Shown here: one piece after another, positions 1 through 64,000 of the stretch
Numbering within the stretch: the stretch's first letter is position 1
Layout: every line of letters starts with the position of its first letter
Assembly: GCA_963703345.1 (NCBI GenBank)
Contig: OY969814.1
Location: 1,440,001-1,504,000 of the forward strand
DNA: 64,000 nt
DNA from: an uncultured Chloroflexia bacterium
GTDB lineage: Bacteria; Chloroflexota; Dehalococcoidia; DSTF01; JALHUB01
Reading direction: 5' to 3'
The notes under the pieces: generated by a model
What the model was told of the DNA's origin: nothing
The model's database searches: none
The model's input: the letters and a program-made list of their open reading frames with translations, nothing else
Program-made: the position numbers and the translations under genes

Positions 1-516
1 GCGATTCAGTGCATGGGTGGCAACGGCGTGATGCAGATCTACCCGGCCGAGCGATACATGCGTGATGCGAAGCTGAACCAGATAGCCGCCGGCACGAACG
101 AAATACTGCGACTTCTCATCTACCGCATGGGCAATCGCGAGTTCGCCGACGACCTTCAGCCGCCGGTGCGCGTCATCGACGAGGAGCTGGATACGCCGCT
201 GCCGCTGGGCAAGGCGCCGCAGCCGAAGCCGGTCAGCAGCGAGATGGACGTCCTGAAGGTGCTAGCCGAGAACTACCGCGTCAATCCGGGACTGCACATG
301 ACAATTGGCGACATCAAGCAGTTCCTAGACGCGCCGGACGACGTTCTGCTCCGGCACCTCGCTTCGCTGGAGGAGAAGGGGCTGGCGTCGCAATACAAGA
401 ACCGCCGCGGCCAAGTAGAGATGGCGAAAGCGACGCTGCGGGGCATCAGGGAAGCGAATCCGCCGGAATACTACCGGCACATCCCGTCCTGGGTATCGCC
501 GGAGGACGTTTTCTAG
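1..516 (+). CDS. Acyl-CoA dehydrogenase, C-terminal part (5' end outside window), with an extra winged-helix-like C-terminal domain
   Basis: AIQCMGGNG...[19 protein letters not shown] is the ACAD C-terminal signature; about 120 extra residues follow. Confidence 0.85.
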
Positions 517-583
517 CGGCGGGAACGCGGCAACGTCTCCGTCTGCGACGGACTCGTCGCGCCGAATCTGCGATGGGCCTCGC

Positions 584-991
584 CTACGCCGCCATCGGCA
601 CCTGGTCCACGAGCGTGTCGATCTGCTTGCTGATTTTGCCTTCGATCTCGAAGTTCCAGAGCGTCTCCGGAACGTCGACGAGAAGGAACAGCGGCGATAT
701 CAGCAGACCCTCGACCGCCGTCACGCCCAGATGCTCCAGCCACCTGCCGATTCCGAGCCTTACGGTGAAATTGTTGGGCTCACCGTCGAGAAGAACCGTA
801 AGCGCCCGGTCGGCGGCGATGATGGCGCTCAGCCAGTTGCCCTTCTTCGCCTGGAGCACTGTGCCATGCGCACTCGCCGGCGACGTCTGCACCTGAAAGC
901 CGTCTTGCTGTAGATACTCAACGATTCTGTTCTTCAAGGCCTCGAGGTCGACGTTCTTGCCCTCGTAGTGCCGTACTGACTCTCCAATCAC
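584..991 (-). CDS. Hypothetical protein
   Basis: Protein-like composition, GTG start with AAAGGAGA SD upstream. Confidence 0.75.
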   Translation of the reverse strand: MIGESVRHYEGKNVDLEALKNRIVEYLQQDGFQVQTSPASAHGTVLQAKKGNWLSAIIAADRALTVLLDGEPNNFTVRLGIGRWLEHLGVTAVEGLLISPLFLLVDVPETLWNFEIEGKISKQIDTLVDQVPMAA

Positions 992-1043
992 GACGCTCTC
1001 CTTTCGCCCATCGTTCGCCGCGAGGTCCGGCCTCGAGCCGTAA

Positions 1044-1214
1044 CTACTCGTCGTGGATCAACGAGCGTATCTGCTGGACCATTTCCGGCGTCGGCTCCAT
1101 CTTGTGGACCTCCTTGGCATGTTGACCGGCCATCTTAAGGAGCTCCTCCTCGCTGTTGGCCTTGCCGCTCCAGGTGCAATCCATCCCGGTGTCCTTGCAA
1201 TTCAGTACTTTCAC
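1044..1214 (-). CDS. Small metal-binding protein, DUF1059-like (56 aa, absent from ORF track)
   Basis: Manual translation MKVLNCKDTGMDCTWSGKANSEEELLKMAGQHAKEVHKMEPTPEMVQQIRSLIHDE; C-x6-C...H-x4-H pattern; AAGGAG SD. Confidence 0.85.
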   Translation of the reverse strand: MKVLNCKDTGMDCTWSGKANSEEELLKMAGQHAKEVHKMEPTPEMVQQIRSLIHDE

Positions 1215-1276
1215 TCGTTCTTCCTCCTTTGTGTTCCACTCGAATGTCGAACGACGACGAGGCTTCCCTAACTCGT

Positions 1277-1606
1277 TTACTGCTGTCCGCCACCAGACGC
1301 CAGCGCCTCGCGGACCGCCTGCGCCTCGGCTTCCAGGTCCCTCAGATAAGCCTCGAGATCACCGCTTCGTTCCTGCTTGCTGAAGAAGCGGCGCTGAAGT
1401 CTCGGAGCATCGCCGCCGCCGCACGAGCAGCCATGGCGCCCGCAGGAACAGCCGCCGCCGTGACCGCCGCCGCAACAGCATTGGCCGCCGCTCTGATGGC
1501 AGCTACAGCCGCAACCGCAACTGCAATGGTGTCCATGTCCGCCGTGGTGTCCGTGATGGCCGCCACCGCCGCACTGTCCTCCCCATTCGCCCGAAGTGCC
1601 ATGCAT
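1277..1606 (-). CDS. Cys/His/Gly-rich small protein with C-terminal coiled coil (metallothionein-like N-terminus, DUF5320-like tail)
   Basis: HHGHHGGHGHHCSCGCGCSC...CCC...CSC then RRFFSKQE...LEAYLRDLEAEAQAVRE; AAGGAGG SD. Confidence 0.8.
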   Translation of the reverse strand: MHGTSGEWGGQCGGGGHHGHHGGHGHHCSCGCGCSCHQSGGQCCCGGGHGGGCSCGRHGCSCGGGDAPRLQRRFFSKQERSGDLEAYLRDLEAEAQAVREALASGGGQQ

Positions 1607-1814
1607 GACGTTCCTCCTTCTTCTTGAGTCCGTCGATCAAGAATGCTGAGTTTAGTCTAGGAGCTGCGCATGCAGCGGACGTGAGTTTTGCGGTGTTAAC
1701 GTGAAGGAAGGGTGAAGGCGAAGGCGGTTGGTGCAAGTTCGTCGTTCTGATAGGATCGCGGCGGAAGGGAAGCGGCCTTCCTCTTGTGAAGGAGGCCGAA
1801 CGAGTGGAAATACG

Positions 1815-4800
1815 CGGTTGAGGTGGCGGACTGTCTGAGCACCCTGCGGACACAGCTAATCACCGGTTCTCCTACCGGCCGGCCCTGGACGGCATCCGAG
1901 CCCTGGCGGTAGCGGCCGTTCTTGCCTACCACGGCAACCTGCCCTGGGCGAAAGGCGGCTTCCTTGGCGTAGATGCCTTCTTCGTCCTGAGCGGCTATCT
2001 AATCACCAGCCTTCTACTGCTGGAGTGGCGTACGCGGGGGAAGATCTCGCCGATAGCGTTCTGGTCGCGGCGGGCGAGGCGACTTCTTCCCGCACTTTTC
2101 CTGATGCTCATAGGCGTCGCCTTCTACGCCGTTGTCTTTGCTGCGCCGCAGGAGCTGGCGAAGATACGAGGCGATGCGCTGGCCACCATCGCCTACGTCG
2201 CCAACTGGCGGCCCGTCTTTAGCGGCCAGTCGTATTTCGATCAGTTCTCCATGCCGTCACCACTCAGGCATACATGGTCGCTGGGAATAGAGGAGCAATA
2301 CTACGCCTTCTGGCCGTTGCTTCTCCTCCTCGTCCTGAAGATCAAGAAGATCACCCTGGGCAAGCTGATGCTGGGGACGATTGTGGCCGCGGCCTGCTCT
2401 GCCCTGCTCATGGCGCTTCTCTTTCATCCCGGCGTCAACCCCTCGCGCGTCTACTACGGCACCGACACGCGTGCCCAATCGCTATTCGTAGGCGCTACCC
2501 TCGCCGTCCTTCTCCTGCGGCTGGGGCCGATAGAGGGCCGAATTGGCTGGCCTGCCCTACAGGGAGCGGGCCTCGCGTTTGCGGCGATAGTCGCCTTCAT
2601 CTGGCTGAGGACGACAGAGAGCAGCGACCTTCTGTATCGGGGCGGCTTCTTCTTCCTGGCCCTGAGCGTAGCCGTCGTCATAGCGGCCTCCGTGCAGCCG
2701 AAGGCGGGACCTGTAGGCAAGCTCCTCTCGCTGCCGCCTTTGCGGGCCCTGGGGCTCATCTCCTACGGTGTCTACCTCTGGCACTGGCCGATCTTCTTGA
2801 TGCTGACGCCGGGTCGCGTCCACCTGGGGCTGTACGAGCTCTTTGCCCTGAGGGTGGCCGTCACCCTTGCCGTGTGCACCCTTTCCTACCACCTGCTGGA
2901 GATGCCGATAAGGCGGGGCGCCTTTCGAGGCCGCAAGATCACCTGGAGCTTCGCCCCGGCGGGCGCCGCCTGCCTGGCCGTGGCGCTGGTCGTCGTGACG
3001 AGGGGGCCCACGGGACCGGGCGCGTACGCCGTGAACACGCCCGACGTGATGCCGACGCAGGCACAAGGAGGGAGCCAGCCGCCCATCCGCGTCATGGTCT
3101 TCGGTGAGTCAGTCGCTTTCTCGTTGGATTCGGGGATGCAGGAGGTGGCACCAGAGTACAATCTCTCCGTCTGGAACCGGTCGACCCTTGGCTGCGGATT
3201 CTCGGATGTGGATTCGGAAATGAGCTTGACCGGCGAAAGCGGCAAGCAGGCGGCGGACCGGTGCAAGGAGTGGCGCCAGTCGTGGCAGCAGGACCTGACG
3301 GCCTTCAATCCCGATATCGTCCTCATGGTTTTCGGGGCCTGGGACAGCGAAGACCGTGTCGTCGGCGGCAAGACGCTTGCCGCCGGTAGCCCCGAATGGG
3401 CCGACTTTCTCTCGCAGTCGCTTGAGGAGAAGTTCGAGATATTGACGGCAGGCGGAGCAAAGCTGATGCTGGCCACCTTCCCCTATACGAGGCCGTGGGT
3501 CTGGTCGACTCTATCGAATGGAGATGAGCTCGAGCAGAGCACGCGACGGCGGGAAGCAGCGCTAAACGACATCTACCGCGAGTTCGCAGCGCAGCATCCA
3601 GACAAGGTCGTGCTGGTTGAGTTCAACGCGTTTGCCTGCCCCGGCGACAAGTATAGCGATCTCTATATCGACGGTGTCAGGATGCGCCAGGACGGCGTCC
3701 ACTTCACAACCGGAGGCTCGACCGTCGTTGCCCGCTGGCTGGCGCCGCAGATCGTCGCTGCCGCGGGGAGGCCCGCTCAATGAGGCCCGCCGCCTGAGCT
3801 TCACGCAAGCAGCATCGACGCGGTATCATCAGCACGTCTTTGGATGAATCGTGCGGTTGAGGTGGCGAACTGTCTGCTGAACAGGCTTCGGATGCGGCTA
3901 GTCATCGCTTCTCCTACCGGCCGGCCTTAGACGGCATCCGAGCCCTGGCGGTAGCGGCCGTCCTCGCCTACCATGGCAACCTGCCCTGGGCGAAAGGCGG
4001 CTTCCTTGGCGTCGATGCCTTCTTCGTCCTGAGCGGCTATCTAATCACCAGCCTTCTACTGCTGGAGTGGCGTACGCGGGGGAAGATCTCGCCGATAGCG
4101 TTCTGGTCGCGGCGGGCGAGGCGACTTCTTCCCGCACTTTTCCTGATGCTCATAGGCGTCGCCTTCTACGCCGTTGTCTTTGCCGCGCCGCAGGAGCTGG
4201 CGAAGATACGAGGCGATGCGCTGGCCACCATCGCCTACGTCGCCAACTGGCGGCCCGTCTTTAGCGGCCAGTCGTATTTCGATCAGTTCTCCATGCCGTC
4301 ACCACTCAGGCATACATGGTCGCTGGGAATAGAGGAGCAGTACTACGCCTTCTGGCCGTTGCTTCTCCTCCTCGTCCTGAAGATCAAGAAGATCACCCTG
4401 GGCAAGCTGATGCTGGGGACGATTGTGGCCGCGGCCTGCTCTGCGTTGCTCATGGCGCTTCTCTTTCATCCCGGCACCGACCCCTCGCGCGTCTACTACG
4501 GCACCGACACGCGTGCCCAATCACTATTCGTAGGCGCTACCCTCGCCGTCCTTCTCCTGCGGCTGGGGCCGATAGAGGGCCGGATTGGCTGGCCTGCCCT
4601 ACAAGGAGCCGGCCTGCTTTTCGCGGGAGTAGTCGCCTTCATCTGGCTGAGGACGACAGAGAGCAGCGACCTTCTGTATCGGGGCGGCTTCTTCTTCCTG
4701 GCGTTGAGCGTAGCCCTCGTCATAGCCGCCTCCGTGCAGCCGAAAGCGGGACCTGTAGGCAAGCTCCTATCGCTGCGTCCTTTGCGGTCCCTGGGGCTCA

Positions 4801-5045
4801 TCTCCTACGGCGTCTACCTCTGGCACTGGCCGATCTTCTTGATGCTAACGCCGGGTCGCGTCCATCTGGGGCTGTACGAGCTCTTTGCTCTGAGGGTTGT
4901 CGTTACCCTTGCCGTGTGCACCCTTTCCTACCACCTGCTGGAGATGCCGATAAGGCGGGGCGCCTTTCGAGGGAAGAAGATCACCTGGAGCTTCGCCCCG
5001 GCGGGCGCCGCCTGCCTGGCCGTGGCGCTGGTCGTCGTGACGCGG
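1815..5045 (+). repeat. Tandem duplication, about 1815-3005 nearly identical to about 3854-5045 (membrane-domain halves of the two acyltransferases)
   Basis: Direct sequence comparison shows only scattered substitutions, with divergence after ...GTCGTCGTGACG. Confidence 0.9.
1831..3783 (+). CDS. OafA/OatA-like O-acyltransferase (Acyl_transf_3 + SGNH domain), copy 1; probable CTG start
   Basis: YRPALDGIRALAV, GGFLGVDAFFVLSG, HTWSLGIEEQYY; C-terminal GES...DGVH SGNH motifs; frame open back to TGA at 1819. Confidence 0.9.
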   Translation: MSEHPADTANHRFSYRPALDGIRALAVAAVLAYHGNLPWAKGGFLGVDAFFVLSGYLITSLLLLEWRTRGKISPIAFWSRRARRLLPALFLMLIGVAFYAVVFAAPQELAKIRGDALATIAYVANWRPVFSGQSYFDQFSMPSPLRHTWSLGIEEQYYAFWPLLLLLVLKIKKITLGKLMLGTIVAAACSALLMALLFHPGVNPSRVYYGTDTRAQSLFVGATLAVLLLRLGPIEGRIGWPALQGAGLAFAAIVAFIWLRTTESSDLLYRGGFFFLALSVAVVIAASVQPKAGPVGKLLSLPPLRALGLISYGVYLWHWPIFLMLTPGRVHLGLYELFALRVAVTLAVCTLSYHLLEMPIRRGAFRGRKITWSFAPAGAACLAVALVVVTRGPTGPGAYAVNTPDVMPTQAQGGSQPPIRVMVFGESVAFSLDSGMQEVAPEYNLSVWNRSTLGCGFSDVDSEMSLTGESGKQAADRCKEWRQSWQQDLTAFNPDIVLMVFGAWDSEDRVVGGKTLAAGSPEWADFLSQSLEEKFEILTAGGAKLMLATFPYTRPWVWSTLSNGDELEQSTRRREAALNDIYREFAAQHPDKVVLVEFNAFACPGDKYSDLYIDGVRMRQDGVHFTTGGSTVVARWLAPQIVAAAGRPAQ

Positions 5046-5840
5046 GGGGCTGTATCGCCGGCGGGCGCGTTCGACCTCGGGCAACCCGCGGACGCGCCGA
5101 TGCCGACGGCGGCAAGTACAGGCGAGCGGCCGCCTATTCGCGTCATGGTGCTCGGGGAATCCGTCGCGATGCTGCTCGATCCCGGCCTGAGCGACGTTGG
5201 ACGGCAATCAAACGTGGCGGTCTGGAACCGGGCCGCCGTGGGCTGCGGCTTCCTCGACCTGGAGGTATGGCATGATGCGCAGGGGAATCTCTCCAAGGCG
5301 GAGGCAGAGAAGTGCGCGGAGTGGCACCAATCATGGGCGCAGGACGTGGCGGGCTTCAAGCCGGACGTCGTCCTCATGGCGTTCGGCGTCTGGGATAGCG
5401 AGGACATCCAGACTTCCGGCGGCAAGCTGCTGGCTGGCACGCCGGAGTGGAACGTCTACGTCCACGACGGCCTGGAGAAGCGTTTCGTCACCCTCACGTC
5501 GCAGGGCGCGAAGCTGATACTGACGACCTTTCCCTATGTGCGACCGGGCCTATGGGACCTCGTCTCCAACGGGCAGCAAATCACCGACGACAGCGCCCGC
5601 CACATGGACGCCCTCAACGCTGTCTACCGAGGCTTCGCCGCCGAGCACCCCGGGCAGGTGTTCATCGCGGACCTGAACGCCTTCGCCGACCCGGAAGGGA
5701 AGTACACGGACCTCCACGTCGACGGCGTGAGGATGCGTGAGGACGGCGTCCACTTCACCACGGAAGGGTCATACGTGGTGGCGCGCTGGCTGGTCCCTAA
5801 GATCGCAGCCGTCGCCGGCGCGACACGCCCCGCAAGCTGA
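3870..5840 (+). CDS. OafA/OatA-like O-acyltransferase (Acyl_transf_3 + SGNH domain), copy 2; probable CTG start
   Basis: Same motifs as copy 1; frame open back to TGA at 3858. Confidence 0.9.
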   Translation: MSAEQASDAASHRFSYRPALDGIRALAVAAVLAYHGNLPWAKGGFLGVDAFFVLSGYLITSLLLLEWRTRGKISPIAFWSRRARRLLPALFLMLIGVAFYAVVFAAPQELAKIRGDALATIAYVANWRPVFSGQSYFDQFSMPSPLRHTWSLGIEEQYYAFWPLLLLLVLKIKKITLGKLMLGTIVAAACSALLMALLFHPGTDPSRVYYGTDTRAQSLFVGATLAVLLLRLGPIEGRIGWPALQGAGLLFAGVVAFIWLRTTESSDLLYRGGFFFLALSVALVIAASVQPKAGPVGKLLSLRPLRSLGLISYGVYLWHWPIFLMLTPGRVHLGLYELFALRVVVTLAVCTLSYHLLEMPIRRGAFRGKKITWSFAPAGAACLAVALVVVTRGAVSPAGAFDLGQPADAPMPTAASTGERPPIRVMVLGESVAMLLDPGLSDVGRQSNVAVWNRAAVGCGFLDLEVWHDAQGNLSKAEAEKCAEWHQSWAQDVAGFKPDVVLMAFGVWDSEDIQTSGGKLLAGTPEWNVYVHDGLEKRFVTLTSQGAKLILTTFPYVRPGLWDLVSNGQQITDDSARHMDALNAVYRGFAAEHPGQVFIADLNAFADPEGKYTDLHVDGVRMREDGVHFTTEGSYVVARWLVPKIAAVAGATRPAS

Positions 5841-5984
5841 ACGTCGCCGCTCCCTCGTCTCGCCTGTTGGTCGGTTCAATGCCGGTCGCGGCCGCGGCTC
5901 GCTTTCGCCGAGCAAGGTGAACGGGCCACCCGCGTTGACCGATTCGACGCACCGGATGCAGAACTGGTCCACGAAGACGGGCAG

Positions 5985-6081
5985 GTCGCCGGGTCCGAGA
6001 CGAGTTGCGGGGCTGCGCGGGTCATCGCTATACTTGGATGCGATGCGGGGGTAGCTCAGCGGTAGAGCTCCTGCCTTCCAA
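5985..6081 (+). repeat. 97-bp direct repeat copy 1 (tRNA promoter plus 5' half of tRNA-Gly); copy 2 at 24418-24514
   Basis: GTCGCCGGGTCCGAGACGAG...GCCTTCCAA identical except one base (6049 G vs 24482 C). Confidence 0.95.
6005..6034 (+). promoter_or_regulatory. Sigma70-type tRNA promoter (also present in the copy at 24438-24467)
   Basis: TTGCGG-N18-TATACT ending 10 nt before tRNA position 1. Confidence 0.65.
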
Positions 6082-6085
6082 GCAG
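6045..6085 (+). pseudogene. 5' half of tRNA-Gly(UCC), att-site remnant
   Basis: GCGGGGGTAGCTCAGCGGTAGAGCTCCTGCCTTCCAAGCAG identical to 30227-30267; no T arm follows. Confidence 0.95.
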
Positions 6086-6182
6086 CCCGGGCCCACCGCT
6101 GTTCTCGGGCCGTAATAATACGACCAAGACAACGTCAGTTATCCGCTATTCCTAGTCAACCCGAGGAGCCGTTCATTCTGCT

Positions 6183-7063
6183 TTGAGCACATGCCATGAC
6201 CGAAAAAAGAACGTTCCGAAAGCGGCCCTAGACCCGCTTAACCGCCTCGCCCATCACTTGGGGCAGGCTGTCCAACTCCTCGAACTGTCCACCAAAGGAA
6301 TATCCGCTCTCGCAGCCACGCCGCAGGCCCTTCGGGCCCTAGCTGCCGCAAAGCCTACCTCAGACGTCGTAGCCGCTCAAACACGGCTTGGCACCGTGCA
6401 GAACCTCGCACAACTCGCCCAGACTGAAGTCGACACCGGTTTTCCCCTACTCTTCGCCCAAGCAACCTCTCCCTTTGGGCGGACTTAGAGAACGGCCTCC
6501 GCACCTTTCTCGCCGCGTGGTTGCATCATGAGAGCAGCGCCAAGACCATCGAGGCGATCCAGAAGTTGAAGGTGTCCTTGGGGGAATACGAAGCGATGGA
6601 CTCCGACGAACGTTGCCTCTACATCATTGACCGCCTGCAACAAGAAATGGAATCACGCAATCGCCGTGGCATAGACAGATTCGAGTTGCTTTTCGCGGCC
6701 TTCGGCTTCGAAACTAGCCTTGACGAGCGCTTGAAGAGAGATCTTCTTGAGCTCTACTTTGTCCGCAATCTCCTCGTTCACCGCAGGGGCATCGCAGATC
6801 GCAAGTTCATCCAGTCGTGCCCCTGGCTCCGCCTCTCTGTCGGGGAACAAATCACCATAACGTCCGCAGCGTACAAGAAGTATACCCACGCGGTGCTCGC
6901 CTATGTGATCGAGCTCATTGTCCGTGTCGGCGCCCGGATCGGCATCACCCGCTCTCAACTCAGCGGCGTGCCCCACGCTTACCAGCCCCGTGAAGCCTCG
7001 CTCACGTCGGCTTCCTCGTCTAAGCCAGTGAAGCCCGTCGCGAAGAATCGCTCCCGCCCGTGA
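6183..7063 (+). pseudogene. HEPN-like protein, apparently frameshifted near 6465 (and possibly in the A6 run at about 6203)
   Basis: ORF 6183-6488 (...FPLLFAQAT) continues in the frame of 6521-7063 (LSLWADLENGLRTFLAAWLHH...); RNLLVH is an Rx4H HEPN motif. Confidence 0.65.
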
Positions 7064-7169
7064 CCCGTCAGCTTGGGTACCACGACCCGCACGTCAAGGG
7101 TTTCCGATGCTTGCGCCGCGTACCTGGTCCCGGCGAAACCTTGCCGACCCTCCACACTCCTGGTATCCT
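7035..7169 (+). repeat. Conserved ~130-bp noncoding hairpin/promoter element, copy A (copy B at 26412-26537)
   Basis: Shares AATCGCTCC-GCCCGTGA, CAGCTT-GGT, ACCCGCACGTCAAGGGT, CCGATG-TGCGCC; ends in TTGCCG-N17-TATCCT. Confidence 0.85.
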
Positions 7170-7199
7170 CGTCTTCGATCGTTCCGAGGCCAAGCACGA

Positions 7200-7343
7200 A
7201 TGTCACTCCTCGACATCTGGCGCCTGAACCCCGAACTCGCCGACAAGCGCGTCGATCAGATTATCGCCGTGGCGGGCTCCGGCAAGCTACGCGACCGCAG
7301 CGACGCCTCCCTCGAACTCCGCGAATTCCTCGCGACAGAGTGA
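7200..7343 (+). pseudogene. Truncated N-terminal fragment (47 aa) of a larger, probably restriction-endonuclease-like protein
   Basis: MSLLDIWRLNPELADKRVDQIIAVAGSGKLRDRSDASLELREFL lies behind a promoter and GAGG SD and ends abruptly; family assignment from recall only. Confidence 0.45.
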
Positions 7344-7415
7344 AACGGTCCTTGAACCGGATGGCGCTGGGGACGCCGGTCTGGAGGCCCGCACAAGCGC
7401 CGCCGCCCATTCCAT

Positions 7416-7444
7416 CGGGCCGGGCATTTCGCCCGGCCGTTTTC
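7416..7444 (+). terminator. Possible intrinsic terminator
   Basis: GGCCGGGC-ATTTC-GCCCGGCC followed by GTTTT. Confidence 0.45.
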
Positions 7445-7967
7445 ACCTCAGAGCGGCGACCATCTGCTTTCTAGGCAGAGGGTTTGCGCTCCTCTGCCGG
7501 CATTCGGCGGTCCTCGTTTGCCACTCACCGCTCTCTCCAGATACGCACGGGATGTTGGCGCCCCACAGGGACAATCTGAGATTGCGACTTGACTGCGCGC
7601 GTTTGCTCTTGACAGTCGGTGCGTGCCCGTTACAATTCGCACCATGGGGCAAAGCAGGGACGGCTGAGCCCCAAGCGCACCCCCGCCGCTGCGCGCTTCC
7701 AGTATCATCACCAGTCACGGTTCTCGCTCAGCCGTCCCTCTCATCCTAGAGCCGTCAGCAGCGCGCTCGTCAAGGAGAGTGCTAGGGACTTGACATGGGC
7801 TCACAACGGAGCGTCACCGGGGGACAACTTAAGGCTGCGGATGCGCTACGGCATCTAGCCTTGCCAGAGGGCGCGGTTCGTCTGACATCGTCAGCCAGTC
7901 CGCGTGAAACGCCTGATCAAGGCGATGGAGCTTCTTCTGGGCTATCTGATGAGTCAAGAGAGCAGGA

Positions 7968-8435
7968 ATGACAGCGGACAATCTCGCGCCGCCCGACCGG
8001 GAAGAATGGGCGAGCCTTTACGCCGCCTTCACCATTCTGCGCAAGGAGACGGACCGTGCGTTGTCGGACGGGCAGGTCACAATGTTTCCCCGCTCTTTTC
8101 CCCAAGTGGCCGTGCTGGCTCTCCTCGCGGAAGCCGAGCGCCCGCTGCCCGTGACGAGGATCGCGAGGTTGCTGCTGCAGGAGAGTTCCAGCGTCAGCAA
8201 CCTCGTTGATCGGATGTGCGAGAGGGGTCTTGTGGAGCGGGTGAAGGATCCCCGTGATCGACGTGTGGTCTTGGTGACGCTTACCGATCTGGGGCGCCGG
8301 GTGCACGACGATGGCCGGTCGTCGGCAGCGGCAGTCAGCAACGAGTTTTTTGGTGTCCTGTCGATGGAGGAGAGGGCGACCCTCAGAGACCTGCTTCAAA
8401 AGTTAACACGGCGCAACATTCGGCGCCTTGGCTGA
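7968..8435 (+). CDS. MarR-family transcriptional regulator
   Basis: SSVSNLVDRMCERGLVERVKDPRDRRVVLVTLTDLG wHTH/DRR motif. Confidence 0.92.
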   Translation: MTADNLAPPDREEWASLYAAFTILRKETDRALSDGQVTMFPRSFPQVAVLALLAEAERPLPVTRIARLLLQESSSVSNLVDRMCERGLVERVKDPRDRRVVLVTLTDLGRRVHDDGRSSAAAVSNEFFGVLSMEERATLRDLLQKLTRRNIRRLG

Positions 8436-8745
8436 AGGTCTCGCTGAACCCCGTATGCCTTATTCGTATATCCCCTCGGCGCGCTTAAGGATGAGCCTGA
8501 CGTGCTCGACCTCGGCCTCGTCGGTGTGGGGTGCCAAAGGCCCATCCGTATCTGGAGGGCAGCACTCGACCCTCTTCGTGATAGGCAGCGGGTCACTCGC
8601 ACGTTGGAAGTGTGTCATGAGGGACAACGCTAGCGCCGCGGGGACCGTACCGCACACCAAGACCTGATCGTGTCGGTCCTGAAATAACTGCCTGCGGCAA
8701 AAGCCCACATTGGCGGCTCCCCACGCGTAGGCTATAATCGCATCC

Positions 8746-11574
8746 ATGGACTCCCTCGGATTCGTCAAGAAGTGGGCCGCCTCCACCCAAAGCGAAAGTG
8801 CGGCTGCGCAGGAGCATTTCATCGACCTCTGCCACACGCTGAATGAGGGCACGCCCAATGATGACCCCAGCGGCGATTACTTCGCCTTTGAGAAGGGCGC
8901 CAAGCGGCCCGACGGCGACGGATTCGCGGACGTATGGCTCAAGAACCACTTTGCCTGGGAGTACAAAGGCAAACACAAAGACCTGGGCAATGCTTACAAG
9001 CAAGTTCAGACGTATCGCGAGGCGCTGGGCAACCCGCCGCTGCTGGTGGTCTGCGATATAGAACGATTCGAGGTCCACACCAACTGGACGAATACGGAGA
9101 CCTGGATCTACCGCTTTCGTAACGCCGACATCGCCCTGGACGAGCCGGTTGAAGTCACCACCTACGGCGGGCCCGCTGCCGACGCCCCGAAGCTCACCGC
9201 CCTGCAAGTCCTGAAGGCGCTTTTCGAGGAGCCGGAGCGCCTGAAGCCCCTGCGGACCACGGAGCAAATCACGCAGGAAGCCGCCAAGCTCTTCGGCCGC
9301 ATCACTGACGACCTGCGCAAATGGAAGGTGGAGGACATGCGCATCGCTCGCTTCGTAACGCGGGTGATGTTCTGCATGTTCGCAACGGACGTGGGCCTTC
9401 TGCCGCGCGAGACCTTCAGCGAGGTCATCAACGTCAACAAGGACGACCCCGCCGCATTCCGCGAGAACCTGTCGGCGCTGTTCGGCGTCATGGCGGAAGG
9501 CGGCAAGTTCCTCATGCACCCCGTTCCCCACTTCAACGGCCGCTTGTTTGAGGACAGCGACGTGCCCGACGAGATCCACGGCGAGCATGTGCGTGTGCTG
9601 GAAGACCTCAACGACCTCAACTGGGCGGATGTCGAACCGGTAATCTTCGGCACCCTGTTCGAGCGGGTCATCGACCCCGCTCAGCGCAGGCGGATCGGCG
9701 CGCACTACACGTCCCGCGCGGATATCGAGCTGATCGTTGAGCCGGTGCTGATGGCGCCCCTCAGACGCGAGTGGGACCAGATCAAGGCGGCGGCAGAGGA
9801 CCTGGCGGAGAACGCGGCTTCGCGGCGGCGCATCGCCCGAGCGCTGCAGACGTTCCATGAGCGGCTGGCAACCATCCGCGTCCTTGACCCAGCCTGTGGC
9901 TCCGGCAACTTCCTCTACGTCTCCCTGGCTCTTCTCAAGGCTCTCGAAAAAGAGGTTGTCGCCTTCGCGTCGTTGCATGACATTGCGCTCGTCCCGCGCG
10001 TTCACCCGCGCCAACTGATGGGCCTGGAGATCAGCGAGTACGCGCGCGAGCTGGCGTCCATAGTCATCTGGATAGGTTACCTGCAGTGGAAGCACCGCAA
10101 CGTGATGCCATTCGACGACGAGACTCCGATCTTGCAGCCGCTGGACCAAATCGCGTTCGGAGATGCCATCGTTGACCTCTCGGACCCCAGCCGGCCGCGC
10201 ATCCCTGAGTGGCCGGAAGCGGACGTAATCGTGGGCAACCCGCCGTTCCTCGGCGGCAAGCTCCTGCGCCGGCACCTGGGCGACGAATACGTTGACAAGT
10301 TGTTCGCCGCCTGGGACGGGCAGGTGGCTCGTGAGTCCGATCTCTGCTGCTACTGGTTCGAGCAGGGCCGCCGCGCCGTCGAAGCAGGCCGCGCCAGACG
10401 CGTGGGGCTTCTTGCCACTCAAGCGATCCGGGGCGGGGCCAACCGGCGCGTTCTGCAACGGATCAAGGAGACCGGCGACATCTTCTACGCTCAGGCCGAC
10501 CGCAAGTGGATACAGGACGGAGTTGCGGTCCGTGTCGCAATGATAGGGTTCGATGACGGCAGTCAACAGGAACGACTGCTGAACGAAGAGAAGGACGACG
10601 CGCCGGAACACGCCCTAGCACACGCCCGCCGCGTGTCCCAAATGAACGCCAACTTGACCTCTGCCGCGGACGTGACGAAGGCGCGACGCCTCGAAGAGAA
10701 TCTGGGTATTTCTTTCATGGGCGACACGAAGGTAGGGCCGTTTGAGATACCGGAGGCAAGAGCCAAAGAGATGCTGGGCAAGCCCAACCCGCACGGCAGA
10801 CCAAACTCAGATGTGGTGCGTCCTTGGGTGAACGGCTTGGATATCACGAGACGCCCACGGCACATGTGGATCATTGATTTCCCTCCCGGCACCAGCGAGA
10901 GCGAAGCTGCCCTCTACGAGGCGCCATTCGAGTACATCAAGAAATACGTTAAGCCCTTCCGAAAAAAGGCGCGGTCGGGGGACAGGACGGGAGTCGCGTG
11001 GTGGATACACCAGAGACCGCGACCGGAGTTGCGGGCGGCGCTCGAAGGGCTTCCACGGTATATTGCCACCACCCGCGTTGCGAAGTACCGCTCGTTTGTA
11101 TGGCTGACACCTGCCGTGTTGCCGGACTGCCGCCTTATCGCGTTTGCCCGCGCGGACGACTACTTCTTCGGCGTCCTGCATTCGCGGGCCGACGAAGTGT
11201 GGGCTTTGCTCCTAGGCAGCCAGCTTGAGTCGCGCCCGCATTACACGCCGACGACTTCCTTCGAGACGTTCTCGCTCCCGCACCCGACACCGAGTCAAAA
11301 GGCCGCGATCGCTGAGGCGGCGCGGGAACTCGATGAGCTGCGCCAGGCCTGGCTCAACCCGCCGGAGGACAACATTGCTCCCAGCGAGTTAAGGAAGCGC
11401 ACCCTAACCAACCTCTACAACCAGCGCCCCACATGGCTGGCAAACGCGCATCGCAAGCTGGACGAGGCGGTGTTCGCGGCATACGGCTGGCCGGAGTCGC
11501 CTGACGCGCTGTCGGACGCCGAAATCGTCAAGCGCCTGCTTGCGCTGAACCTGCAGCGGGAGGCGGTTGAGTAG
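8746..11574 (+). CDS. MmeI-like (type IIG/IIL) fused restriction endonuclease / N6-adenine methyltransferase
   Basis: N-terminal AD...EYK nuclease motif, GAHYTS, DPACGSGNF (motif I), GNPPF (motif IV), C-terminal RTLTNLYN...HRKLDEAV. Confidence 0.93.
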   Translation: MDSLGFVKKWAASTQSESAAAQEHFIDLCHTLNEGTPNDDPSGDYFAFEKGAKRPDGDGFADVWLKNHFAWEYKGKHKDLGNAYKQVQTYREALGNPPLLVVCDIERFEVHTNWTNTETWIYRFRNADIALDEPVEVTTYGGPAADAPKLTALQVLKALFEEPERLKPLRTTEQITQEAAKLFGRITDDLRKWKVEDMRIARFVTRVMFCMFATDVGLLPRETFSEVINVNKDDPAAFRENLSALFGVMAEGGKFLMHPVPHFNGRLFEDSDVPDEIHGEHVRVLEDLNDLNWADVEPVIFGTLFERVIDPAQRRRIGAHYTSRADIELIVEPVLMAPLRREWDQIKAAAEDLAENAASRRRIARALQTFHERLATIRVLDPACGSGNFLYVSLALLKALEKEVVAFASLHDIALVPRVHPRQLMGLEISEYARELASIVIWIGYLQWKHRNVMPFDDETPILQPLDQIAFGDAIVDLSDPSRPRIPEWPEADVIVGNPPFLGGKLLRRHLGDEYVDKLFAAWDGQVARESDLCCYWFEQGRRAVEAGRARRVGLLATQAIRGGANRRVLQRIKETGDIFYAQADRKWIQDGVAVRVAMIGFDDGSQQERLLNEEKDDAPEHALAHARRVSQMNANLTSAADVTKARRLEENLGISFMGDTKVGPFEIPEARAKEMLGKPNPHGRPNSDVVRPWVNGLDITRRPRHMWIIDFPPGTSESEAALYEAPFEYIKKYVKPFRKKARSGDRTGVAWWIHQRPRPELRAALEGLPRYIATTRVAKYRSFVWLTPAVLPDCRLIAFARADDYFFGVLHSRADEVWALLLGSQLESRPHYTPTTSFETFSLPHPTPSQKAAIAEAARELDELRQAWLNPPEDNIAPSELRKRTLTNLYNQRPTWLANAHRKLDEAVFAAYGWPESPDALSDAEIVKRLLALNLQREAVE

Positions 11575-11745
11575 CTAAGGCCGGGCCTGGCGCTCGAGGA
11601 GGCGAATTCGTCGGGCGGCCCGACCTTGGGCTGGGATGGCGAACCTAGCCATCAACATCCACACTTAGTGTCTGTTTGTCCCTTGGTGCCGGTCAACCGC
11701 TTACGAATGGAACTCACTTCGTAACCGCGGCGTTGTCCAAGATCA

Positions 11746-12786
11746 TCACAGAACATCAAGAGAACCATCCTGCTCCGGGTGGCTCTCTTCGGCGGGATGT
11801 CCGCCGAACCGCTCTTGCACACGCGCCAGTATTTCGCCTGCCTCCCGCATCATCCTCGAGAGGAGTTCTTCGCAGCTTACGACGTCGTCAACGAGCCCGA
11901 TGGACTGGCCAACCGGGAACGGGCTGCACTCGACGTCGCCGGTCTCCCAGGCCACGCTCTGACGCTGGCCGTCGATCAAGGGGATGATCTCTTCCAAACC
12001 GCCTCGTCGGGCTTCGACCTCGATCACCTTCTCGACCTGCGCGTTCCTCAGGGCCCGCATCTGTAGGTTGATGCTCCGGCAGATCATGACCGTGTCATTC
12101 TCGTGCCGCTGGACGAGCTCTTCTTTGATGCGCTGGTGCGCGAGACACTCGGTCGTAGCTATGAACCGCGAGGCCATCATCACGCCCTCGGCTCCCAGCA
12201 CCATGGCCGCCGCCATCCCGCGTCCATCGGCGATGCCGCCCGCCGTGACGACGGGGATGCCCACCGACTGGCAGATCCGCGGCGTGAGCAGCATTGTCGT
12301 GACGTCTTCGTTCAGGGGATGCCCGCCCTCTTCGAAGCCGGCGGCGATCACGGCGTCGTAGCCCGCCTCCTCGGCGTGCATGGCGTGCTTCACCGCGCCG
12401 ACCTTGTGTATCAGCTTGACGCCCGAGTCCCCCGCCCGGCGGATGGCGTCGGGTCCCAGGTACTTGTCCAGAGGCGCGCCTGATATATCGATGGCGCATA
12501 CCTTCTCCTCACAGCAGACGGCGAAGTACCCTTGGTGCAGGTCCTTGGCGATGCGGACGGACGGCAAAAGCGTCAGGTTTACGCAAAACGGCTTGTCTGT
12601 GAGCTGTCTCGTCCTGGCAATGGCCTGGCGTAGCGCGTCCGCGGAGTCGTAGTTGCCGGCGGTCAAGTTGCCGAGGCCGCCGGCGTTGGATACGGCGGCG
12701 CAGAGCTCCGGCTTCGCCAGCCACATCATCGCGCCGCAGAGGATCGGATACTTGATGCCGAACAGCTCCGTGACCCTTGTCTTCAT
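11746..12786 (-). CDS. Nitronate monooxygenase / FabK-like flavin oxidoreductase
   Basis: TELFGIKYPI, AVSNAGGLG, GFEEGGH, AGGIADGRG. Confidence 0.9.
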   Translation of the reverse strand: MKTRVTELFGIKYPILCGAMMWLAKPELCAAVSNAGGLGNLTAGNYDSADALRQAIARTRQLTDKPFCVNLTLLPSVRIAKDLHQGYFAVCCEEKVCAIDISGAPLDKYLGPDAIRRAGDSGVKLIHKVGAVKHAMHAEEAGYDAVIAAGFEEGGHPLNEDVTTMLLTPRICQSVGIPVVTAGGIADGRGMAAAMVLGAEGVMMASRFIATTECLAHQRIKEELVQRHENDTVMICRSINLQMRALRNAQVEKVIEVEARRGGLEEIIPLIDGQRQSVAWETGDVECSPFPVGQSIGLVDDVVSCEELLSRMMREAGEILARVQERFGGHPAEESHPEQDGSLDVL

Positions 12787-12967
12787 CAGTCTCCTCCTCG
12801 CTTCGATCACTTGAGAAGCGGTCTCATCCTATTGCCTTCGCCGCATGGACACAATCGAAGGGGCACCGGCGGCTGCGCAAGACCCAATCGACTGCTTAAC
12901 GTATGATATTGCCGGCAGGACCCTGACAAATACCGCAGGCCACAATGATGCTAGGAGTCAGAGAGCC

Positions 12968-14002
12968 ATGATGGTAGTGATGAAGAAAGACCACAGCCCG
13001 CAGGAGTTGCAGGCGGTACTTGACCACCTGGAGGAAGGTGGGCTTTCCGGTCATAAGATCATTGGCGTCGAACGGACCGTCGTCGGCGTCGTCGGCCTGA
13101 TCTACCCTGAGCTTTCCGATGAGCTGAGGGCCTTCCCGGGTGTCGACCAGACGGTGCCCATCTCCAAGCCGTACAAGCTGGCGAGCCGCGAACTCAGGCC
13201 GCACGACACCATCGTGAAAGTGGGCAACGTCGAGATAGGCGGCGGCTCAACCGTCGTCATCGCTGGCCAGTGCTCGGTCGACACGCCGGAGCAAATGCTG
13301 GAGACGGCACAGGCGGTGAAAGCGGCCGGCGGGCACCTCCTTCGCGGCGGCGCCTTCAAGCCGCGGAGCAGCCCTCACGCCTTTCGCGGCCTGGTCGAAG
13401 AGGGGCTGCGCATCCTGGCGGAGGCGGGCGCGGCGGTCGGATTGCCGACGGTCAGCGAAGTCATGGACCCCCGCGATGTCGAGATCGTCGCCGAGCACGT
13501 CGACCTCCTGCAAATCGGCACCCGCAACGCCCAGAACTACTATCTGCTGGACGAGGTCGGCAACTGCGACAAGCCCGTGTTGCTGAAGCGCGGCATGGCC
13601 TGCTCCGTCGAGGAGTGGCTGCTCTGCGCCGAGTACGTTTTGGCGCGCGGCAACCAGCAGGTGATCCTTTGCGAACGCGGCATCCGCACCTTCGAGACCG
13701 GCACGCGGTTCACCCTCGACGTCGCCGCCATACCGCTGGCGAAGCGCCTCAGCCACCTTCCGGTCGTCGCCGACCCAAGCCACGGGACGGGCCGCTGGTA
13801 CCTGGTCGAGCCGATGTCCCTGGCGTCGGTGGCGGCGGGCGCGGACGGCCTGATGGTCGAGATCCACCCCGATCCGGACCGCGCGCTCTCCGATGGCGCC
13901 CAGAGCCTGACGTTCGCCAACTTCGCCCATTTGATGGAGCGCGTCAGGGTCGTGAGCGAGGCGGTTCAGCATCCCTTCGCTCGCGTCTTGGAGCGAGACT
14001 AG
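12968..14002 (+). CDS. aroF: DAHP synthase type I-beta with N-terminal regulatory domain
   Basis: AGQCSV, GGAFKPRS, QIGTRN, LLKRG, LCERG, DPSH motifs. Confidence 0.93.
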   Translation: MMVVMKKDHSPQELQAVLDHLEEGGLSGHKIIGVERTVVGVVGLIYPELSDELRAFPGVDQTVPISKPYKLASRELRPHDTIVKVGNVEIGGGSTVVIAGQCSVDTPEQMLETAQAVKAAGGHLLRGGAFKPRSSPHAFRGLVEEGLRILAEAGAAVGLPTVSEVMDPRDVEIVAEHVDLLQIGTRNAQNYYLLDEVGNCDKPVLLKRGMACSVEEWLLCAEYVLARGNQQVILCERGIRTFETGTRFTLDVAAIPLAKRLSHLPVVADPSHGTGRWYLVEPMSLASVAAGADGLMVEIHPDPDRALSDGAQSLTFANFAHLMERVRVVSEAVQHPFARVLERD

Positions 14003-14364
14003 GAGCCGCGATGGAGCGCGCTCATTCCGCCATCATGCTTGCATTGCCAGACTTCCCGACATACCGGGAGTTGACTCGACGCTACCGGAGATCGACGTTT
14101 GCGTATCATGGAGCCATGACATCGGCTCTTGCTATCTGTCCTACGCTTACAGAACCACCCGTCCTATCTAATACTGAGCCGATACCGCGGCGACGGCGAG
14201 AACCCTAACCCTGTGGGATAGCGATATTCCGACGATGTGAGAAAGACAATGACCAGGATTCCTCAGCGTGCCCTTGCCCGGCGTCACGACAAACGTAGAG
14301 GCACACCAGCCCTGATGAGAGTTCCGAGAAACGCAAAGGTCTTAGCTGTTTACCGAGGTGTCTT

Positions 14365-17052
14365 TTGAGAGACCTAGAGTCATTGACCAATCCCAAAGCA
14401 ATTGCCCTGATAGGCGCCACCGACCGGGATGGCTCAGTCGGTCAAACTCTTGTGACAAATCTCCTGCTGGGAAAGGGTGAAAGGAAGATCTACTTTGTGA
14501 ACCCTAAGCGCGAGAGTGCGATGGGTGAAGAATGCTATGCCAGTGTAGCCGACGTCCCCGAGCCGGTGGACATGGCGGTCGTGGCCACTCCTGCCGAGAC
14601 AGTCCCGCATATAGTGGAAGAGTGCGGACAAGCAGGGGTGGGAGGAATGGTCATCATTTCGGCCGGATTCAGGGAGGCAGGGCAGTCCGGGAGGAAGATC
14701 GAGGACGAGATAGCAGCCATCAGGACGAGGTACGGGATGCGGATCCTTGGCCCCAACTGCCTCGGGATCATCAGACCTCACGCAAACTTGAACGCGACGT
14801 TCCTAAGACAGAACCCTGAGCCGGGACGAATGGCCTTCATATCCCAGAGCGGGGCGCTCGGATCAGCGATCCTCGATTGGGCCGTCAGCTCGAACGTCGG
14901 ATTCAGCGCATTCGTGTCCGTCGGCTCCATGCTGGACGTCGACTTCGGTGACCTGATTGACTTTCTTGGCGAAGACCCGTTTACCAGGAGCATAATAGTC
15001 TATATGGAGAGCGTGGGGAACGCGAGGCGATTCATGCGAGCGGCCAGGGGGTTCGCCAGAAAGAAGCCGATAGTCGTGATAAAGCCGGGGAAATACGCTG
15101 AGGGCGCCCGGGCGGCCCTGTCTCACACCGGAGCGATGGCCGGCAGCTATGAGGTGTACAGCGCTGCCTTCAGAAGAGCCGGAATAGTCCGGGTGGACGA
15201 AATCATGGATCTCTTCAACTGTGCGAGTGTCCTGGACTCCAAGTCTCTTCCCGCCGGGCCGAGAATCGCGATAATCACCAACGCCGGAGGTCCCGGGGTA
15301 ATAGCCGCCGATGCCGTAATGGGACGCGGGTGCGAACTCGCCCAGCTTTCCGAGGGGACGATTGCGGATCTTGACGCGTCTCTCCCCAGCTACTGGAGCC
15401 ACGCGAACCCCGTCGATGTGCTGGGGAATGCCGATGTTGACCGATTCGCGAAAGCGATCAGCACGTGCTTGGCCGATCCCGGCGTTGACGGCATAGTTGT
15501 CGTCTATACGCCGCAAGGTGCGGCGAGGCCGACCGAACTGGCGGAACGTGTCGTCGCCGCGGCAGAGAAGCGAATCAAGCCCATCCTGACCGTTTGGATG
15601 GGTGAGCATGAGGTTAGGGCCGGCCGGGAAGTGTTCCACAGCAAGAACATACCCACGTATGCATCCCCAGAGGCCGCAATAGGGACCTACATGTATATGT
15701 GGAAGTACAAACGCAATCTCGACCTACTCTATGAAACGCCCGAAGAACTCTCAGTGGGGCTCTCTCCTCCTTCCAGTCACGTCAGGCTCTTGGCAGAGCG
15801 TGCTCTGCGAGAGGGGAGAGTCTTCCTGACCGAAGACAAAGCTGACAGGTTCCTCGATACTTACGGGATACCAAGGGCAAGAGGGGTCCTTTGTACGAGC
15901 GTCGAGCAGGCTGCGTCCGCAGCGGTCTCCATAGGGTACCCCGTCGTTCTCAAGATAGTCTCGCCGGACATCATTCACAAAGTCGATGCCGGCGGAGTCA
16001 TCACCGGGGTGAGGTCCGAGACCGAGCTGAAAGAAGGTTTTTCCAAACTCCTGGATCGGGTCCGTGAGAAATCGCCGCAGGCGCAGATTGAAGGCGTCTA
16101 CGTCCAGAAAATGATTGAGGACGTGAGCTACGAACTGATCCTCGGATCGAAAAAGGACGAGGACTTCGGCTCGGTGATACTATTCGGAGCAGGCGGGATA
16201 GGCGTCGAGGCATACAGGGACTTCTCGATGGGGCTCCCCCCTCTCAACCAGACGCTAGCTCGGAGGCTGATGGAGGATACTAAGATATGGGAGATTCTTA
16301 AGAACGGACTTAGGAGCAGGCCTCCGGCTAACCTCAGACTTCTCGAGGAGATCGTGGTCAAGTTCTCGAACTTGGTGGTCGATTTCCCCGAGATAGCCGA
16401 GATTGACATAAACCCGCTGGCAGTCTGTGGGCAAGGAATCTACGCCCTCGACTCGAGGATAGTCCTGGACCCGCAAGGGTTGGACTCCAAGGATCCCTAC
16501 CGCCATCTCGTGATAATGCCCTACCCCGTCAGGTACATGACGCCTTGGAGACTCAAGGATGGCACTGAGGTTCTCCTCAGGCCCATACGCCCCGAGGACG
16601 AACCTCTGGAGGCGGAGCTAATCCGGGGCCTCTCCGACGAAACAAGCCGATTCAGGTTCTTTCAGGTGATGAGAAACATCACTCACGAGATGCTGATGGG
16701 GTACTGTAACATAGACTATGACCGCGAGATGGCGATAATTGCCGAGCTAACGGAGGGCGGTAAGAAGAGAAACATAGGGGTTGGTAGGCTGATAACGGAG
16801 CCCGGTGACAAACGGGCCGAGTTTGCAGTAGTGGTGGCCGACGACTTTGCTGGCAAGGGTCTTGGAATCAAGCTGGTGGACATGCTGATCGGCATAGGTG
16901 AGGAAAAAGGCCTGGAGACCATCTACGGAATAGTCCTGCCTGAGAACACGAAAATGATGGGTCTCTGTCGGGCTCTCGGGTTCGACATCAAGTACGGGCC
17001 TGGGGAAGTTGAGGTGGAGCTTAAGCTGGCAGGTCGGGGCAAGGATTCCTAG
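14365..17052 (+). CDS. NDP-forming acyl-CoA synthetase-like / GNAT protein lysine acetyltransferase (Pat, C-terminal GNAT)
   Basis: GPNCLG, SQSGA, SHTG, NPVD, ATP-grasp EIDINPL, C-terminal GNAT (IDYDREMA, GKGLG). Confidence 0.92.
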   Translation: MRDLESLTNPKAIALIGATDRDGSVGQTLVTNLLLGKGERKIYFVNPKRESAMGEECYASVADVPEPVDMAVVATPAETVPHIVEECGQAGVGGMVIISAGFREAGQSGRKIEDEIAAIRTRYGMRILGPNCLGIIRPHANLNATFLRQNPEPGRMAFISQSGALGSAILDWAVSSNVGFSAFVSVGSMLDVDFGDLIDFLGEDPFTRSIIVYMESVGNARRFMRAARGFARKKPIVVIKPGKYAEGARAALSHTGAMAGSYEVYSAAFRRAGIVRVDEIMDLFNCASVLDSKSLPAGPRIAIITNAGGPGVIAADAVMGRGCELAQLSEGTIADLDASLPSYWSHANPVDVLGNADVDRFAKAISTCLADPGVDGIVVVYTPQGAARPTELAERVVAAAEKRIKPILTVWMGEHEVRAGREVFHSKNIPTYASPEAAIGTYMYMWKYKRNLDLLYETPEELSVGLSPPSSHVRLLAERALREGRVFLTEDKADRFLDTYGIPRARGVLCTSVEQAASAAVSIGYPVVLKIVSPDIIHKVDAGGVITGVRSETELKEGFSKLLDRVREKSPQAQIEGVYVQKMIEDVSYELILGSKKDEDFGSVILFGAGGIGVEAYRDFSMGLPPLNQTLARRLMEDTKIWEILKNGLRSRPPANLRLLEEIVVKFSNLVVDFPEIAEIDINPLAVCGQGIYALDSRIVLDPQGLDSKDPYRHLVIMPYPVRYMTPWRLKDGTEVLLRPIRPEDEPLEAELIRGLSDETSRFRFFQVMRNITHEMLMGYCNIDYDREMAIIAELTEGGKKRNIGVGRLITEPGDKRAEFAVVVADDFAGKGLGIKLVDMLIGIGEEKGLETIYGIVLPENTKMMGLCRALGFDIKYGPGEVEVELKLAGRGKDS

Positions 17053-17487
17053 GTCAAGCTCCAGGCTGAGTTTTCTCATGACAGATACCAGGCGGGGGCC
17101 TTTCGGCTCCCACCTGGTTTGTCAAGGCGATGGCATCTCGGTCTTGCGAAAAACACTTGAAACCAGCCTGACGCGCCGCATCCTAGCGCCGGAAGAGCCG
17201 TCTGTCATAGATTCAGCGGAGCCGGCACCGTCTTCCCTTAGTGTCTGCATCAATTGCGGAAATGTCATTTGGCCGGCCACACTTCCTGAGACGCCGTCAA
17301 TCACGGACACGCCCGAGCGTCACGCGTGGCCGCCGGTTGGAAGGCTAGTGCGGGTCCGGTGAGCTCGCGCTAGGCAAGGCGTGCGATCACAGGCACCTTC
17401 GCCGCGGAAATCGTTCAATTCCTGAGTTAGTGCGCTTGTGAAGCGGGCGACGCTATGCTAGGCTTACGGGGCGGAAGGGGTGCCAGC

Positions 17488-17967
17488 ATGTCTCCGGAGG
17501 ACAGACCGATCGCACTTGCCCAGAGGGCTAAAGAGACCCTCGCCCTATCCGGCAACTGTGCCCAGACGTCGTTCGCGGTGCTCCAGCAGGAGTTCAATCT
17601 TGAAGGCGGGGCAGTCCTCAAGGCCCTCACCCCTTTCCCCGGCATTGCCTTGCGGGGCGAGACCTGCGGGGCGGTTGTCGGGTGCCTGATGGCAATCGGA
17701 TTGGTCTACGGCAGGGACAATCTCGATGACTGGAAGGGATACATCGCCTCCCTTCCTGCCTCTCGGAAGTTCTGTCAGCGATTTGAAGAGGCACACGGCA
17801 GCACGGCATGCGCTGGCCTTCTTGAAGCCAAGCTGGGCCGAAGGTTCAATCTCGCCGACCGTGGCGACTCCCTCGAGTACGCTGCCGCCGGAGGGCCGCA
17901 GGCATGCGGCGAGATAGTTGCCAGTGCGGTTCAAATCGCCGCCGGACTGATCACGAAGAAGGGCTAG
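17488..17967 (+). CDS. C_GCAxxG_C_C family putative redox-active protein
   Basis: GNCAQ, GETCGAVVG, GSTAC, late Cys. Confidence 0.88.
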   Translation: MSPEDRPIALAQRAKETLALSGNCAQTSFAVLQQEFNLEGGAVLKALTPFPGIALRGETCGAVVGCLMAIGLVYGRDNLDDWKGYIASLPASRKFCQRFEEAHGSTACAGLLEAKLGRRFNLADRGDSLEYAAAGGPQACGEIVASAVQIAAGLITKKG

Positions 17968-18288
17968 CCTCCGCATAACAACCTCGTCGCCTAGCCGCTG
18001 CGCGGCTGCTACCTGATCTTCCGAATCAGGCGGCCTGTCTGCTTGTAGAGCTGCCGGCGCACGAGGTGGGCGCCTATGCGCCGCGGGCGGCCGCTAGCGA
18101 TGATGCTCGCCGTTTGTCAGCAGGCCAGCGAGGGCGAACAACTTGCGGCTCACATCGCTCCTCCTTTAGCCTGCCCGCCAGCGCCTCCTGGCGTACCAGC
18201 CGCCCGCCGCGAGGACAGCGGCGGCATGATGCGAGGCGAGAACGCCGTCGCCAGCGTCTACATCCTCTCGCTGTGACGCGTTGGACGC

Positions 18289-19056
18289 TTAGCTCACGCT
18301 GGTCAGGCAGTAGAGGTTCGTCTTTTTCGTGTGCTGATAGAAGCCCTGCTCGCACATCGCCGGTGTGCCGTCAGCTGGCGAATCGACGCCTGCGATCAGC
18401 GTGAACGTCTTGCCGTCGGAAACGTACCAGTAGCCGTTGGTAATGGGATCTCCGTTCGGATCGCTCGGTATCGGGTCAAGGTAGTCCTTGATCTTGCAAA
18501 GAGTGTCCAGGCCCACGTAGCCGCACCCCGATTGGATATCTCCGTCGGTGCTGGGGAATTCGCCCTTGTCGGTCCTGTATTGGTCCAGCGCGACTCCGAT
18601 CCTATACAAATCGGAGGCCCGCGTTTGGTCGCGCGCGCGTGCCACAACGTCCGGCATAGCAGTCGGTCCCAGCGTCGGCGAAACGTGCGCCGCTTCGACG
18701 GTAGAACCGAATCCTTCCGCCGGCTGCGCCTGATTCTGAGGCTTAGCGCTGGTCGGGCCACCTGACGCCAGGTCCAGCGCCAGTGCGATGACGATGACGA
18801 GGATGACCGCCGCCACGGGTGTGTACGGGAGCCATTTGCGCCATTGTTGTCGCGAGCTGCCGGCACCCACGGCGTCGGCGAAACGTGCGCCGCTTCGGGT
18901 GGAGCGAATCACCTCTGGCGGCTGCGCCTGATTCTGTGGCTTCGCGTTCGTTGGATCGCCATGCGCCAGATAGAATGCCAGCGCGATGAGGATCACGAGG
19001 ATGACCGCCGCCACAGGTGTGTACGGGAGCCAGTTGCGCCATCGTTCTCGCGACAC
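18289..19056 (-). CDS. Membrane-anchored protein with duplicated TM segment and a GspG/pilin-like C-terminal domain
   Basis: Two WLPYTPVAAVILV repeats; ARDQTRASDL...ALDQYRTDKGEFP...YLDPIPSDP resembles a pseudopilin head; AGGAGG SD. Confidence 0.65.
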   Translation of the reverse strand: MSRERWRNWLPYTPVAAVILVILIALAFYLAHGDPTNAKPQNQAQPPEVIRSTRSGARFADAVGAGSSRQQWRKWLPYTPVAAVILVIVIALALDLASGGPTSAKPQNQAQPAEGFGSTVEAAHVSPTLGPTAMPDVVARARDQTRASDLYRIGVALDQYRTDKGEFPSTDGDIQSGCGYVGLDTLCKIKDYLDPIPSDPNGDPITNGYWYVSDGKTFTLIAGVDSPADGTPAMCEQGFYQHTKKTNLYCLTSVS

Positions 19057-19323
19057 GTCATCCCCCTCCTAACATACCCGCGACGCTGGCACCATTTTCC
19101 CGCATCGGACGCACTCGATACATTAGGGCTGCCCCTTACTTTTGCTCCGAGCGGGCGCTGGTGGCGCTCAGACGCGCTACAATCCGGCCGGTGCCTTCTT
19201 CGGGACGCCGCATGACGACGGCGGGGATGATGGGGCTGGGCCGGCAAACGCGATCATGTTCAGGCCGCGAGTCGCGGCAGTGGCAGGCTGACTAGGTTGG
19301 GGGGTGTCGTTCTTCCCGCCGGG

Positions 19324-19491
19324 TTAGGCTTGTCGCTGCTGGAACCCGCTTACGGACATCGCCAGCGCCACGACCCAGCCAATGAACGTCCAACCGAGAA
19401 ACAAGTTGAGAATGAGAATAGACGCCGCGTGCGGATGACTCCTCCCGAAGGCAACGAACGTAGGCGCGAAATAGAGGGCGAGCAGCAACAC
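19324..19491 (-). CDS. Superinfection immunity protein (T4 Imm-like, 55 aa, absent from ORF track)
   Basis: Manual translation ...LYFAPTFVAFGRSHPHAASILILNLFLGWTFIGWVVALAMS; the YFxP and NLFLGWTxIGW motifs are diagnostic. Confidence 0.85.
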   Translation of the reverse strand: MLLLALYFAPTFVAFGRSHPHAASILILNLFLGWTFIGWVVALAMSVSGFQQRQA

Positions 19492-19837
19492 GACGAGTAC
19501 TAAGCCTCCTTCTTGTTAGCGGGAACGCTAGACAGCGGGATTTCTGAGACGAGGAACTAATGCGCCAAGTATAGCGCTGGCGAAGCGTTTGTCAAGCGGG
19601 CGCACAAAAAGCATAGAGGGTGCTGCTGGGCAAAGCCAATCGATCGTCACCATTTCCGGATGGTGATGCCTCGCAGACCGGAAACGACAGAGCATCTGAC
19701 TCCGAGGCAGAGGGCCTTGGGAGTGACCGCAGACGTCGGGAAACGAAGGTTGGGGGAGTGAGGTCCCGCCACAACCATCTCTTGGCGAAGGCGGCCACGA
19801 TTCCTGTCCCTGGTGTGGCTTGGTCCTTGCGGGTGGC

Positions 19838-22800
19838 CTATTCCGGGCGGATCTCTGCCGCGAGTCGGATGCCCTGCACGTGGTCCGAGTTGAGGAATGT
19901 ATCTCGGAGCGATCCGTCGCTGAGTCTGGCGGCTACTCCCTCAATGACGGCGATTGCATCCCGATAGGCTTGGAGGGCATCGTCGGGCCTCCCCTGGGCC
20001 TTTCGCAGGTTTCCCAGGGCGGCCTGAGTCTTCCAGAGCTGGGGCGGGTTGCCGACCTGCTGGGCGATCTCTAGGGCCGTGGCAAGCTCCTTCTCCGCCT
20101 CCGGCAGCTTGCCCTGGGCCAGGAACACCTGCCCCCGTAGCCGGCAGCCCTTGACGATGTTCTTCCTGCTGTCGCTTTGTTCCGCCAGGGCCAGGCACTC
20201 GTCGGCGCAGGCAAGGGCCTTGTCGTAATCGCCCCTGACCAGCCAAAGCTCGCCGTAGCTGTGGAACAGGTGCTGGGAGTAGCGCCAGAGCATCCAGCGG
20301 TCCTGGGGCCGTGGGTTTCGTACCACCTGCTCGACCCTCTGGAACTGCTCGTCGGCCTCATCGGGGCGGCCCAGGGCTAGCAGGTTGTCTCCAAGGTTCA
20401 GGCGGGCGTTGCTTTCGCACTCAGGGTCAGGGAGGTTTGCCTCCACTGCCGCCTCGACCCCCCGCCCGTTCCACTCCATTGCCTGCTGGTGGTCCTGGAG
20501 CTCGCCGTACACCCAGCCTATGGTGTTCACGACGCGAGCCCGAGTAAAGACGTCGCCCACGCGGCCGCAGGTCGCGAGTAGATGCGCGAGGAGAGCAAGG
20601 GTCTGCTGGCAGTCTCCCCTGCCCCCACGGGCAAGGGCGTCTGCCCACTGATTCCACATGAGCGGGGTGATCTGACGGCCTTTTTCGGCGGCCCCGCGCC
20701 AGCGCTCGAGGACCTCGAGGGCTTCATTGAAGCGGCCAGCCCAGATGGACCTCAAGCTGCGGTTCACGCCCCACCAGGCCCCAGTGAGGCGATTACCAAC
20801 CTCGGGCGCCAGCTCCTCCGCCGTCCGCGTGAGGGGTTCGGCCTCAGCGTGGCGGTTGATAACCACGTACATCGAGGCGAGCTCGGAACTCGCGACGAAG
20901 CGAACGTCGTTGAAACCCTCATCGCCAATCGCCAGAGCGGCCCTCAACGTTCCCTCCGCTGTCTCGAACTCGTGGTCCCAGAACTCGCCGGCACCGCGTC
21001 GGGCGAAAGCGATCCCCTCCAGGTGCCGGTCGCCCAAGCTGCGGGCGGCCACCCGCATCCGGTCGAAGTCGGCGGCGGCGCCCGAAAAGTCCCCGATCGT
21101 GATGTCTACGAAGGCCCGGCTCAAGGCTATGGAGGCGGATACCGCAAGGGCCGACTTGCCCAGCCTCTCGCACACCTCCAGAGCCTGGGCGTAGTACTCT
21201 AGCGCGTCCTGGTTGGCGTAGGCAGCGGCCGCCTTCTCGCCGGCCTTCGCTAGGTAGTCCAGGGCCTTGTCCCACTCCTGCCCCTCGGAGTAGTGGTGGG
21301 CCAGCGCCTCGTAGTGCTCAGGCAGGCGGTCGGCGTACAGCTCCTCGATGGCCGCCGCCACGATGCGGTGGAGCGCCTTGCGCCGTCCCAGCACCAGGGT
21401 GGAGTAGGCCACGTCATGGGTGAGGGCGTGCTTGAACATATAGGACAGCTCGGGGAAGTAGGCCTTCTCGTAGATCAGCTCCAGTGATTTGAGCTCGGCC
21501 AGCAGGTCGTCCGGCTTCGCCTCGATGTCCGAGATGCGATTCAGCAGCCGCACCGTGAACTCGCGGCCGATGACGGAGGCGAGCTGGATGGCTTCCCTGG
21601 CCTGGCGCTCCAGCCGGTCGATGCGGCTGAGGATCACCTCCTGGATGGTGTCGGGCACCCGGATCTGCTCCAGGGCGCGTTCCACCGAGTAGCTACCGTT
21701 GGTCTTGCGGAGGACGCCGGATTCTACCAGAGACTTGGTGACCTCCTCGATGTAGAAGGGGTTGCCCTCCGCCTTGCTGGTGATGAGCTGCTGGAGCTGC
21801 TGGGGCAGCGTGGCCACCTGGAGCACCCGCTCTGCCATGGCGGCGCTCTCCTCCGGCGGCAGGTGGCCCAGGGCCAGGCGGCTGTAGTAGGTGCGCTCGC
21901 CCAGGGAGTGGGCGTAGCCGGGCCGGTAGGTCAGGATCAGCAGCACCGGCGCCAAGGCGACGACGTCCACCAGCGCCGCCAGCGCCTCCTCTGACATCTC
22001 GTCCACCCAGTGCAGGTCCTCCACGATCACCACTAGCGGCCGCCGGCGGCTCTCCTGGAGGAGGAGCGCCCGCAGGCTGTCGAAGACGCCGGCCCGCCGC
22101 TCCAGGGGGTCCATGACCGTCACAGCCGGGTCGCCGGGGTCTACGTTCAGCAGGTACTTGAGATAGGGGACTGTCGCCTCGGCCGCTTCGTCCCAGGGGG
22201 CCGTGCCCTCGTCAACTTTGCGGATAATGGCGGCATCATTGTCCGCCTCCTGCACGCCGAAGTTGCCCTTCAGGATGTCGATGATGGGCAGGTAGGGGAT
22301 GTTCTTGCCGTAGGAGATGCAGGGGCCTTCCAGCCAGGTGGCCGCCTCGTCTAGGATAGAGCGGCGGAACTCCAGGAGGAGGCGGGACTTGCCGATACCG
22401 GCCTCGCCCGAGACGAACACCACCTGTCCCTGGCCCCGCTTGGCCTGTTCCAGGTAGCCCCTGAGCACGGTCAGCTCCTGGTCGCGGCCGATGAAGGGGG
22501 TGAGGCCGCGCTCAGCTGCCGCTTCGAGGCGGGTGCGCACCGCCTTCTCCCCCACGGCCCTGTAGGCCACCACCGGCTCCGCTTTGCCCTTTACCGTTAG
22601 CGCCCCCAGCAGCTCGCACTCGAAGTAGTCCTGTACCGCCCGGTAGGTGTTCTTGCTCAGGTAGACCGCGCCGGGCTCGGCTAGCTGTTCCATTCGGGCT
22701 GCCAAGTTCACGGTGTCGCCCAGGGCCGTGTAGTCCATGTTCAGGCTGTCGGAGATCTTGCCGACGACCACGGGGCCGGTGTTGAGGCCGACGCGAAAGC

Positions 22801-23347
22801 GGCACTCGATGGCATGGCGCTTCTTGACCTCCGCGCCATGTTCGTCGAGGGATTTCTGCATCTCCAGGGCGGCGGCCACGGCGCGGCGGGCCGAGTCCTC
22901 GTGGGCGATAGGGGCACCGAACAGGGCCATGACGCCGTCACCCGTGAACGTCGTAACCGTGCCCTCGTAGCGGTGGACAGCCTCCATCATCCGGCTGAGG
23001 CAGGCCTGCATCAGGTCGTAGACGTCCTCCTCGTCCAAGCGCTCAGAGATAGGAGTGAAGCCCATGGCGTCTGCGAATAGGACGGTCACTGTGCGGCGTT
23101 CGCCTTCCAGCGCGGCGCGGTCGTGGAGAATCTTCTCGGCCAGGTGAGGCGGTGTGTAGGTAAGGGGATCCAGAGCGGGGACCCCCTTCGAGGGCTCAAC
23201 TACGCGATGGCCGCAGGAGTCGCAAAAGAGAGCTGCGCGCCTAAGCTGTGCCCCGCAGCTCGTGCAGACATCTACCAGGGCTGCGCCGCATTGGTCGCAG
23301 AAGGATGCCGTTTCACGATTGTCGTGGCCGCACGAACGGCACAGCAT
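19838..23347 (-). CDS. Double zinc ribbon + class III adenylate/guanylate cyclase + AAA/STAND ATPase + TPR protein
   Basis: Four CxxC, TVLFAD, FTGDG, GDTVNLAAR, GEAGIGKS, EDLHW, GNPFY, TPR tail. Confidence 0.93.
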   Translation of the reverse strand: MLCRSCGHDNRETASFCDQCGAALVDVCTSCGAQLRRAALFCDSCGHRVVEPSKGVPALDPLTYTPPHLAEKILHDRAALEGERRTVTVLFADAMGFTPISERLDEEDVYDLMQACLSRMMEAVHRYEGTVTTFTGDGVMALFGAPIAHEDSARRAVAAALEMQKSLDEHGAEVKKRHAIECRFRVGLNTGPVVVGKISDSLNMDYTALGDTVNLAARMEQLAEPGAVYLSKNTYRAVQDYFECELLGALTVKGKAEPVVAYRAVGEKAVRTRLEAAAERGLTPFIGRDQELTVLRGYLEQAKRGQGQVVFVSGEAGIGKSRLLLEFRRSILDEAATWLEGPCISYGKNIPYLPIIDILKGNFGVQEADNDAAIIRKVDEGTAPWDEAAEATVPYLKYLLNVDPGDPAVTVMDPLERRAGVFDSLRALLLQESRRRPLVVIVEDLHWVDEMSEEALAALVDVVALAPVLLILTYRPGYAHSLGERTYYSRLALGHLPPEESAAMAERVLQVATLPQQLQQLITSKAEGNPFYIEEVTKSLVESGVLRKTNGSYSVERALEQIRVPDTIQEVILSRIDRLERQAREAIQLASVIGREFTVRLLNRISDIEAKPDDLLAELKSLELIYEKAYFPELSYMFKHALTHDVAYSTLVLGRRKALHRIVAAAIEELYADRLPEHYEALAHHYSEGQEWDKALDYLAKAGEKAAAAYANQDALEYYAQALEVCERLGKSALAVSASIALSRAFVDITIGDFSGAAADFDRMRVAARSLGDRHLEGIAFARRGAGEFWDHEFETAEGTLRAALAIGDEGFNDVRFVASSELASMYVVINRHAEAEPLTRTAEELAPEVGNRLTGAWWGVNRSLRSIWAGRFNEALEVLERWRGAAEKGRQITPLMWNQWADALARGGRGDCQQTLALLAHLLATCGRVGDVFTRARVVNTIGWVYGELQDHQQAMEWNGRGVEAAVEANLPDPECESNARLNLGDNLLALGRPDEADEQFQRVEQVVRNPRPQDRWMLWRYSQHLFHSYGELWLVRGDYDKALACADECLALAEQSDSRKNIVKGCRLRGQVFLAQGKLPEAEKELATALEIAQQVGNPPQLWKTQAALGNLRKAQGRPDDALQAYRDAIAVIEGVAARLSDGSLRDTFLNSDHVQGIRLAAEIRPE

Positions 23348-24417
23348 ACGTCCCGCCGATCTTCCGCGTTGCATCGGAAGCTTTCGCGGACGCACCGATC
23401 TTGCATCAGGCTAAGAGAAATGTCAAATGTGGCGACGCCCGAAAAGTTGCCCCTTCAGACGGGTCCCGGCCCCATGGCTCCAATTGGGATCGTCAGACTC
23501 TTGCCGGGCTAACGATTAGCCGCACGATGCACGCTTAGTGTGCGTTGGAGGGCACGATTAGGTTGTTCGCTGTCTGACTGCTGGACTAGAAGTCCGCGAC
23601 CACCATGCGCTGTGCTAAACAGGTTCAGGAGGCTACCGGCAGTGAGCGAAGGGCGTCCAGTTACACGGTGAAACTATGCTCCCCGCGCTGCGACCGCCAC
23701 ATCCTCCGTAGAGACTACTGGTGAACAGCGGCCGGCAGAATCCGTGAATCCTTCACACCTATTTCACGGGATCTCCCCTGGTCTCCACACTGAACGGCAC
23801 ACTTGGCGCCCAAAATTGGTTATGGCCCGCCTGATGGATCCCCGTCCGGTGTTGGGGCTGCTGGCCGGCGGGTTAGGAGCGCCTTGCATCGCGGGACGTG
23901 CACTCCGTTGAGTGCGGTTCTTATACGGAACGGTGAAGGTGCAGTCGCATCCGTGTTCGCCGCGGCGACAAGGTTGACACGGGATTGAGCCGAAAATGGC
24001 ACCGTCTTTCGAGAGCGGAGCCTCCTTGGGTCGTCAACAACCCGGCTCGCCCGTCGCGTCCTCGCGGCATCCTCACAGCGAAGGGAGGAGGTGATGGCTC
24101 AGATGCGCTGACTTAGGGCGGGCGAGGCCCGCGGCTCCTGTGCTAGCTCCGGTAGCCCTGGTTTCTACGTCGAGTCGCCGTCGTCCTTGCATCGCTCTAC
24201 CTCATCGAGCAGGATCATTATCGGCGTCGCTGAGTTGCGGACGACGTGCTTCTTCATGGTCGCGGCCAGGGCGTCGAGCCATTGCCGCCTCACCTTGTCA
24301 CCTCCGTCAGCGAGACGATTTCCCCCAGCGTCACGACCGGCGGGAGGCCGGGGGAGTCGCACCGATAGCGCCAGCCGAGCATCCGGCCGATCCGCTGATC
24401 TTGGGCAGCGGTCAAAC

Positions 24418-24514
24418 GTCGCCGGGTCCGAGACGAGTTGCGGGGCTGCGCGGGTCATCGCTATACTTGGATGCGATGCGGCGGTAGCTCAGCGGTAGAG
24501 CTCCTGCCTTCCAA
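24418..24514 (+). repeat. 97-bp direct repeat copy 2, containing a second tRNA-Gly 5' half (24478-24514); attL of the 5.7 kb element
   Basis: GCGGCGGTAGCTCAGCGGTAGAGCTCCTGCCTTCCAA; identity to the tRNA stops right after the anticodon loop; G5-to-C change. Confidence 0.95.
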
Positions 24515-24681
24515 ACAGTTGTTCGCAAGCGCTGTCCGTCAAACTCGCGAACTCTCACCGAAAACCCCACAGTTATCGACTGTCCCATAGTGTCTTCCAG
24601 CGACACCTCGATTTCGGCAAGTGGCGTCTCATCCACGCAAACATAACTGACCCTGCTATTTGTCCGTACAATGCTGGCCCC

Positions 24682-24710
24682 TTGACCCTGCCCTCTCGCA
24701 GCCTTAACCT
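24682..24710 (+). promoter_or_regulatory. Sigma70-type promoter for cargo genes
   Basis: TTGACC-N17-TAACCT. Confidence 0.5.
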
Positions 24711-24763
24711 GCCACTCACTGAGGCGCCATATCCGCCATGTCGTTGCCCAGAAAGGTCAACAA

Positions 24764-25162
24764 TTGGACCGCGGCACAATAGCCCTACTCGCTATCGGGG
24801 CGGGTTTCCTGCTCTTAACGGCCTTCCTATCGAACCTCCCCCAGCTACTGCGCGGCATCTCCCGTCTCGGCGCGCTACTCGAAGACACGCTCTTCCTCGC
24901 CGACGCCCATCAATTCGAACAGGAACTTGACAATCTCTTCTCTGGGTTCGACCCCGGCACCGAGAGAGCAAACACCATCCAAACCGTGAACGCCGAGCGA
25001 AAACGCGCTGACGATGCCTTGACGGACGCTCTCCCGCCCGAATACCGCTGCCCCTACTGCTCCGGAGTCATGCGGAGGCGCACCGGAAGACACGGTCCCT
25101 TCTATGGCTGCAGCAACTACCCGCAGTGCCGTTATACCAAGGATTCACCCCTCACATCTTGA
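24764..25162 (+). CDS. Membrane-anchored protein with topoisomerase-type C4 zinc finger
   Basis: N-terminal hydrophobic helix; CPYCSGVMRRRTGRHGPFYGCSNYPQC. Confidence 0.8.
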   Translation: MDRGTIALLAIGAGFLLLTAFLSNLPQLLRGISRLGALLEDTLFLADAHQFEQELDNLFSGFDPGTERANTIQTVNAERKRADDALTDALPPEYRCPYCSGVMRRRTGRHGPFYGCSNYPQCRYTKDSPLTS

Positions 25163-25163
25163 A

Positions 25164-26399
25164 ATGAGAGAGAAATACCAACGCCGCCTTGCCGAACTCC
25201 GCGACTTGCTCTCCCAACTTCACACGGAGCGCGTGCAATTTGATGCCTACGTGGCCCAGGCCCGGAGGGGATTCCAGGCTTATCTATCTGACCAAAAGCT
25301 AGATTTGCACGCGTCCCGCCAGCTACTGACGTCCCACGAAAAGCAATTCCGCGACAAACAGGAAGCCGTTGAGAAACGGCTTCGCGCGAGAGAAGACGCC
25401 CTTGAGCAACTCACCCAACAGAAGACAGAAGGCTTCCCCTGGCTAGCCCAAGCGTATGCCGAGTTTCTCCGCTTGCAGGATAAGAAAGACGAATCATCCT
25501 TGAGAACCAAAACACGCCCGGCCATCAAGGCTGCGGACACCCTTAGGGAAGCATCACGGGCAAAGCGAACGGCTGAGAAGAAGGCAAAGGTCCTCGAGTA
25601 TGTACTCAGATACTACGAAGCACTCTTCCCTTGGCTTTCCGACCTTAGAGGCGAGGACGTTGATGACCTTCTAATCGCCATCACGACGGAGAAACAGCAA
25701 GAGGCTGACACAGAAGTCGAAGACGCCGCACGGCAATGGCTCACAGAGGCAGAGTATTCCTCCTTACCGGTTGCCGAGAAATGCCAGCTTGCGCTAGACC
25801 GCTATTGGAAAGGCAGAAAGCGCCCTTGGCAGCTCGGTAGGGATTACGAGAGATATGTCGGCTTCCGCTACGAAGAGCAGGGCTTTGCAGTGTACTACCA
25901 AGGCATCGTCGAGGGGCTAGAGGATCTAGGTCGCGATCTGTTAGCCACCAAAGGCAATTGTGTAGATGTTGTTCAGTGCAAGTACTGGTCCAAAGACAAA
26001 ACGATACACGAGAAACACGTCAATCAGCTCTTTGGCACGGCGATGGCCTACCGGATAGATCATCCGGATAAAGAGGTCATTCCGGTCTTTTACACTTCCA
26101 CCTGTCTGTCGCCTAGGGCCAAGCAGTTCGCTGACATGCTCAGTGTAACGTATTTCGAGAATGCCCCTCTGTCCCCGTACCCCTGCATTAAATGCAACGT
26201 CTCACGCAAGGATGGCACGAAGATATACCATTTGCCCTTCGACCAACAGTATGACCGCACTATCATCGAACAAGAGCGACTTGAGTGCTACGTTGAGACC
26301 GTCGCAGAGGCCGAAGCTCTGGGCTTCCGCCGAGCATTCCGCTGGAGGGGTGGACAGACTACTGCTGGATCTTCCGAGGCACCAAACCCTGGCCACTGA
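25164..26399 (+). CDS. Coiled coil + Mrr-like PD-(D/E)xK restriction endonuclease with small C-terminal metal-binding-like domain
   Basis: GRDYERYVG...DLGRDLL...VVQCKYW (Mrr-type QxK); IKCNVS...IYHLP...EAEALGFRRA tail. Confidence 0.82.
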   Translation: MREKYQRRLAELRDLLSQLHTERVQFDAYVAQARRGFQAYLSDQKLDLHASRQLLTSHEKQFRDKQEAVEKRLRAREDALEQLTQQKTEGFPWLAQAYAEFLRLQDKKDESSLRTKTRPAIKAADTLREASRAKRTAEKKAKVLEYVLRYYEALFPWLSDLRGEDVDDLLIAITTEKQQEADTEVEDAARQWLTEAEYSSLPVAEKCQLALDRYWKGRKRPWQLGRDYERYVGFRYEEQGFAVYYQGIVEGLEDLGRDLLATKGNCVDVVQCKYWSKDKTIHEKHVNQLFGTAMAYRIDHPDKEVIPVFYTSTCLSPRAKQFADMLSVTYFENAPLSPYPCIKCNVSRKDGTKIYHLPFDQQYDRTIIEQERLECYVETVAEAEALGFRRAFRWRGGQTTAGSSEAPNPGH

Positions 26400-26411
26400 G
26401 CCTCTAAGGGG

Positions 26412-26537
26412 CCGTCGCAGAAATCGCTCCGGCCCGTGAACTGCAGCTTCGGTTCCCGCACCCGCACGTCAAGGGTCCCGATGGCTGCGCCACGCGCTTC
26501 ACGCGCCCTTGACCCGCTACCCAGTTACCCCTACCCT
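26412..26537 (+). repeat. Conserved noncoding hairpin/promoter element, copy B; candidate single-strand origin or ssDNA promoter
   Basis: GTCAAGGG(26468)...CCCTTGAC(26513) inverted repeat whose right arm is the -35 of TTGACC-N17-TACCCT. Confidence 0.75.
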
Positions 26538-26647
26538 CAGGTAAGTGAACATCCGCCACCAGAGCCCGCGCGAGTACGCTGCCACAACGCGAGCTCAACA
26601 AGAAACCGCCGCCTCATCTATCTGAAGAAGAGGGGTACACTACACGC

Positions 26648-27238
26648 GTGTCTGGCGATAGTACCGACGACCTCAGGCCAACTATTAAGGTCACAGCCGT
26701 CATACTCCTGGAGGTCCTGGGATCCGTTCTGCTGGCAGTCGCAGCTCCATGGAAGCAACATCGCCAACTGATCGTAGTCGGAACCTTCGACCAGCTACTT
26801 GGGGTATTCCTTCTTGCATGGCCTGACCTGGAAAACCAAGCTCTCAGGGCATTTACGGTAAGCCGCCGCGCCTGGGCCAATTTCGTACGTTGGTACCCGA
26901 CAGCTTGGCGACGAGCACGAGAGGAAGTCAAATGGTGGTTCCGGCAACGCGCTGAGACGGCGGCCAACTGGTATCGCCAGCTCAGAGGCCGGCCACGATC
27001 AATGACCGTCAGACTTCCGCCAGCGACGCTTCACCTTAGCGCTGGCGTATCTGCCACGTTAACACGCGGCGGAACAATAGCTGATAGGCTCCAACGCCTC
27101 GAAAACGACGTCGCCCGACTCCCAGCTCAATGGCGAAATGACATGATCAATCTGCGCGATAGGCGCGTCCAACTCCGCTGGTATGGAGTGCCATTAATCC
27201 TGACCGGGGTCGTTCTTCTCAGTTGGGCGACCTGGTAG
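26648..27238 (+). CDS. Hypothetical membrane protein (element cargo)
   Basis: Three hydrophobic segments; GAGGGG SD; downstream of the element promoter. Confidence 0.6.
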   Translation: MSGDSTDDLRPTIKVTAVILLEVLGSVLLAVAAPWKQHRQLIVVGTFDQLLGVFLLAWPDLENQALRAFTVSRRAWANFVRWYPTAWRRAREEVKWWFRQRAETAANWYRQLRGRPRSMTVRLPPATLHLSAGVSATLTRGGTIADRLQRLENDVARLPAQWRNDMINLRDRRVQLRWYGVPLILTGVVLLSWATW

Positions 27239-28250
27239 CCCAGCTTCGTACAGCGGGCACCTTGCCAGGCTCGGCTTCCCGTCCTTTAGCCGCGCCTTCT
27301 AGCATCGTCCGGTGCTTAGATTTCAATCTTGACTCACCGCTCTTCACCGTTTCCAGCAAGAAGCCAATGTCGCCCCCATCGTCCTTAACGATCATAGCCG
27401 CAGTGGGACCACACGTAGTCTTAAACCACTTTCGCCTCTGTTCGAGAGTCGGCAAAGGTTTCGGAGCATACACCCCCTGTTCTTTCTCAGCTGAGCCTAC
27501 CAGTGCCTCGAACCAGCCCAAGCGTGGGCAGCGCCTCGGCTTCTCATCAACTGTCCGATCCACGAACTCGACCATCTGCAGCAGCCGTTCTGCCCACACC
27601 TTTCCCCAACGCTCAAGAACGAGCCTCTTCAGCATTCTTTCCGCTGCGTCGTCACGTACTTGGAGCTCCCATCTCGTAGCCGGAATGAGCCCTCCGCTTT
27701 GCTCGTCCTTGTCATAGACTCGCAACTTCTGCCTTGAGCCCTTGCCCCCTCCATATACGGTCATCCCGCCATGAAGCGTTTCGTCACGAGTCCAGTTCCC
27801 TTCGAGGATGTGTGACGACCAGTCTCCCCTATCCAGTGCTTCCCATACGTCCTTGGCTCGAACAATCTTGTTGAAGTCGTCCGCTGCCAAGTCGATTCGC
27901 GAGGCCTTCGCCCCTTTTGCGTCGAGCCACCCTAGAAGACCGCGCATCTGCGCTTCCTCCATCGACTGGCAGATATCGCCCTTTAGCTGCACATGGATTT
28001 CCGGCCTGTGTGCCGACCACATGATGGCCGCGCCACCAGGCGCGATTCTCTGATTCTCATAGTAGGAATTCCCCCGCTCAGCTGTTGTGAAATCGAACCC
28101 GATGTATCCTGACACCACCCTCTCGACTTCCCGCAGCTCCACTTCCCAGAGGCTGGGCTCGAGCCAATCAACAGAGAACACCAATGGATTTTCTGCCCCC
28201 CTGTTAGTACGCTGGGGGCAGCTGGCCGCGTCGCGATCAGCTTCGCTCAT
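27219..28250 (-). CDS. Rep_trans-family replication initiator / MOBT relaxase
   Basis: SVDWL, SRIDLAADD, TVYGG, LRVYDK (catalytic Tyr), RWELQ motifs. Confidence 0.9.
   Translation of the reverse strand: MSEADRDAASCPQRTNRGAENPLVFSVDWLEPSLWEVELREVERVVSGYIGFDFTTAERGNSYYENQRIAPGGAAIMWSAHRPEIHVQLKGDICQSMEEAQMRGLLGWLDAKGAKASRIDLAADDFNKIVRAKDVWEALDRGDWSSHILEGNWTRDETLHGGMTVYGGGKGSRQKLRVYDKDEQSGGLIPATRWELQVRDDAAERMLKRLVLERWGKVWAERLLQMVEFVDRTVDEKPRRCPRLGWFEALVGSAEKEQGVYAPKPLPTLEQRRKWFKTTCGPTAAMIVKDDGGDIGFLLETVKSGESRLKSKHRTMLEGAAKGREAEPGKVPAVRSWATRSPN
28194..28220 (-). other. nic site hairpin (oriT / double-strand origin)
   Basis: Minus strand TGCCCCCAGCGTACTAACAGGGGGGCA matches the C-run/CTAACA/G-run nic of ICEBs1 and Tn916, inside the 5' end of the relaxase gene. 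Confidence 0.85.
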
Positions 28251-28489
28251 CGCTTCCGCCGCCTTGCTTTCACGGACGCCAATGCTAGGCGCGCGAAATG
28301 CGCCTTGCGCGCCGCCTCGGCGCGCAAAGCGCGTTCGTTCGCCGGGAGCTTGCCCTCTGGGTCAATCAGGCGCTCGAAGCGCGATTCGAAGGCCGCTCGT
28401 GCGGGAGCAGTCGCTGCCGCCCTATCTCCCGTACCAGCCCACCGAGTGTATGACGCTATTCGCGCTCTGAGACTCACTTCGCCGCTCAT
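28247..28489 (-). CDS. Small basic conserved hypothetical protein of integrative elements
   Basis: SLRARIASYTRWA..DR.AATAPARAAF..RFE..IDPEG; ATGA overlap with rep. Confidence 0.75.
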   Translation of the reverse strand: MSGEVSLRARIASYTRWAGTGDRAAATAPARAAFESRFERLIDPEGKLPANERALRAEAARKAHFARLALASVKARRRKR

Positions 28490-28588
28490 CGTCCAACCAG
28501 CCCACAAACCCAATCGGCCACCTTCGACATGCATCGAAGATAGCCGACGCCCTGACCTAGCGGCGCATCGAAAACGCCCGTTATTCGA

Positions 28589-29176
28589 TCAGACCTGTTT
28601 TACGCTCGCCACCCCCTCTGCCAACTCCTGAGGCAAACCGTTCAAGCAGTATGGGCAGTACTTTGACTCGTGTGCTCTTTTCCCCCGCGCCGCTCCCGCC
28701 CTCGCCTTCACACGCTCATCCATCTCTCCCCAAGTATCTACGACTCGCCTGATCCACTTGATATTGCACGCCTTCAGCATCGTCACAATCAGGTCGTAAT
28801 CAGTCACCCCCTCTTTCTCACGAAGATGAGCAATTAGCATGTCCACCCCCGACCCCTTCCTCCTGCCGGACCGCACCGGTCCTGCTTCCGCGATCGAGGC
28901 CAACAACTCTTCTTCCCGCCCCTTCGCTTTGGCCCAATTCGATACTATCTCCCATTCTCCGTTCTCGTTGAGCCCCGCCACCAGGAAATTCCCCGATACG
29001 CTCGCCACCCAAAGCGAGAATCGCCATAGAGGCAGCGCTTGAATCTCCTCCAACGTGAACTCTGTCGGCTCCTCAAGCGACAGCGTCTTGTTGAAGTATT
29101 TCTTACTCTGAATCGGCAGGAGTTTCCGCCTCAGCTGAATCCGGTAGCGAATGAACAGGCCGTCCGACCTAGTCAC
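28589..29176 (-). CDS. Hypothetical protein coupled to the integrase
   Basis: GTGA overlap with integrase stop; C-terminal CPYC. Confidence 0.65.
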
Positions 29177-30120
29177 AGCCTGTCTCCTAAGCCTAGACGT
29201 CGATGCGCCGCTTGAGCCCGCTCGTCAGCTGTCGAAGCTGCGTACCGCTGAACCATCGTTCGCGAGCGCCAGCCAGTGAGACGCATTAGGTCGCCCTCCG
29301 TACCGCCCTGCGAGAGCCAATCATGGGCGAACGTATGCCGCAACTGATGAGGGTGAATGTCACCCAATCCAGCCTGCCGGCCACGCTGCTTTATCATCTG
29401 GTAAATGCCCGTGTCGCCAAACTGACCCTTATGACCCACCCATAGCCAAGGTGATGACGCTGAAGGATGCTGCTTGCGCTTCCTCAGATAACGGTCAAGG
29501 GCCTTCACAGCCTTCGCTCCGATAGGTAGCACCCGCTCCCGTCGCCCCTTCCCAAGAACCCGGATCAAGCCCCTATCTAGGTCAACGTCGCTATTCTCCT
29601 CATCTTTGGCGTTGTACCGCAAACCGCCAATTTCCGCTCGACGCGCACCGGTGTCGATGAAAATGCGCAGTATCGCCGTGTCGCGCCGGTCCTCCAAACT
29701 GCCGCCCTTTTCACACGTTGCCAGCAGCGCTTTCAACTCCTCCTCGCGCAGCACAGGCGGAGGGTTCTCAGGGACCCGAGGCGGCTTCATCTTTGCCATC
29801 GGTGACTCCCTAACCTCGCCCTCTTCATCCAGCCACTTGAAGAACGATTGTAGTCCGCGATATCGATTGTTCGCTGTCGCAGGCTTCCACCGCTCCAACA
29901 AGTAGGCAATGAAACTCTCAACATGCTCTCGCCGAATCTTCGCTACCTCTTGCGGCATTCCCTGATCAGCTAGGAATCCGGCCAACTGCCGCGCGCTCTC
30001 CAGGTACGTGTCAATCGTCCTTGCAGACAGATTCTCCGCCCGTAGATGGCGCCCAAAGCTCTCGATGTTACCTACGATATCGCCCTGTGCTATACTTCTT
30101 GCGGCTATGGACTCGCGCAT
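29173..30120 (-). CDS. Tyrosine recombinase / integrase
   Basis: TGARRAE (R), GKGRRER (K), HPHQLRH (HxxR), LTGW...MVQRY (Y); AGGAG SD; TTGACG-N18-TATAAC promoter at 30186-30157. Confidence 0.95.
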
Positions 30121-30226
30121 CTGCCACTCCTATCGCTAGCTCTCGCACTTGCGCTAGTTATAGGGTATTCGAGCGGTGTTCGTCAAGAGGAAATCAGTTA
30201 GAGACTGTAGCCAGCTTCGAAAGCGA

Positions 30227-30301
30227 GCGGGGGTAGCTCAGCGGTAGAGCTCCTGCCTTCCAAGCAGGATGTCGCGGGTTCGAACCCCGTCCCCCGCTCC
30301 A
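30227..30301 (+). tRNA. tRNA-Gly(UCC), intact, CCA encoded
   Basis: Cloverleaf: GCGGGGG/CCCCCGC acceptor stem, CCTGC-CTTCCAA-GCAGG anticodon arm, GGTTCGAACC T loop, TCCA end. Confidence 0.97.
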
Positions 30302-30313
30302 ATTCGCCAGATA

Positions 30314-30342
30314 CGAAGCCGAGCGAATCGCCCGGCTTTCTT
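30314..30342 (+). terminator. Hairpin/terminator after tRNA
   Basis: AAGCCGAGCG-AAT-CGCCCGGCTT followed by TCTT. Confidence 0.55.
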
Positions 30343-30353
30343 GATGGAGTAGC

Positions 30354-32216
30354 ATGAGCGCAGCCCAAGTCAATGCCACCGAGGGCGAGGCCGTCCGAAA
30401 GAACATCCGCAACATCGCGATCATCTCCCACGTCGACCACGGCAAGACTACGCTGGTCGACGCAATGCTGCGGCAGACCGGCGTCTTCCGCGAGAACCAG
30501 GAGGTCGTCGATCGGGTGATGGACTCGAGCGACCTCGAACGCGAGAAGGGGATCACGATTCTGGCCAAGAACACGTCGGTGCGGTTTGGCCGGTACAAGA
30601 TCAACATCGTCGATACGCCCGGACATGCCGACTTCGGGGGTGAGGTGGAGCGCACGCTGAAGATGGTGGACGGCGTGCTGCTGCTGGTCGACGCCAGTGA
30701 AGGGCCGCTGCCGCAGACGCGCTTCGTGCTGAAGAAGGCGCTGGAACTGGGACTGCCGCCGATCGTCGTGATCAACAAGATCGACCGGAAGGACGCGCGG
30801 CCGCAGGAGGTGCTGGACGAAATCTACGACCTCTTCATCGACCTCGACGCGCACGAGTCCCAGCTCGATTTTCCTGTGCTGTACACGATCGCGCGCGGCG
30901 GCGTCTGCCGACTGACGCCCGACGGCGAAGACCATCGCCTCGAGCCGCTGTTCAAGGAGATCATCCGGTCGATTCCGGCGCCGCGCTATCAGCCGTCGAT
31001 GCCGCTGCAGATGCTGGTGCTGAATCTCGATTACTCGGATTTTGTCGGACGCCTGGCGGTGGGACGTGTCGTCAACGGGCGCCTGCGCGCGAAGCAGGAC
31101 GTGGCGCTTGTGCGCGAGGGCGGCAGCATCGATCGCGCCCGGGTAACCTATCTGTACACATTTGAGGGGCTGGAGCGCGTGGAAGTGACCCAGGCAGGGC
31201 CGGGAGAGATCGTGCAACTGGCGGGATTCGACGAGGTGAACATCGGGGACACGATCACTGACGCAGATGACCCGCGGGCGCTTCCGCGTGTGATTATCGA
31301 CGAGCCGACCGTGAGCATGATGTTTTCGATCAACACGTCGCCCTTCGCGGGTCAGGAGGGACGGTTCGTAACGTCGCGAAACCTGAAGGACAGGCTGGAG
31401 CGGGAGGTGCTCACGAACGTGGCGCTGCGCGTCGAGCCGGGCGACTCGGCGGATAACTTCAAGGTGTCGGGCCGCGGTGAGTTGCAGATGGCGATCTTAA
31501 TCGAGACGATGCGGCGCGAAGGGTTTGAGCTGTCGGCCAGCAAGCCGCAGGTGATAACCCGCGAAATCGATGGCGTAGTGCACGAGCCCATGGAGCACCT
31601 GGTGATCGACTGCCCGGATGAGTACGTGGGTATCGTGTCGCAGAAGATCGCCATCCGCAAGGGGCGCATGACGAACATGGTGAACCACGGCACGGGCCGG
31701 GTAAGGCTGGAGTTCCGCATCCCATCGCGAGGACTCATCGGCTTCCGCAGCCAGTTCCTGACGGACACGCGTGGCACCGGTCTACTGAACCACCTGTTTG
31801 ACGGGTATAAGCCATGGCAGGGAGACATCGAGCATCGCACGAACGGCGCGCTGGTGGCGGATCGCACGGGCGCGGTGATGGCGTACGCTATGGAGCAGGC
31901 GCAGGAGCGCGGGGAGATCTTCGTCGAGCGGGGGGAGCGCGTGTACGAGGGGATGATCATTGGGGAGAACGCGCGTGAGAGGGATATCAACCTCAACATC
32001 ACGAAGGAGAAGAAACTCACCAACATCCGCTCGTCAACATCGGATATTGCGGTGCAACTGCTGCCGGTGCGGCGCATGTCGCTAGAGCAGGCGCTGGAGT
32101 GGATCGCCGAGGACGAGATGCTGGAGGTAACGCCGAAGAGCTTGCGACTGCGAAAGCGGCTGCTCGCGGCAAGCGAGCGAGCAAGCGAGCGGGCGAGGGA
32201 CGCGCGGCGGGACTAG
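30354..32216 (+). CDS. typA: Translational GTPase TypA/BipA
   Basis: [42 protein letters not shown]. Confidence 0.97.
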
Positions 32217-32266
32217 GAAGTGCGGGCTCGTGTTACTATCCTGACGAAAGCAGAAGGAGGGACACG

Positions 32267-32347
32267 ATGGGACGCAAGGATAAGGGCGGCAAGAAGGTCA
32301 AGAAGCCAAAGCAGGAGAAGATCAAGAAGGCGCCGAACGCGAAGTAA
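32267..32347 (+). CDS. 26-aa Lys-rich peptide
   Basis: AAGGAGG SD, MGRKDKGGKKVKKPKQEKIKKAPNAK. Confidence 0.6.
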   Translation: MGRKDKGGKKVKKPKQEKIKKAPNAK

Positions 32348-32486
32348 GGCGATGTCGATATCCTGGACGACGCAGCTGACAAGACCGGTCGAGATGGAGC
32401 CCGGGCGACATGCGGGAGCGGAGCCTGGCGGAAGATCCGGCGTCATCCTAGGTTTATCGGCTGCACTTGAGTCGGTTACTCCGTTT

Positions 32487-32531
32487 CTTCCAAGCAGGAT
32501 GTCGCGGGTTCGAATCCCGTCCCCCGCTCCA
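32487..32531 (+). pseudogene. 3' half of tRNA-Gly(UCC), att-site remnant
   Basis: CTTCCAAGCAGGATGTCGCGGGTTCGAATCCCGTCCCCCGCTCCA equals 30257-30301 except one T-loop base. Confidence 0.95.
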
Positions 32532-32672
32532 CCGGCCTACCGCCGCCTACACCGGGGGCTGTTCGGCCACGGCGTGCACCAAAATGGACTGTGGTGCCGT
32601 TCTTGGGGGCGAGACCGTCGCCGAAGCGCCGCCCAAACCGATGGAGCCGTAGGGACATTCCCTTGGTAGCGC

Positions 32673-32699
32673 TCAACCCTTGGCGGAAAGTGCCGATGA
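32673..32699 (+). promoter_or_regulatory. Sigma28 (FliA/WhiG)-like promoter
   Basis: TCAA-N15-GCCGATGA versus consensus TAAA-N15-GCCGATAA. Confidence 0.6.
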
Positions 32700-32738
32700 T
32701 CTCCTCAGACGGGAATCTTCGGTGCAGGAGGCACGGCA

Positions 32739-33083
32739 ATGAAAAAACCAGCCAAGCGAGAGCATGGAATCCACTACGCCCTCATTAGCAAGGCCAGCAA
32801 ACCTTGCCCCAGTTGTGGCGGCGAAAAGGGCTGGCACAAACATGCTCACTGCGAAGGGCTCCGCGCACGCTGGGGCTCCTGTGTCGTAACTCATGAGGAC
32901 GAGAAGCGCGGCGCCCGCCGCTGCCGCCTGCCGCTCGGCTGGGACGTAGGGCACCGCATGTCCTGGCGGGGAGGGCGCCTGCACTTCCATCAGTACACGG
33001 GCGACGGGCTCTACTGCGAGCATCACGCGCGCGAGCTGGCGACGCACTTGAACCTGCCGGACGAACAACACCACGTGGCTTAG
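32739..33083 (+). CDS. Small Cys/His-rich hypothetical protein
   Basis: AGGAGG SD; CPSC, HKHAHC, YCEHH. Confidence 0.65.
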   Translation: MKKPAKREHGIHYALISKASKPCPSCGGEKGWHKHAHCEGLRARWGSCVVTHEDEKRGARRCRLPLGWDVGHRMSWRGGRLHFHQYTGDGLYCEHHARELATHLNLPDEQHHVA

Positions 33084-33174
33084 GTCCGATGGTGGCCCTC
33101 GCTGAGGTCTGCGCGGATATGAACGGGGGCCCGACACGCGTAGAGCCCCTTTTGATGCCAACCGTCCAGCCTCT

Positions 33175-34701
33175 CTAGGACCCTGGGACTCCTTCGTACA
33201 TTAGATCGGTGTCGCCGGGATAGTCGCCCGCGATCACGTCTCCCAGGGCAACGATCGGCTTGTCCGAATCGATTACCATCGAGCCGGTGAAAGACGCCGG
33301 CAGATTGTTTTCCCACGCCTGGAGAAGCTTCGCCGTCCCGTTCACCTTCATCTTGTAGGAGTATTGCCCTCCCGGCAGGTCGCCGCTGACGTAGCGAATT
33401 GTCAGATTCGCAGCGCCGCCGTCGGCCGTCGCCACCTGCACCCATGAGGTCAGACCGGCGCGGCTGGCCCCGTCCGGCGAGTTCTTGTCGACGAGCGGCA
33501 GGTAGACGCGCTTGCCCGCCGTGTCGGTGCGCAGGCCGCGATAGCTGGTATAGACATCGCCGCGGTTCGACGAGCGCGACACGACGACGCCGACCGGCCG
33601 GTTCGACGTTATCAGCGCCGTGCCGTCGTGGAAGTTCTGCGGCAGCGTGTCGCCGGGAGCCAGGCAGTTGGCGACGTCGCTGTCCTGGAAGCACTGCCGC
33701 GACGCCTGGACGAGGAAGCTGCTGCTCTTGCTCACCGGCTGGTTGTTCCCGTCCAGGCCGTCGATCTTGACAGTAACCGTCGCCGCCTGGGCCGGATCGC
33801 TGTTCATTACCTCGAAGTCCGTGCTCCACTCGCCGCCGGCGGTGCGCTCGATGATCGGCAACAGGATCGAAGTGCCCATATCGTTGCTCGTGAAGCCGCT
33901 GTAGCCGGCGAACTGGTGTGTGTCGACGTTGAACGTGTTGGCCGTCGCGACGACGAACTGCTGCGACGGGGGCACGCCCTGCGCGTTAGGGTAGAGGTCG
34001 ACGCGCACGGAGCCCGCGAAGTTGTTATCAACGCCCATCGTTTGGTACGAGCGGAAAAGCGTCGCGCCCGCCTGGATGGGGGTGCCGCCCTGCGGACAAC
34101 CGTCCTGGGGCGTGAAGCCGCCGACCTGCGGGTTGAACGGGTCCCAGTGGACCGCCGAATCGCTGTAGTTGCTCGTGTAGACGAGCGTCGCACAGGCGAT
34201 CGTGCCGCCCATGTTCTGAACGGCGAAGCGGGAGTTCCAGGCCTGCGCCGGGCCGTCCTTTTTGATCACCAGCGGCAGGTAGAGCTTGCCTGAGCCTGCG
34301 TTCACCGCTACTGTGTCGCCGGCCGTCTGGTAGAAGCCATCGCCGGCATCGACGTCGCTTGCCAGGAGGACGGCGATCGGCTGGTCGCTCGTGACAACCG
34401 CTGAACCGATAAAGCCCGTAGGAAGAGTGCCGCTGCGTCCCTCAATGAACGTCCAGCCGCCGCCCGGCGGGATGGCTGGACAGGTCCCCGGGCATGATTC
34501 GCTGGCGACGACGTTGCCCTGCGCGCCCAGATACCTTATCTCGACGTTCGCGGCCGCGCTGCCCATATTCTGGATGCGAATCCAGGAGTTCTCGGTGTGC
34601 AGCGTGTAGCAGGACGATTGAAGGAGAATCAGGATTGCGGCCAGCGGTAGCAGGAAGATCGTTCGGTGATGTCGTCCGCGGACGAGAACTGAAGCTCGCA
34701 T
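33175..34701 (-). CDS. Secreted or lipoprotein cell-surface protein with repeated beta-sandwich units
   Basis: GGAGG SD, signal peptide ending LLQSSC, repeated IQNxG, GSAVVTSDQPI and LYLPLV motifs. Confidence 0.8.
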   Translation of the reverse strand: MRASVLVRGRHHRTIFLLPLAAILILLQSSCYTLHTENSWIRIQNMGSAAANVEIRYLGAQGNVVASESCPGTCPAIPPGGGWTFIEGRSGTLPTGFIGSAVVTSDQPIAVLLASDVDAGDGFYQTAGDTVAVNAGSGKLYLPLVIKKDGPAQAWNSRFAVQNMGGTIACATLVYTSNYSDSAVHWDPFNPQVGGFTPQDGCPQGGTPIQAGATLFRSYQTMGVDNNFAGSVRVDLYPNAQGVPPSQQFVVATANTFNVDTHQFAGYSGFTSNDMGTSILLPIIERTAGGEWSTDFEVMNSDPAQAATVTVKIDGLDGNNQPVSKSSSFLVQASRQCFQDSDVANCLAPGDTLPQNFHDGTALITSNRPVGVVVSRSSNRGDVYTSYRGLRTDTAGKRVYLPLVDKNSPDGASRAGLTSWVQVATADGGAANLTIRYVSGDLPGGQYSYKMKVNGTAKLLQAWENNLPASFTGSMVIDSDKPIVALGDVIAGDYPGDTDLMYEGVPGS

Positions 34702-34830
34702 GTCATCCCTCCACCCTCGAAGCCCGTCCGTGTGATGATAAGCAAAGGGCCTTCCGCCCGTCAAGCGAAGGAGCGCAATCGTCGACAGAGAATATGGCAT
34801 CCGCGTCGCTTCACGCTTATACTTCGGTTG

Positions 34831-36453
34831 ATGCTCGCTGAAGCCACGACCTCACGCCAACGAATGCCGCTGCTTCGGGCTGTCGCCGCCGTTCGCCTCT
34901 GGTTCCGGCGATACCGCCTCGTATGCGGCGCCTTCCTGGTCGTCCTCCTGCTTGGCCTGCCAACGCTCATCGTGCCCTTCTTTACCGATGCGGCCGACTT
35001 TGCCCTCGGCGCCCGCACGATACTCTCCGGCGGCGTGCTGTATCGCGACTTCTGGGAGGTGAAGTCGCCGGCCATCTACTTCGTCTACGCGTTCGCCTTC
35101 GTTCCGCTCGGCCAGCACATGGTCAGCGTCCGCATCCTCGACCTCGCCAACACCGGACTCGCCATGGGCGTCGTCTATCTGCTTGGCCGGCGCTTCTTCG
35201 GTGAGCGGGCGGGCATTCTTGCCGGCTGTCTCTATGGCGTGACGTATCTGACGCGCGCCGGCTTCGAGGGGCTGGGCGAAGTGGAGAGCTTTCTGGCGCT
35301 GCCGGTCGTCCTGTCCATTCTGTTCTATCGCCCAAATTCCGAGCGCGGCGTCAATGCCGGCGCATTCCTCTCCGGCGTCCTGCTTGGCCTGGCGTTCAGC
35401 ATCAAGTTGTCCGCCCTCTTCTTCGTCCTGGCCCTTCCGGCCGTGGAGGTCATGTTCGCAGAGAGGCCGCTTCGGATTGCACCCGCGCTGAAGCGCCTGT
35501 CGATTGCCGCGACCGGTTTTCTGGTGATACCCGCCGTCTTTGTCGTCTACCTGGCGGCGGGAGGCGCCCTCCGCGACTTCATCGACATCCAGCGACTGCA
35601 CGTCTGGCCCTACACGTCACTTCGCTGGTCGCCGCCGGGCGAATCCTACCTCCACTTCCTGGCCCGCGCTACCCATGACTATATGCTGCACAACCTGTTC
35701 CTCGTCGTGCCTGCTGCCGGCGCCCTCTTCGTTGCGCTGGCGGGCTCGCGACGCAAAGAGACCGCACTCGTCGCCATCCTGGCGATTGCGTCGCTGGCCG
35801 GCGTCTGGAGCCAGGGCAAATTCTTCGCCTACCACTATCTGGCGATGATCTTTCCGCTGGCGCTTCTCGCCGGCTTTGCAATCGACAGAGTCGTCGCTTA
35901 TGTGAGTGGACCTGGCTTCCCTGCTCAGCGATGGGCCGCCTATGGGCTGGCGGGCGCTTTCCTCGTCCTGCTCACGCCGAGCCTGCTCTCCAACCCCTAC
36001 GAACAGTACCGTCAGTTCCTGGGCTATGCGACGGGCAGGGTGACGCGGGAGGACAACGAGGGCCAGTGGGGGCCGTTTTTCCGTCTCGATCGTGAGGTGC
36101 TGGACTATGTGAGGGCGAACGGCGACGGCGACACGAGCCTCTTCATCTGGGGGAATTGGCCCGTCATCTACTGGTGGGCCGACCAGCCGTTGGTCAGCAG
36201 GTTCATCTTTGAAACGCCACTCTCTGCGACTTGGGCCCCCGAGGCGTGGCGAAGCGAGCTCGTCGACGATCTCCAGACGCAGCAACCCCACTTCATCGCC
36301 GTCGCGGCCAGTGCCCCCCAGCCGTGGCTAACCGGCACGAACGAGACCACGGTCGAGGCGCTCGCGGCTTATCCCGGGTTGAGCGACCTTCTGGCGCAAA
36401 GCTACGAGGCGAGGTGGGCGAACGACCTCTTTCGCGTTTACGTGCGGAAATGA
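34831..36453 (+). CDS. GT-C fold membrane glycosyltransferase (ArnT/PMT-like)
   Basis: LYRDFWEVKSP motif, multiple TM helices, periplasmic C-terminus. Confidence 0.85.
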   Translation: MLAEATTSRQRMPLLRAVAAVRLWFRRYRLVCGAFLVVLLLGLPTLIVPFFTDAADFALGARTILSGGVLYRDFWEVKSPAIYFVYAFAFVPLGQHMVSVRILDLANTGLAMGVVYLLGRRFFGERAGILAGCLYGVTYLTRAGFEGLGEVESFLALPVVLSILFYRPNSERGVNAGAFLSGVLLGLAFSIKLSALFFVLALPAVEVMFAERPLRIAPALKRLSIAATGFLVIPAVFVVYLAAGGALRDFIDIQRLHVWPYTSLRWSPPGESYLHFLARATHDYMLHNLFLVVPAAGALFVALAGSRRKETALVAILAIASLAGVWSQGKFFAYHYLAMIFPLALLAGFAIDRVVAYVSGPGFPAQRWAAYGLAGAFLVLLTPSLLSNPYEQYRQFLGYATGRVTREDNEGQWGPFFRLDREVLDYVRANGDGDTSLFIWGNWPVIYWWADQPLVSRFIFETPLSATWAPEAWRSELVDDLQTQQPHFIAVAASAPQPWLTGTNETTVEALAAYPGLSDLLAQSYEARWANDLFRVYVRK

Positions 36454-36475
36454 GGCTGACGGTCTCCGGCGACGC

Positions 36476-37303
36476 TCAGGCTCGGGCGCGGTAGCCCGTC
36501 CCCTGCGCCGAGACGTCCATTCCCGCCGTAAGAATGCGCTCCGCTGGCAGTGGACGCTCTTTCGTCTCGCGGAGGTCTATCGTCTTCAGATAGCGACGGC
36601 AGCGTTCGCAGACAGCCAGGCGGTGGACCTTGTCGTCGCTGGGGAAGAAGGCCAGCTCCTTCGGGTCGTCGTTGCCGCAGAACGGGCAGCCCAGGCGGCG
36701 AAACGCCCATTCCGCGTCGCAGCGCGAGCAGAGCAATCGCCTGCGGCCGCCGCTTCTCTCCAGCGCAGCCATGTCGGGCTCGCCGCCGCAGATCGGGCAA
36801 TAGCCGCGATACCAACTGCTCGCATCGACGAGGCGGCTGAGCGATTCGGCCCGTGCCCGCAGGAACGGGTACAGGGCGTTGTGCATGATAAACGCGAGCA
36901 GCGCGCCGTCTATGTTGCTGTTGCTCTCCGGCATGATTCCGCCGCTGAGATAAGCTACCGCCAGCGACTTCATGCGGTGCCGGCGACGGTGCAGCCAGGC
37001 GTGGATGTCGGCGAGCTGCTTGACGCGCTCCCGCCGGCACTCCGCAATCGCGAAGGCGATCTGCATAGCCAGGTCCGTCAGCTTGTCGGGGTCAACGTCC
37101 AACTCCTCGATCACGAGCAGCGGGTTACCGCGTTGCAGGCGGGTCCGCGCTTCCTCGGGCTTCGGAACGTCCGCTTCCATCGAGACCTGCACGCGCGATT
37201 GGATTTCCAGCAGCTTGCAGCACAGGTCGACGGTCTCCGCCAGCTCGGGGCGCTCCGCGGCTCCCTGTTCGAGGGCGGCCATGATTTCGCTGTAATCGTT
37301 CAT
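36476..37303 (-). CDS. fdhE: Formate dehydrogenase accessory protein FdhE
   Basis: CPICG, CSRC..W, CPFCGN, CERC..YLK. Confidence 0.92.
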   Translation of the reverse strand: MNDYSEIMAALEQGAAERPELAETVDLCCKLLEIQSRVQVSMEADVPKPEEARTRLQRGNPLLVIEELDVDPDKLTDLAMQIAFAIAECRRERVKQLADIHAWLHRRRHRMKSLAVAYLSGGIMPESNSNIDGALLAFIMHNALYPFLRARAESLSRLVDASSWYRGYCPICGGEPDMAALERSGGRRRLLCSRCDAEWAFRRLGCPFCGNDDPKELAFFPSDDKVHRLAVCERCRRYLKTIDLRETKERPLPAERILTAGMDVSAQGTGYRARA

Positions 37304-37333
37304 CTCAGGTTCCAGTCTAGATGCTTTCGCGGC

Positions 37334-37366
37334 AAAAGAAAAAGGCGACCCTCGCGAGCCGCCTTT
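37334..37366 (-). terminator. Intrinsic terminator between the nrfD-like fragment and fdhE
   Basis: Minus strand AAAGGCGG-CTCGCGAG-GGTCGCCTTTTTCTTTT. Confidence 0.55.
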
Positions 37367-37387
37367 GCCTCTCCCATACGTTCACTC

Positions 37388-37870
37388 TTAGCTTGAGCCG
37401 GCTGCCCCGTCGTGGGGCGCCTGGCCGAACAGCGGCAGGTACTTCGCCGCGACGTAGAATACCAGCGCCAGGCCGGCCCACAGCCCGAACGTGAAGCCGA
37501 ACTCCAGCGGGTGCGGGATGTACGTCGGCGATCCCGGCGGCCTGGCCCAGGAGATGATGCTGACGTCGACGCGGTTCAGCATCAGCCCCAGCACGACCAT
37601 CAGGGCCGCCGTGAAGCGCAGCGCTGCGTTCTCCCGCGCGCCTTTCGAGAGGAGCAGCAGCATCGGGATGATGATGCCCACGGACACCTCGAGCCAGTAG
37701 ACGGCGCTGCTCCGCGTCCCCTCAAACAGAAGGCCCAGCTCACGCGCGCCGGCCAGGTCGGCGACCTTGGCGACGAGGTAGATCCCCAGCAAGAAGGGAA
37801 GCGCCTTCGCCAGCGTAGCCATCGCCTCGCCGTCCGGCTTGCGGCCCAGCGCCTTCGACGTCGAGCGCAA
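37388..37870 (-). pseudogene. C-terminal fragment of an NrfD/HybB-family membrane subunit
   Basis: YWLEV..G...GLMLNR..V...YIPHPLE...KYLPLF; N-terminal two thirds absent. Confidence 0.8.
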
Positions 37871-38108
37871 TCGCGATGGAAGCTGGAGCCTCACCGACGC
37901 CAGCGATGTCGCCTACGACCTCTCCGGCAACTTGGGGCAACCTCCCTGGTAGCGATCCCGCTCGAACAGGGCGGTTGCCACACATGAGATGAGCAAGACC
38001 TGCGCAAGGACGCAGGTCTTCTCTTTACGCTATTGTCGATTGCCCGGGTGTGGTGGGATCGCGCGAAGGCGGCTAATCGGTGGAGTTGCGGCGGTGCTCG
38101 GCCGTCGT

Positions 38109-41100
38109 CTAGGCGGCCCTCATGAGAGCGGAGATGCCGCGCCGCTGGACCGAGGCTATGCGAGCGATCTCGCCGGACGCCACCGCCCGCTCGAACGCTT
38201 CGACGACTTCCGGCGAATACCGCGTGCCCTTCGTTGCCCGCAGCTCCCGCATGGCGCGGGCCGATGGCCAGGCGCCCTTATAAGGTCGCCGTGAGGTCAT
38301 GGCGTCGAAGCCGTCCGCCACTGCGACGATCATTGCAGCGAGGGGAATCTGATCGCCCGCCATGCGATCCGGGTAGCCCGTGCCGTCCCAGTTCTCATGA
38401 TGCCAGCGGGCGATCTGACGCGCCGTCTGGAACCAGGGATCGCGCGGCAGCAGCCTCTCTCCCCAGGCGGTGTGGCGTCGCATGATTTGCCATTCCTCTT
38501 CGGTGAGAGGCCCCGGCTTCGTCAATATTGCGTCCGGCACGCGCGTCTTGCCAAGGTCATGCAGCAAAGCCGCAAGTCCTATCTCCTTGGCGACCTCCGC
38601 GCCCAAGCCCATCTGCAGGGCGATCGCCTCCGAGTAGCCGCGTATTCGGAAGAGGTGATGTTCAGTGTACGGATCACGGGCCTCGGCAGCGAGCGCCAGG
38701 AGGAGCGTCGTCTTCTCGTAGGCATCTTGCCGCTCCCGCTCCAGGTTCGTATGCTCGGTTATGTCTTCCAGCGTGCCCACAAGCCCCGTCCGCTCGCCTT
38801 CGCCTGACAGGATGGACGTGACGTGCACGCGGGCCCATCGCGTTTCGCCGGATGCGGTCGTGATGCGAAACTCGTGCGAGAGCTCGTAGACCGGCTGACG
38901 GGCGGCCTCCTCATGCTTCTGCCAGGTCGCCTCCCGGTCTTCTGAGTGCACGATTGCGTTCAGCGCGTCCGTGACATCCTCCGGAATGCTTCCAACAATC
39001 GCCTGGAGGCACTCGTTGACATAAGTAACCCTATCTTCGGCGTCCACGAGGAAGATGCCGACGGGCGCGGAGGCGCTCAGCGACCGGAATCTTTCCTCGC
39101 TCTGCCGCAACGCCTGCTGGGCCTGGCGGCGCTCGGTAATATCCTCAATCGTGCCGACAAGGCCGGCAAAGCGCCCGTCTTTGGAGCGGAGATAAGTCGC
39201 GCGCGCGTACACCCAGCGCGTGACGCCGTAAGGCGTCAGAAGGCGCAGCTCTTGCGAGAACTCGCTTCGTTCCTTGATAGAGTTGATCATTCTGGTGATC
39301 ACATCGTCACGGTCGTCGGGATGGACCACTGCGAACCAGTTGGCATCGGGGTTCTCGATAAAGGAGAAGCCGGCGATTTCGGTGAAGCGTTCGTTTACAA
39401 ACGTCACCCTGCCCATAGGGTCGGACTGGAAGATACCGATGGGCGCCGAGGCGCCGAGAGAGCGGAACTTCTCCTCGCTCTGTCGCAGCGCATCTTCCGC
39501 CAGCTTACGAACAGTTATGTCCTCCAGTGTGCCGACGCGGGCGCCCTGGTTGCCGATGGGCGTCGACCGGGCGCTCACCCAGCGCGTCTCTCCGGCCGGC
39601 GTGACGATTCGAAAGTCCTCCGCAAACTCGTGACCCTCAGCGTTCGCGGCCCTCTTCGCTTCGATGACGCGCTCGCGGTCGTCGGGATGAATTACTCTCA
39701 GCCAGCCCAGGCCCAAGGACTCCTCGGTGGTTAGGCCGCAGATGGCGAGCATGCGCTCATTAACGTAGATGGTCCCCCCTTGCGCATCGGTCAAGAATAT
39801 GCCGACCGGCGCTGCGGCGCTGAGCGAACGGAATCGCTCTTCGCTCTCACGTAGCGCCTCTTCCGAGCGCAGACGCTCCGTAACGTCGCGCGCCATCCCA
39901 TGCGCAGCCGGCGGCCCGCCCGGCCTCTGTACCGCCGCGGCCAGCGTCTCGATTTCAATGCATGTCCCGTCCCTCCGGCGCAGCCTGAAGATCAGCGGCT
40001 CCGACTGCCGGCCTATTGTCTCAAGCTCCTCGACGAGCGCGGCAACGGGGCGAGAATAGTCCTCGGCCCAAAGGTCAGCGAAGTTCAGTTTCGCCATCTC
40101 CTCCCGGGAGTAGCCGAAGAGCTGCAAATACCTGTCGTTGGAGTCCAGGAAGCGGCCCTTGAAGTCGTAGAGATAGACCGCGTCCGGCGAGCGCTCGAAG
40201 AGCATGCGGTATCTCTCTTCGCTCTCGCGCAACGCCTGCTCCGCCCGCTTGCGCTCGATGAACGACGCCGTGCTCTCCGCTGCCAGCCGCACGAGTCTTA
40301 CGTCCTGATCGTGCCAGATGTGGGAGCCGCGCGTATCACCGAACGCCATGAAACCCGCCAGCTTGCCGTGGTTGCTGAACGGCACGGCGAGCAGCGAGCG
40401 TACCCGCATGTTCTGGAGCAGTTCCTTCTCGGCCGATGCCTCCGCCGGCAACTGGTGCAGGTCATGGAGGACGATGTCCTCGTTTCGCTCCAGCTTGCCC
40501 ACCCACCAGGCGTAAGTTGCCGTGTCGAGTCCCTGGAAGCGGTCTCTCGTAGGTCTCCTGCCGGGAACATTCCACTCATGTGTGTTGTCCAGCCGGCTGC
40601 CGTCTCTATTGAACATGAAGACGTAGGCGTGCTCGACGTCTACGGTCTCGCCGAGAATGCGCAGCGCCGCGATAAGCGCGCCGTTGACGCTGTTCGCCGT
40701 GGCCAGCACCGTCGATACCCGCGCCACCGCCGATTCCAGTCTTACCCGCTGCCGCATCTGGTCCGTTACGCCGTCCAGCCTCCCGACCATCTCGTTGAAA
40801 TCGCTGGCGAGCGAAGCCACCTCCGTCGGCCCCGAAACCTCGACGCGTGACTGCATGTCGCCTGACGCCACAGCTCGGACGCCGCGCTGGAGGGACGCAA
40901 GAGGCTTCACGACCGAACGAAGGAAGCTTGTGAGCACAGCAATCGCCAATAGGGCGCCGGCGGTGCCGATTATCGAAAGCAGCCAGAGATTCAGGTTCGC
41001 CTGGGAATTCGCGTTGGAAACGTCGGCGGAAACGGCCTCCTGCTCCGCCTGCGACACTTGAGCCAGGTTGGCGAGAAGGAGGTTAGCAACGGGCAGGAGC

Positions 41101-41564
41101 TTGGACATGTAATCGGCAACGGCTGTTTGCGAATCGCCCTGAGGCGCATATGAGTTTATCATCTCGCTTACCTGGCCCGCGTATTCTTGGGCGCGGTCCA
41201 TGTCGCTGATGAGGTAGGCGTCTCCTTCCGCCTGAATGTTATTCCGGGCCATCTGAAGGAAAGCCTGCCCTTGAGCGACGGCGTTATAGTAGGAATCGTT
41301 GAGGGGGTGGGGGTTGTTTGTGAGCACCGAAGTGGCGAAGAACATGCCGGCGGAGAAGAACTGAGCCCGCGCTTCCTCGAGATCGAGAACTGTGGTGGTC
41401 TTCTGTTCGAGGGCCTTGTGAGTCTTGCGGTCCGCGTTCATCCGGCTGATGCCCAACAGGGCAACGGCGGCAAGCAAGGCAAGCAAAACAAAGCTGGCCA
41501 GTAGCGAGCGCCCCTTAATAGTGCCGAACGCGCACCTTCCAAACCACCTGGAGAATTTTGCCAT
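38109..41564 (-). CDS. Membrane sensor HAMP-GAF-4xPAS HD-GYP cyclic-dinucleotide phosphodiesterase
   Basis: Two TMs, HAMP, GAF, four SEERFR-linked PAS/PAC units, HDLGK, HHENWDGTGYP. Confidence 0.93.
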   Translation of the reverse strand: MAKFSRWFGRCAFGTIKGRSLLASFVLLALLAAVALLGISRMNADRKTHKALEQKTTTVLDLEEARAQFFSAGMFFATSVLTNNPHPLNDSYYNAVAQGQAFLQMARNNIQAEGDAYLISDMDRAQEYAGQVSEMINSYAPQGDSQTAVADYMSKLLPVANLLLANLAQVSQAEQEAVSADVSNANSQANLNLWLLSIIGTAGALLAIAVLTSFLRSVVKPLASLQRGVRAVASGDMQSRVEVSGPTEVASLASDFNEMVGRLDGVTDQMRQRVRLESAVARVSTVLATANSVNGALIAALRILGETVDVEHAYVFMFNRDGSRLDNTHEWNVPGRRPTRDRFQGLDTATYAWWVGKLERNEDIVLHDLHQLPAEASAEKELLQNMRVRSLLAVPFSNHGKLAGFMAFGDTRGSHIWHDQDVRLVRLAAESTASFIERKRAEQALRESEERYRMLFERSPDAVYLYDFKGRFLDSNDRYLQLFGYSREEMAKLNFADLWAEDYSRPVAALVEELETIGRQSEPLIFRLRRRDGTCIEIETLAAAVQRPGGPPAAHGMARDVTERLRSEEALRESEERFRSLSAAAPVGIFLTDAQGGTIYVNERMLAICGLTTEESLGLGWLRVIHPDDRERVIEAKRAANAEGHEFAEDFRIVTPAGETRWVSARSTPIGNQGARVGTLEDITVRKLAEDALRQSEEKFRSLGASAPIGIFQSDPMGRVTFVNERFTEIAGFSFIENPDANWFAVVHPDDRDDVITRMINSIKERSEFSQELRLLTPYGVTRWVYARATYLRSKDGRFAGLVGTIEDITERRQAQQALRQSEERFRSLSASAPVGIFLVDAEDRVTYVNECLQAIVGSIPEDVTDALNAIVHSEDREATWQKHEEAARQPVYELSHEFRITTASGETRWARVHVTSILSGEGERTGLVGTLEDITEHTNLERERQDAYEKTTLLLALAAEARDPYTEHHLFRIRGYSEAIALQMGLGAEVAKEIGLAALLHDLGKTRVPDAILTKPGPLTEEEWQIMRRHTAWGERLLPRDPWFQTARQIARWHHENWDGTGYPDRMAGDQIPLAAMIVAVADGFDAMTSRRPYKGAWPSARAMRELRATKGTRYSPEVVEAFERAVASGEIARIASVQRRGISALMRAA

Positions 41565-41717
41565 ACGCGCCTAGATCGCTATCCAAACGTAGCGGTTAAC
41601 AGTTCCCCTCGAAGGATTGTCGGACTTGCAATCTCCCTTCGGTAGACGTGCCGAGGGCAATCGTCCGCCGCGAAGGGTGGACGGGCTGTGGAACAGGGGT
41701 ACGAAGTACTCGCGGAG

Positions 41718-44429
41718 CTACTCGAGCGGCCGGAGCAGGACCCGCGCGTTGACGACGCAACAGCCCTCGCCCGGCGGCAGCACCTTCACTGGATTGAGGT
41801 CCATCTCGGCTATCTCTGGAACCTCCTCCACCATCGCCGAGACGCGCAACAGGAGTTGTTCCAAGGCAGTGACATCGGTGGGCGGAGAGCCTCGATAGCC
41901 CGTCAGCAGCGGATAGCCCTTCACCACCCGCACCATCTCGCGGGCATCCAAATCGGTCAGCGGATGGATGCGGAAAGCGACGTCCTTGATCAGCTCTACC
42001 TGAATGCCGCCCAGTCCGAACATGATCAGCGGCCCGAAAGATGCGTCCTGCGTCAGCCCGACGATGACCTCGACGCCGCCTGGCACCATCTCCTGCACGA
42101 TCACGCCCTCCATCGCCTCCAGCTTTCCGGCGGCGCGCAGCCTCTCGCGGATCTGTTCGAACGCCCGGCGCACCGCGTCCTCCGATTCCAGCCCCAGGAT
42201 CACGCCGCCGACATCGGTCTTGTGCATGATCGTCGAAGAGACGAGCTTGACCGCAACCGGAAAGCCCATCGACTTTGCCGCCTCGGCCGCCTCGTCGGCC
42301 GTCGTCGCCAGCCGGGCGCCGGCGCTTCGTATCCCGTACGCATCCAGCAGCTCGACGCAGCCGTCCGGCGGCAGCCAGATGCCGGTCGTCTTGTCGCCGG
42401 CAAGCACACGCTCAATGATCGCCCGCGCCCTCTCTGGCACCAGTCCGTCTATCTTGGGGATGGAGCCCTTCGGCCGGCGACACCAGTCGGCGTAGTCCGC
42501 GGCGCGGGAAAGCGCCATCGCCGTTGCCTCCGGGAACGTGAGCGAGGGGATGACGTAATCGCCGGCCGCCAACTCCTCGGGCGGTCCGCCGGAGCTCATG
42601 AAGCAGGCGAGGATGGCCTTCTTGTCGCGGAAGTGACGCGCGACCTCGTGGACCTCCGCCGCTACTTCCTTCGGCATGCTCACCAGCGGCGCGATGTAGA
42701 TCACGATCACGGCATCGATGTCGTCCTGCTCGCACAGGACCCGCAGCGCCCGGCCGAAGTCCTTCGGCGATGCCGAGGCGATGAGGTCGATGGGATTGGC
42801 CAGGCCGGCTGCGGCTGGCAGGAAAGTGCGTAGCGCCGCCTTCACCTCGTCCGACAGGGGTGGCACGCGCAGCCCGTAGCTCTCGCAGGCGTCGGCGGCA
42901 AGGATGGCCGGACCGCCGGAGTTCGTCAGTATGGCGACGTTCCGTCCGTCCGGCAGCGGCTGGTGCGAGAGCAGGTTCGCCACGTCGAAGAGCTGCTGAA
43001 GCGTATCCATGCGGATGACACCCGCCTGCCGGAAGAGCGCGTCCGCCGCAACGTCCAGGCCCGCCAGCGCGCCGGTGTGCGACGCCGCCGCCCGCGAGCC
43101 GGCGCTGCTCCGACCGCTCTTCAATGCCAGGATTGGCTTCGCATTCGCGATGCGGCGCGCCAGCCGGGCGAACTTGCGCGGGTTCCCAAACGATTCCAGG
43201 TACAGCAGGATAACGTCCGTCGAAGGGTCCTGCTCCCAGTACTGGATGAGGTCGTTGCTGGAGACGTCCGCCTTGTTGCCGACGCTGACGAACGTCGACA
43301 GGCCCAGCTTCAGACTGCGCGCATAGTCGAGGAGCGCCAGCCCCAGCGCGCCGCTTTGCGACAGCAGAGCGACGTTGCCCCGCGGCGGGAACACCGGCGA
43401 GAACGTGGCGTTCAGGCTCACCTCCGGATCGGTGTTGAGGACACCCATGCAGTTGGGGCCCAGCATGCGCATCCCGTAATTGCGTACCTTCGTCAGCAGC
43501 GCCGCTTCGCGCTCCGCTCCCTCGGCGCCCGTCTCCCTGAAGCCGGCGGATATTACGACGATGCCGCGCACGCCTTTGCGCCCGCACTGGTCGACGACGT
43601 CCAGCACCTGCTCAGCGGGCACAATGATGATGGCGAGGTTGACTTCGTCCGGGATGTCGAGGACCGAGGCATAGGCGCGCACGGCCCCGACGGCGTTGGT
43701 CGTCGGGTTCACCGGATAGGCGATGCCGTTGAAGCCGGTGTCGAGGACGTTGTTGAACAGCTCGGCGCCGATGGTGCCGCGGTAGCGCGACGCGCCGATG
43801 ACGGCGATCTTCGTCGGATTGAAGAAGACCCGCACCGAGGCGGTGGCCGCCACCAGCTCCCGCTGCTCGGTCCGCTGCTCGACGACCTCCGTGTGCTCGA
43901 TGGGGAACACGACGTGGAACGTGCCCTCCGCGTACTTCGCGTCGACGGTAAAGCCGAAATCCTGGAATACCTCCATCATGTCCCGGTTCTCAGACAGCAC
44001 CTCCGCCTCGAAGACGTGGATCCCCTTCTCGCGCGCCGCGATCGCCAGGTGCTCCAGCAGGTGCGTCGAGATGCCGCGGCCCTGATGGCTGTCCTCGACG
44101 AGGAAAGCCACCTCCGCGCGCTCCGGGTTCGCCAGTCGCGCGAAGCGTCCGATCGCGATGATCCGCTGGTCCGGCGGCTCGCCCAGAATGGCCACCAGCG
44201 CAAAGTTGTTCTCGTAGTCGATGTTGGTGTACGTCTCCGCTTCTGCCCGCGTCACTTCGGCGATGACGTGATGGAAGCGCATGTAGATCGTGCGCGGGCT
44301 GAGGCGGCTGAAGAGGAAGAGCCAGGCGTCGGTGTCGTCGGGCCGTATCGGACGGAGGCGCACTTTGGAGCCGTCGCGGAGCAAGACTTCCGCCTGGTAG
44401 TTACGGAGATCGCGGACTCGCGGTTGCAT
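41718..44429 (-). CDS. GNAT / NDP-forming acyl-CoA synthetase-like protein lysine acetyltransferase (Pat, N-terminal GNAT)
   Basis: N-terminal LRDG..RPIRP..QGRG GNAT, then GPNCMG, SQSGA, SHTG, EMDLNPV. Confidence 0.92.
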   Translation of the reverse strand: MQPRVRDLRNYQAEVLLRDGSKVRLRPIRPDDTDAWLFLFSRLSPRTIYMRFHHVIAEVTRAEAETYTNIDYENNFALVAILGEPPDQRIIAIGRFARLANPERAEVAFLVEDSHQGRGISTHLLEHLAIAAREKGIHVFEAEVLSENRDMMEVFQDFGFTVDAKYAEGTFHVVFPIEHTEVVEQRTEQRELVAATASVRVFFNPTKIAVIGASRYRGTIGAELFNNVLDTGFNGIAYPVNPTTNAVGAVRAYASVLDIPDEVNLAIIIVPAEQVLDVVDQCGRKGVRGIVVISAGFRETGAEGAEREAALLTKVRNYGMRMLGPNCMGVLNTDPEVSLNATFSPVFPPRGNVALLSQSGALGLALLDYARSLKLGLSTFVSVGNKADVSSNDLIQYWEQDPSTDVILLYLESFGNPRKFARLARRIANAKPILALKSGRSSAGSRAAASHTGALAGLDVAADALFRQAGVIRMDTLQQLFDVANLLSHQPLPDGRNVAILTNSGGPAILAADACESYGLRVPPLSDEVKAALRTFLPAAAGLANPIDLIASASPKDFGRALRVLCEQDDIDAVIVIYIAPLVSMPKEVAAEVHEVARHFRDKKAILACFMSSGGPPEELAAGDYVIPSLTFPEATAMALSRAADYADWCRRPKGSIPKIDGLVPERARAIIERVLAGDKTTGIWLPPDGCVELLDAYGIRSAGARLATTADEAAEAAKSMGFPVAVKLVSSTIMHKTDVGGVILGLESEDAVRRAFEQIRERLRAAGKLEAMEGVIVQEMVPGGVEVIVGLTQDASFGPLIMFGLGGIQVELIKDVAFRIHPLTDLDAREMVRVVKGYPLLTGYRGSPPTDVTALEQLLLRVSAMVEEVPEIAEMDLNPVKVLPPGEGCCVVNARVLLRPLE

Positions 44430-44511
44430 GGCCAATCCCTGCCTTTCTCTCCCCTATCAATCGATTATATCCCAATCAGTATCCCCTCGGGCGTATCTCT
44501 GAAGGTTCAGC

Positions 44512-44541
44512 TTGACACCTGCTCGGCCGTAAACGTATAAG
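44512..44541 (+). promoter_or_regulatory. Sigma70 promoter of treT-pfkA
   Basis: TTGACA-N18-TATAAG. Confidence 0.55.
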
Positions 44542-44596
44542 GGGCAGGAGGCCCCTCGAGAGCGAACACGACGCGTCGATATGGAGGACCACTGGG

Positions 44597-45826
44597 ATGC
44601 TTGACCACGTCGACGTTGGAACGGTCGATTTCAAGAGCTACGAACCGTTTACGGACCCGGAGATGGCGAAGGAGATACGCGCGCGCGCCGCTCAGTTGAA
44701 GGGCGCCCGCCTTCTCCAGGTCAACGCCACGCCCTACGGCGGCGGCGTCTCTGAGCTGCTGCGGGCCGTCATTCCCATCTACCGCGGCCTTGGCATAAAA
44801 GCCGACTGGAAGTGCATCTACGGCGACCCTCAGTTCTTCGCCATCACCAAAGCGTTCCACAATGCCTTGCAGGGCGCTCAGGAGGAGCTCACGCGGCTGG
44901 CCGGTGAGACCTACCTGATGTACAACAAGCTCAACGCCGACCTGCTCGACGAAGAGTACGATTTTGTCGTCATCCACGATCCGCAGCCGCTGGCCATACG
45001 CCACTTCAAGGGCCCCAACGGCGCGAAATGGGTATGGCGCTGTCACATCGATACCTCCAGCCCGAACGAAGACGTCCTCGCCTTCATCTCCCGCTACTTC
45101 CTGGAGTACGACGCGCTCGTCTTCACGATGCAGCGCTTCGTGCCGCCGGGCCTCGAGCACAAAAAGCTGGCCATAATCCCACCGTCCATCGACCCGCTGA
45201 GCCCGAAGAACGTCAACCTTCCCGACGACCTCTGCCGCGAGATGCTGGTCTGGCTCGGCGTGAAGCCGGACAAGCCGCTGATGACACAGGTGTCCCGTTT
45301 CGACCCCTGGAAGGACCCCTTCGGCGTCATCGAAGTCTACCGCATGGTGCGGGAGGAGGTGCCCGGCCTCCAGCTTGCCCTGCTTGGCTTCATGGCCCTC
45401 GACGACCCTGAAGGCTGGGGCATCTACAACGACGTCATCGCCGAGACGAAGAATGACGCCGACATCCACGTCCGCACCAACCTCGTCGGCGTGAGCAACA
45501 TGGAGATCAACGCCTTTCAGCGCAAGTCCGACGTCATCATCCAGAAGTCGATCCGTGAGGGCTTCGGCCTCATCATCTCCGAGAGCCTATGGAAGGGCAC
45601 TGCCGTCGTCGCCAACCGCGCCGGGGGCATTCCGCTTCAAATGGAAGACGGCATCGGCGGCTTTCTCGTCGACAGCACGGAGCAGTGCGCCGAGAAGGCC
45701 CTCTACCTCTTGCGCCACCCCGCCGAGGCGAAGAAAATGGGGAAGCTGGGCCAGCAGCGGGTTCGCGAGCGCTTCCTGACGCCGCGCCTCGTCCGCGACT
45801 GGCTGCGGCTTCTCACCGAGCTCTAG
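44597..45826 (+). CDS. treT: Trehalose glycosyltransferring synthase (GT4)
   Basis: NATPYGGGVSE, IHDPQP, WRCHID, SRFDPWKD, QKSIREGFGL. Confidence 0.9.
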   Translation: MLDHVDVGTVDFKSYEPFTDPEMAKEIRARAAQLKGARLLQVNATPYGGGVSELLRAVIPIYRGLGIKADWKCIYGDPQFFAITKAFHNALQGAQEELTRLAGETYLMYNKLNADLLDEEYDFVVIHDPQPLAIRHFKGPNGAKWVWRCHIDTSSPNEDVLAFISRYFLEYDALVFTMQRFVPPGLEHKKLAIIPPSIDPLSPKNVNLPDDLCREMLVWLGVKPDKPLMTQVSRFDPWKDPFGVIEVYRMVREEVPGLQLALLGFMALDDPEGWGIYNDVIAETKNDADIHVRTNLVGVSNMEINAFQRKSDVIIQKSIREGFGLIISESLWKGTAVVANRAGGIPLQMEDGIGGFLVDSTEQCAEKALYLLRHPAEAKKMGKLGQQRVRERFLTPRLVRDWLRLLTEL

Positions 45827-45871
45827 TACAGACCACCACTTCAGCAGCCGAAAGGATTCCGGCCGGCAGCA

Positions 45872-46837
45872 GTGAAGCGCATTGCTATCCTGGCGAGCGG
45901 CGGCGACGCGCCCGGTATGAACGCCTGCGTCCGGGCCGTCGTGCGCGCCGGCTCCCACCGCGGCCTGGAGACGCTGGGTGTCAAGGACGGCTACGCCGGC
46001 CTTCTCAACCGCCAGCTAGTCGTCCTCCACCGGCATGACGTCAGCAACATCATCCAGCGCGGCGGCGTCTTCCTGGGCTCTCTACGTTGCGAGGAGTTCT
46101 ACACGCCGGAGGGGCGAGCCCGCGCCGCCGAAGTCCTACGCGCCTTCAACGTCGACGGCCTCGTCACCATCGGCGGCGACGGCACGCTTCGTGGCGCCCG
46201 CGCTCTCTCCAGCGAGCAAGGCATCGCCGTCGTCCTCGTGCCGGCGACCATCGACAACGACGCTCCGGGCACCGACTGGTGTATCGGCTTCGATACCGCC
46301 GTCAACACCGCCGTCGAGGCCGTGGACCGCCTGCGCGACACGGCGGAGGCGACCGAGCGAGTCTTCTTCGTCGAGGTGATGGGCCGGGAAAGCGGCGCCC
46401 TCGCTCTCCATGCCGGCCTGGCCGCCGGCGCCGATGCCATCCTCGTGCCGGAGGTAGAGACGAACCTCGAAGAGCTCGCCGACCTGCTGAATCGCGCCAT
46501 ACTGCGCCGCTCGCGGAGCCTCATCGTCGTCGTCGCCGAGGGTGATACGGCTGGCGGCGCTTTCGCCATAGCCGAGCACGTGCGACCATACGTCAAGGCC
46601 GACTATCGCGTGACAGTGCTGGGCCACATTCAGCGCGGCGGCACACCCTCCGCCCGCGACCGCCTGTTGGCCTCGCGACTGGGGATCTGCGCGGTGGAGG
46701 CGCTGATGGAGGGCAAGACGGGACACGTCGTCGGCGAGATCTGCGGTGAGGTGCGCGACACCCCCTTCGAGGAGCTCACTACGGACAAGCGACTGGCGCC
46801 GCTGGCGCTCCTCCAGCTTCTTCCCGACCTCTTCTAG
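45872..46837 (+). CDS. pfkA: ATP-dependent 6-phosphofructokinase
   Basis: SGGDAPGMN, GGDG, PATIDND, EVMGR, LGHIQRGG. Confidence 0.95.
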   Translation: MKRIAILASGGDAPGMNACVRAVVRAGSHRGLETLGVKDGYAGLLNRQLVVLHRHDVSNIIQRGGVFLGSLRCEEFYTPEGRARAAEVLRAFNVDGLVTIGGDGTLRGARALSSEQGIAVVLVPATIDNDAPGTDWCIGFDTAVNTAVEAVDRLRDTAEATERVFFVEVMGRESGALALHAGLAAGADAILVPEVETNLEELADLLNRAILRRSRSLIVVVAEGDTAGGAFAIAEHVRPYVKADYRVTVLGHIQRGGTPSARDRLLASRLGICAVEALMEGKTGHVVGEICGEVRDTPFEELTTDKRLAPLALLQLLPDLF

Positions 46838-48094
46838 CTACGTGATGTGGGCGTCGATGAGCTGCCGCGCGCCGGCGAGCGCCAGCATGTCGTTGGCGCC
46901 GTCCTCGATCATCGCCGAGCGAGCGTCGCGGAACAGCTTCTCGACGAGGCAGCCCTTCGACAGCCCCATGCCGCCAAAGAGCTGGACGGCGTCGCTCGCC
47001 ACCTGGAACGCGACCTCCGTGCAATAGACCTTCGCCGCGATGCCCAATCGCGACAGAGGCGGCATTGCCGTCGCGTTGTAGGTGAGTACAGCCCGCGAAA
47101 GCTGCCTTGCCGACTCCACTTTCACGAACATGTCGAAGAGCTTGCGCTGCACAAGCTGGTGCTCGCAGAGCGGCTTGCCTCCCTGCACCCGCTGCTTGCA
47201 GTAGCCCATCGCCTCCTCGTAGGCGGCGCGCGCCAGGCCGGTGAACCAGGCGCCCATAACGCCGTTCGCCGTAGCCAGAATCATGTCGGCGGCGAGGACA
47301 TACAACTCCGGCTCGACAATGACGTACTCTTTCGGGATGCGCACGTCGTCGAAGAAGATCTCGCCCTGGTTCAGGGCGCGCTGCCCCAGCTTGTTCAGTG
47401 GCTTACCCCGTGAGACGCCGGGAAGAACCAGCGGGACGACGGCGATGGCGCTGGCCGTCATTCCCTTGGAGCGGTCCACAGCGAAGTGGACCATGGCGTG
47501 CGAGGCGATGCTGCCGTTCGACACCCAGGCAGCCTTGGCGCCGCTGATCAGCCAGTCGTCGCCGTCGCGGCGGCCGCGGGTATCGAAGGCGGTACGCTCG
47601 TCGTTGATGTCCCCCACACCAATGGCCAGGCAGTCGGAGCCGTGCTGCGGCTCGGTGATCGCCCAGCAGCCGATAACCTTCGCCTCCCTGTCCTTGACAT
47701 AAGGCATCACGATATCATCCATCAGCCGCTGGTTGCCGGTCATCTGCACGGACAGGAGCGCGGTCCTGAAAGGGATAGCGGCGACGCCCAGCGCGACGGC
47801 GAAGTCGGCGGCGCCCCAGCCCATCTCCTCCGCGACGATGTGGGCCTCGAGGCCCATCACGTTCGCGCCGCCCAGGTCTTCCGGCATCTCCATCAGGTGG
47901 CGCTCCAGCTCGTAGTGCTTGCGGAACACCCGCCACAGCGGCGATCCCGGGTTGATCACGTCCTGCGGGTCCGCCAGGCTGTCGAGCTCGATGCTGGCCG
48001 GTCGCGCTATCTCCGCCGCGAACCGGTGCATCGCTTGCTTCAGCGTCTGCTGCGTCTCCGTCAATTGGGGATTGAGGTCGAGAGGGGCGCTCAT
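46838..48094 (-). CDS. Acyl-CoA dehydrogenase
   Basis: WAITEPQHGSD, GAKAAWVSNG, RVQGGK, VQLFGGMG...EKLFRD..IEDG. Confidence 0.92.
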   Translation of the reverse strand: MSAPLDLNPQLTETQQTLKQAMHRFAAEIARPASIELDSLADPQDVINPGSPLWRVFRKHYELERHLMEMPEDLGGANVMGLEAHIVAEEMGWGAADFAVALGVAAIPFRTALLSVQMTGNQRLMDDIVMPYVKDREAKVIGCWAITEPQHGSDCLAIGVGDINDERTAFDTRGRRDGDDWLISGAKAAWVSNGSIASHAMVHFAVDRSKGMTASAIAVVPLVLPGVSRGKPLNKLGQRALNQGEIFFDDVRIPKEYVIVEPELYVLAADMILATANGVMGAWFTGLARAAYEEAMGYCKQRVQGGKPLCEHQLVQRKLFDMFVKVESARQLSRAVLTYNATAMPPLSRLGIAAKVYCTEVAFQVASDAVQLFGGMGLSKGCLVEKLFRDARSAMIEDGANDMLALAGARQLIDAHIT

Positions 48095-48271
48095 GTTTTT
48101 GCTCCTTCTGCCGTGCCGAGTGTGGTGTCGCGATGGGCGGATGATGGCACAGAAGGCATCAGCGGGCAACCGCCAACGCCCGGCGGACGGTTGCCTCCTC
48201 TCACTGGCTGTACTAGAGTTGACGTATCGTTATGGCGTCCTTGAAGCCACTAGTGCTAGGAGGAAAAACCG

Positions 48272-49705
48272 ATGGCAATGGTAAGTTCCAGCGAATACCG
48301 GCAGCGGCTGCTGCGAATGCGCCCTAACGTGTACATAGACGGCGAGCTCGTGGGAAGGGACGACCCGCGGCTCGAGCCCGGCATCAACGTCATTGCGCAG
48401 ACCTTCGACCTGGCGACGGAGCCGGAGTACGAGGGCGTCATGACGGCAACTTCCCACCTCAGCGGCGAGAAGATCAATCGCTTCACCAACATTCATCGTA
48501 GCGTCGAGGACCTCCTCAACAAGCAGAAGATGACCCGCCTCTTCTGCCAGAAGCTGGGCGGCTGCGTTCAGCGCTGCATGGGCATCGACGCCACGAACGC
48601 GCTGTCAGTCGTCACTTACGACACCGACCAGAAGTACGGCACGGAGTACAACAAGCGCTTCCTCAACTGGCTGGCGAACTTCCAGAAGAAAGACCTGGTC
48701 GGCAACTGCGCCCAGACCGACGTGAAGGGAGACCGCAGCAAGCGCCCGCACGAGCAGGTCGATCCGGACCTGTACCTGCGGGTCGTGGAGAAGAAGTCGG
48801 ACGGCATCGTGGTGCGCGGCGCCAAGGCGCACAATACGTGCGGGCCCTACGTCGACGAGATCATCGCCGTGCCGACGCGCTTCCTGACGCCGGAAGAGGG
48901 CGACTGGGCGGTGGCCTTCGCCATTCCTGCCGATTGGGAGGGCGTTCACCTGTCATGTCGCATCGCCTCGCCGCGGCCCCGCAAGCGCCTCGATGCGCCC
49001 CATGCGCACTACGGCGACGTCGAATCGTTCACCATCTTCGACGACGTGTTCGTCCCCTGGGAGCGCGTCTTCCTCTGCGGCGAGAGCGAGTTCGGCGGGC
49101 AGCTCGCCCTCCTGTTCGCGCTCTACCATCGTCATAGCTACTGCGGCTGCAAGCCGGCCGTTACCGACATCATGATGGGCGCGACGGCTCTAGCCGCCGA
49201 GTACAACGGCGTGCCGAACGCCCAGCATGTCAAGGGGAAGCTGGCGGAGCTCATCTCCGTGGCGGAGCTGGTCTACGCGGCCGGCATCGCCGCGGCGGTG
49301 ACCGGCAAGCAGGCGCCCTCCGGGACGTATGTGCCGGACGTCATCTACGCCAACGTCGGCCGGCGCCACGCCGGGCTACACATCTACCACGAGCACGAGA
49401 CGGTCGCGGACGTCGGCGGCGGCCTCATCGCGACCCTGCCCACAGAGGGCGACTTCTACAACGAGGTCACCGGTCCGCTGCTCAACAAGTACATCATGCG
49501 GAACCCGAAGATCTCCGCCGAAGACCAGCACCGTCTCTTCCGCTTGATGGGCGACTTGGTCTGCTCCGGTCTTGGGAGCGTGCAGCAGATAGCCGGCATT
49601 CACGGCGGCGGCTCGCCGGTGATGGAAGAGATCGCGATTCTCGGCGCCTACGACATGGAGGCGAAGAAGGCGCTGGTAAAGTACCTGGCGGGGATCAAGG
49701 ACTAG
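48272..49705 (+). CDS. 4-hydroxybutyryl-CoA dehydratase-like protein (AbfD / HpaB fold)
   Basis: C-x3-C (GCVQRC), TDVKGDRS, RGAKAH, HRHSYCGCK Fe-S ligands, HGGGS. Confidence 0.85.
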   Translation: MAMVSSSEYRQRLLRMRPNVYIDGELVGRDDPRLEPGINVIAQTFDLATEPEYEGVMTATSHLSGEKINRFTNIHRSVEDLLNKQKMTRLFCQKLGGCVQRCMGIDATNALSVVTYDTDQKYGTEYNKRFLNWLANFQKKDLVGNCAQTDVKGDRSKRPHEQVDPDLYLRVVEKKSDGIVVRGAKAHNTCGPYVDEIIAVPTRFLTPEEGDWAVAFAIPADWEGVHLSCRIASPRPRKRLDAPHAHYGDVESFTIFDDVFVPWERVFLCGESEFGGQLALLFALYHRHSYCGCKPAVTDIMMGATALAAEYNGVPNAQHVKGKLAELISVAELVYAAGIAAAVTGKQAPSGTYVPDVIYANVGRRHAGLHIYHEHETVADVGGGLIATLPTEGDFYNEVTGPLLNKYIMRNPKISAEDQHRLFRLMGDLVCSGLGSVQQIAGIHGGGSPVMEEIAILGAYDMEAKKALVKYLAGIKD

Positions 49706-49779
49706 CGCCTCGACGGCTGCAACCCGGCGACGTCGATCTGAGCTGGAGCGCTCTTCCGCAAGGGAGCGCCGCCTCGCTG

Positions 49780-50616
49780 CTAGCGCATCAGCACAACCAG
49801 AGCCAGCACGAAGATCGCCAGCCCCAATCGATAGGCCACGAACGGGTAAAACGTGTGCGTCCGCAGGAAGCGCAGCAGGAAGCCTATCGTAAAGTACCCC
49901 GTAAGCGCCGCCAGCGAGAAGCCGACGACGAAGAACGCCAGGTCCTCGCGACCCAACGTGCCGTGGTGCGCCTCTTTCAGCGCATCGTACACGCCCTTCG
50001 CGCCGGCCCCGGCGACAATGGGCGCCGACAGCAGGAAAGCGAACGTCGCCGCCTGGGCGCGGTCCAGCTTGGCGAACAGGCCCGCCGACATAGTGATGCC
50101 AGAGCGCGAGACGCCCGGAATGACCGCAATCGCCTGCGCTATGCCGACGAACAGCGCTTCCTTCGGGCCAAGTTGCGTCGCGCGCAGCTTCCGGGTGCCC
50201 CAGACCTCCGCCATCACGAGCACGCCGGCGAAGATGATGAGCATGACAGCGATCGTGACCGGCTGACGCAGCTTGTTCTCGATTGTGCTCTCGAAAAAGA
50301 AGCCGACGAATCCCCCCGGCACCGTCGCCAGCGCGATAAGCCAGGCCAGGCGCGAGTCGATGGTCAGGTCCCAGTCGCGCTCGCGGATGCTGGCAATCCA
50401 GGCCGCGACCAGGCGCACGATCGTCCCCCAGAAGAAGATGAGAATGGCGAGCAGCGTTCCCAGGTGGAGAGCCGCGTCGAAGGGCAGCCCCAGCCGGCTC
50501 TCCGACAGGCCGAGCGCCTTCTCAAGCAGGATCAGGTGCCCGGTAGACGAGACGGGGAGGAACTCCGTCAGCCCCTGCGCGATCCCTAAGATCACGGCCT
50601 TGATCAAGTCGGGCAT
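49780..50616 (-). CDS. uppP: Undecaprenyl-diphosphatase
   Basis: QGLTEFLPVSSTGH, PGVSRSG. Confidence 0.96.
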   Translation of the reverse strand: MPDLIKAVILGIAQGLTEFLPVSSTGHLILLEKALGLSESRLGLPFDAALHLGTLLAILIFFWGTIVRLVAAWIASIRERDWDLTIDSRLAWLIALATVPGGFVGFFFESTIENKLRQPVTIAVMLIIFAGVLVMAEVWGTRKLRATQLGPKEALFVGIAQAIAVIPGVSRSGITMSAGLFAKLDRAQAATFAFLLSAPIVAGAGAKGVYDALKEAHHGTLGREDLAFFVVGFSLAALTGYFTIGFLLRFLRTHTFYPFVAYRLGLAIFVLALVVLMR

Positions 50617-50646
50617 TTTGTCTCCACAGGGGCCGAGAGTTTGCTG

Positions 50647-51432
50647 CTAGGGTCGCGCCGCTCGCAACCGTTGTGTCAGGGCGGGCATGGATTCGCCGGC
50701 GGGGGCTCGCAGCACGACCTGACAGAATGGCGAAAGGGGCGTCTCTTCCGGATTGACTTCGATCAGCGTGGCGCCGGCCCGCAGGGCGATCAGCGGAAAC
50801 TCGGCCGCCGGATAGACCACCGCCGACGTGCCGACGAGCAGCATGCAATCGCAGAGCCCCGTGTGGTCGTGGCAGGAGCGCAGCGCGTCTACCGGTATCG
50901 GCTCGCCGAACATGACCGTGTCGGTCTTGAGGATGCCGCGACAGTCCGGACAGCGCGGTGGCACCTCGTCAAGAGGGAATCCCTCTAGCGGGAAGCGCGC
51001 GCCGCATTCAATGCAGCGCAGCTTGAAGCGATTGCCGTGAATCTCGGTAATCGCCGTGCTGCCGGCTTCCTGGTGCAGATTGTCGATGTTCTGCGTGATG
51101 ATGTGCTGCAGGAAGCCGAGCCGCTCCATCTCAGCCATCGCCTGGTGCGCGGCGTTGGGCTTCGCGCCGTCCAGCGCCTTCATAAACTCCGCCAGGTCGT
51201 CGCGGTCGGAGAGACGTTCCTCCCACCAACCTTTCGGGTCGTCCATGAAGCGCTGATAGCCGCTCATGGCCGGCTCGCCGATCTTCGTCCAGATGCCGCC
51301 GGGGCCGCGGAACGGCGGGATGCCGCTTTCGACCGAGATGCCGGCGCCGACGAGCGCGACGACGTAGTTTGAAAGCGCCATGAGGCGCGCGGCGTCATCC
51401 AGCCCTGTATCGAGCTCGTTGCTTGTGGACAT
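50647..51432 (-). CDS. cobB: NAD-dependent protein deacylase (sirtuin)
   Basis: GAGISVESGIPPFRG, TQNID, EIHG, two CxxC, GTSAVVYPAA. Confidence 0.93.
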   Translation of the reverse strand: MSTSNELDTGLDDAARLMALSNYVVALVGAGISVESGIPPFRGPGGIWTKIGEPAMSGYQRFMDDPKGWWEERLSDRDDLAEFMKALDGAKPNAAHQAMAEMERLGFLQHIITQNIDNLHQEAGSTAITEIHGNRFKLRCIECGARFPLEGFPLDEVPPRCPDCRGILKTDTVMFGEPIPVDALRSCHDHTGLCDCMLLVGTSAVVYPAAEFPLIALRAGATLIEVNPEETPLSPFCQVVLRAPAGESMPALTQRLRAARP

Positions 51433-51636
51433 AATCTTGCTGAAGCCCTTTAACCCATCATAGCGCTGCGCCGGTGGCGTCTCAAGCAGTCGCGACCGGT
51501 CGGAGCCCTAGCCGCGGACTGCTCCCACATGACGGCCCTTTCCGCCTCGGTCATGTCGGCGGGGAAAGTCGGCCGCGGCGGGTTGAGCTTCAGGAAGAAG
51601 TGGGTGGTGCCAGGGCTCGCGGCGCTCATCGCGGTT

Positions 51637-52386
51637 CTATTTCCAGCCGCTGCGGGCGCCGGCGGTCATCGCCAGCGGGCCCACCGGCCAGTTGAAGCCG
51701 TACACCATCGCCTTGTTGATGTCGTCTTCCGTAGCGACGCCCTCTTCGAGGATCTTTCGCGCCTCGGCCACAGCCGCGTAGTAGATTCGATTCGCGACGA
51801 AGCCGTACTTTCCCGGCGCGTCCTTCACGCGAATGGTGACCTTGCCCGCCTTCTCGCCGACCGCCTCCAGCCGGCGCACGGTCTCTTCCGACGTCTCGGG
51901 AGTGCTGATGATCTCGACAAGCTTCATCGCCGGCACGGGGCTGAACCAGTGCATCCCAGCGAAGCGCTCCCTCCGTGAGATGGCCTGGCTCAAGTCGGCG
52001 AGGGCGAAGCCCGACGTGTTGGTGGCGATTATCGCGTCCGGCCGGACGAGGGCGTCCAGCTCGGCGAATACCTTGCGCTTCAGGTCGAGGTTCTCGGGGA
52101 TCGCTTCGATCAGCAGGTCAACATCGCGCAGGTCTGCCATGTTCGTCGTAAAGGCAATCCTGGCCAGCGCCGCTTCCATTTCGGCTTCCGTCAGCTTGCC
52201 GCGCTGCACGCCAGCCCGCAGCCCGAACCGCCCGTCGACAATCGTCTCCCGCGTTTTGTCGAGGAGCTCCGGCGTCAGGTCGCGCAACACCACTCGATAG
52301 CCCGCGACTGCCAGCACTTGAGATATGCCGCCTCCCATCACGCCGCCGCCCATCATGCCTACCTTCGTTATGTCCTCTGACGCCAT
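51637..52386 (-). CDS. 3-hydroxyacyl-CoA dehydrogenase family protein
   Basis: GGGVMGGG, EAIPE, TNTS, GMHW, GFVANR, PVGP. Confidence 0.9.
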   Translation of the reverse strand: MASEDITKVGMMGGGVMGGGISQVLAVAGYRVVLRDLTPELLDKTRETIVDGRFGLRAGVQRGKLTEAEMEAALARIAFTTNMADLRDVDLLIEAIPENLDLKRKVFAELDALVRPDAIIATNTSGFALADLSQAISRRERFAGMHWFSPVPAMKLVEIISTPETSEETVRRLEAVGEKAGKVTIRVKDAPGKYGFVANRIYYAAVAEARKILEEGVATEDDINKAMVYGFNWPVGPLAMTAGARSGWK

Positions 52387-52426
52387 GTCTCCTCCCATTC
52401 TCTCGGCGGGCCATCGCCGCGCCGTT

Positions 52427-53734
52427 CTACGTGCAGATTCGCCGCACGATCTCGTACAGCATCCGGACTCCCGTCGCCAGCTTCTCGACGGGGATTCGCT
52501 CGTCGTTGCCGTGTATCGTCGCTAGCTCTGCCGGCTCCAGCAGGCAGGGAACGAAGCCGTACGCAGTGACGCCGCGTCGCCGGAAAGCGCGCGAGTCCGT
52601 AAAGCCCGTCGCGATCGACGGGACGACGATGGCGTCGGGCACGACCTCAAGCGTGACCGCCTCGATGGTCCGGAACAGCTCTGTCTCCGCCGGCGAGATC
52701 GGCGTGTGCGACTCCATTACCTGCTCTATCTCGACTTGCGGGTCGCCGATCACAGACCGCACCTGCTCGATGAACGTCGCCGGGTCATGGCCGGGCAGCA
52801 GCCGGCAATCGAGCGTCGCCTCGGCGACCGAGGGGATGACGTTGGCTTTGACGCCGGCGTTGCACATCGTCGTGCTAACCGTGTCCGTCAGCAGCGCCGC
52901 AAGCAGCGGATTGCCCTCGGCAAGGCGGGCCAGCGCCGCCTCCGATGTCTCTTCGCCGGCGAGGCCGGCTTCCCGCAGGCGCTCCAGCATCGCCCGCACC
53001 TCCGGGAGCAGCTTGACCGGCCGTCGCCAGGACTGGACGTTGTAGAGCGCTCGGACCAGCCGCTCCAGGCAGTTATCCGCGTGGGGCACCGAGCCGTGTC
53101 CGGGCGCGCCGTGGGCGACGAGCCGCAGCCATAGCGGTCCCTTCTCGCCGATAGAGCAGGAAAAGATAGGACGCCGCAGTCCGAACATCTCAGTGCTGCC
53201 GTAGCCGCCCTCATTGATGACGTACTCGGCGTCGAACAGCTTCGGGTGGTTGGCGTCCAGCCAGTCGATGCCGCGGATGCCGCCTTGCTCCTCGTCGGCG
53301 CAGGCGAGGAAGAGGATGTCGCGCTGGAGCCGCAGCCCCTGGCGCTTCAGGATAAGCAGCGTCATCAACTCCATGACGCCCATCGACTTCATGTCGAGGG
53401 CGCCGCGGCCCCAGATGATGCCGTCCTTGACCAGCGCCGCGAAGGGGTCGACCTGCCAGAAGTCGCGCTCGGCGGGAACGACGTCGATGTGGTTGAGGAG
53501 GACGAGCGGGCGCTTCGAGCCGTCGCCGTGCAGCCGGGCCGCCAGGTTCGCGCGCTCCGGCTCCGAGGCGTGCGTCTCGCTGGCGATGCCGTTGTCTTTG
53601 AGCACGCTTGCCAGGAACTCGGCGCCGGCGCACTCGTTGCCCGGCGGGTTGCTCGTGTCGATGGCGATGTAGCGGCAGAGGAGGTCCGTCGCCTCGCGGC
53701 TCATAGCCTCCCAGTCGGTCCCTGCTTCGCTCAT
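52427..53734 (-). CDS. M20 family metallopeptidase/deacylase
   Basis: HIDVV, GRGALDMK, DEE, GHGS, HGNDE. Confidence 0.92.
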   Translation of the reverse strand: MSEAGTDWEAMSREATDLLCRYIAIDTSNPPGNECAGAEFLASVLKDNGIASETHASEPERANLAARLHGDGSKRPLVLLNHIDVVPAERDFWQVDPFAALVKDGIIWGRGALDMKSMGVMELMTLLILKRQGLRLQRDILFLACADEEQGGIRGIDWLDANHPKLFDAEYVINEGGYGSTEMFGLRRPIFSCSIGEKGPLWLRLVAHGAPGHGSVPHADNCLERLVRALYNVQSWRRPVKLLPEVRAMLERLREAGLAGEETSEAALARLAEGNPLLAALLTDTVSTTMCNAGVKANVIPSVAEATLDCRLLPGHDPATFIEQVRSVIGDPQVEIEQVMESHTPISPAETELFRTIEAVTLEVVPDAIVVPSIATGFTDSRAFRRRGVTAYGFVPCLLEPAELATIHGNDERIPVEKLATGVRMLYEIVRRICT

Positions 53735-53858
53735 GCAGTCTCCACCGTTCGCCGAAGTCGAGCGCATCATAACGCCTGTGCCGCTAAAGCTGTAGCAGCG
53801 CCTTCTGTCGCGGCACTGTGACTCCCGCCGCGTTCTTGGAAAAAGCTGACGAAACCCC

Positions 53859-53910
53859 TTGACATGATCGCCATATCTAGCTAGGCTATATATCTAGCGA
53901 GGCTAGCTAT
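53859..53910 (+). promoter_or_regulatory. padR-arsM promoter with tandem operator-like repeats
   Basis: TTGACA-N17-TAGGCT overlapped by ATATCTAGCTAGGCTA (53873) and ATATCTAGCGAGGCTA (53890). Confidence 0.75.
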
Positions 53911-53929
53911 CAGGAACGCGGGAGGAGAC

Positions 53930-54349
53930 GTGGAAGCGCGCAGCAACGACTACTGGGAGATGCTCATCAACCGCAGCGTGCAGCGGTTCTTCCTTCTCTT
54001 CGCCCTGCACGAGCGCCCGCGCCACGGCTACGAGCTGGCCCGCGCCATACGCGAGGCTTGCGCCGGCTGCTGCGATCCTACCGACGCCATGATCTATCCG
54101 GCCCTGCGAGAGCTGGTCAACGGCGGCTACGTCGATTGCCGCGACGAAGTCGTCGGCGGGCGAACGCGCAAAGTCTGCCAGCTCACCGACAGGGGCGAAG
54201 AAGCGTATCGCGCGGCCGCGACGGCCTGGCAGCACATGCTGACGCCGCTGAACCGCGCCATCGATGCCGCGCTGCAATCATCGACGAAGAAAGCGACTTG
54301 CTGCTCTGGAATGGCAACGAAACGACCTGCGAAGTCGAAAGGAGACTGA
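53930..54349 (+). CDS. PadR-family regulator with vicinal Cys pairs
   Basis: HGYEL...IYPAL..L...RK...LTD.G; CAGCC and TCC. Confidence 0.9.
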   Translation: MEARSNDYWEMLINRSVQRFFLLFALHERPRHGYELARAIREACAGCCDPTDAMIYPALRELVNGGYVDCRDEVVGGRTRKVCQLTDRGEEAYRAAATAWQHMLTPLNRAIDAALQSSTKKATCCSGMATKRPAKSKGD

Positions 54350-54350
54350 C

Positions 54351-55157
54351 ATGCCCGAGAACAACGCCGAAGACATCAAGCGGGCGGTCCTGAGCCGCTA
54401 CAGCCTGCACGCCCAGCGACGCCTCGCCGCGCTCCAGGAGACCGGCGGTTCGTCCTGCTGCGGCGCGCCGTCCCCCGAAGTAACGAGTTGCGGCTGCGGC
54501 GAAAGCGACGCCCTCGCTGACGCCAACGTCGCCGGGATGCTCTACTCCGCCGAAGAGCTGCGCGACCTGCCGGAGGACGTGCTCACCTCGCTCGGCTGCG
54601 GCAATCCGACCGCCATCGCCGCTCTCAGCGAAGGCGAATCGGTGCTGGACCTGGGCAGCGGCGGCGGCCTCGACTGCTTCCTCGCCGCGGGGAAGGTCGG
54701 GCCAGCGGGCAAAGTCGTCGGTCTCGACATGAGCGCCGACATGATTCAGCTCGCCCGTCGCAACGCCGGCCGCATCGGCGCTGAAAACGTGCGCTTCCGC
54801 CTCGGCGAGATGGAGGACATGCCCTTCGACGACGGCTCCTTCGACGTCATCATTTCCAACTGCGTCATCAACCTCTCGCCGGACAAGGACGCCGTCCTAG
54901 GCGAGGCGCACCGCGTCCTGAAGCCCGGCGGACGGCTGCGCGCCTCCGACATCGTCTGGACGCGAGAGCCGACGGAGCAGCAGCGAGCGGACCTCGAAGG
55001 CTGGACCGCCTGCGTCGCCGGCGCCCTCACCGATGCCGACTACGTCGCCAAGCTGCGTGTCGCCGGCTTCGAGGACATCCGCGTCGAGCCGAAAGAGGGC
55101 ACGGCCCCGGACAGCAGCCTCTTCAGCGCCTATATCTCCGCGGAGAAGAACCGCTAA
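54351..55157 (+). CDS. arsM: Arsenite S-adenosylmethionine methyltransferase
   Basis: SCC, LGCGNP, LDLGSGGGLD, ISNCVINL, W..CVAGA. Confidence 0.92.
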   Translation: MPENNAEDIKRAVLSRYSLHAQRRLAALQETGGSSCCGAPSPEVTSCGCGESDALADANVAGMLYSAEELRDLPEDVLTSLGCGNPTAIAALSEGESVLDLGSGGGLDCFLAAGKVGPAGKVVGLDMSADMIQLARRNAGRIGAENVRFRLGEMEDMPFDDGSFDVIISNCVINLSPDKDAVLGEAHRVLKPGGRLRASDIVWTREPTEQQRADLEGWTACVAGALTDADYVAKLRVAGFEDIRVEPKEGTAPDSSLFSAYISAEKNR

Positions 55158-55178
55158 GCCGCGCTGGATCCACGAAAC

Positions 55179-55433
55179 CTAGTTGATCGGATGACCGCAG
55201 TTGGGGCAGGCCGTAATGGGTCCGCCTGGAGAAACGATGAGCCCGAAGGTGGAGTGGCACTTTGGGCATGTGTAATTGGCCAGAGATTCAGGAGCGGTGG
55301 GACCCGTTGCCGGGACGAGAGGACCGCCACAACGCGGACAGTCGCGTTCGGCCTGGCCCACCTGGACGAGCGCGCCAAAGGTGCTGCCACATCGTGTGCA
55401 TCGGTACCCAAAGCTAACGTTCGCCTCGCTCAT
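55179..55433 (-). CDS. Double zinc-ribbon protein (four CxxC)
   Basis: CTRC, CPRC, CPKC, CPNC; ATGA overlap with the HNH gene. Confidence 0.8.
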   Translation of the reverse strand: MSEANVSFGYRCTRCGSTFGALVQVGQAERDCPRCGGPLVPATGPTAPESLANYTCPKCHSTFGLIVSPGGPITACPNCGHPIN

Positions 55434-55894
55434 TTCTCCCCTCCAATGTCGATACCTGTTACCCGTTTTGCGTCGGAGGCATCCACTATTACTTTGGTGC
55501 CAGACTTTATGCGTGTGGGCTTTCTGATGCGCGCTCCCGCCACATCGTCAGCGTTCTGAGCCCGAACCGTTATCTCCCCCGCCAGTTCGCTCACCGTGCC
55601 TTCATCTAGATGACGAACGTACTCCTCGTGTGCAGCTTTTTCTCGTTTTAGTCGTTCAACGGTCCACGCATTGATGTCCCCGTCGACCGTGCTGTGGCAA
55701 TTTGGGCACAATAGAATCAGGTTTTCATAGGCGTTCAAGTCCCGAGGGAGCATATGCGGATCGGCCCTCGGCCCACCTGCCTCACGGGCGAATATGTGAG
55801 CCTCCTCCAGCTCAACCTCCGAGTGAGGACGCTTGCACAGCGAACACATACCGCGGGCTAGACCCCAGAGCTTCTTGCGATCGGATTGGCGCAT
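55430..55894 (-). CDS. HNH endonuclease with short beta-repeat C-terminal tail
   Basis: CSLC, EAHI...GPR, NLILLCPNCH. Confidence 0.88.
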   Translation of the reverse strand: MRQSDRKKLWGLARGMCSLCKRPHSEVELEEAHIFAREAGGPRADPHMLPRDLNAYENLILLCPNCHSTVDGDINAWTVERLKREKAAHEEYVRHLDEGTVSELAGEITVRAQNADDVAGARIRKPTRIKSGTKVIVDASDAKRVTGIDIGGEK

Positions 55895-56171
55895 CGCCGT
55901 TACTCTACCACGATACGAGTTCGTTAAGGAATAGCGTTTTCAACTAACACTGATCGGAATCTCACCCCAAGTTGTGGGTGGGGAGAAACGGACAGCCGCC
56001 CTCATGAGGCCCAGTAACCCGCCCCGTTCTCCCGGACCCGTGTCTGCCGCCGCTCTCTTCCGGCCGGCCGACTGCGGCTTCTCCCTGTTCTTGACGACTA
56101 TCTGTACGGCTGCCACAATACGACAGCCCTCCCGTAGGCCGCGCTGTGGCCCTAGCGAAAGGAACGGGGAC

Positions 56172-56996
56172 ATGGTCAAGAAAGCACTCATCCTCGCCGG
56201 CCTGCTGCTCGTAGCCCTGGCCGTTGCCTGTGGCGGCTCATCGAAGTCGTCGGAGAAAAACGACAACAGCGCCACGACCGCCGCGACGAGAGAGGCCGCG
56301 CCCACGTCGAAAGCCGCGCCTAGCGCGGAGGCGACCGCCAGCGGCTCCTCCGATAGCTCCTTCAACCCCCTCAGCTTTCTGACGGGCGATCTGTTCGGCG
56401 CCGACGCGCTGGCGGCGGAAGCCGCGGTTGTGGGCGAGGCAGACCCGGACCTGAAGGCGGTCCTCCTGACCGAGAGCGACCTGCCTTCCGACTACCAGGC
56501 CGCCGCCGGTGACATGGGCTTCACGATGGACATGCCCGACGGCCAGATGAAGATGGCGATGCGCTCGCTCGCGCAGGGCGGCTCCGCCGAATCAGGCCCA
56601 GTCGTCATGTCGGCGGCGATGACTCTGCCCGCCTCGGAGCTGTCGAAGTTCAATTCGCAGCTTGACCAGCTCGACCAGATGTCCACGGTCGACTTGGAAC
56701 AGCAAATGACCGGCACCTCGGCCCTGGGCATGGCGTTCAAGGACTTCAGTGTGAAGAAGACCGACATCGGCGACGGCGGAGTTTCGATGCACATAGTCAT
56801 GGACATGAGCGGCCTGGCCCAGGCCTTCGGCGGTAGCTCCGACCAGTTGGGCGCGTTCCAGAGCGGCATCGCCTTCGACGCCTACGTCTTCAAGCACGGT
56901 GACCGCGTCCTAATGACGATGTCGATGTGGCCGGCGGGCCAGGACGCGCCCGTCGACGCCGAGGCGCTGGCGAAGAAGATGGACTCGCGCGCCTAG
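56172..56996 (+). CDS. Lipoprotein of unknown function
   Basis: Lipobox LAVAC, Ser/Ala/Thr linker; promoter TTGACG-N17-CACAAT upstream. Confidence 0.85.
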   Translation: MVKKALILAGLLLVALAVACGGSSKSSEKNDNSATTAATREAAPTSKAAPSAEATASGSSDSSFNPLSFLTGDLFGADALAAEAAVVGEADPDLKAVLLTESDLPSDYQAAAGDMGFTMDMPDGQMKMAMRSLAQGGSAESGPVVMSAAMTLPASELSKFNSQLDQLDQMSTVDLEQQMTGTSALGMAFKDFSVKKTDIGDGGVSMHIVMDMSGLAQAFGGSSDQLGAFQSGIAFDAYVFKHGDRVLMTMSMWPAGQDAPVDAEALAKKMDSRA

Positions 56997-57020
56997 GCGC
57001 CCCTACGATTCGCACCCACC

Positions 57021-57060
57021 GAGGCCGCGGGGCGGAACGGCGTCCCGCGGCCTTTCTTTT
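57021..57060 (+). terminator. Intrinsic terminator
   Basis: AGGCCGCGGGGC...GTCCCGCGGCCT followed by TTCTTTT. Confidence 0.75.
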
Positions 57061-57128
57061 GGCCCAATCTCGCCTCGGTCCGCTTCGTGGCATTTCCGTG
57101 CAAAAACTGCATAAAACGCCAATAAGTC

Positions 57129-57157
57129 TTGACACCGTCTCGGGCGCATCCTATAGT
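57129..57157 (+). promoter_or_regulatory. Sigma70 promoter of the suf operon
   Basis: TTGACA-N17-TATAGT. Confidence 0.8.
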
Positions 57158-57209
57158 TGGGGTAGATAGGCGCGCTTTCTCGAAGGAAGCGATAGCAAGG
57201 TGGTGTCGA

Positions 57210-57977
57210 GTGCCCGCGAAAGAGCCTTTCTTCAAGATCGACAATCTCCACGTCAATGTCGAGTCCCGCGAGATCGTCAAAGGCCTCAGCCTGGAAGTCG
57301 GTCGTGGCGAAGTGCACGCGATAATGGGCCCCAACGCCTCCGGCAAAAGCACCCTCGCCAACGCCATCATGGGACACCCGCGCTACGAGGTGACCGCGGG
57401 AAGAGTGCTGTTCAAGGGCGAAGACATCACATCGCTCGGCTCGGACGAGCGGGCCCGCCGTGGTCTCTTCCTCGCCTTCCAGTACCCGCTGGCGATTCCC
57501 GGCGTCACGATGGTCAATTTCCTCCGCACGGCGCTGCGTGCTGTCCGCGGCAGTGACGTGCCGGTCCGCGAGTTCCGGGCGATGCTGCATGAGACCATGG
57601 CGAAGCTGAAGATCGACGAGGACTTCGCCCGCCGCTACGTCAACGATGGCTTCTCTGGCGGCGAGATGAAGCGGGCCGAGGTGCTGCAAATGGGCATCCT
57701 CCAGCCCGACATGGCGATTCTCGACGAGACCGACTCCGGCCTGGATATCGACGCCCTCCGCACCGTCTCCGAAGGCGTCAACAGCCTGATGAGCAAGGAC
57801 CGCGCCATGCTGGTGATCACCCACTATCAGCGCATCCTGAACTACGTTCAGCCGCAGTTCGTCCACGTCCTCTTCGACGGGCGCATCATCAAGTCCGGCG
57901 GCCGCGAGCTGGCCGAGGAACTGGAAGCGGAAGGTTATGAACGCCTTACCGGCGCCGCTTCGGAGGTGGCTTCATGA
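57210..57977 (+). CDS. sufC: Fe-S assembly ATPase SufC
   Basis: [31 protein letters not shown]. Confidence 0.96.
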
Positions 57978-59380
57978 CCGACCGCAAGGCCGTCGAGATA
58001 GCCGAAGACGGCTACAAGTGGGGCTTCCACGACGAGGCGCGCTACATCTTCCGGACCGAGAAGGGCCTCTCGCGCAAGGTCGTCCAGCAGATCGCGGGCA
58101 TCAAAGAGGAGCCGGAGTGGATGCGGGAGATGCGACTTCGCGCGCTCGAGGTCTTCGAGTCGAAGCCGATGCCCGGCTGGGGGCCCGACCTTTCGGCGGT
58201 GAACCTGGACGATATGTACTACTACGCGCGCGCCAGCGACCGCGCTGAACGTGACTGGGAGGACGTGCCGGACTACATCCGTCAGACGTTCGACCGGCTG
58301 GGCATACCGGAGGCGGAGCGCAAGTTCCTCGCCGGCGTCGGCGCCCAGTACGACTCGGAGACCGTCTATCACAACATCCGCCAGGAGCTGTCGAAGCAAG
58401 GCGTCATCTTCGTCAACATGGACACGGCTGTCCGCGAGTACCCGGAGCTGGTCCGCCGCTACTTTGGCACCATCGTGCCGCCCGGCGACAACAAGTTTTC
58501 GGCTTTGAATAGCGCCGTCTGGAGCGGCGGCAGCTTCATCTACGTGCCGGAGGGCGTGCGCGTCAACGTGCCGCTTCAGGCCTACTTCCGCATCAATGCC
58601 GAGAACATCGGCCAGTTCGAGCGCACGCTCATCATCGCCGAGCCCGGCAGCTTCGTCCACTATATCGAAGGCTGCACGGCGCCTATATACACCAGCAACT
58701 CCCTGCACGCCGCCGTGGTCGAAGTCATCGTCAAGAAGGGCGCGCGGGTGCGCTACAGCACCGTCCAGAACTGGTCGACGAACGTCTACAACCTTGTGAC
58801 GAAGCGCTCCGTCGCTTATGAGGACGCCGTAATTGAGTGGGTCGACGGCAATCTCGGCAGCAAAGTCACGATGAAGTACCCGGCGATCTATCTCATGGAG
58901 CCGGGCGCCCGCGGCGAGGTGCTGTCTCTCAGCTTCGCCGGCCGCGGCCAGCATCAGGACGCCGGCGCCAAAGCCGTCCATGTGGCGCCGTACACCAACT
59001 CCGTCATAACCTCCAAGTCCATCAGCAAGGACGGCGGCCGCGCCAGCTACCGCGGCCTGGTGAAGGCCTACCGTGGCGCGAAGGGCATCCGTTCCTCCGT
59101 CCGCTGCGACGCTTTGCTTCTCGACGAAGACTCGCGCTCCGACACCTACCCGACGATGGAGATCGACGAGCGCGACGTCTCGGTCAGCCACGAGGCGAGC
59201 GTCAGCAAGGTCAGCGAAGAGCAGCTCTTCTACCTGCGCAGTCGCGGCATCGACGAGCAGGAGGCGACGAAGATGATCGTCAACGGCTTCGTGGAGCCGG
59301 TCGTGAAAGAGCTGCCGATGGAGTACGCGGTCGAGCTGAACCGGCTCATTGAGCTGCAACTGGAGGGGGCGATAGGCTAG
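57974..59380 (+). CDS. sufB: Fe-S assembly protein SufB
   Basis: [24 protein letters not shown]. Confidence 0.96.
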
Positions 59381-59384
59381 CGCC

Positions 59385-60692
59385 ATGTTGAGCTCCGTTG
59401 CCAGCCGCGAACATCAGGCCATCGAGCAAATATCCGCTCGCAACGACGAGCCGGTCTGGCTCCTCCAGCATCGTCTGAAGGCCTCCCGCCTCTACGGCGA
59501 CATGTTGCTGCCGACCGGCCAGGAGGAAGAATGGCGCCGGGTGGACCTGCGGGCCGCGAACGTAGATGGCCTGGACCTGTCGGCGGGACCATCAGATGCG
59601 ACGGCGTCAGCCACGTTGCATGACGAAGAAGGCTACGGCGGCCAGATCGTGCAGCAGGACGGACTGACGCTGCGCCGGCGCCTCTCCCGCGAGATCGAAC
59701 GGCAGGGCGTGATCTTCACGGACCTTCATGCCGCCGCCCGAGAGCAGCCGGATCTCTTCCGAGCCAATTTCATGACAGAAGCCGTGCAGCCGATAGTCTG
59801 GAAGCTGGTCGCCTTGCACGCCGCTCTCTGGAAAGGCGGCGTCTTTCTACACGTCCCCGCCGGCGCTAATATCACCGTTCCTCTCCACGCCCGCGTGGGC
59901 GGGTCTGATGCCGAAGCCATCTTTCCGCACACCCTCATCGTCGCCGAAGAGGGCAGCAGCGCCACCCTCGTCGAAGAGCAGGTTTCCGACGAGAGCGGAC
60001 GCCACAAGTTCAGCAGCGGCGTCGTCGAGATCCTCGTGCGACGCGGCGCCGGCGTCCGCTACGTCGGCGTCCAGGACTGGAGCCGGAACGCCAACGCCTT
60101 CGCGACCATCCGCGCGATTGTCGACGAAGAAGGATACCTGGAGCTCGGCCTTATCGGCACCGGCGGCCGCACCACGAAGACCAACGTTGAAGTCATCCTT
60201 TCGGCGCCGGGGGCTACAGCCAGCATCGCCGGCCTCTTCCTGGCCTCAGGCGAGCAGCAGATGAGCTACGCCACTCTCCAGGACCATCGCGCGCGCAACA
60301 CGACGAGCGATCTGCTTCTGAAGTCCGCCATAAAGGACAGCGCCCTGCTGGTCTGGAACGGCCTGACGCGCATTCGTAAGGGCGCCGGCGAAAGCGATGC
60401 CAATCAGACCAGCCGCAACCTGCTTCTCGGCGAGAACGCCCGCGTAGCGCCGATTCCCGTGCTCGAGATCGAGGCGCACGACGTCGCCCGCTGCAGCCAC
60501 GGGGTCACCGTTAGCTCGGTGGACGAAGACCAGCTCTACTACATGATGTCGCGCGGTCTTAGCCGGCAGGAGGCGACAGAAGCCATCGTCGACGGCTTCT
60601 TCCGGCAGGGGCTGGAGCGCCTGAGCCTCGTCCGCGCCTACGATTTCGTCGGCCGTCTCCTTGAGCGCCGGCTGGTGGCGAAGGCAGCCTGA
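59385..60692 (+). CDS. sufD: Fe-S assembly protein SufD
   Basis: EEWR, P.LEI...CSHG, YYMMSRG; operon position. Confidence 0.93.
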   Translation: MLSSVASREHQAIEQISARNDEPVWLLQHRLKASRLYGDMLLPTGQEEEWRRVDLRAANVDGLDLSAGPSDATASATLHDEEGYGGQIVQQDGLTLRRRLSREIERQGVIFTDLHAAAREQPDLFRANFMTEAVQPIVWKLVALHAALWKGGVFLHVPAGANITVPLHARVGGSDAEAIFPHTLIVAEEGSSATLVEEQVSDESGRHKFSSGVVEILVRRGAGVRYVGVQDWSRNANAFATIRAIVDEEGYLELGLIGTGGRTTKTNVEVILSAPGATASIAGLFLASGEQQMSYATLQDHRARNTTSDLLLKSAIKDSALLVWNGLTRIRKGAGESDANQTSRNLLLGENARVAPIPVLEIEAHDVARCSHGVTVSSVDEDQLYYMMSRGLSRQEATEAIVDGFFRQGLERLSLVRAYDFVGRLLERRLVAKAA

Positions 60693-60694
60693 AA

Positions 60695-61033
60695 ATGATG
60701 CGCGAGGCTGTGAAGGTAGCGGCAACGCGGGATATCCCGCCGGGAGCGGTCAAGGTAGTGGACACAATGGGACGCCGGATCGCAATCTGCAACCTCGGCG
60801 GTGAGTACTTCGCGGTCGACGACGTTTGCACGCACGACGGCGGACCGCTGGGCAGCGGCAGGCTCTGCGACGGCGAGATCGAATGCCCGCGCCACGGCGG
60901 TCGCTTCGATGTTCGCAGCGGTCGCGCCACCGTCTTTCCGGCTGTGAATGCGATTCGTACCTACCAGGTGTCAGTCAGCGGCGGAGACGTGGTGCTGTCG
61001 ATTCCCGGGGGGGCAGGAGGACGCGATGTTTGA
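60695..61033 (+). CDS. Rieske-type ferredoxin
   Basis: CTHD...CPRHG. Confidence 0.92.
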   Translation: MMREAVKVAATRDIPPGAVKVVDTMGRRIAICNLGGEYFAVDDVCTHDGGPLGSGRLCDGEIECPRHGGRFDVRSGRATVFPAVNAIRTYQVSVSGGDVVLSIPGGAGGRDV

Positions 61034-62270
61034 CGTTGAAGCGATACGCAAGGACTTCCCGATCCTCGAGCGCACCGTGCATGGCAAGCCCCTGGTCTAC
61101 CTGGACAACGCCGCCACCACACAGAAGCCGCACGCCGTCATCGACGCGCTCGTTGAGTACTACGAGCACTATAACTCCAACATCCATCGCGGCCTGCACA
61201 CCCTCGCCGAGGAGTCGACAGCCCGCTACGAAGAGGCGCGGCAGAAAGTCGCGCGCTTTATCAATGCGCCGGGCCCGGAGAGTATCATCTTCACCCGCAA
61301 CGCCACCGAGTCGATCAACCTCGTCGCACAGGGCTGGGGACGCACGCATATCAGAGCCGGCGACGAGATCGTCCTCACGGTCATGGAGCACCACAGCAAT
61401 CTGGTGCCCTGGCAGATGCTGGCGAAGGAGACCGGCGCCGTTCTCCGATTCGTCGATATCGATGACGAAGGCCGGCTGCGCCCCGAGGACTGGCCACGCC
61501 TTGTCGGCGAGAGGACGAAGCTGGTCACGCTGACGCAGATGTCGAACGTGCTCGGCACTATCAACCCCGTGCGCGAGATCGCTGCCCTTGCCCACCGGTA
61601 CGGCGCTCTCGTCTTCGTCGACGGCGCCCAGAGCGTGCCCCACATGCCGGTAGACGTCCAGGATCTGGATTGCGATTTCCTGGTCTTCTCCAGCCACAAG
61701 ATGCTGGGCCCCACCGGCGTCGGCGTCGTCTACGCCCGGCTCAGCGTCCTTGAAGAGACAACGCCGTTCCTGACCGGTGGCCACATGATCAGCAGGGTAA
61801 CGCTGGAAGACTCCACCTGGAACGACCTCCCGTGGCGCTTCGAGGCGGGCACGCCGAACATCGCCGACGTAATCGCATTCGGCGCTGCCATAGACTACCT
61901 CACGGGCATCGGCATGAGAGCGGTGCGCCGCCACGAGATCGAGCTCACGGCCTACGCCTTGCAGGTGCTGTCGGAGATACCAGACGTGACACTTTACGGG
62001 CCGAAGGATGCGTCTGTACGCGGCGCCGCGGTCTCCTTCAACCTTGGGGAGCTCCATCCCCACGACATCGGCACCGTCCTCGACAGCTACGGGATCGCTA
62101 TTCGCGCCGGCCACCACTGCGCTCAGCCCCTGATGACGCGCCTGGGCGTTGTCGCCACCGCGCGCGCCAGCTTCTATCTTTACAACACTCGCGAAGAAAT
62201 CGACGCTCTGGTGCGGGGAGTCAAGGAGGCCGCGAAGTTCTTTGGAAATGTCATCAGCAGCCGAACCTGA
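61026..62270 (+). CDS. sufS: Cysteine desulfurase SufS
   Basis: YLDNAAT, EHHSN, SSHKM, RAGHHCA. Confidence 0.96.
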   Translation: MFDVEAIRKDFPILERTVHGKPLVYLDNAATTQKPHAVIDALVEYYEHYNSNIHRGLHTLAEESTARYEEARQKVARFINAPGPESIIFTRNATESINLVAQGWGRTHIRAGDEIVLTVMEHHSNLVPWQMLAKETGAVLRFVDIDDEGRLRPEDWPRLVGERTKLVTLTQMSNVLGTINPVREIAALAHRYGALVFVDGAQSVPHMPVDVQDLDCDFLVFSSHKMLGPTGVGVVYARLSVLEETTPFLTGGHMISRVTLEDSTWNDLPWRFEAGTPNIADVIAFGAAIDYLTGIGMRAVRRHEIELTAYALQVLSEIPDVTLYGPKDASVRGAAVSFNLGELHPHDIGTVLDSYGIAIRAGHHCAQPLMTRLGVVATARASFYLYNTREEIDALVRGVKEAAKFFGNVISSRT

Positions 62271-62709
62271 GCTCGACGAGCTCTACAAAGACCTGATCCT
62301 CGACCACTACCGGCGGCCGCGAAACCGTCACTCCGTCGCGGAGCCGAAGGTTGTCGGCGAGGGCTATAACCCTCTCTGTGGCGATGAGATCGCCGTCGAG
62401 GCCCACATCGAGGGCGACGTTCTTGCCGACGTTGGCTTTCAGGGGCGCGGCTGCTCCCTCAGCCAGGCCTCCGGCTCCATGATGACCGAGGCGATCAAGG
62501 GGAAGACGCTTCAGGAAGCGCGGTCGCTCATCGCCCAGTTCACGCGCATGATGACCAATCCGGCATCTCCGGCGTCCGAAGAACTTGGCGACCTGGAGGC
62601 ATTCATCGGCGTCGCCAAGTACCCGGTCCGCGTGAAGTGCGCCACGCTCGCCTGGCACGCTCTAATAGACCTGCTGAACCAGTACGAGCAGACGCAGGAG
62701 AGTTGCTAG
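62248..62709 (+). CDS. sufU: SufU sulfur-transfer/scaffold protein
   Basis: NPLCGD, GCSLS, RVKCATL. Confidence 0.95.
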   Translation: MSSAAEPELDELYKDLILDHYRRPRNRHSVAEPKVVGEGYNPLCGDEIAVEAHIEGDVLADVGFQGRGCSLSQASGSMMTEAIKGKTLQEARSLIAQFTRMMTNPASPASEELGDLEAFIGVAKYPVRVKCATLAWHALIDLLNQYEQTQESC

Positions 62710-62711
62710 CC

Positions 62712-63017
62712 GTGCTCTTCTCGGAAGAAGTGGTCCGCGAACGCCTGCGCGACGTGCTCGATCCGGAGATGCGTCTCAGCGTCGTCGACCTTGGTCTCAT
62801 CTACGCGATCGACATTGAAGGCGACACTGTGCGCGTCACCTATACTCTTACCAGCCCCGCCTGCCCTCTCGGCGGCCTCATCGCCGAGCAGATCCGTCGC
62901 GCCGTGCTGGATATCCCGGGCGTGCGGGACATCGAGCTGTTGCTCACGTTCAGCCCGCCCTGGGACCCAAACACCATGGCCAGCGAAGACGCGCGGATGG
63001 AGATGGGCATCTGGTAG
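62712..63017 (+). CDS. DUF59 / SufT-like Fe-S maturation protein
   Basis: DPE...VDLGL, TLTSPACP, PPW. Confidence 0.9.
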   Translation: MLFSEEVVRERLRDVLDPEMRLSVVDLGLIYAIDIEGDTVRVTYTLTSPACPLGGLIAEQIRRAVLDIPGVRDIELLLTFSPPWDPNTMASEDARMEMGIW

Positions 63018-63350
63018 GTTGCGCCCGCTCCGCGCGGACCTTCCCAGGCTGTTGAAGAACTACCCTAGCCGAGACTTTCTAGTCTCGGCGCCGAACCTGC
63101 GGCCAGGCTGGGAAGCGTGGCCTACGCGCCTTTCGAGCTTCGGCTTTCTGCGATTTCGGCCGTTCAGGGGCTATCCCCCAAGTTAAGTCGGGTGCTGACA
63201 CCCTTCATCCAGCCCTCCTGAGTATCGACATACAAACAGACCCTTAATGGTTGGAAGCGGTAGCCAGGAGGATGGCTGCCGCAAGCCCCGCCCAACGGCG
63301 GGAGACGGGCCGCGTCTTACAGGGCCCCGCTCCGAATAAGGAGGGAGTGA

Positions 63351-63938
63351 ATGAGCAGACTACTCAAGCTATTCAGAAAGGCAACCGGGAAAGAGGAAGG
63401 CATCACCGGTCTGGAGACCGCCATCATATTGATTGCCTTCGTAGTTGTGGCGACCGTCTTCGCGTTCGTCGTGCTGAGCACAGGTCTATTCAGCTCTGAG
63501 CGAGGCAAAGAAGCGGTCTACGCAGGACTCGCGAAGACCGAGGGTTCGCTGGAGTTGAGGGGAGCCGTTATCGCTAACACCGACGGCTCGATCGTGGACA
63601 CTCTCGTCTTCGACCTGGCCAACGCCGCCGGCGGCGAACCCGTCAACCTCGACCCGACCGCCGTCAGCAACAAGATGGTCATCGCCTACCGCGACGCCAA
63701 CACCACCATCCCCAGCATCGCCTGGGACGTCAACTTCCTGGTGCCAGCAACGCCGCCAGCGAACAACAGCTACCTGCTAATGGAAGGTGAGCTGGCGGAA
63801 ATCACGGTGGACATCACGGCTGAGGCTCTTGGGCCGAACCAGCCGTTCACCATTGAGGTGAAGCCACCGCTCGGCGGTACCATGACCATCGCCAGGACGA
63901 CACCTGCCGGCCTGGATACAGTGGTTGACCTCCATTAA
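63351..63938 (+). CDS. arlB: Archaellin (archaeal-type flagellin, ArlB/FlaB)
   Basis: Class III signal peptide KEEG|ITGLETAIILIAFVVVATVF, DL/LLxxGE and EVKPPxG motifs; AAGGAGG SD. Confidence 0.92.
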   Translation: MSRLLKLFRKATGKEEGITGLETAIILIAFVVVATVFAFVVLSTGLFSSERGKEAVYAGLAKTEGSLELRGAVIANTDGSIVDTLVFDLANAAGGEPVNLDPTAVSNKMVIAYRDANTTIPSIAWDVNFLVPATPPANNSYLLMEGELAEITVDITAEALGPNQPFTIEVKPPLGGTMTIARTTPAGLDTVVDLH

Positions 63939-64000
63939 GGAGCAACTGCTCTCCTTAAGGAAAGCCAGGCGGACGCGGCCGTAGGATTCCAACAATAGAG

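Follow-up and report, generated by a model that had tools for sequence, protein, structure and literature searches.

The only tRNA-Gly(TCC) gene of this genome is flanked by copies of its own halves, an arrangement that most probably arose through tyrosine integrases of opposite orientation recombining in its anticodon loop. One essential, single-copy tRNA would have taken insertions from both directions, and a definable integrase clade for the rarer direction offers a direct test of how an integrase reverses its orientation on the symmetric anticodon stem-loop.

The four tRNA-Gly pieces

ARAGORN calls a sole tRNA gene in the window (the whole 64,000-nucleotide stretch analysed), tRNA-Gly(TCC) at 30227–30301, which is single-copy among the 54 tRNA/tmRNA calls of the 2.28-Mb, one-contig genome. 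Two 5' halves and one 3' half accompany it; the four pieces described in an earlier note are thus real and lie where it placed them, and its spacings of 18433, 5749 and 2230 bp agree with ours. The 5' half at 6045–6085 is identical to the intact gene at 41 of 41 positions and that at 24478–24518 at 39 of 41, the differences falling at tRNA positions 5 and 38. The 3' half at 32487–32531 matches at 44 of 45 positions and starts exactly at tRNA position 31; it carries a T at position 59, as do 22 of the 23 matching copies from loci L001–L059. Judging from the fold, what all four pieces share is exactly the 7-nt anticodon loop, CTTCCAA, which supports the note's proposal of crossover in that loop and stacking from both sides. 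The heptamer alone is undiagnostic (10 occurrences in the window, on both strands), and it is the 41–101-bp repeats that are diagnostic (BLAST E 1e-12 to 1e-42 against the genome). We refer to the three segments as S1 (18.4 kb), element A (5.7 kb) and the typA unit (2.2 kb); the 26-kb array has only one integrase gene.

5985–6044, + strand: host tRNA upstream region, copy 1, with promoter-like TTGCGG-18-TATACT (6005–6034); 100% identical to 24418–24477
6045–6085, + strand: displaced tRNA-Gly(TCC) 5' half, core CTTCCAA at 6075–6081; attL of S1
24418–24477, + strand: host upstream region, copy 2; right end of S1
24478–24514, + strand: second displaced 5' half, core 24508–24514, with a G5C change; attL of element A
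30227–30301, + strand: intact tRNA-Gly(TCC), core 30257–30263
30315–30340, + strand: hairpin 3' of the tRNA (fold z −1.76; alignment)
32487–32531, + strand: displaced 3' half, core 32487–32493; attR of the typA unit

The identical 60 bp upstream of the two 5' halves are unlike the region upstream of the intact gene. Their TTGC...TATACT layout also precedes the intact tRNA in seven relatives (G001, G003, G004, G005, G007, G008 and G013), and copy 2 matches the relatives' native upstream region a few bases further than copy 1. The best reading of these data is that the working tRNA is a mosaic, as the note had suspected, its 5' half probably supplied by element A and its 3' half by the typA unit. 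The hairpin, common to many 3'-side units in alignment, is likely a terminator; a consensus scan for promoters and terminators gave nothing above chance and left it uncalled.

Element A, S1 and the 5' side

Element A comprises the following features, between its attL and the intact gene.

24515–24590, + strand: left arm, motif CAGTTATC at 24570; 87% identical to the G002 arm
24764–26399, + strand: cargo, a Zn-ribbon ORF and an Mrr-like restriction endonuclease (25104–26399) (PF01396, PF04471)
27219–28250, − strand: Rep_trans rolling-circle initiator (PF02486, E 8.7e-22; phrog_453)
28247–29176, − strand: two small conserved ORFs of 95 and 195 aa (66% and 49% in the G002 element)
29173–30120, − strand: tyrosine integrase, 315 aa, divergent from the tRNA (PF00589, E 1.9e-28)
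30068–30096, + strand: promoter-like TTACCT-17-TATACT, the −10 preceded by TG; antisense to the integrase, within its 5' end

The integrase frame is open and full-length, with the R, H-x-x-R-H and Y motifs present, and the 95-aa ORF matches phrog_2842. Element A has the layout of a 5'-fragment tDNA island: a 5' fragment lies upstream of the intact tDNA in the same orientation, and a tyrosine integrase sits inside the interval, whose 5749 bp fall in the 2–200 kb range. Beyond the integrase and Rep_trans, the element A ORFs scanned against Pfam and PHROGs include no mating-pair genes. Nor were capsid, terminase or primase-helicase genes found (Pfam on scanned ORFs, PHROGs on element A), so that it classes as neither prophage nor PICI. 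The corresponding empty site, host upstream region joined to an intact gene, is present in G007, G008 and G003, which are other species rather than strains. The 5'-empty state that the note had called for therefore exists, as host promoter, intact tRNA and typA in G007 and without 5' halves in G008 and G003; the joint from 6081 to 32494 that it also anticipated was not seen.

The integrase belongs to a clade of Dehalococcoidia integrases (FastTree support 0.95), and all nine sampled members are divergent from a tRNA-Gly, -Pro, -Lys or -Arg gene. In six of the nine, a 5' fragment with this arm motif behind it was found; the other three have none within the stretch fetched. Divergence from the tRNA is the geometry of 5'-half replacement. 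Related integrases at 47–57% are co-directional at tRNA-Gly(TCC), -Val and -Met genes, several of them with 3' fragments, and integrase genes stand on both sides of one tRNA in G270 (Gly) and G051 (Lys). The arm family of element A also occurs at this genome's tRNA-Gly(CCC) locus, in company with a relic that retains integrase codons 1–57 only. The promoter-like element at 30068–30096 is kept in this relic and in G002, and we infer that it is the promoter of the rebuilt tRNA; it was uncalled by the consensus scan and is not evident in five of seven more distant clade members checked.

S1, on the outer side of element A, opens with an arm of the same family.

6082–24417, no strand assigned: segment S1, integrase-less cargo (Pfam)
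6086–6156, + strand: left arm, motif CGCTG...CAGTTATC at 6136; aligns with 12 other arms
7968–8435: MarR (Pfam)
8746–11574: MmeI-type RM (Pfam)
11746–12810: nitronate monooxygenase (Pfam)
12845–14002: DAHP synthase (Pfam)
14365–17052: acyl-CoA ligase-GNAT (Pfam)
17455–17967: C_GCAxxG_C_C (Pfam)
19838–23395: adenylate-cyclase/AAA/TPR (Pfam)

The 12 aligned arms lie behind tRNA-Gly 5' halves, and the same motif is found behind the 5' halves of tRNA-Pro and tRNA-Lys elements; it is probably an integrase arm site. PF00589 has no match in S1. The MmeI gene is 85% identical to one within G002's integrase element, and a pair of nitronate monooxygenase and DAHP synthase genes lies downstream of the tRNA-Gly array in G006. 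On its right, S1 ends in the host promoter copy and not in an A-type right arm, and the origin of so exact a copy is not explained by simple decay.

The typA unit and the descent of TypA

BipA, a ribosome-assembly factor, is treated as core in most bacteria. Here its gene lies in the segment between the intact tRNA and the displaced 3' half.

30354–32216, + strand: typA/bipA, 620 aa (Pfam BipA_C; TIGR01394 above cut-off)
32267–32347, + strand: 26-aa lysine-rich ORF, with copies in relatives
32390–32486, + strand: right arm, the last 19 integrase codons and stop (32392–32451), then 35 bp to the core

This is the genome's only full typA/bipA. The 26-aa ORF has no Pfam or PHROG match; copies 79–100% identical are found in G002, G004, G006, G007 and G008, and a second one in this genome. 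The integrase tail is of a second type, and the two ends of the array carry arms of two integrase types only ~30% identical. Over 96 nt the right arm is ~88% identical to the end of a truncated integrase in G013:C130, and the same holds in G002:C6; this arm recurs in units whose cargo differs, and it matches the ends of integrases. Because the 2.2-kb segment closes with this 19-codon remnant of another integrase, we read it as a decayed 3'-replacing element. It is CIME-like in that its genes for integration and transfer are gone but for that tail and, judged by sequence, in retaining attL and attR (cores 30257 and 32487), the right arm being conserved. A typA-type arm directly attached to a full-length integrase was not found, the two nearest integrases being truncated; among 401 genomes of the class, candidates for its parent are 55–83% relatives, all but one without a tRNA within 1.5 kb. 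The note's picture of a modular array is qualified in that only the middle segment bears an integrase; the outer two have none and may be fixed.

TypA scores above the family cut-off in 10 of the 18 family genomes, leaving about half of them without it; absence in G003 is uncertain because its tRNA-Gly(TCC) ends the contig. A contig end truncates one of the 11 typA copies; the other ten begin 53–308 bp past a tRNA-Gly gene or 3' half, and wherever the flank is assembled the gene lies behind tRNA-Gly(TCC) or (CCC) pieces. The protein is 81% identical to that of family f4 and 57–59% to those of f2 and f5, whereas RpoB is 73–75% identical to all three alike; monophyly of the genus is rejected for TypA (AU p 0.007) but has support 1.0 for RpoB. 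Thus, typA/bipA was likely gained by horizontal transfer in this family, as att-flanked cargo. The monophyly tests used fast LG+G4 trees and omitted 5 of the 33 rows, namely the G019 fragment and four outgroups. They do not reject f4 monophyly for TypA (p 0.23), which keeps the donor lineage from being specified; the source appears f4-like, and we claim nothing narrower. For the same reason we dropped a nesting of f1 typA inside f4 that came from a quick tree. The 98% identity of typA DNA between G016 and G019, across families, was set aside as weak evidence: the G019 piece is terminal on a contig of 5.9 kb, and the RpoB of G016 is partial and long-branched, with 7% contamination in that genome. 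Within G000, G008, G007 and G002 vertical descent would fit the TypA tree, and the typA unit may therefore be long fixed. In f4, typA is often downstream of tRNA-Pro(TGG); since none of the 13 f4 loci fetched showed a 3' fragment flanking the gene, we claim no typA cassette there. According to the accessible text of PMC8313970, BipA is important in E. coli for assembling the 50S subunit in the cold.

Proposed history, alternatives and known systems

The layout suggests that a 3'-replacing element would have come first, bringing typA, and would then have lost its integrase apart from the 19 codons seen, persisting as the 2.2-kb CIME-like unit. S1 would next have arrived on the 5' side of the gene; it keeps an arm of the 5'-replacing family and ends, without an integrase, in host promoter and 5' half copy. 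Element A, with integrase and Rep, would have arrived last, into the rebuilt gene, and would now give the tRNA its 5' half and probably its promoter too. Each arrival would have displaced the older units away from the gene, the orientation of its integrase deciding whether to the left or to the right. We further predict that the half at 24478 has mutated since its displacement, G5C being the change observed. A recombinant tRNA using this half would have a C5·C68 mismatch in its acceptor stem, which may lock element A in; given the G5C change, A could therefore leave cleanly only with S1. GGA accounts for 12% of Gly codons in long ORFs.

The note had also envisaged several excision products from one core. 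Excision of the middle element alone would leave the mismatched stem, and no excision junction, empty site or circle occurs in the contigs of five public runs, whose fragmentary coverage makes this no evidence either way. Seven public runs matched, none containing half the sequence words; joints were assessed within 20 kb, so that 6075 and 30257 never fell in one stretch, and no core-to-core joint is among those shown for X1, X2, X4 and X5 and for the X1–X4 contigs.

Integron cassette arrays consist of small integrase-less units in variable order, and the present array resembles them in this. One could accordingly regard the locus as an active two-way cassette platform in which S1 and the typA unit, each keeping core and arm, are still moved in trans; we find this doubtful. 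Movement is suggested by typA occupying the Gly(TCC) or the Gly(CCC) site depending on the genome, with a tandem pair in G016 and a place as last of four units in G008, by the small ORF preceding typA in G004 and following it in G006, and by a BadF-type unit, 93% identical, between TCC halves in G008 and between orphan Gly halves elsewhere in G000. Yet the (fragmentary) public-run contigs show neither circles nor junctions, decay or loss has affected many of the distal halves (G002, G006, G016), a single ancient insertion would account for typA at the same position in four related species, and the relatives' arrays have no dedicated, fixed integrase alongside. Unlike in integrons, the data are explained without IntI or attC-type hairpins, the site being a tRNA half plus arm, and the typA unit descends from an element with its own integrase. 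A bolder extension, to which we give no greater credence, is that the family's tRNA-Gly genes are live two-way platforms on which BipA circulates as a 2-kb accessory cold-adaptation cassette. If so, units without an integrase would still be exchanged in trans between the TCC and CCC genes by integrases of both orientations, and decay of a spare tRNA half could lock an element in place, since its excision would then deprive the cell of its only GGA-reading tRNA.

For S1, local rearrangement could have duplicated promoter and 5' half, cargo being gathered later by other means. The perfect identity of the 60-bp copies, although congeners clearly differ there, points this way, as do the GC content of S1 (0.62, close to the flanks) and the lack, at its place, of the DUF3089 gene that adjoins the tRNA in G002, G003 and G008. 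We nonetheless judge it unlikely, as S1 opens with a family arm whose distance from the core is as expected, and G006, G011, G016 and G017 also have 5' segments that are without an integrase and end in promoter-like sequence of their own. That one composite island (24508–32487 or 6075–32487) split the host tRNA and brought a replacement together with typA would account for the same order in G002 (front half, A-type element, intact tRNA, typA), and co-transfer of accreted elements is reported in the accessible text of PMC5704250. Against it, typA stands behind the tRNA without element A in G007 (promoter, tRNA, typA) and G008, other families have A-type integrases but no typA with them, and the end arms belong to the two dissimilar integrase types; it is very improbable. 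Misassembly of strain variants, which the note had raised, is hardly credible: the genome is metagenome-derived and no available read or contig spans the junctions, but it is one 2.28-Mb contig with 0.59% contamination, each tRNA piece has distinct flanks, and run X1, possibly the source sample, contains near-identical pieces of S1, of A and of the two flanks, all at a similarly low depth. Genomes assembled independently share the architecture, as does another locus of the present genome, and relatives vary in content (no front and four back halves in G008, four front halves in G006, different cargo behind an 87% identical integrase in G002), these empty and alternative states making misassembly unlikely. 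Serial two-sided insertion remains our preferred reading.

5'-fragment islands, tandem accretion and CIMEs are already published kinds; two-sided loading and typA as island cargo were not found in the literature searched (main texts, few of them from subscription journals). Small tyrosine-integrase elements at tRNAs, newcomers that push older ones outward and scattered partial tRNAs are shared with Prochlorococcus tycheposons, whose islands, in the accessible text, have a proximal and a distal end; the likeness drawn here is one of layout (bioRxiv 10.1101/2020.12.28.424599). Dehalococcoides, of the same class, likewise has tandem islands at one stable-RNA gene, 15 of them without integration modules, but as described in the accessible text these use serine recombinases at tmRNA, lie downstream only and carry rdhA (PMC3146451). 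In ICE/IME/CIME accretion, too, decayed elements keep att ends, newer ones insert beside them, excision patterns are complex and a small element has a Rep_trans-type initiator; the tandems in the accessible text of that work are one-directional at 3' ends, whereas the present array has grown both ways and its CIME-like unit carries the gene for a ribosome-assembly GTPase (PMC5704250). Replacement of the 5' half is uncommon, at 159 of 3919 Islander islands (PMC4383910), and displaced-5'-fragment tDNA islands are also credited to Zhao and Williams 2002. Like element A, the Islander examples combine a tyrosine integrase, anticodon-loop crossover and a 5' fragment upstream of the rebuilt gene; unlike them, a 5'-replacing element and a 3'-side unit here share one gene (PMC4383910). 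Because two of the three units are without an integrase, Islander's integrase filter would not resolve separate islands here, and the outer units would be missed by any island finder requiring one integrase per island.

The tRNA-Gly(TCC) locus and its segments

All four tRNA-Gly(TCC) pieces claimed by an earlier note proved to be present where it had placed them: displaced 5' halves (front halves) at 6045 and 24478, the intact gene at 30227 and a displaced 3' half (back half) at 32487. The intact gene is the sole copy in the 2.28-Mb single-contig genome (G000). The front halves match the tRNA to positions 41 and 37, respectively, and the back half begins at position 31, so that what all pieces have in common is the anticodon loop. 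Upstream of the two front halves lie the same 60 bp, whose promoter-like layout in relatives stands before the intact tRNA-Gly gene. The cores delimit three segments:

6075-24508: S1, the 18.4-kb upstream segment
24508-30257: element A, with an Mrr-like nuclease, a Rep_trans initiator, two small ORFs and a 315-aa tyrosine integrase
30257-32487: the typA unit, with a hairpin, typA/bipA, a 26-aa basic ORF and a 96-bp right arm

We conclude that the locus is a real tRNA integration hotspot made of known parts. Published work reports 5' fragments at 159 of 3919 Islander islands and 125 tandems (PMC4383910), considerably rarer recombination at the 5' side (PMC6563490), accretion and cis-mobilizable elements, or CIMEs (PMC5704250), tandem Dehalococcoides islands, some with and some without integration modules (PMC3146451), tycheposons (bioRxiv 10.1101/2020.12.28.424599) and piggy-back prophages (PMC1635311). 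Less familiar are two features, namely two-sided loading by a definable integrase clade in reversed orientation and typA/bipA as att-flanked cargo. A literature search, with most subscription papers outside its scope, returned nothing relevant on two-sided loading or on typA on islands.

S1 contains no integrase by the PF00589 profile, which among its six matches in the genome hits only that of element A within the window. Its left end is an A-family arm (sequence beside the core, a putative integrase arm site) and its right end repeats the host promoter exactly. The cargo of S1 recurs at other tRNA-Gly positions in relatives (the MmeI gene within the element of G002, nmo and dahp in the G006 array downstream of tRNA-Gly), and G006, G011, G016 and G017 likewise have upstream segments that lack an integrase and end in promoter-like sequence of their own. 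Within S1, 150 bp (7418-7568) match sequence that directly follows the 3' end of tRNA-Gly in several relatives, as well as other places in G000; the tRNA half itself is absent. A 38-bp imperfect inverted repeat (7535-7572 and 8520-8557) flanks a MarR gene, both its arms matching a dispersed repeat family of the genome, and a membrane/pilin-like ORF with a 140-bp internal direct repeat (18716-19053; 82%) has a paralogue at G000:1510143-1510826.

Upstream of the tRNA, two tandem acyltransferase-SGNH (OafA-like) genes (1835-5840), whose starts share a 95% identical 300-bp repeat, are conserved in the genus, and further paralogues adjoin tRNA-Gly(CCC) arrays. In G002, G003 and G008 a DUF3089 gene separates oafA from the tRNA; it is absent here (5841-5984), and G000 has just a 61% paralogue elsewhere.

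A divergent integrase clade and its use of the tRNA

The element A integrase is directed away from the tRNA, and the element has a GC content of 0.574 vs 0.63-0.64 in its flanks. An 87% identical integrase in G002 has the same geometry with other cargo, and relatives at E 1e-70 or better were found in 25 of the 401 class genomes searched. In a tree of 38 integrases with a tRNA ≤400 bp upstream, it falls into a clade of nine (support 0.95), all divergent from the tRNA: Gly(TCC) (five), Pro(GGG) (two), Lys(CTT) and Arg(TCG). In six of the nine a 5' fragment precedes the arm motif CGCTG...AGTTATC; no such fragment was found in the fetched stretches of G032, G025 and G133. Most of the remoter relatives have the same direction as their tRNA (Gly(TCC), Val or Met), and 3' fragments accompany several of them; in G000 the A-family arm also precedes 3' halves of tRNA-Val(TAC), reversed relative to the tRNA. 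The divergent clade, its co-directional relatives and these reversed arms are together consistent with one integrase family using a symmetric stem-loop in both orientations. Five tandem tRNA-Val(TAC) back halves lie at C1:1252833-1259685, spaced 0.8-2.5 kb, and orphans at 1919358-1921910, 1981943, 1026456 and 2126189; each bears the A-family arm, reverse to the tRNA.

Positions 30068-30096 resemble a promoter and are conserved both in G002 and in a relic at the G000 tRNA-Gly(CCC), of whose integrase codons 1-57 alone remain. This candidate promoter, not called by a consensus promoter scan, probably drives tRNA-Gly(TCC).

The front half at 24478 carries a C at tRNA position 5. Recombinants with it would have C5·C68 in the acceptor stem, and those with 6045 or 30227 full pairing; ARAGORN still calls the C5·C68 variant as a tRNA. 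Given this mismatch and the 12% share of GGA among Gly codons in long ORFs, we predict that element A leaving alone would probably be costly and leaving together with S1 harmless. No excision junction or circle was seen in public contigs, which are fragmentary.

Ancestry of typA as cargo

The typA/bipA gene is the sole full copy in the genome. The right arm of its unit consists of an integrase's final 19 codons plus the stop codon, is ~88% identical to the ends of truncated integrases which in G013 and G002 adjoin a tRNA-Gly back half, and is of a type common to units with other cargo; no intact parent integrase was found in 401 class genomes. The unit fits the CIME definition given in PMC5704250. 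BipA acts in 50S assembly at low temperature (PMC8313970).

TIGR01394 scored above cut-off in 10 of the 18 family genomes, and the eight without it include ones 97, 95, 93 and 91% complete. Ten of 11 typA copies start 53-308 bp behind tRNA-Gly or its back half, of TCC type in G000, G002, G006, G007 and G008, CCC type in G004, G013 and G016 (two copies in tandem) and hybrid in G005; the eleventh, in G001, has lost its start at a contig end and is followed by a CCC half. TypA is 81% identical to that of family f4 and 57-59% to those of f5 and f2, whereas RpoB stands at 73-75% against each of the three and puts f3 in the sister position. In the TypA tree, genus monophyly was rejected (AU p 0.007) and f4 monophyly was not (p 0.23). 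Taken together, these identities and tests point to an f4-like source as the likely origin of typA, with at least one move between genera; within G000, G008, G007 and G002 it may simply have been inherited. The tRNA-Gly(CCC) array of G004 (L008:542-3943) runs cold-shock domain gene, small basic ORF, back half, typA, back half, possibly hinting at a cold-adaptation theme.

Variation among relatives and other loci

The earlier note had proposed comparing relatives for presence/absence variation, and content does vary. G008 (single contig) has no front halves and four back halves, with typA outermost; G007 has promoter, tRNA and typA, the arrangement expected with both S1 and element A absent; G006 has four front halves followed by back halves; and in G003 native upstream sequence runs into the tRNA gene, which lies at a contig end. 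Front and back pieces surround one tRNA at Gly(CCC) in G000 and G016, Gly(TCC) in G006, G011 and G023, Lys(CTT) in G051 and Ala(TGC) in an actinomycete (L110), and integrase genes flank the tRNA on either side in G270 and G051; these loci were picked for fetching, so their number gives no frequency.

The G000 tRNA-Gly(CCC) locus (C1:2237080-2241657, 2277373, 8436) has the same pattern as the TCC locus: a front half with an A-type arm, a decayed A-like element (a reversed typA 3' fragment, aa 557-594, 89%, and the integrase remnant), the intact gene and two back halves. Orphan tRNA-Gly halves, distant from all intact Gly genes, lie at C1 positions 1028568, 1034301, 1062705, 1308653, 1910843, 746512 and 763168; a BadF/DUF2229 gene between two of them is 93% identical to one in the G008 tRNA-Gly unit. 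A third element type (L002:1517-12260, L040), with a 338-aa integrase and a Replic_Relax relaxase, is present at both the TCC and the CCC tRNA-Gly of one genome, G008, and its own right arm recurs in an integrase-less 2-kb unit.

What the first reader, a model, noticed from the sequence alone, without database searches (positions are those of the whole stretch)
7035..7169. Conserved hairpin-promoter element between cargo genes in both islands (second copy 26412-26537)
Seen: two diverged ~130-bp copies sharing ACCCGCACGTCAAGGGT exactly. Each forms a GTCAAGG...CCTTG(A/C)C inverted repeat whose right arm is the -35 of a 17-bp-spaced promoter for the next gene. Both lie downstream of the first cargo unit after a tRNA 5' half, while the flanking genes are unrelated. 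Inference: the left island starts with a decayed sister of the rep element, and the motif is a fixed backbone part, either a single-strand origin/Frpo-like ssDNA promoter or a recombination point that lets defence cargo be swapped.
Basis: partly seen in the sequence, partly recalled or inferred. Interest (0 to 1): 0.7.

Follow-up and report, generated by a model that had tools for sequence, protein, structure and literature searches.

The report
Second-strand origin of rolling-circle islands
The two repeats are copies of a conserved, roughly 120-base folded DNA element that travels with small tRNA-inserting mobile islands carrying rolling-circle replication genes, and it likely acts as a promoter on single-stranded DNA that would prime copying of the second strand; the left copy is a decayed remnant.

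Summary
The repeat is real (86 bp, 80%, E 1.6e-12) and not genome-wide: two copies plus one partial in 2.28 Mb. It is a backbone part of small tRNA-integrating elements in this likely Chloroflexota lineage (23 of 93 genomes), with covarying stems. A TTGACG-16-CAnnnT reads on the rep coding strand in 29 of 35 copies; the rightward one occurs in 8 of 24. The nick site lies elsewhere, in rep (28196-28218). The motif occurs in 8 of 9 elements with a rolling-circle initiator, Rep_trans or HUH, always on the rep strand even where the integrase is inverted. It occurs in 0 of 28 other loci with the same integrase family. Best reading: an RNA-polymerase-dependent single-strand origin (about 70%, untested). 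Many orphan copies end inside the motif and are fused to host promoters, so it also marks a breakpoint hotspot. The left copy is decayed. The scan had not seen this sequence but noted analogous candidates in unrelated elements.

The parts
26409..26514 (-). Motif copy 2 (intact element): candidate single-strand origin, functional strand predicted to be minus (rep coding strand)
26409..26435 (.). Hairpin A of copy 2
26445..26450 (-). -10-like hexamer (GAAGCT; family nAnnnT, mostly C at -12), predicted unpaired
26467..26472 (-). -35 hexamer TTGACG on the left arm of hairpin B
26506..26514 (.). Right arm of hairpin B (pairs with the -35); also the -35 of a possible rightward dsDNA promoter with -10 at 26532-26537
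7033..7146 (-). Motif copy 1, decayed (hairpin A 7033-7059 with broken outer stem; -10-like 7070-7075; -35 7092-7097; right arm 7139-7146)
7164..7169 (+). Rightward -10-like TATCCT, 17 bp after the right arm of copy 1
28196..28218 (-). Predicted nick site (dso): CT/AA in a G/C hairpin at the 5' end of rep
27219..28250 (-). Rep_trans rolling-circle initiator, 343 aa
28247..28534 (-). Small conserved backbone ORF (phrog_2842), found upstream of rep in both Rep classes
28589..29176 (-). 195-aa ORF, no family; homologue in L114
29173..30120 (-). Tyrosine integrase
30227..30301 (+). tRNA-Gly(TCC), full gene at the right end of the element
24418..24518 (+). Host-type promoter region plus tRNA-Gly 5' half (left end of the intact element); 98% identical to 5985-6085
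5985..6085 (+). Host-type promoter region plus tRNA-Gly 5' half (left end of the decayed unit)
25104..26399 (+). Cargo with Mrr_cat restriction-endonuclease domain, upstream of copy 2
26648..27238 (+). 196-aa cargo ORF between motif and rep, no family
6196..7063 (+). Frameshifted cargo gene upstream of copy 1; intact 289-aa paralogue at G000 2203354-2204223
7200..7343 (+). 47-aa truncated ORF downstream of copy 1

Best explanation
The motif is a conserved, covarying folded element that sits on the rep coding strand of small tRNA-integrating rolling-circle elements, and it likely works as an RNA-polymerase-dependent single-strand origin that would prime second-strand synthesis. Shown from sequence: hairpin A, a 15-17-nt spacer, and hairpin B, whose outer stem pairs a TTGAC(G/A/T) hexamer with its complement around inner hairpins of variable length (loop 30-88 nt); a nAnnnT hexamer at promoter distance on the rep strand; and a separate CT/AA nick site in rep. 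Inferred: after excision Rep nicks the minus strand at about 28205 and displaces it. The strand folds so that the -35 is duplex and the -10 is single-stranded. Host RNA polymerase binds this pre-opened promoter and copies the right arm to make a plus-strand RNA starting near 26540, which DNA polymerase extends round the circle. C at -12 and the 16-nt spacing would keep the site weak once the DNA is duplex. The same RNA could transcribe the gene to the right. The left copy is a non-functional remnant, whose right arm may survive as an ordinary -35.
For: Covariation on 23 copies: 84% of cells paired, 30 cells with two-sided changes, 0 of 500 shuffles, slid controls 32-45% paired. Leftward TTGAC-15/17-nAnnnT in 29 of 35 copies against a 9% background, spacer 16 in 19 of 29, C at -12 in 24 of 29; host tRNA promoters have T at -12 in 11 of 14 and mostly 17-18 spacing. 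It is also present in 12 of 15 copies found later with the model. The nick site matches the published Rep_trans/MOBT CT'AA hairpin, lies on the same strand, and is conserved in L043, L064 and L065, so the motif is not the dso. The motif is kept when Rep_trans is replaced by HUH REP_ORF2-G2P initiators (L116, L139, L061 above the Pfam cut-off; L114 below it, E 1.5e-4). Its position varies (upstream of rep in L114 and L116, downstream in the rest), but its strand follows rep in 8 of 8 cases. In L139 the integrase and tRNA ends are inverted relative to rep, and the motif follows rep. A strict descriptor hits 8 of 9 rolling-circle elements and 0 of 28 other loci of the same integrase family (212 kb). 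Among integrase-ascertained elements it is 6 of 7 against 0 of 10 with other replication or prophage modules (Fisher p 6e-4, kin not independent). Fixed orientation with flexible position is the published behaviour of sso (PMC5703833); ICEBs1 sso1 lies just downstream of its Rep_trans-type relaxase (PMC4595007).
Against: No experiment and no RNA data. The Rep_trans element L063 has no recognisable motif. Folding energy does not pick a strand once composition is controlled (minus lower z in 14 of 23), and G-T versus A-C counts are even (36 against 30). The spacer between -35 and -10 is not consistently paired, unlike the long Frpo stems. The -35 core is mostly invariant rather than covarying (1 of 12 outer-stem pairs with a two-sided change). 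The rightward -10 is also above background (8 of 24, p 0.005). The model and descriptor were built from some of the same elements, so only L139 is a clean out-of-sample case, and the 12 of 15 figure is partly circular. Many copies come from one lineage. Most copies now have no rep nearby. For HUH elements the nicked strand is assumed, not tested.
Confidence: 0.7

Rival explanations
1. The motif is a pair of ordinary divergent dsDNA promoters. A leftward one makes an antisense or small RNA through hairpin A into the upstream cargo (hairpin A acting as terminator), and a rightward one drives the next gene.
For: Both arms are good -35 hexamers; TAnnnT at 17 bp on the right in both window copies and a few others; hairpin A often follows a cargo stop codon; folding gives no strand preference.
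Against: It does not explain the covarying inner hairpins and variable 30-88-nt loop between the arms, the restriction to rolling-circle elements, or the strand tied to rep rather than to cargo or integrase. The leftward -10 has C at -12 and a short spacer, unlike host tRNA promoters.
Confidence: 0.12
2. The motif is primarily a recombination site (attC-like ssDNA hairpin or homology anchor) for exchanging defence cassettes.
For: 20 of 61 anchored copies lack the right arm (one at a contig end). Seven are fused within 300 nt of a full tRNA with no int or rep between. The same hairpin-A remnant before valS (name recalled) carries three different upstream genes in three genomes. Staphylococcal sso contain the recombination site RSB (PMC5703833).
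Against: Junctions are spread from just after hairpin A to beyond the right arm, with no fixed crossover. There are no long cassette arrays, at most 1-5 copies per genome. The motif is absent from sister integrase elements without a rolling-circle Rep. 22 loci were fished with hairpin A, which biases towards right-side truncations.
Confidence: 0.08
3. The motif is a single-strand signal with another main job: an Frpo-like promoter for early expression of the gene to its right, or a packaging or transfer signal for a helper.
For: It has the same geometry as an sso. Frpo elements drive leading-gene expression (PMC9849209). A gene follows the right arm in the same direction in the window and several relatives.
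Against: In L043 and L066 the right arm runs straight into the convergent 3' end of rep, and in L114 and L116 into the end of the small backbone ORF, so there is nothing to express. No capsid or transfer genes were seen in the motif-bearing elements.
Confidence: 0.08
4. The motif is the double-strand origin or a Rep-binding site.
For: It is a hairpin linked to rep.
Against: A canonical nick site lies 1.7 kb away in rep, and the motif is shared by unrelated Rep families.
Confidence: 0.02

Closest known systems
RNA-polymerase-dependent single-strand origins of rolling-circle plasmids (ssoA, ssoU, ssoT, ssoW; PMC5703833, passages read)
   Same: Non-coding folded element, fixed orientation on the displaced strand, flexible position relative to rep, lineage-restricted, associated with recombination junctions (RSB).
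   Different: No sequence match in plasmid or phage collections (best E 0.1-0.5). About 120 nt with a near-consensus -35 in the stem. Found on chromosomally integrated elements of a likely Chloroflexota host. RSB and CS-6 sequences were not tested.
sso1 of ICEBs1 (PMC4595007, passages read)
   Same: Lies downstream of a Rep_trans/MOBT-family gene whose 5' region holds a CT'AA nick site, in an integrative element.
   Different: These elements are 4-7 kb with no conjugation genes seen, and the same motif serves HUH initiators too. No direct sequence comparison with sso1 was run.
Frpo ssDNA promoter of F and related plasmids (PMC9849209, PMC11541004, passages read; Masai and Arai 1997 not read)
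   Same: A stem-loop that rebuilds -35 and -10 geometry on ssDNA and is predicted to be off in duplex form.
   Different: Much shorter; only the -35 region is reliably paired; -12 is usually C; tied to a rolling-circle initiator rather than to a plasmid leading region.
IMEs and CIMEs with RCR-type initiators (PMC5704250, passages read)
   Same: Tyrosine integrase, tRNA target, Rep_trans or other RCR initiator, cargo, tandem decayed units.
   Different: Here the decayed units repeat the host-type tRNA promoter with the tRNA 5' half and often end inside the motif, which plain att-site accretion does not predict.

Membership tests
RNAP-dependent single-strand origin | Lies on an element with a rolling-circle initiator and a separate dso | tested here: met
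   Rep_trans and nick site in the window; 8 of 9 RCR elements against 0 of 28 other loci
RNAP-dependent single-strand origin | Fixed orientation on the nicked/displaced strand | tested here: met
   Promoter-bearing strand equals the rep strand in 8 of 8, including inverted L139; the nicked strand is inferred from CT/AA for Rep_trans and assumed for HUH
RNAP-dependent single-strand origin | Conserved secondary structure | tested here: met
   z -3.6 and -6.7 for L043 and L064; not met for window copy 1
RNAP-dependent single-strand origin | Structure specific to one strand | tested here: inconclusive
RNAP-dependent single-strand origin | Primer RNA synthesis and ssDNA-to-dsDNA conversion | not testable with these tools
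   needs in vitro priming or an in vivo ssDNA assay
ssoA/ssoU/ssoT/ssoW named classes | Sequence homology, RSB and CS-6 boxes | tested here: inconclusive
   no plasmid match better than E 0.1; RSB and CS-6 not searched
Frpo | Stem-loop carrying -35 and -10 boxes with their complements | tested here: inconclusive
   -35 paired; -10 region and spacer not consistently paired
Frpo | Sequence similarity to F Frpo and location in a conjugative leading region | tested here: not met
   no significant plasmid match; no transfer genes identified in the element
Integron attC-type recombination site | One fixed crossover point and one site per cassette in arrays | tested here: not met
   junctions scattered across the motif; 1-5 copies per genome
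Rep_trans/MOBT dso | CT'AA in the loop of a G/C hairpin | tested here: not met
   single match in the window, at 28196-28218, not in the motif
Known Rfam RNA/ssDNA family | Match to a covariance model | tested here: not met
   no hit at E up to 1 over either copy or over four relatives' copies

The most novel reading that the evidence does not exclude
The single-strand origin doubles as the right-hand boundary of an integrase-independent cargo-capture process. Rolling-circle replication from the still-integrated element runs out through cargo, the tRNA 5' half and the host promoter. Second-strand fragments stall in the motif's hairpins and are joined to host promoters. This builds tandem 'host promoter - tRNA half - defence cargo - motif' arrays and drops defence genes in front of housekeeping genes, so an sso acts as the engine of defence-island growth in this lineage.
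Probability: 0.25. Interest if true: 0.7.

Novelty: new variant of a known kind. Interest (0 to 1): 0.46.

Why it matters
Single-strand origins are known mostly from Firmicute plasmids, coliphages and F-like plasmids, and are hard to find by sequence. This is a compact, alignable candidate from an uncultured lineage, with a clear prediction: duplex -35, single-stranded nAnnnT -10, C at -12. It is shared by elements with unrelated initiators and can be tested in vitro with a 150-base oligonucleotide. It also marks an apparently undescribed family of 4-7 kb defence-carrying integrative rolling-circle elements and their remnants. If the breakpoint pattern is mechanistic, it would explain how defence cargo accumulates at tRNA loci after the replication and integration genes are lost. 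It remains a known kind of signal, so interest is moderate.

Tried and rejected
Genome-wide dispersed repeat: rejected (2 full and 1 partial copy). Rfam: no match. Related Rep loci by pattern scan: none confirmed in genome contigs (83 stretches) or viral contigs (34 stretches); the alignment query failed in genome contigs. Motif in viral contigs: 0. Plasmid and phage blastn: only chance-level hits. Exact-pattern scan of GTDB contigs: 10 hits. Three are titled Chloroflexia/Dehalococcoidia; the two others inspected (L129, L130) lie in apparently coding sequence without the architecture, and five were not inspected beyond weak model scores. The covariance model missed the diverged copies in L139 (no hit) and L065 (E 0.22), so 23 of 93 genomes is a lower bound. 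A loose descriptor gave 332 genome hits and was useless; the strict one gives 12 in 2.28 Mb and misses window copy 1. The raw folding preference for the minus strand (18 of 23) vanished after shuffling (14 of 23) and is not used. An extended in-register stem up to the -10, seen in L043, was not general. Sequencing runs: no RNA holder listed. Contigs of run X2 show joints from the motif to the tRNA (26520-30223) and to the nick site (26523-28190), but with only 20-23 letters on the short side, so they are weak. No excised-circle joint was listed (2 joints were not shown). Rep relatives were found in only 3 of 92 other genomes of the order and 1 of 400 of the class sample. Integrase loci: 29 were fetched; 6 weaker or short hits were left out; 21 of 29 were ORF-scanned (87 ORFs of 140-700 aa); several end at contig edges or were fetched on the wrong side. 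Literature searches for a description of this motif or element family listed nothing on it; most subscription papers are outside the library and no supplements were opened.

Full report
Observation. The shared 17-mer alone could be chance in 64 kb (about 0.7 pairs expected), but the copies align over 86 bp at 80% (E 1.6e-12). The 2.28-Mb genome holds only these two and a partial third at 2204193-2204224. Rfam has no match.

Setting. Copy 2 lies in a 5.8-kb element. Its order is: tRNA-Gly(TCC) 5' half (24478-24518), Mrr-domain cargo, motif, a 196-aa ORF, then on the minus strand Rep_trans, two small ORFs and a tyrosine integrase, and finally the full tRNA-Gly at 30227. Copy 1 follows a second tRNA 5' half, whose 60-bp upstream region is duplicated with it (5985-6085 and 24418-24518, 98%). 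Its cargo is frameshifted relative to an intact paralogue elsewhere in the genome, the next ORF stops after 47 aa, and the copy no longer folds better than shuffles. The host is likely Chloroflexota: three exact-pattern hits are titled Chloroflexia or Dehalococcoidia, and earlier notes on this genome say the same (unchecked).

The family. DNA searches found copies in relatives and 22 metagenome loci. A covariance model from 23 copies hit 23 of 93 genomes of the order, 1-5 times each. The anatomy is hairpin A, a spacer, and hairpin B, whose arms are GTCAA(G) and (C)TTGAC around inner hairpins. The loop is 30-88 nt and differs in sequence between host families. On the named structure, 84% of 709 cells pair and 30 show two-sided changes (0 of 500 shuffles; slid controls 32-45%). 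Most covariation is in hairpin A and the inner helices; the -35 core is largely invariant. Related sequences inflate these figures.

Which promoter is conserved. Reading leftward from the left arm, TTGAC(G) is followed at 15-17 nt by nAnnnT in 29 of 35 copies (background 9%), with spacer 16 in 19 and C at -12 in 24 of the 29. Two duplicate loci and the hairpin-A-only copies were left out of the 35. Host tRNA promoters have T at -12 in 11 of 14 and mostly 17-18 spacing. Fifteen later model hits gave 12 of 15 (partly circular because the model scores those columns). Sigma recognises A-11 and T-7 on the single non-template strand and T-12 as a base pair (PMC4593229, passages). Keeping A and T while replacing T-12 is therefore what a pre-opened promoter would show; this step is inference.

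Not the nick site. A CT/AA in a G/C hairpin occurs once in the window, at the 5' end of rep on the minus strand (28196-28218), and is conserved in L043, L064 and L065, with a variant in L063. It matches the published Rep_trans/MOBT nic (PMC9371924, passages). The displaced strand is therefore predicted to be the strand that carries the conserved -35/-10.

Link to rolling-circle replication. The motif is in Rep_trans elements (window, L043, L064, L065, and beside a rep remnant in L066). It is also in elements where the initiator is an HUH REP_ORF2-G2P protein (L116, L139, L061 over the cut-off; L114 at E 1.5e-4). It lies upstream of rep in two and downstream in six, always on the rep strand; in L139 the integrase and tRNA ends are inverted and the motif follows rep. 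L063 has no recognisable copy. A strict descriptor, which gives 12 hits in the whole genome, hits 8 of 9 rolling-circle elements and 0 of 28 other loci of the same integrase family. Ten of those 28 have identifiable other modules: primase-helicase, capsid-bearing satellites, Replic_Relax, prophage. Among integrase-ascertained elements the split is 6 of 7 against 0 of 10 (p 6e-4, kin not independent). The descriptor was written after seeing most positives, so L139 is the one clean prediction. Fixed orientation with free position is what is published for sso (PMC5703833, passages), and ICEBs1 sso1 lies directly after nicK (PMC4595007, passages).

Mechanism. Inferred: excision, nicking at about 28205, displacement of the minus strand, folding that makes the -35 duplex and leaves the -10 single-stranded, RNA polymerase priming of the plus strand from about 26540, and shut-off on duplex formation. 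Against: folding energy and wobble counts do not pick a strand, the spacer is not consistently paired, and there are no RNA or bench data (one search listed no RNA holder).

Breakpoints. A tRNA 5' half lies upstream in the same orientation in 17 of 36 copies with at least 4 kb of flank. Twenty of 61 anchored copies lack the right arm, and seven are fused within 300 nt of a full tRNA with no int or rep between. In L054 the host-type promoter and tRNA half are duplicated at 99% and the motif's left arm runs into the duplicate's -35. L063, L066, L068, L073 and the window show similar duplications. A hairpin-A remnant sits before the same housekeeping gene (valS, name recalled) in three genomes with three different upstream genes. 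Cargo is often defensive: 13 of 25 hand-picked proteins hit PADLOC. Junctions are scattered, not at one crossover, and 22 loci were fished with hairpin A, so this supports a hotspot and not a site-specific recombination point. Staphylococcal sso carry a comparable recombination site.

Comparison and novelty. It works like ssoA-type and Frpo-type ssDNA promoters but matches none by sequence and fails the Frpo, attC and dso membership tests. Searches listed no description of the motif or of these elements. I read passages of eight papers, listings only for the rest, and no supplements; subscription papers such as Masai and Arai 1997 were not seen. The scan's index had nothing for this sequence and several analogous sso candidates in unrelated elements. 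Verdict: real; a new variant of a known kind; single-strand origin about 70%; interest 0.46.

Noticed in passing
window 1814-3767 and 3853-5818: Tandem duplication (83% identity) of an acyltransferase-SGNH gene directly left of the left tRNA half; the same gene type lies beside the tRNA-Gly unit in L066, so the duplication may come from the same process.
   Followed up: partly
G000:C1:2237087-2241657: Sister remnant at tRNA-Gly(CCC): 5' half, unrelated cargo, integrase fragment, full tRNA; no motif copy.
   Followed up: partly
window 32487-32531 and G000 8434, 1028570, 1034300, 1062712, 1308649, 2277372: Many isolated tRNA-Gly 3'-half scars across the genome, pointing to a second class of elements at the 3' side.
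   Followed up: no
window 8746-11574: Type IIG (MmeI-like) restriction-modification gene in the left island; a similar gene is the first cargo of the HUH element L114 at the same tRNA.
   Followed up: partly
window 28247-28534: Small ORF (phrog_2842) conserved upstream of rep in both Rep_trans and HUH elements; function unknown, possibly an excision or replication accessory factor.
   Followed up: partly
L144, L149: The same integrase family drives capsid-encoding, primase/helicase-type satellites, so the integration module is shared across very different element types.
   Followed up: no
L064:1357-3511 and L145:576-2747: Two divergent integrases flank one tRNA gene, one for each side.
   Followed up: no
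L042, L043, L045, L049, L052, L053, L058, L061: A further conserved segment of about 60 nt lies just upstream of hairpin A in many metagenome copies, in several cases next to a DUF4389 gene; it could be an extension of the backbone.
   Followed up: no
window 7418-7574: A repeat with several copies in the genome, one directly after the tRNA-Gly(CCC) gene, lies just beyond the truncated ORF and may mark where another element interrupted the left unit.
   Followed up: no

Follow-up and report, generated by a model that had tools for sequence, protein, structure and literature searches.

The 64,000-nt stretch of DNA analysed here (the window) holds a 5,749-bp element that displaced the 5′ half of the genome's sole tRNA-Gly(TCC) gene and rebuilt that gene. 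The anticodon loop is the likely place of recombination, and transcription of the rebuilt tRNA likely starts from a predicted promoter antisense to codons 1–18 of the element's own integrase gene (int).

Attachment sites and limits of the element

Positions 24478–24518 and 30227–30267 are identical at 39 of 41 positions with a start-to-start spacing of 5749, and the two mismatches fall at tRNA position 5 and at position 38, just past the anticodon loop. The right-hand copy begins the intact tRNA-Gly(TCC) (attR, 30227–30301, + strand), the only tRNA that ARAGORN calls in the window and the only tRNA-Gly(TCC) among the 54 tRNA calls of the whole genome. This gene consists of an element-borne 5′ half and a host 3′ half, with the core at 30257–30263. 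The left-hand copy (attL, 24478–24514, + strand) is the displaced 5′ half, which runs through the anticodon loop and has a G5→C change in the acceptor stem. A host-type tRNA promoter, TTGCGG-18-TATACT, is stranded at attL (24438–24467, + strand), and 10 nt separate the end of its TATACT −10 element (24462–24467) from the 5′ fragment. The place where identity ends points to a crossover in the 7-nt anticodon loop. The P′ arm of the attachment site (24515–24600, + strand) is conserved after the 5′ fragments of related elements, with AGCGCTGT at +14 and CAGTTATC about 55 nt from the core. It is 84–88% identical to the arms of the elements in the relative G002 and at tRNA-Gly(CCC), and its sequence also adjoins 3′-type Val fragments.

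The stranded promoter type lies directly before the intact tRNA in the element-free relatives G001, G003, G004, G005, G006 (two copies), G007 and G008, and G016 has the same −10 before its tRNA. The same upstream acyltransferase genes are found near the element-free tRNA of G008. The DNA at 30121–30226 is common to G002 only, which carries a 6358-bp sister element with an 87% identical integrase and its own distal 5′ half. A first-pass annotation of this DNA had described a 5.7-kb unit, with different DNA upstream of 30227, that replaces the host tRNA promoter and 5′ half and leaves both, including the native TATACT, at the far end. Each part of that description agrees with the repeat match and spacing and with the empty sites, where seven relatives (plus the −10 of G016) have the displaced promoter in place of the DNA found here. 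As in the islands sought by Islander-type searches, a tyrosine integrase gene lies between the tRNA and its end fragment, the 5′ fragment is upstream on the same strand at 5749 bp (2–200 kb being allowed), and in relatives with an empty site the intact gene bears the flank that is displaced here. The same genome holds another such element, now decayed, at tRNA-Gly(CCC) (G000:2237080–2241657), and two of its three glycine tRNAs have element DNA in front of them.

Two other pieces of tRNA-Gly bear on the limits of the element. At 5985–6085 (+ strand), a second host promoter and a perfect 5′ half, together 101 nt and 98% identical to 24418–24518, are followed by another P′ arm; this copy is either an older attL or an alternative excision end of a 24.2-kb composite. 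At 32487–32531 (+ strand), outside the 5.7-kb element, a tRNA-Gly 3′ half behind typA closes a separate 2.23-kb integrase-free typA cassette. The 3′ half at 32487 and the perfect 5′ half at 6045 have a core in common and typA is patchy in the family (9/17), which would suit an element that is larger or oppositely bounded, either bringing its own whole tRNA (24515–32487, typA included) or forming a 24.2-kb unit from the 5′ half at 6045. Such limits are very improbable, because G007 has the promoter, tRNA and typA in succession without an integrase, G002 has the sister element, tRNA and typA with no 3′ half after typA, and most homologous elements carry a 5′ half only. Excision might alternatively release the 24.2-kb unit, but this would not be the original one. 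No sequencing run was found to span the stretch, but the notion of an assembly artefact or chance repeat is scarcely credible and is refuted by the same architecture in the independent genome G002, at the second locus in this genome and at 18 isoacceptors. No attP joint was present in the 7 DNA sequencing runs examined of 11 (all contigs, with small shares). A single 24501→30227 joint in run X5 has just 26 nt on one side and was not counted.

Gene content and mode of transfer

The element has seven ORFs, with int, orf195, orf80 and rep on the − strand and three cargo ORFs on the + strand. The int/orf195 and orf80/rep pairs each overlap by 4 nt and the orf195–orf80 gap is 99 nt, in keeping with the earlier picture of a compact, partly overlapping int-orf195-orf80-rep run with cargo on the opposite strand. 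int (29173–30120) encodes a 315-aa tyrosine integrase (PF00589, E 2e-28; SAM-like domain) that consists of core-binding and catalytic domains and contains R160, K191, H258, R261, W284 and Y293; a domain search detected no N-terminal arm-binding domain. The best phage integrase match is 37% identical (Kromp), and XerC, XerD and integron types were ruled out because those models scored far below their cut-offs. The gene is intact and lies head to head with the tRNA, its start 106–107 nt away, just as the divergent integrase adjoining an intact tRNA had first been described. The coupled orf195 (28589–29176) is 49% identical to its G002 counterpart, and profile searches found no family for it (best Atlas value 0.76). 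orf80 (28247–28489) starts at an ATG at 28489 inside a 95-aa ORF and encodes a conserved small protein (phrog_2842, E 7e-12) with homologues in G002, G042, G063 and L114 and in Atlas clusters without a name. rep (27219–28250) encodes a 343-aa Rep_trans rolling-circle initiator/relaxase (PF02486, E 9e-22; motif-III Tyr at residue 179) with a match to GstRep (4CIJ, E 2e-5) and best plasmid Rep matches of 25–29%.

The cargo encodes a 132-aa protein with a topoisomerase-type C4 zinc ribbon (24764–25162; PF01396, E 3e-12), an Mrr-like restriction endonuclease domain protein (25104–26399; PF04471, E 3e-6) that is possibly defensive, and a 196-aa membrane protein with no family match above cut-off (26648–27238). 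PADLOC gave no match for the cargo. A structured non-coding stretch beyond the rep end (26410–26495) is repeated at about 7035–7120 (80% over 86 nt) and is a candidate single-strand origin. Searches of Pfam, PHROGs and NCBIfam with the seven ORFs, as distinct from shorter alternative-frame ORFs, matched no capsid, Zot or conjugation family, as the first-pass annotation had stated, and the ORFs scanned contain no satellite or filamentous hallmarks (capsid, terminase, primase, Zot-like).

A predicted nick site (dso/oriT) within the rep 5′ end places CT′AA in the loop of a GC-rich hairpin (28195–28219, − strand); the segment folds as a hairpin, is the single pattern match in the 2.28 Mb genome, and its CT′AA motif recurs in the L058 and L061 elements. 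Because the Rep_trans gene carries this hairpin, rolling-circle replication or mobilisation is likely, and the predicted site favours a rolling-circle IME-like element whose excised circle would be replicated, or mobilised by a helper, through nicking by Rep_trans. Alternatively, the element may move as an integrative rolling-circle plasmid, or as a phage satellite in helper particles, instead of as a conjugatively mobilised IME, which would leave the 5′ attachment unaffected. The element lacks a detectable coupling protein and the N-terminal HTH of ICE-type MOBT relaxases, PF02486 being the sole domain match in Rep; no VirB4 or coupling-protein families and no T4SS markers were found in this genome (95.85% complete); and in relatives the same integrase is accompanied by capsid, terminase or Prim-Pol genes (L062, L164, L063). 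These points make plasmid or satellite transfer a serious but rather unlikely alternative, given that the element itself has no satellite hallmark genes, that streptococcal Rep_trans/MobT IMEs without a coupling protein are described (PMC5704250), and that NicK is likewise described without an HTH (PMC6499999). The G002 sister element is without Rep_trans, and replication and transfer modules therefore vary around the integrase.

A predicted tRNA promoter inside the integrase gene

The predicted replacement promoter of the tRNA, TTACCT-17-TATACT with an extended −10 TG, lies at 30068–30096 (+ strand), in int codons 9–18 and 130 nt before the tRNA. A predicted int promoter, TTGACG-18-TATAAC (30157–30186, − strand), converges with it and overlaps the P-arm motifs. 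A stock promoter scan returned one site, at chance level, and missed both the host promoter and the embedded one; therefore an approximate E. coli sigma70 matrix was used for scoring, with a score of ≥8 defined as strong on the basis of the first locus set. Tried on this locus, the tRNA-directed score is 13.6 for the int-embedded promoter, 9.7 for the host promoter and 2.2 for the int–tRNA gap.

The same measure was applied across the integrase family to 5′-type loci, where int is head to head with the tRNA 5′ end, and to ordinary 3′-type loci. An antisense int promoter scoring ≥8 is present in 24/36 5′-type versus 2/28 3′-type loci, and the Mann-Whitney p of 2e-8 overstates this difference because the 5′-type integrases may be one clade and the loci are then not independent. 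This count left out the duplicates L108 and L142, the distant or partial loci L103, L115, L116, L119, L120, L121 and L122, and 19 loci without a tRNA near int. Control windows further inside int reach ≥8 in 3 of 254 cases, and 14 of the 24 strong promoters sit at an identical offset from a conserved codon. The held-out set gave a weaker result, with 4/8 5′-type versus 1/10 3′-type loci and medians of about 8.2 versus 6.4. In the decayed Gly(CCC) element, int codons 1–57 survive with an embedded promoter score of 16.7, and nearness to the tRNA would likewise lead one to expect this retention.

The element could be of the 5′ type and the tRNA nonetheless owe its transcription to read-through or to a promoter within the 106-nt gap that is weak or not of the sigma70 type, with the antisense motif acting solely as an int regulator or arising as a by-product of the protein sequence. 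Twelve of the 36 5′-type loci score <8 for the antisense promoter, as this account would allow, but just 4/36 have a tRNA-directed score of ≥8 in the gap, and the gap at the present locus falls well below both the host and the embedded promoter. As for read-through, even the closest cargo gene on the + strand stops 3 kb upstream, with four genes of opposite orientation in between. Most strong matches share one codon phase, which fits a by-product, yet the antisense motif outscores synonymous-codon shuffles (p ≤ 0.05) in 22/33 5′-type versus 2/28 3′-type loci. In 3′-type elements such a promoter would be antisense to the tRNA and selected against, and this alone could give the contrast between the types. 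Taken together, these points leave a gap promoter or read-through improbable, and the embedded promoter is the preferred source of the tRNA.

Transcribed from 30068–30096, the pre-tRNA would carry a leader about 125 nt long, which RNase P would trim. Because the predicted tRNA and int promoters converge, their transcripts would share an overlap of about 48 nt that takes in the ribosome-binding site and start codon of int, and int expression would be damped. Loss of the front of int would then silence an essential tRNA and could not be borne by the host. Because of G5→C in the displaced half, the tRNA restored by clean excision at 24478 would have a C-C mismatch (C5-C68) in its acceptor stem. 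The "element control" of tRNA-Gly(TCC) proposed in the first-pass annotation would follow from this predicted promoter.

Orientation in the integrase family and related systems

Homologous integrases from the same order are head to head with a tRNA 5′ end in 15 of 17 cases, which are all 15 that have a neighbouring tRNA. The 92 family loci include 36 distinct 5′-type loci at 18 isoacceptors, mostly from Chloroflexota with two Actinomycetota records, and 35 ordinary 3′-type loci. At 22 of the 36 5′-type loci there is a distal 5′ half that stops at tRNA positions 38–43, and none was found for the other 14, six of which have ≤5 kb downstream; no 3′ half was found on the integrase side of any of the 36. 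The proposal that homologues always lie upstream of intact tRNAs thus holds at the order level (15/15), with the distal half in 22/36, and fails for distant members at 3′ sites, so that the family has both orientations. The integrase trees need 7–8 orientation changes (quick tree of 63 rows, five partial rows left out). Repeated flipping of orientation is not supported, since starred branches force only one change and the AU test gives p = 0.50 for one origin (57 rows, without the outgroup, two long rows and the N-terminal columns); the 5′-type integrases may be one clade. Cargo is not regularly placed under the host tRNA promoter, since in the 21 other bounded elements the attL-adjacent genes point either way. 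Integrase remnants with only an N terminus offer few clean cases; the truncated G590 and G571, one per orientation, are both near contig ends.

Bacterial anticodon-centred 5′-fragment sites were reportedly labelled "class IB" by Williams in 2002. Islander lists 159 5′-fragment islands among 3919 (PMC4383910); the orientation, first put down as rare in bacteria, is therefore uncommon but already known, there and in archaeal pTN3. The element resembles the Islander 5′-fragment islands in its tyrosine integrase, likely anticodon-loop crossover and 5′ fragment upstream of the gene, whereas the passages of PMC4383910 on such islands describe no integrase group or promoter mechanism, and here one family occupies 36 loci at 18 isoacceptors. 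The pTN3/TKV4-like integrases of Thermococcales are described as likewise using a tRNA 5′ half as attB (with a 41-bp shared block) and as cutting the rebuilt tRNA off from its own promoter, leaving it dependent on element DNA, as predicted here (PMC8371274, PMC5495485). In the same accounts, the pTN3 attP lies within int, integration breaks that gene in two and the int promoter itself serves the tRNA; here int is whole (315 aa) and points away from the tRNA, and the predicted antisense promoter in int is separate. Firmicutes Rep_trans/MobT IMEs such as IME_Sag2603_tRNAlys are similarly small, with a tyrosine integrase, a tRNA target and no mating-pore genes (PMC5704250, PMC6499999, PMC9371924), and share PF02486 with the motif-III Tyr and a CT′AA nick in a GC hairpin (PMC9371924; predicted here). 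Those described at tRNAs use the 3′ end instead of the 5′ end, and the present, putatively mobilisable element differs further in its Dehalococcoidia host and in having no HTH and no TcpA. Tying an essential host tRNA function to an element, as would be the case here, recalls the tRNA-dependent lysogeny of Fionnbharth, but phages of that type are described as destroying the host gene and supplying a complete tRNA elsewhere, whereas the present element restores the gene at its own site from a half (PMC10865867). A literature search, without the examples of Williams 2002 and Mantri & Williams 2004 or supplements, turned up no paper about this group of integrases and none about a promoter antisense within int. 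What is new here is the predicted sigma70-like, tRNA-directed promoter antisense within integrase codons 9–18.

Island finders and the textbook picture have the element bring the tRNA 3′ end while the host keeps the promoter. One tentative reading, somewhat short of an even chance, joins the observations into a widespread, apparently undescribed bacterial group of short tyrosine integrases without an arm domain, whose attP has been flipped to tRNA 5′ halves. The antisense promoter in the first codons would keep an essential tRNA on, silence int by overlapping antisense transcription and, with decay of the displaced half, bind the host without a toxin. Integrase-free cassettes, typA among them, would also be shuffled by these integrases on both sides of tRNA genes, forming integron-like arrays in Chloroflexota. 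The use of 5′ ends at at least 18 isoacceptors, beside 3′-type relatives with homologous att arms, offers a natural comparison for the flip of attP and the promoter problem that comes with it. Chloroflexota are not known to have genetic systems, and these short integrases, with their many tRNA targets, could be developed as tools for the phylum. The embedded promoter, if real, would be a compact, toxin-free means for an element to be hard to lose and to autoregulate its integrase.

Boundaries of the island and empty sites in relatives

The window covers positions 1440001-1504000 of contig C1 in this genome (G000). ARAGORN and Rfam identify a single tRNA in the region, tRNA-Gly(TCC) at 30227-30301, which is the sole Gly(TCC) among 54 tRNA calls genome-wide. 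A copy of its first 41 nt (39/41 identical, spacing 5749) stands at 24478-24518 behind TTGCGG-18-TATACT, which bears out the first-pass annotation that the promoter and tRNA 5′ half had been displaced to the far end. Identity between the copies breaks off at position 38, placing the end of the common block at the anticodon loop (24508-24514 / 30257-30263). The minus strand between the copies encodes a 315-aa tyrosine integrase (int, 30120-29173) with six of six catalytic residues, orf195, orf80 and a 343-aa Rep_trans protein. The plus strand encodes a zinc-ribbon protein, an Mrr-like nuclease and a membrane protein, and the annotated layout of int, orf195, orf80 and rep with cargo on the opposite strand was therefore correct. 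G+C in 1-kb windows is 55-60% within the element versus 61-67% in the flanks. The 5,749-bp element qualifies as a tDNA island by the Islander-type criteria that were tested and is almost certainly a real 5′-type island, with int head-to-head with the tRNA.

The tRNA-Gly(TCC) gene was sought in 10 close relatives. An intact tRNA lies behind a TTG-N17/18-TATACT or TAGAAT promoter in G001, G003, G004, G005, G006 (two copies), G007 and G008, the promoter in element-free relatives ending ~10 nt upstream of the tRNA. The G016 tRNA has an identical -10, and the G009 copy is truncated at the contig end. G007 has the order promoter-tRNA-typA without an integrase, and over 83 nt the promoter there shares 88-90% identity with 24436-24518 and 6003-6085. 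The DNA upstream of 30227 was checked as a conserved empty-site context and is not one; among these relatives only G002 has element-type DNA there. The G002 sister element (6358 bp, int 87%) carries its own promoter and 5′ half at the distal end. Together with the empty-site promoters, it marks 24478 as attL, made up of the host's promoter and 5′ half, and 30227 as attR, which joins an element 5′ half to the host 3′ half. Tandem duplicated membrane genes at 1873-5840 (559- and 564-aa ORFs), putatively acyltransferase-like, flank this tRNA locus on the left, an arrangement conserved in G002 and G008.

The attachment-site core recurs in two further fragments. One, at 5985-6085, is a second promoter plus perfect 5′ half, followed by a P′ arm of its own (the attachment-site arm after the half); the other is the 3′ half at 32487 that terminates the typA cassette. 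The fragments at 6045 and 32487 could be alternative recombination partners. Because the 24478 half carries a G5->C change, a tRNA rebuilt by excision at that half would contain a C-C mismatch in its acceptor stem; a perfect gene would result from excision at 6045. The G5->C change may itself be an assembly error.

The 5985-6085 promoter and half head an 18.4-kb integrase-free stretch (6086-24417), and similar integrase-free, promoter-carrying 5′ cassettes occur in G006 (L186, L190). A type IIG restriction-modification gene lies at 8746-11574 (PADLOC E 4e-259); a gene 85% identical to it belongs to the cargo of the sister element in G002 and, in G003, comes after a 5′ half. A 2.23-kb integrase-free cassette (30302-32531) between the tRNA and the second 3′ half holds the sole complete typA/bipA of the genome. 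TypA is found at E<=1e-100 in 9/17 family genomes, twice in tandem in G016, and in relatives 3′ halves of Gly(TCC) or Gly(CCC) flank it. Behind typA in this genome, the sequence for a 26-aa lysine-rich peptide (32225-32388) is found again at G000:1892061-1892209 (93%) as well as in relatives. Elsewhere in this genome (G000), tRNA-Val(TAC) 3′-half arrays lie at G000:C1:1252833-1258635, 1919358-1921910 and 1981943-1981990, most halves adjoining the element's P′-arm motif in flipped orientation relative to the tRNA. The tRNA-Asn 5′ end occurs three times (28 nt each, 103-nt spacing) at G000:C1:1810855-1811088, just upstream of tRNA-Asn.

Predicted promoter of the rebuilt tRNA

The 106-nt gap between int and the tRNA contains an int-directed sigma70 match (TTGACG-18-TATAAC, 30186-30157) and no tRNA-directed one (best score 2.2 versus 9.7 for the host promoter). 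The best tRNA-directed match, TTACCT-17-TG.TATACT (30068-30096, score 13.6), sits within int and spans codons 9-18, numbered from the ATG with a Shine-Dalgarno sequence. Predicted starts at ~30103 (+) and ~30150 (-) would yield transcripts that overlap across the int start codon.

All scores come from a single matrix of approximate E. coli sigma70 frequencies. By this matrix, scores of >=8 occur in 24/36 5′-type loci, 2/28 3′-type loci (int co-directional with the tRNA) and 3/254 control windows, and the contrast between types is inflated by kinship of loci. The offset from a conserved codon is identical in 14 of the 24 high-scoring 5′-type loci, and in 11 of these 14 an RBS and start precede the motif. 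Compared with versions in which the same 35 codons were synonymously shuffled, 22/33 5′-type and 2/28 3′-type loci reached p<=0.05. Held-out loci point the same way with a weaker contrast (4/8 versus 1/10), and 12/36 5′-type loci lack a strong embedded motif. A decayed 4,502-bp element of the family at tRNA-Gly(CCC) (L064, G000:C1:2237080-2241657) has lost most of int and retains codons 1-57 with an embedded promoter copy scoring 16.7; it also contains a 38-codon typA remnant. The sequence evidence makes it probable that the full mechanism, including the embedded tRNA promoter, operates.

Replication and comparison with known systems

Rep matches PF02486, phrog_453 and GstRep 4CIJ and carries the motif-III tyrosine reported in PMC6499999. 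A GC hairpin at 28219-28195 presents CT'AA in its loop, a pattern that PMC9371924 gives as the nick site of the ICEBs1/Tn916 oriT and pT181-family dso. The pattern occurs once genome-wide and in 2/3 related Rep_trans elements. These features make rolling-circle replication of the excised circle likely. Searches of the element revealed no HTH, coupling protein or packaging gene, and those of the genome detected neither VirB4 nor a T4CP family. The element would work like a Rep_trans IME (PMC5704250), with putative mobilisation.

The annotation's view that this orientation is rare in bacteria agrees with published accounts: Islander lists a 5′ fragment in 159/3919 islands (PMC4383910), and 5′-half use is seldom met in bacteria (PMC8371274; PMC5495485). 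The latter sources describe pTN3-like archaeal integrases that use the tRNA 5′ half, the tRNA then being transcribed from the integrase promoter. The element is not pTN3-like because its int is intact. It also differs from tRNA-dependent lysogeny, in which a whole phage tRNA replaces the destroyed one (PMC10865867). 5′ fragments at bacterial tDNA islands are already known; in a literature search covering mainly open-access papers, neither this integrase group nor an antisense tRNA promoter within int turned up, and an earlier description may exist.

Integrase family and attachment orientation

Within the order, 13 of 93 genomes have an integrase match, at 17 places in all; within the phylum, 43 of 401 do. 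Scanning all genomes by pattern yielded 34 loci. The annotation's expectation that homologues sit at tRNA 5′ ends holds at order level, where int is head-to-head with an intact tRNA 5′ end in 15/17 places; the other two lack a tRNA call, one stopping ~100 nt from a contig edge. It does not extend to the wider family. The joint set of 92 loci comprises 37 head-to-head (36 distinct), 36 co-directional (35 distinct) and 19 without a nearby tRNA. A distal 5′ half lies 2.6-13.3 kb off in 22/36 head-to-head loci, ending at tRNA positions 38-43, and none of the 36 has a 3′ half on the integrase side; an ordinary distal 3′ half is present in 12/28 close co-directional loci. The 5′-type targets 18 isoacceptors, or 20 with the held-out set. 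Single tRNA genes flanked by integrases on both sides occur at L149 (G479), L058 (G045) and L232 (G654); at L149 the downstream integrase is 3′-type and a 5′ half is found 5.4 kb upstream.

Both types share short att-arm motifs and a distance of ~60-190 nt between int and the element-borne tRNA half; the tRNA half is thus the only part that is flipped. Trees require 7-8 orientation changes, and a single origin of the 5′-type is not rejected (AU p 0.50). Cargo of 5′-type elements includes SMODS/DncV-like nucleotidyltransferases (L114:13433-16644) and a capsid with a HipA-like kinase with DUF3037 (L062:5740-8733). In 21 other bounded elements (150/151 ORFs scanned), the modules include Rep_trans (3), RepSA/G2P-like (3) and primase/helicase types (at least 4), with a capsid in one and a terminase in one. 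Because replication modules differ between elements, the sequence comparison argues that the 5′ trait is a property of the integrase-att module, not of a Rep_trans element type.
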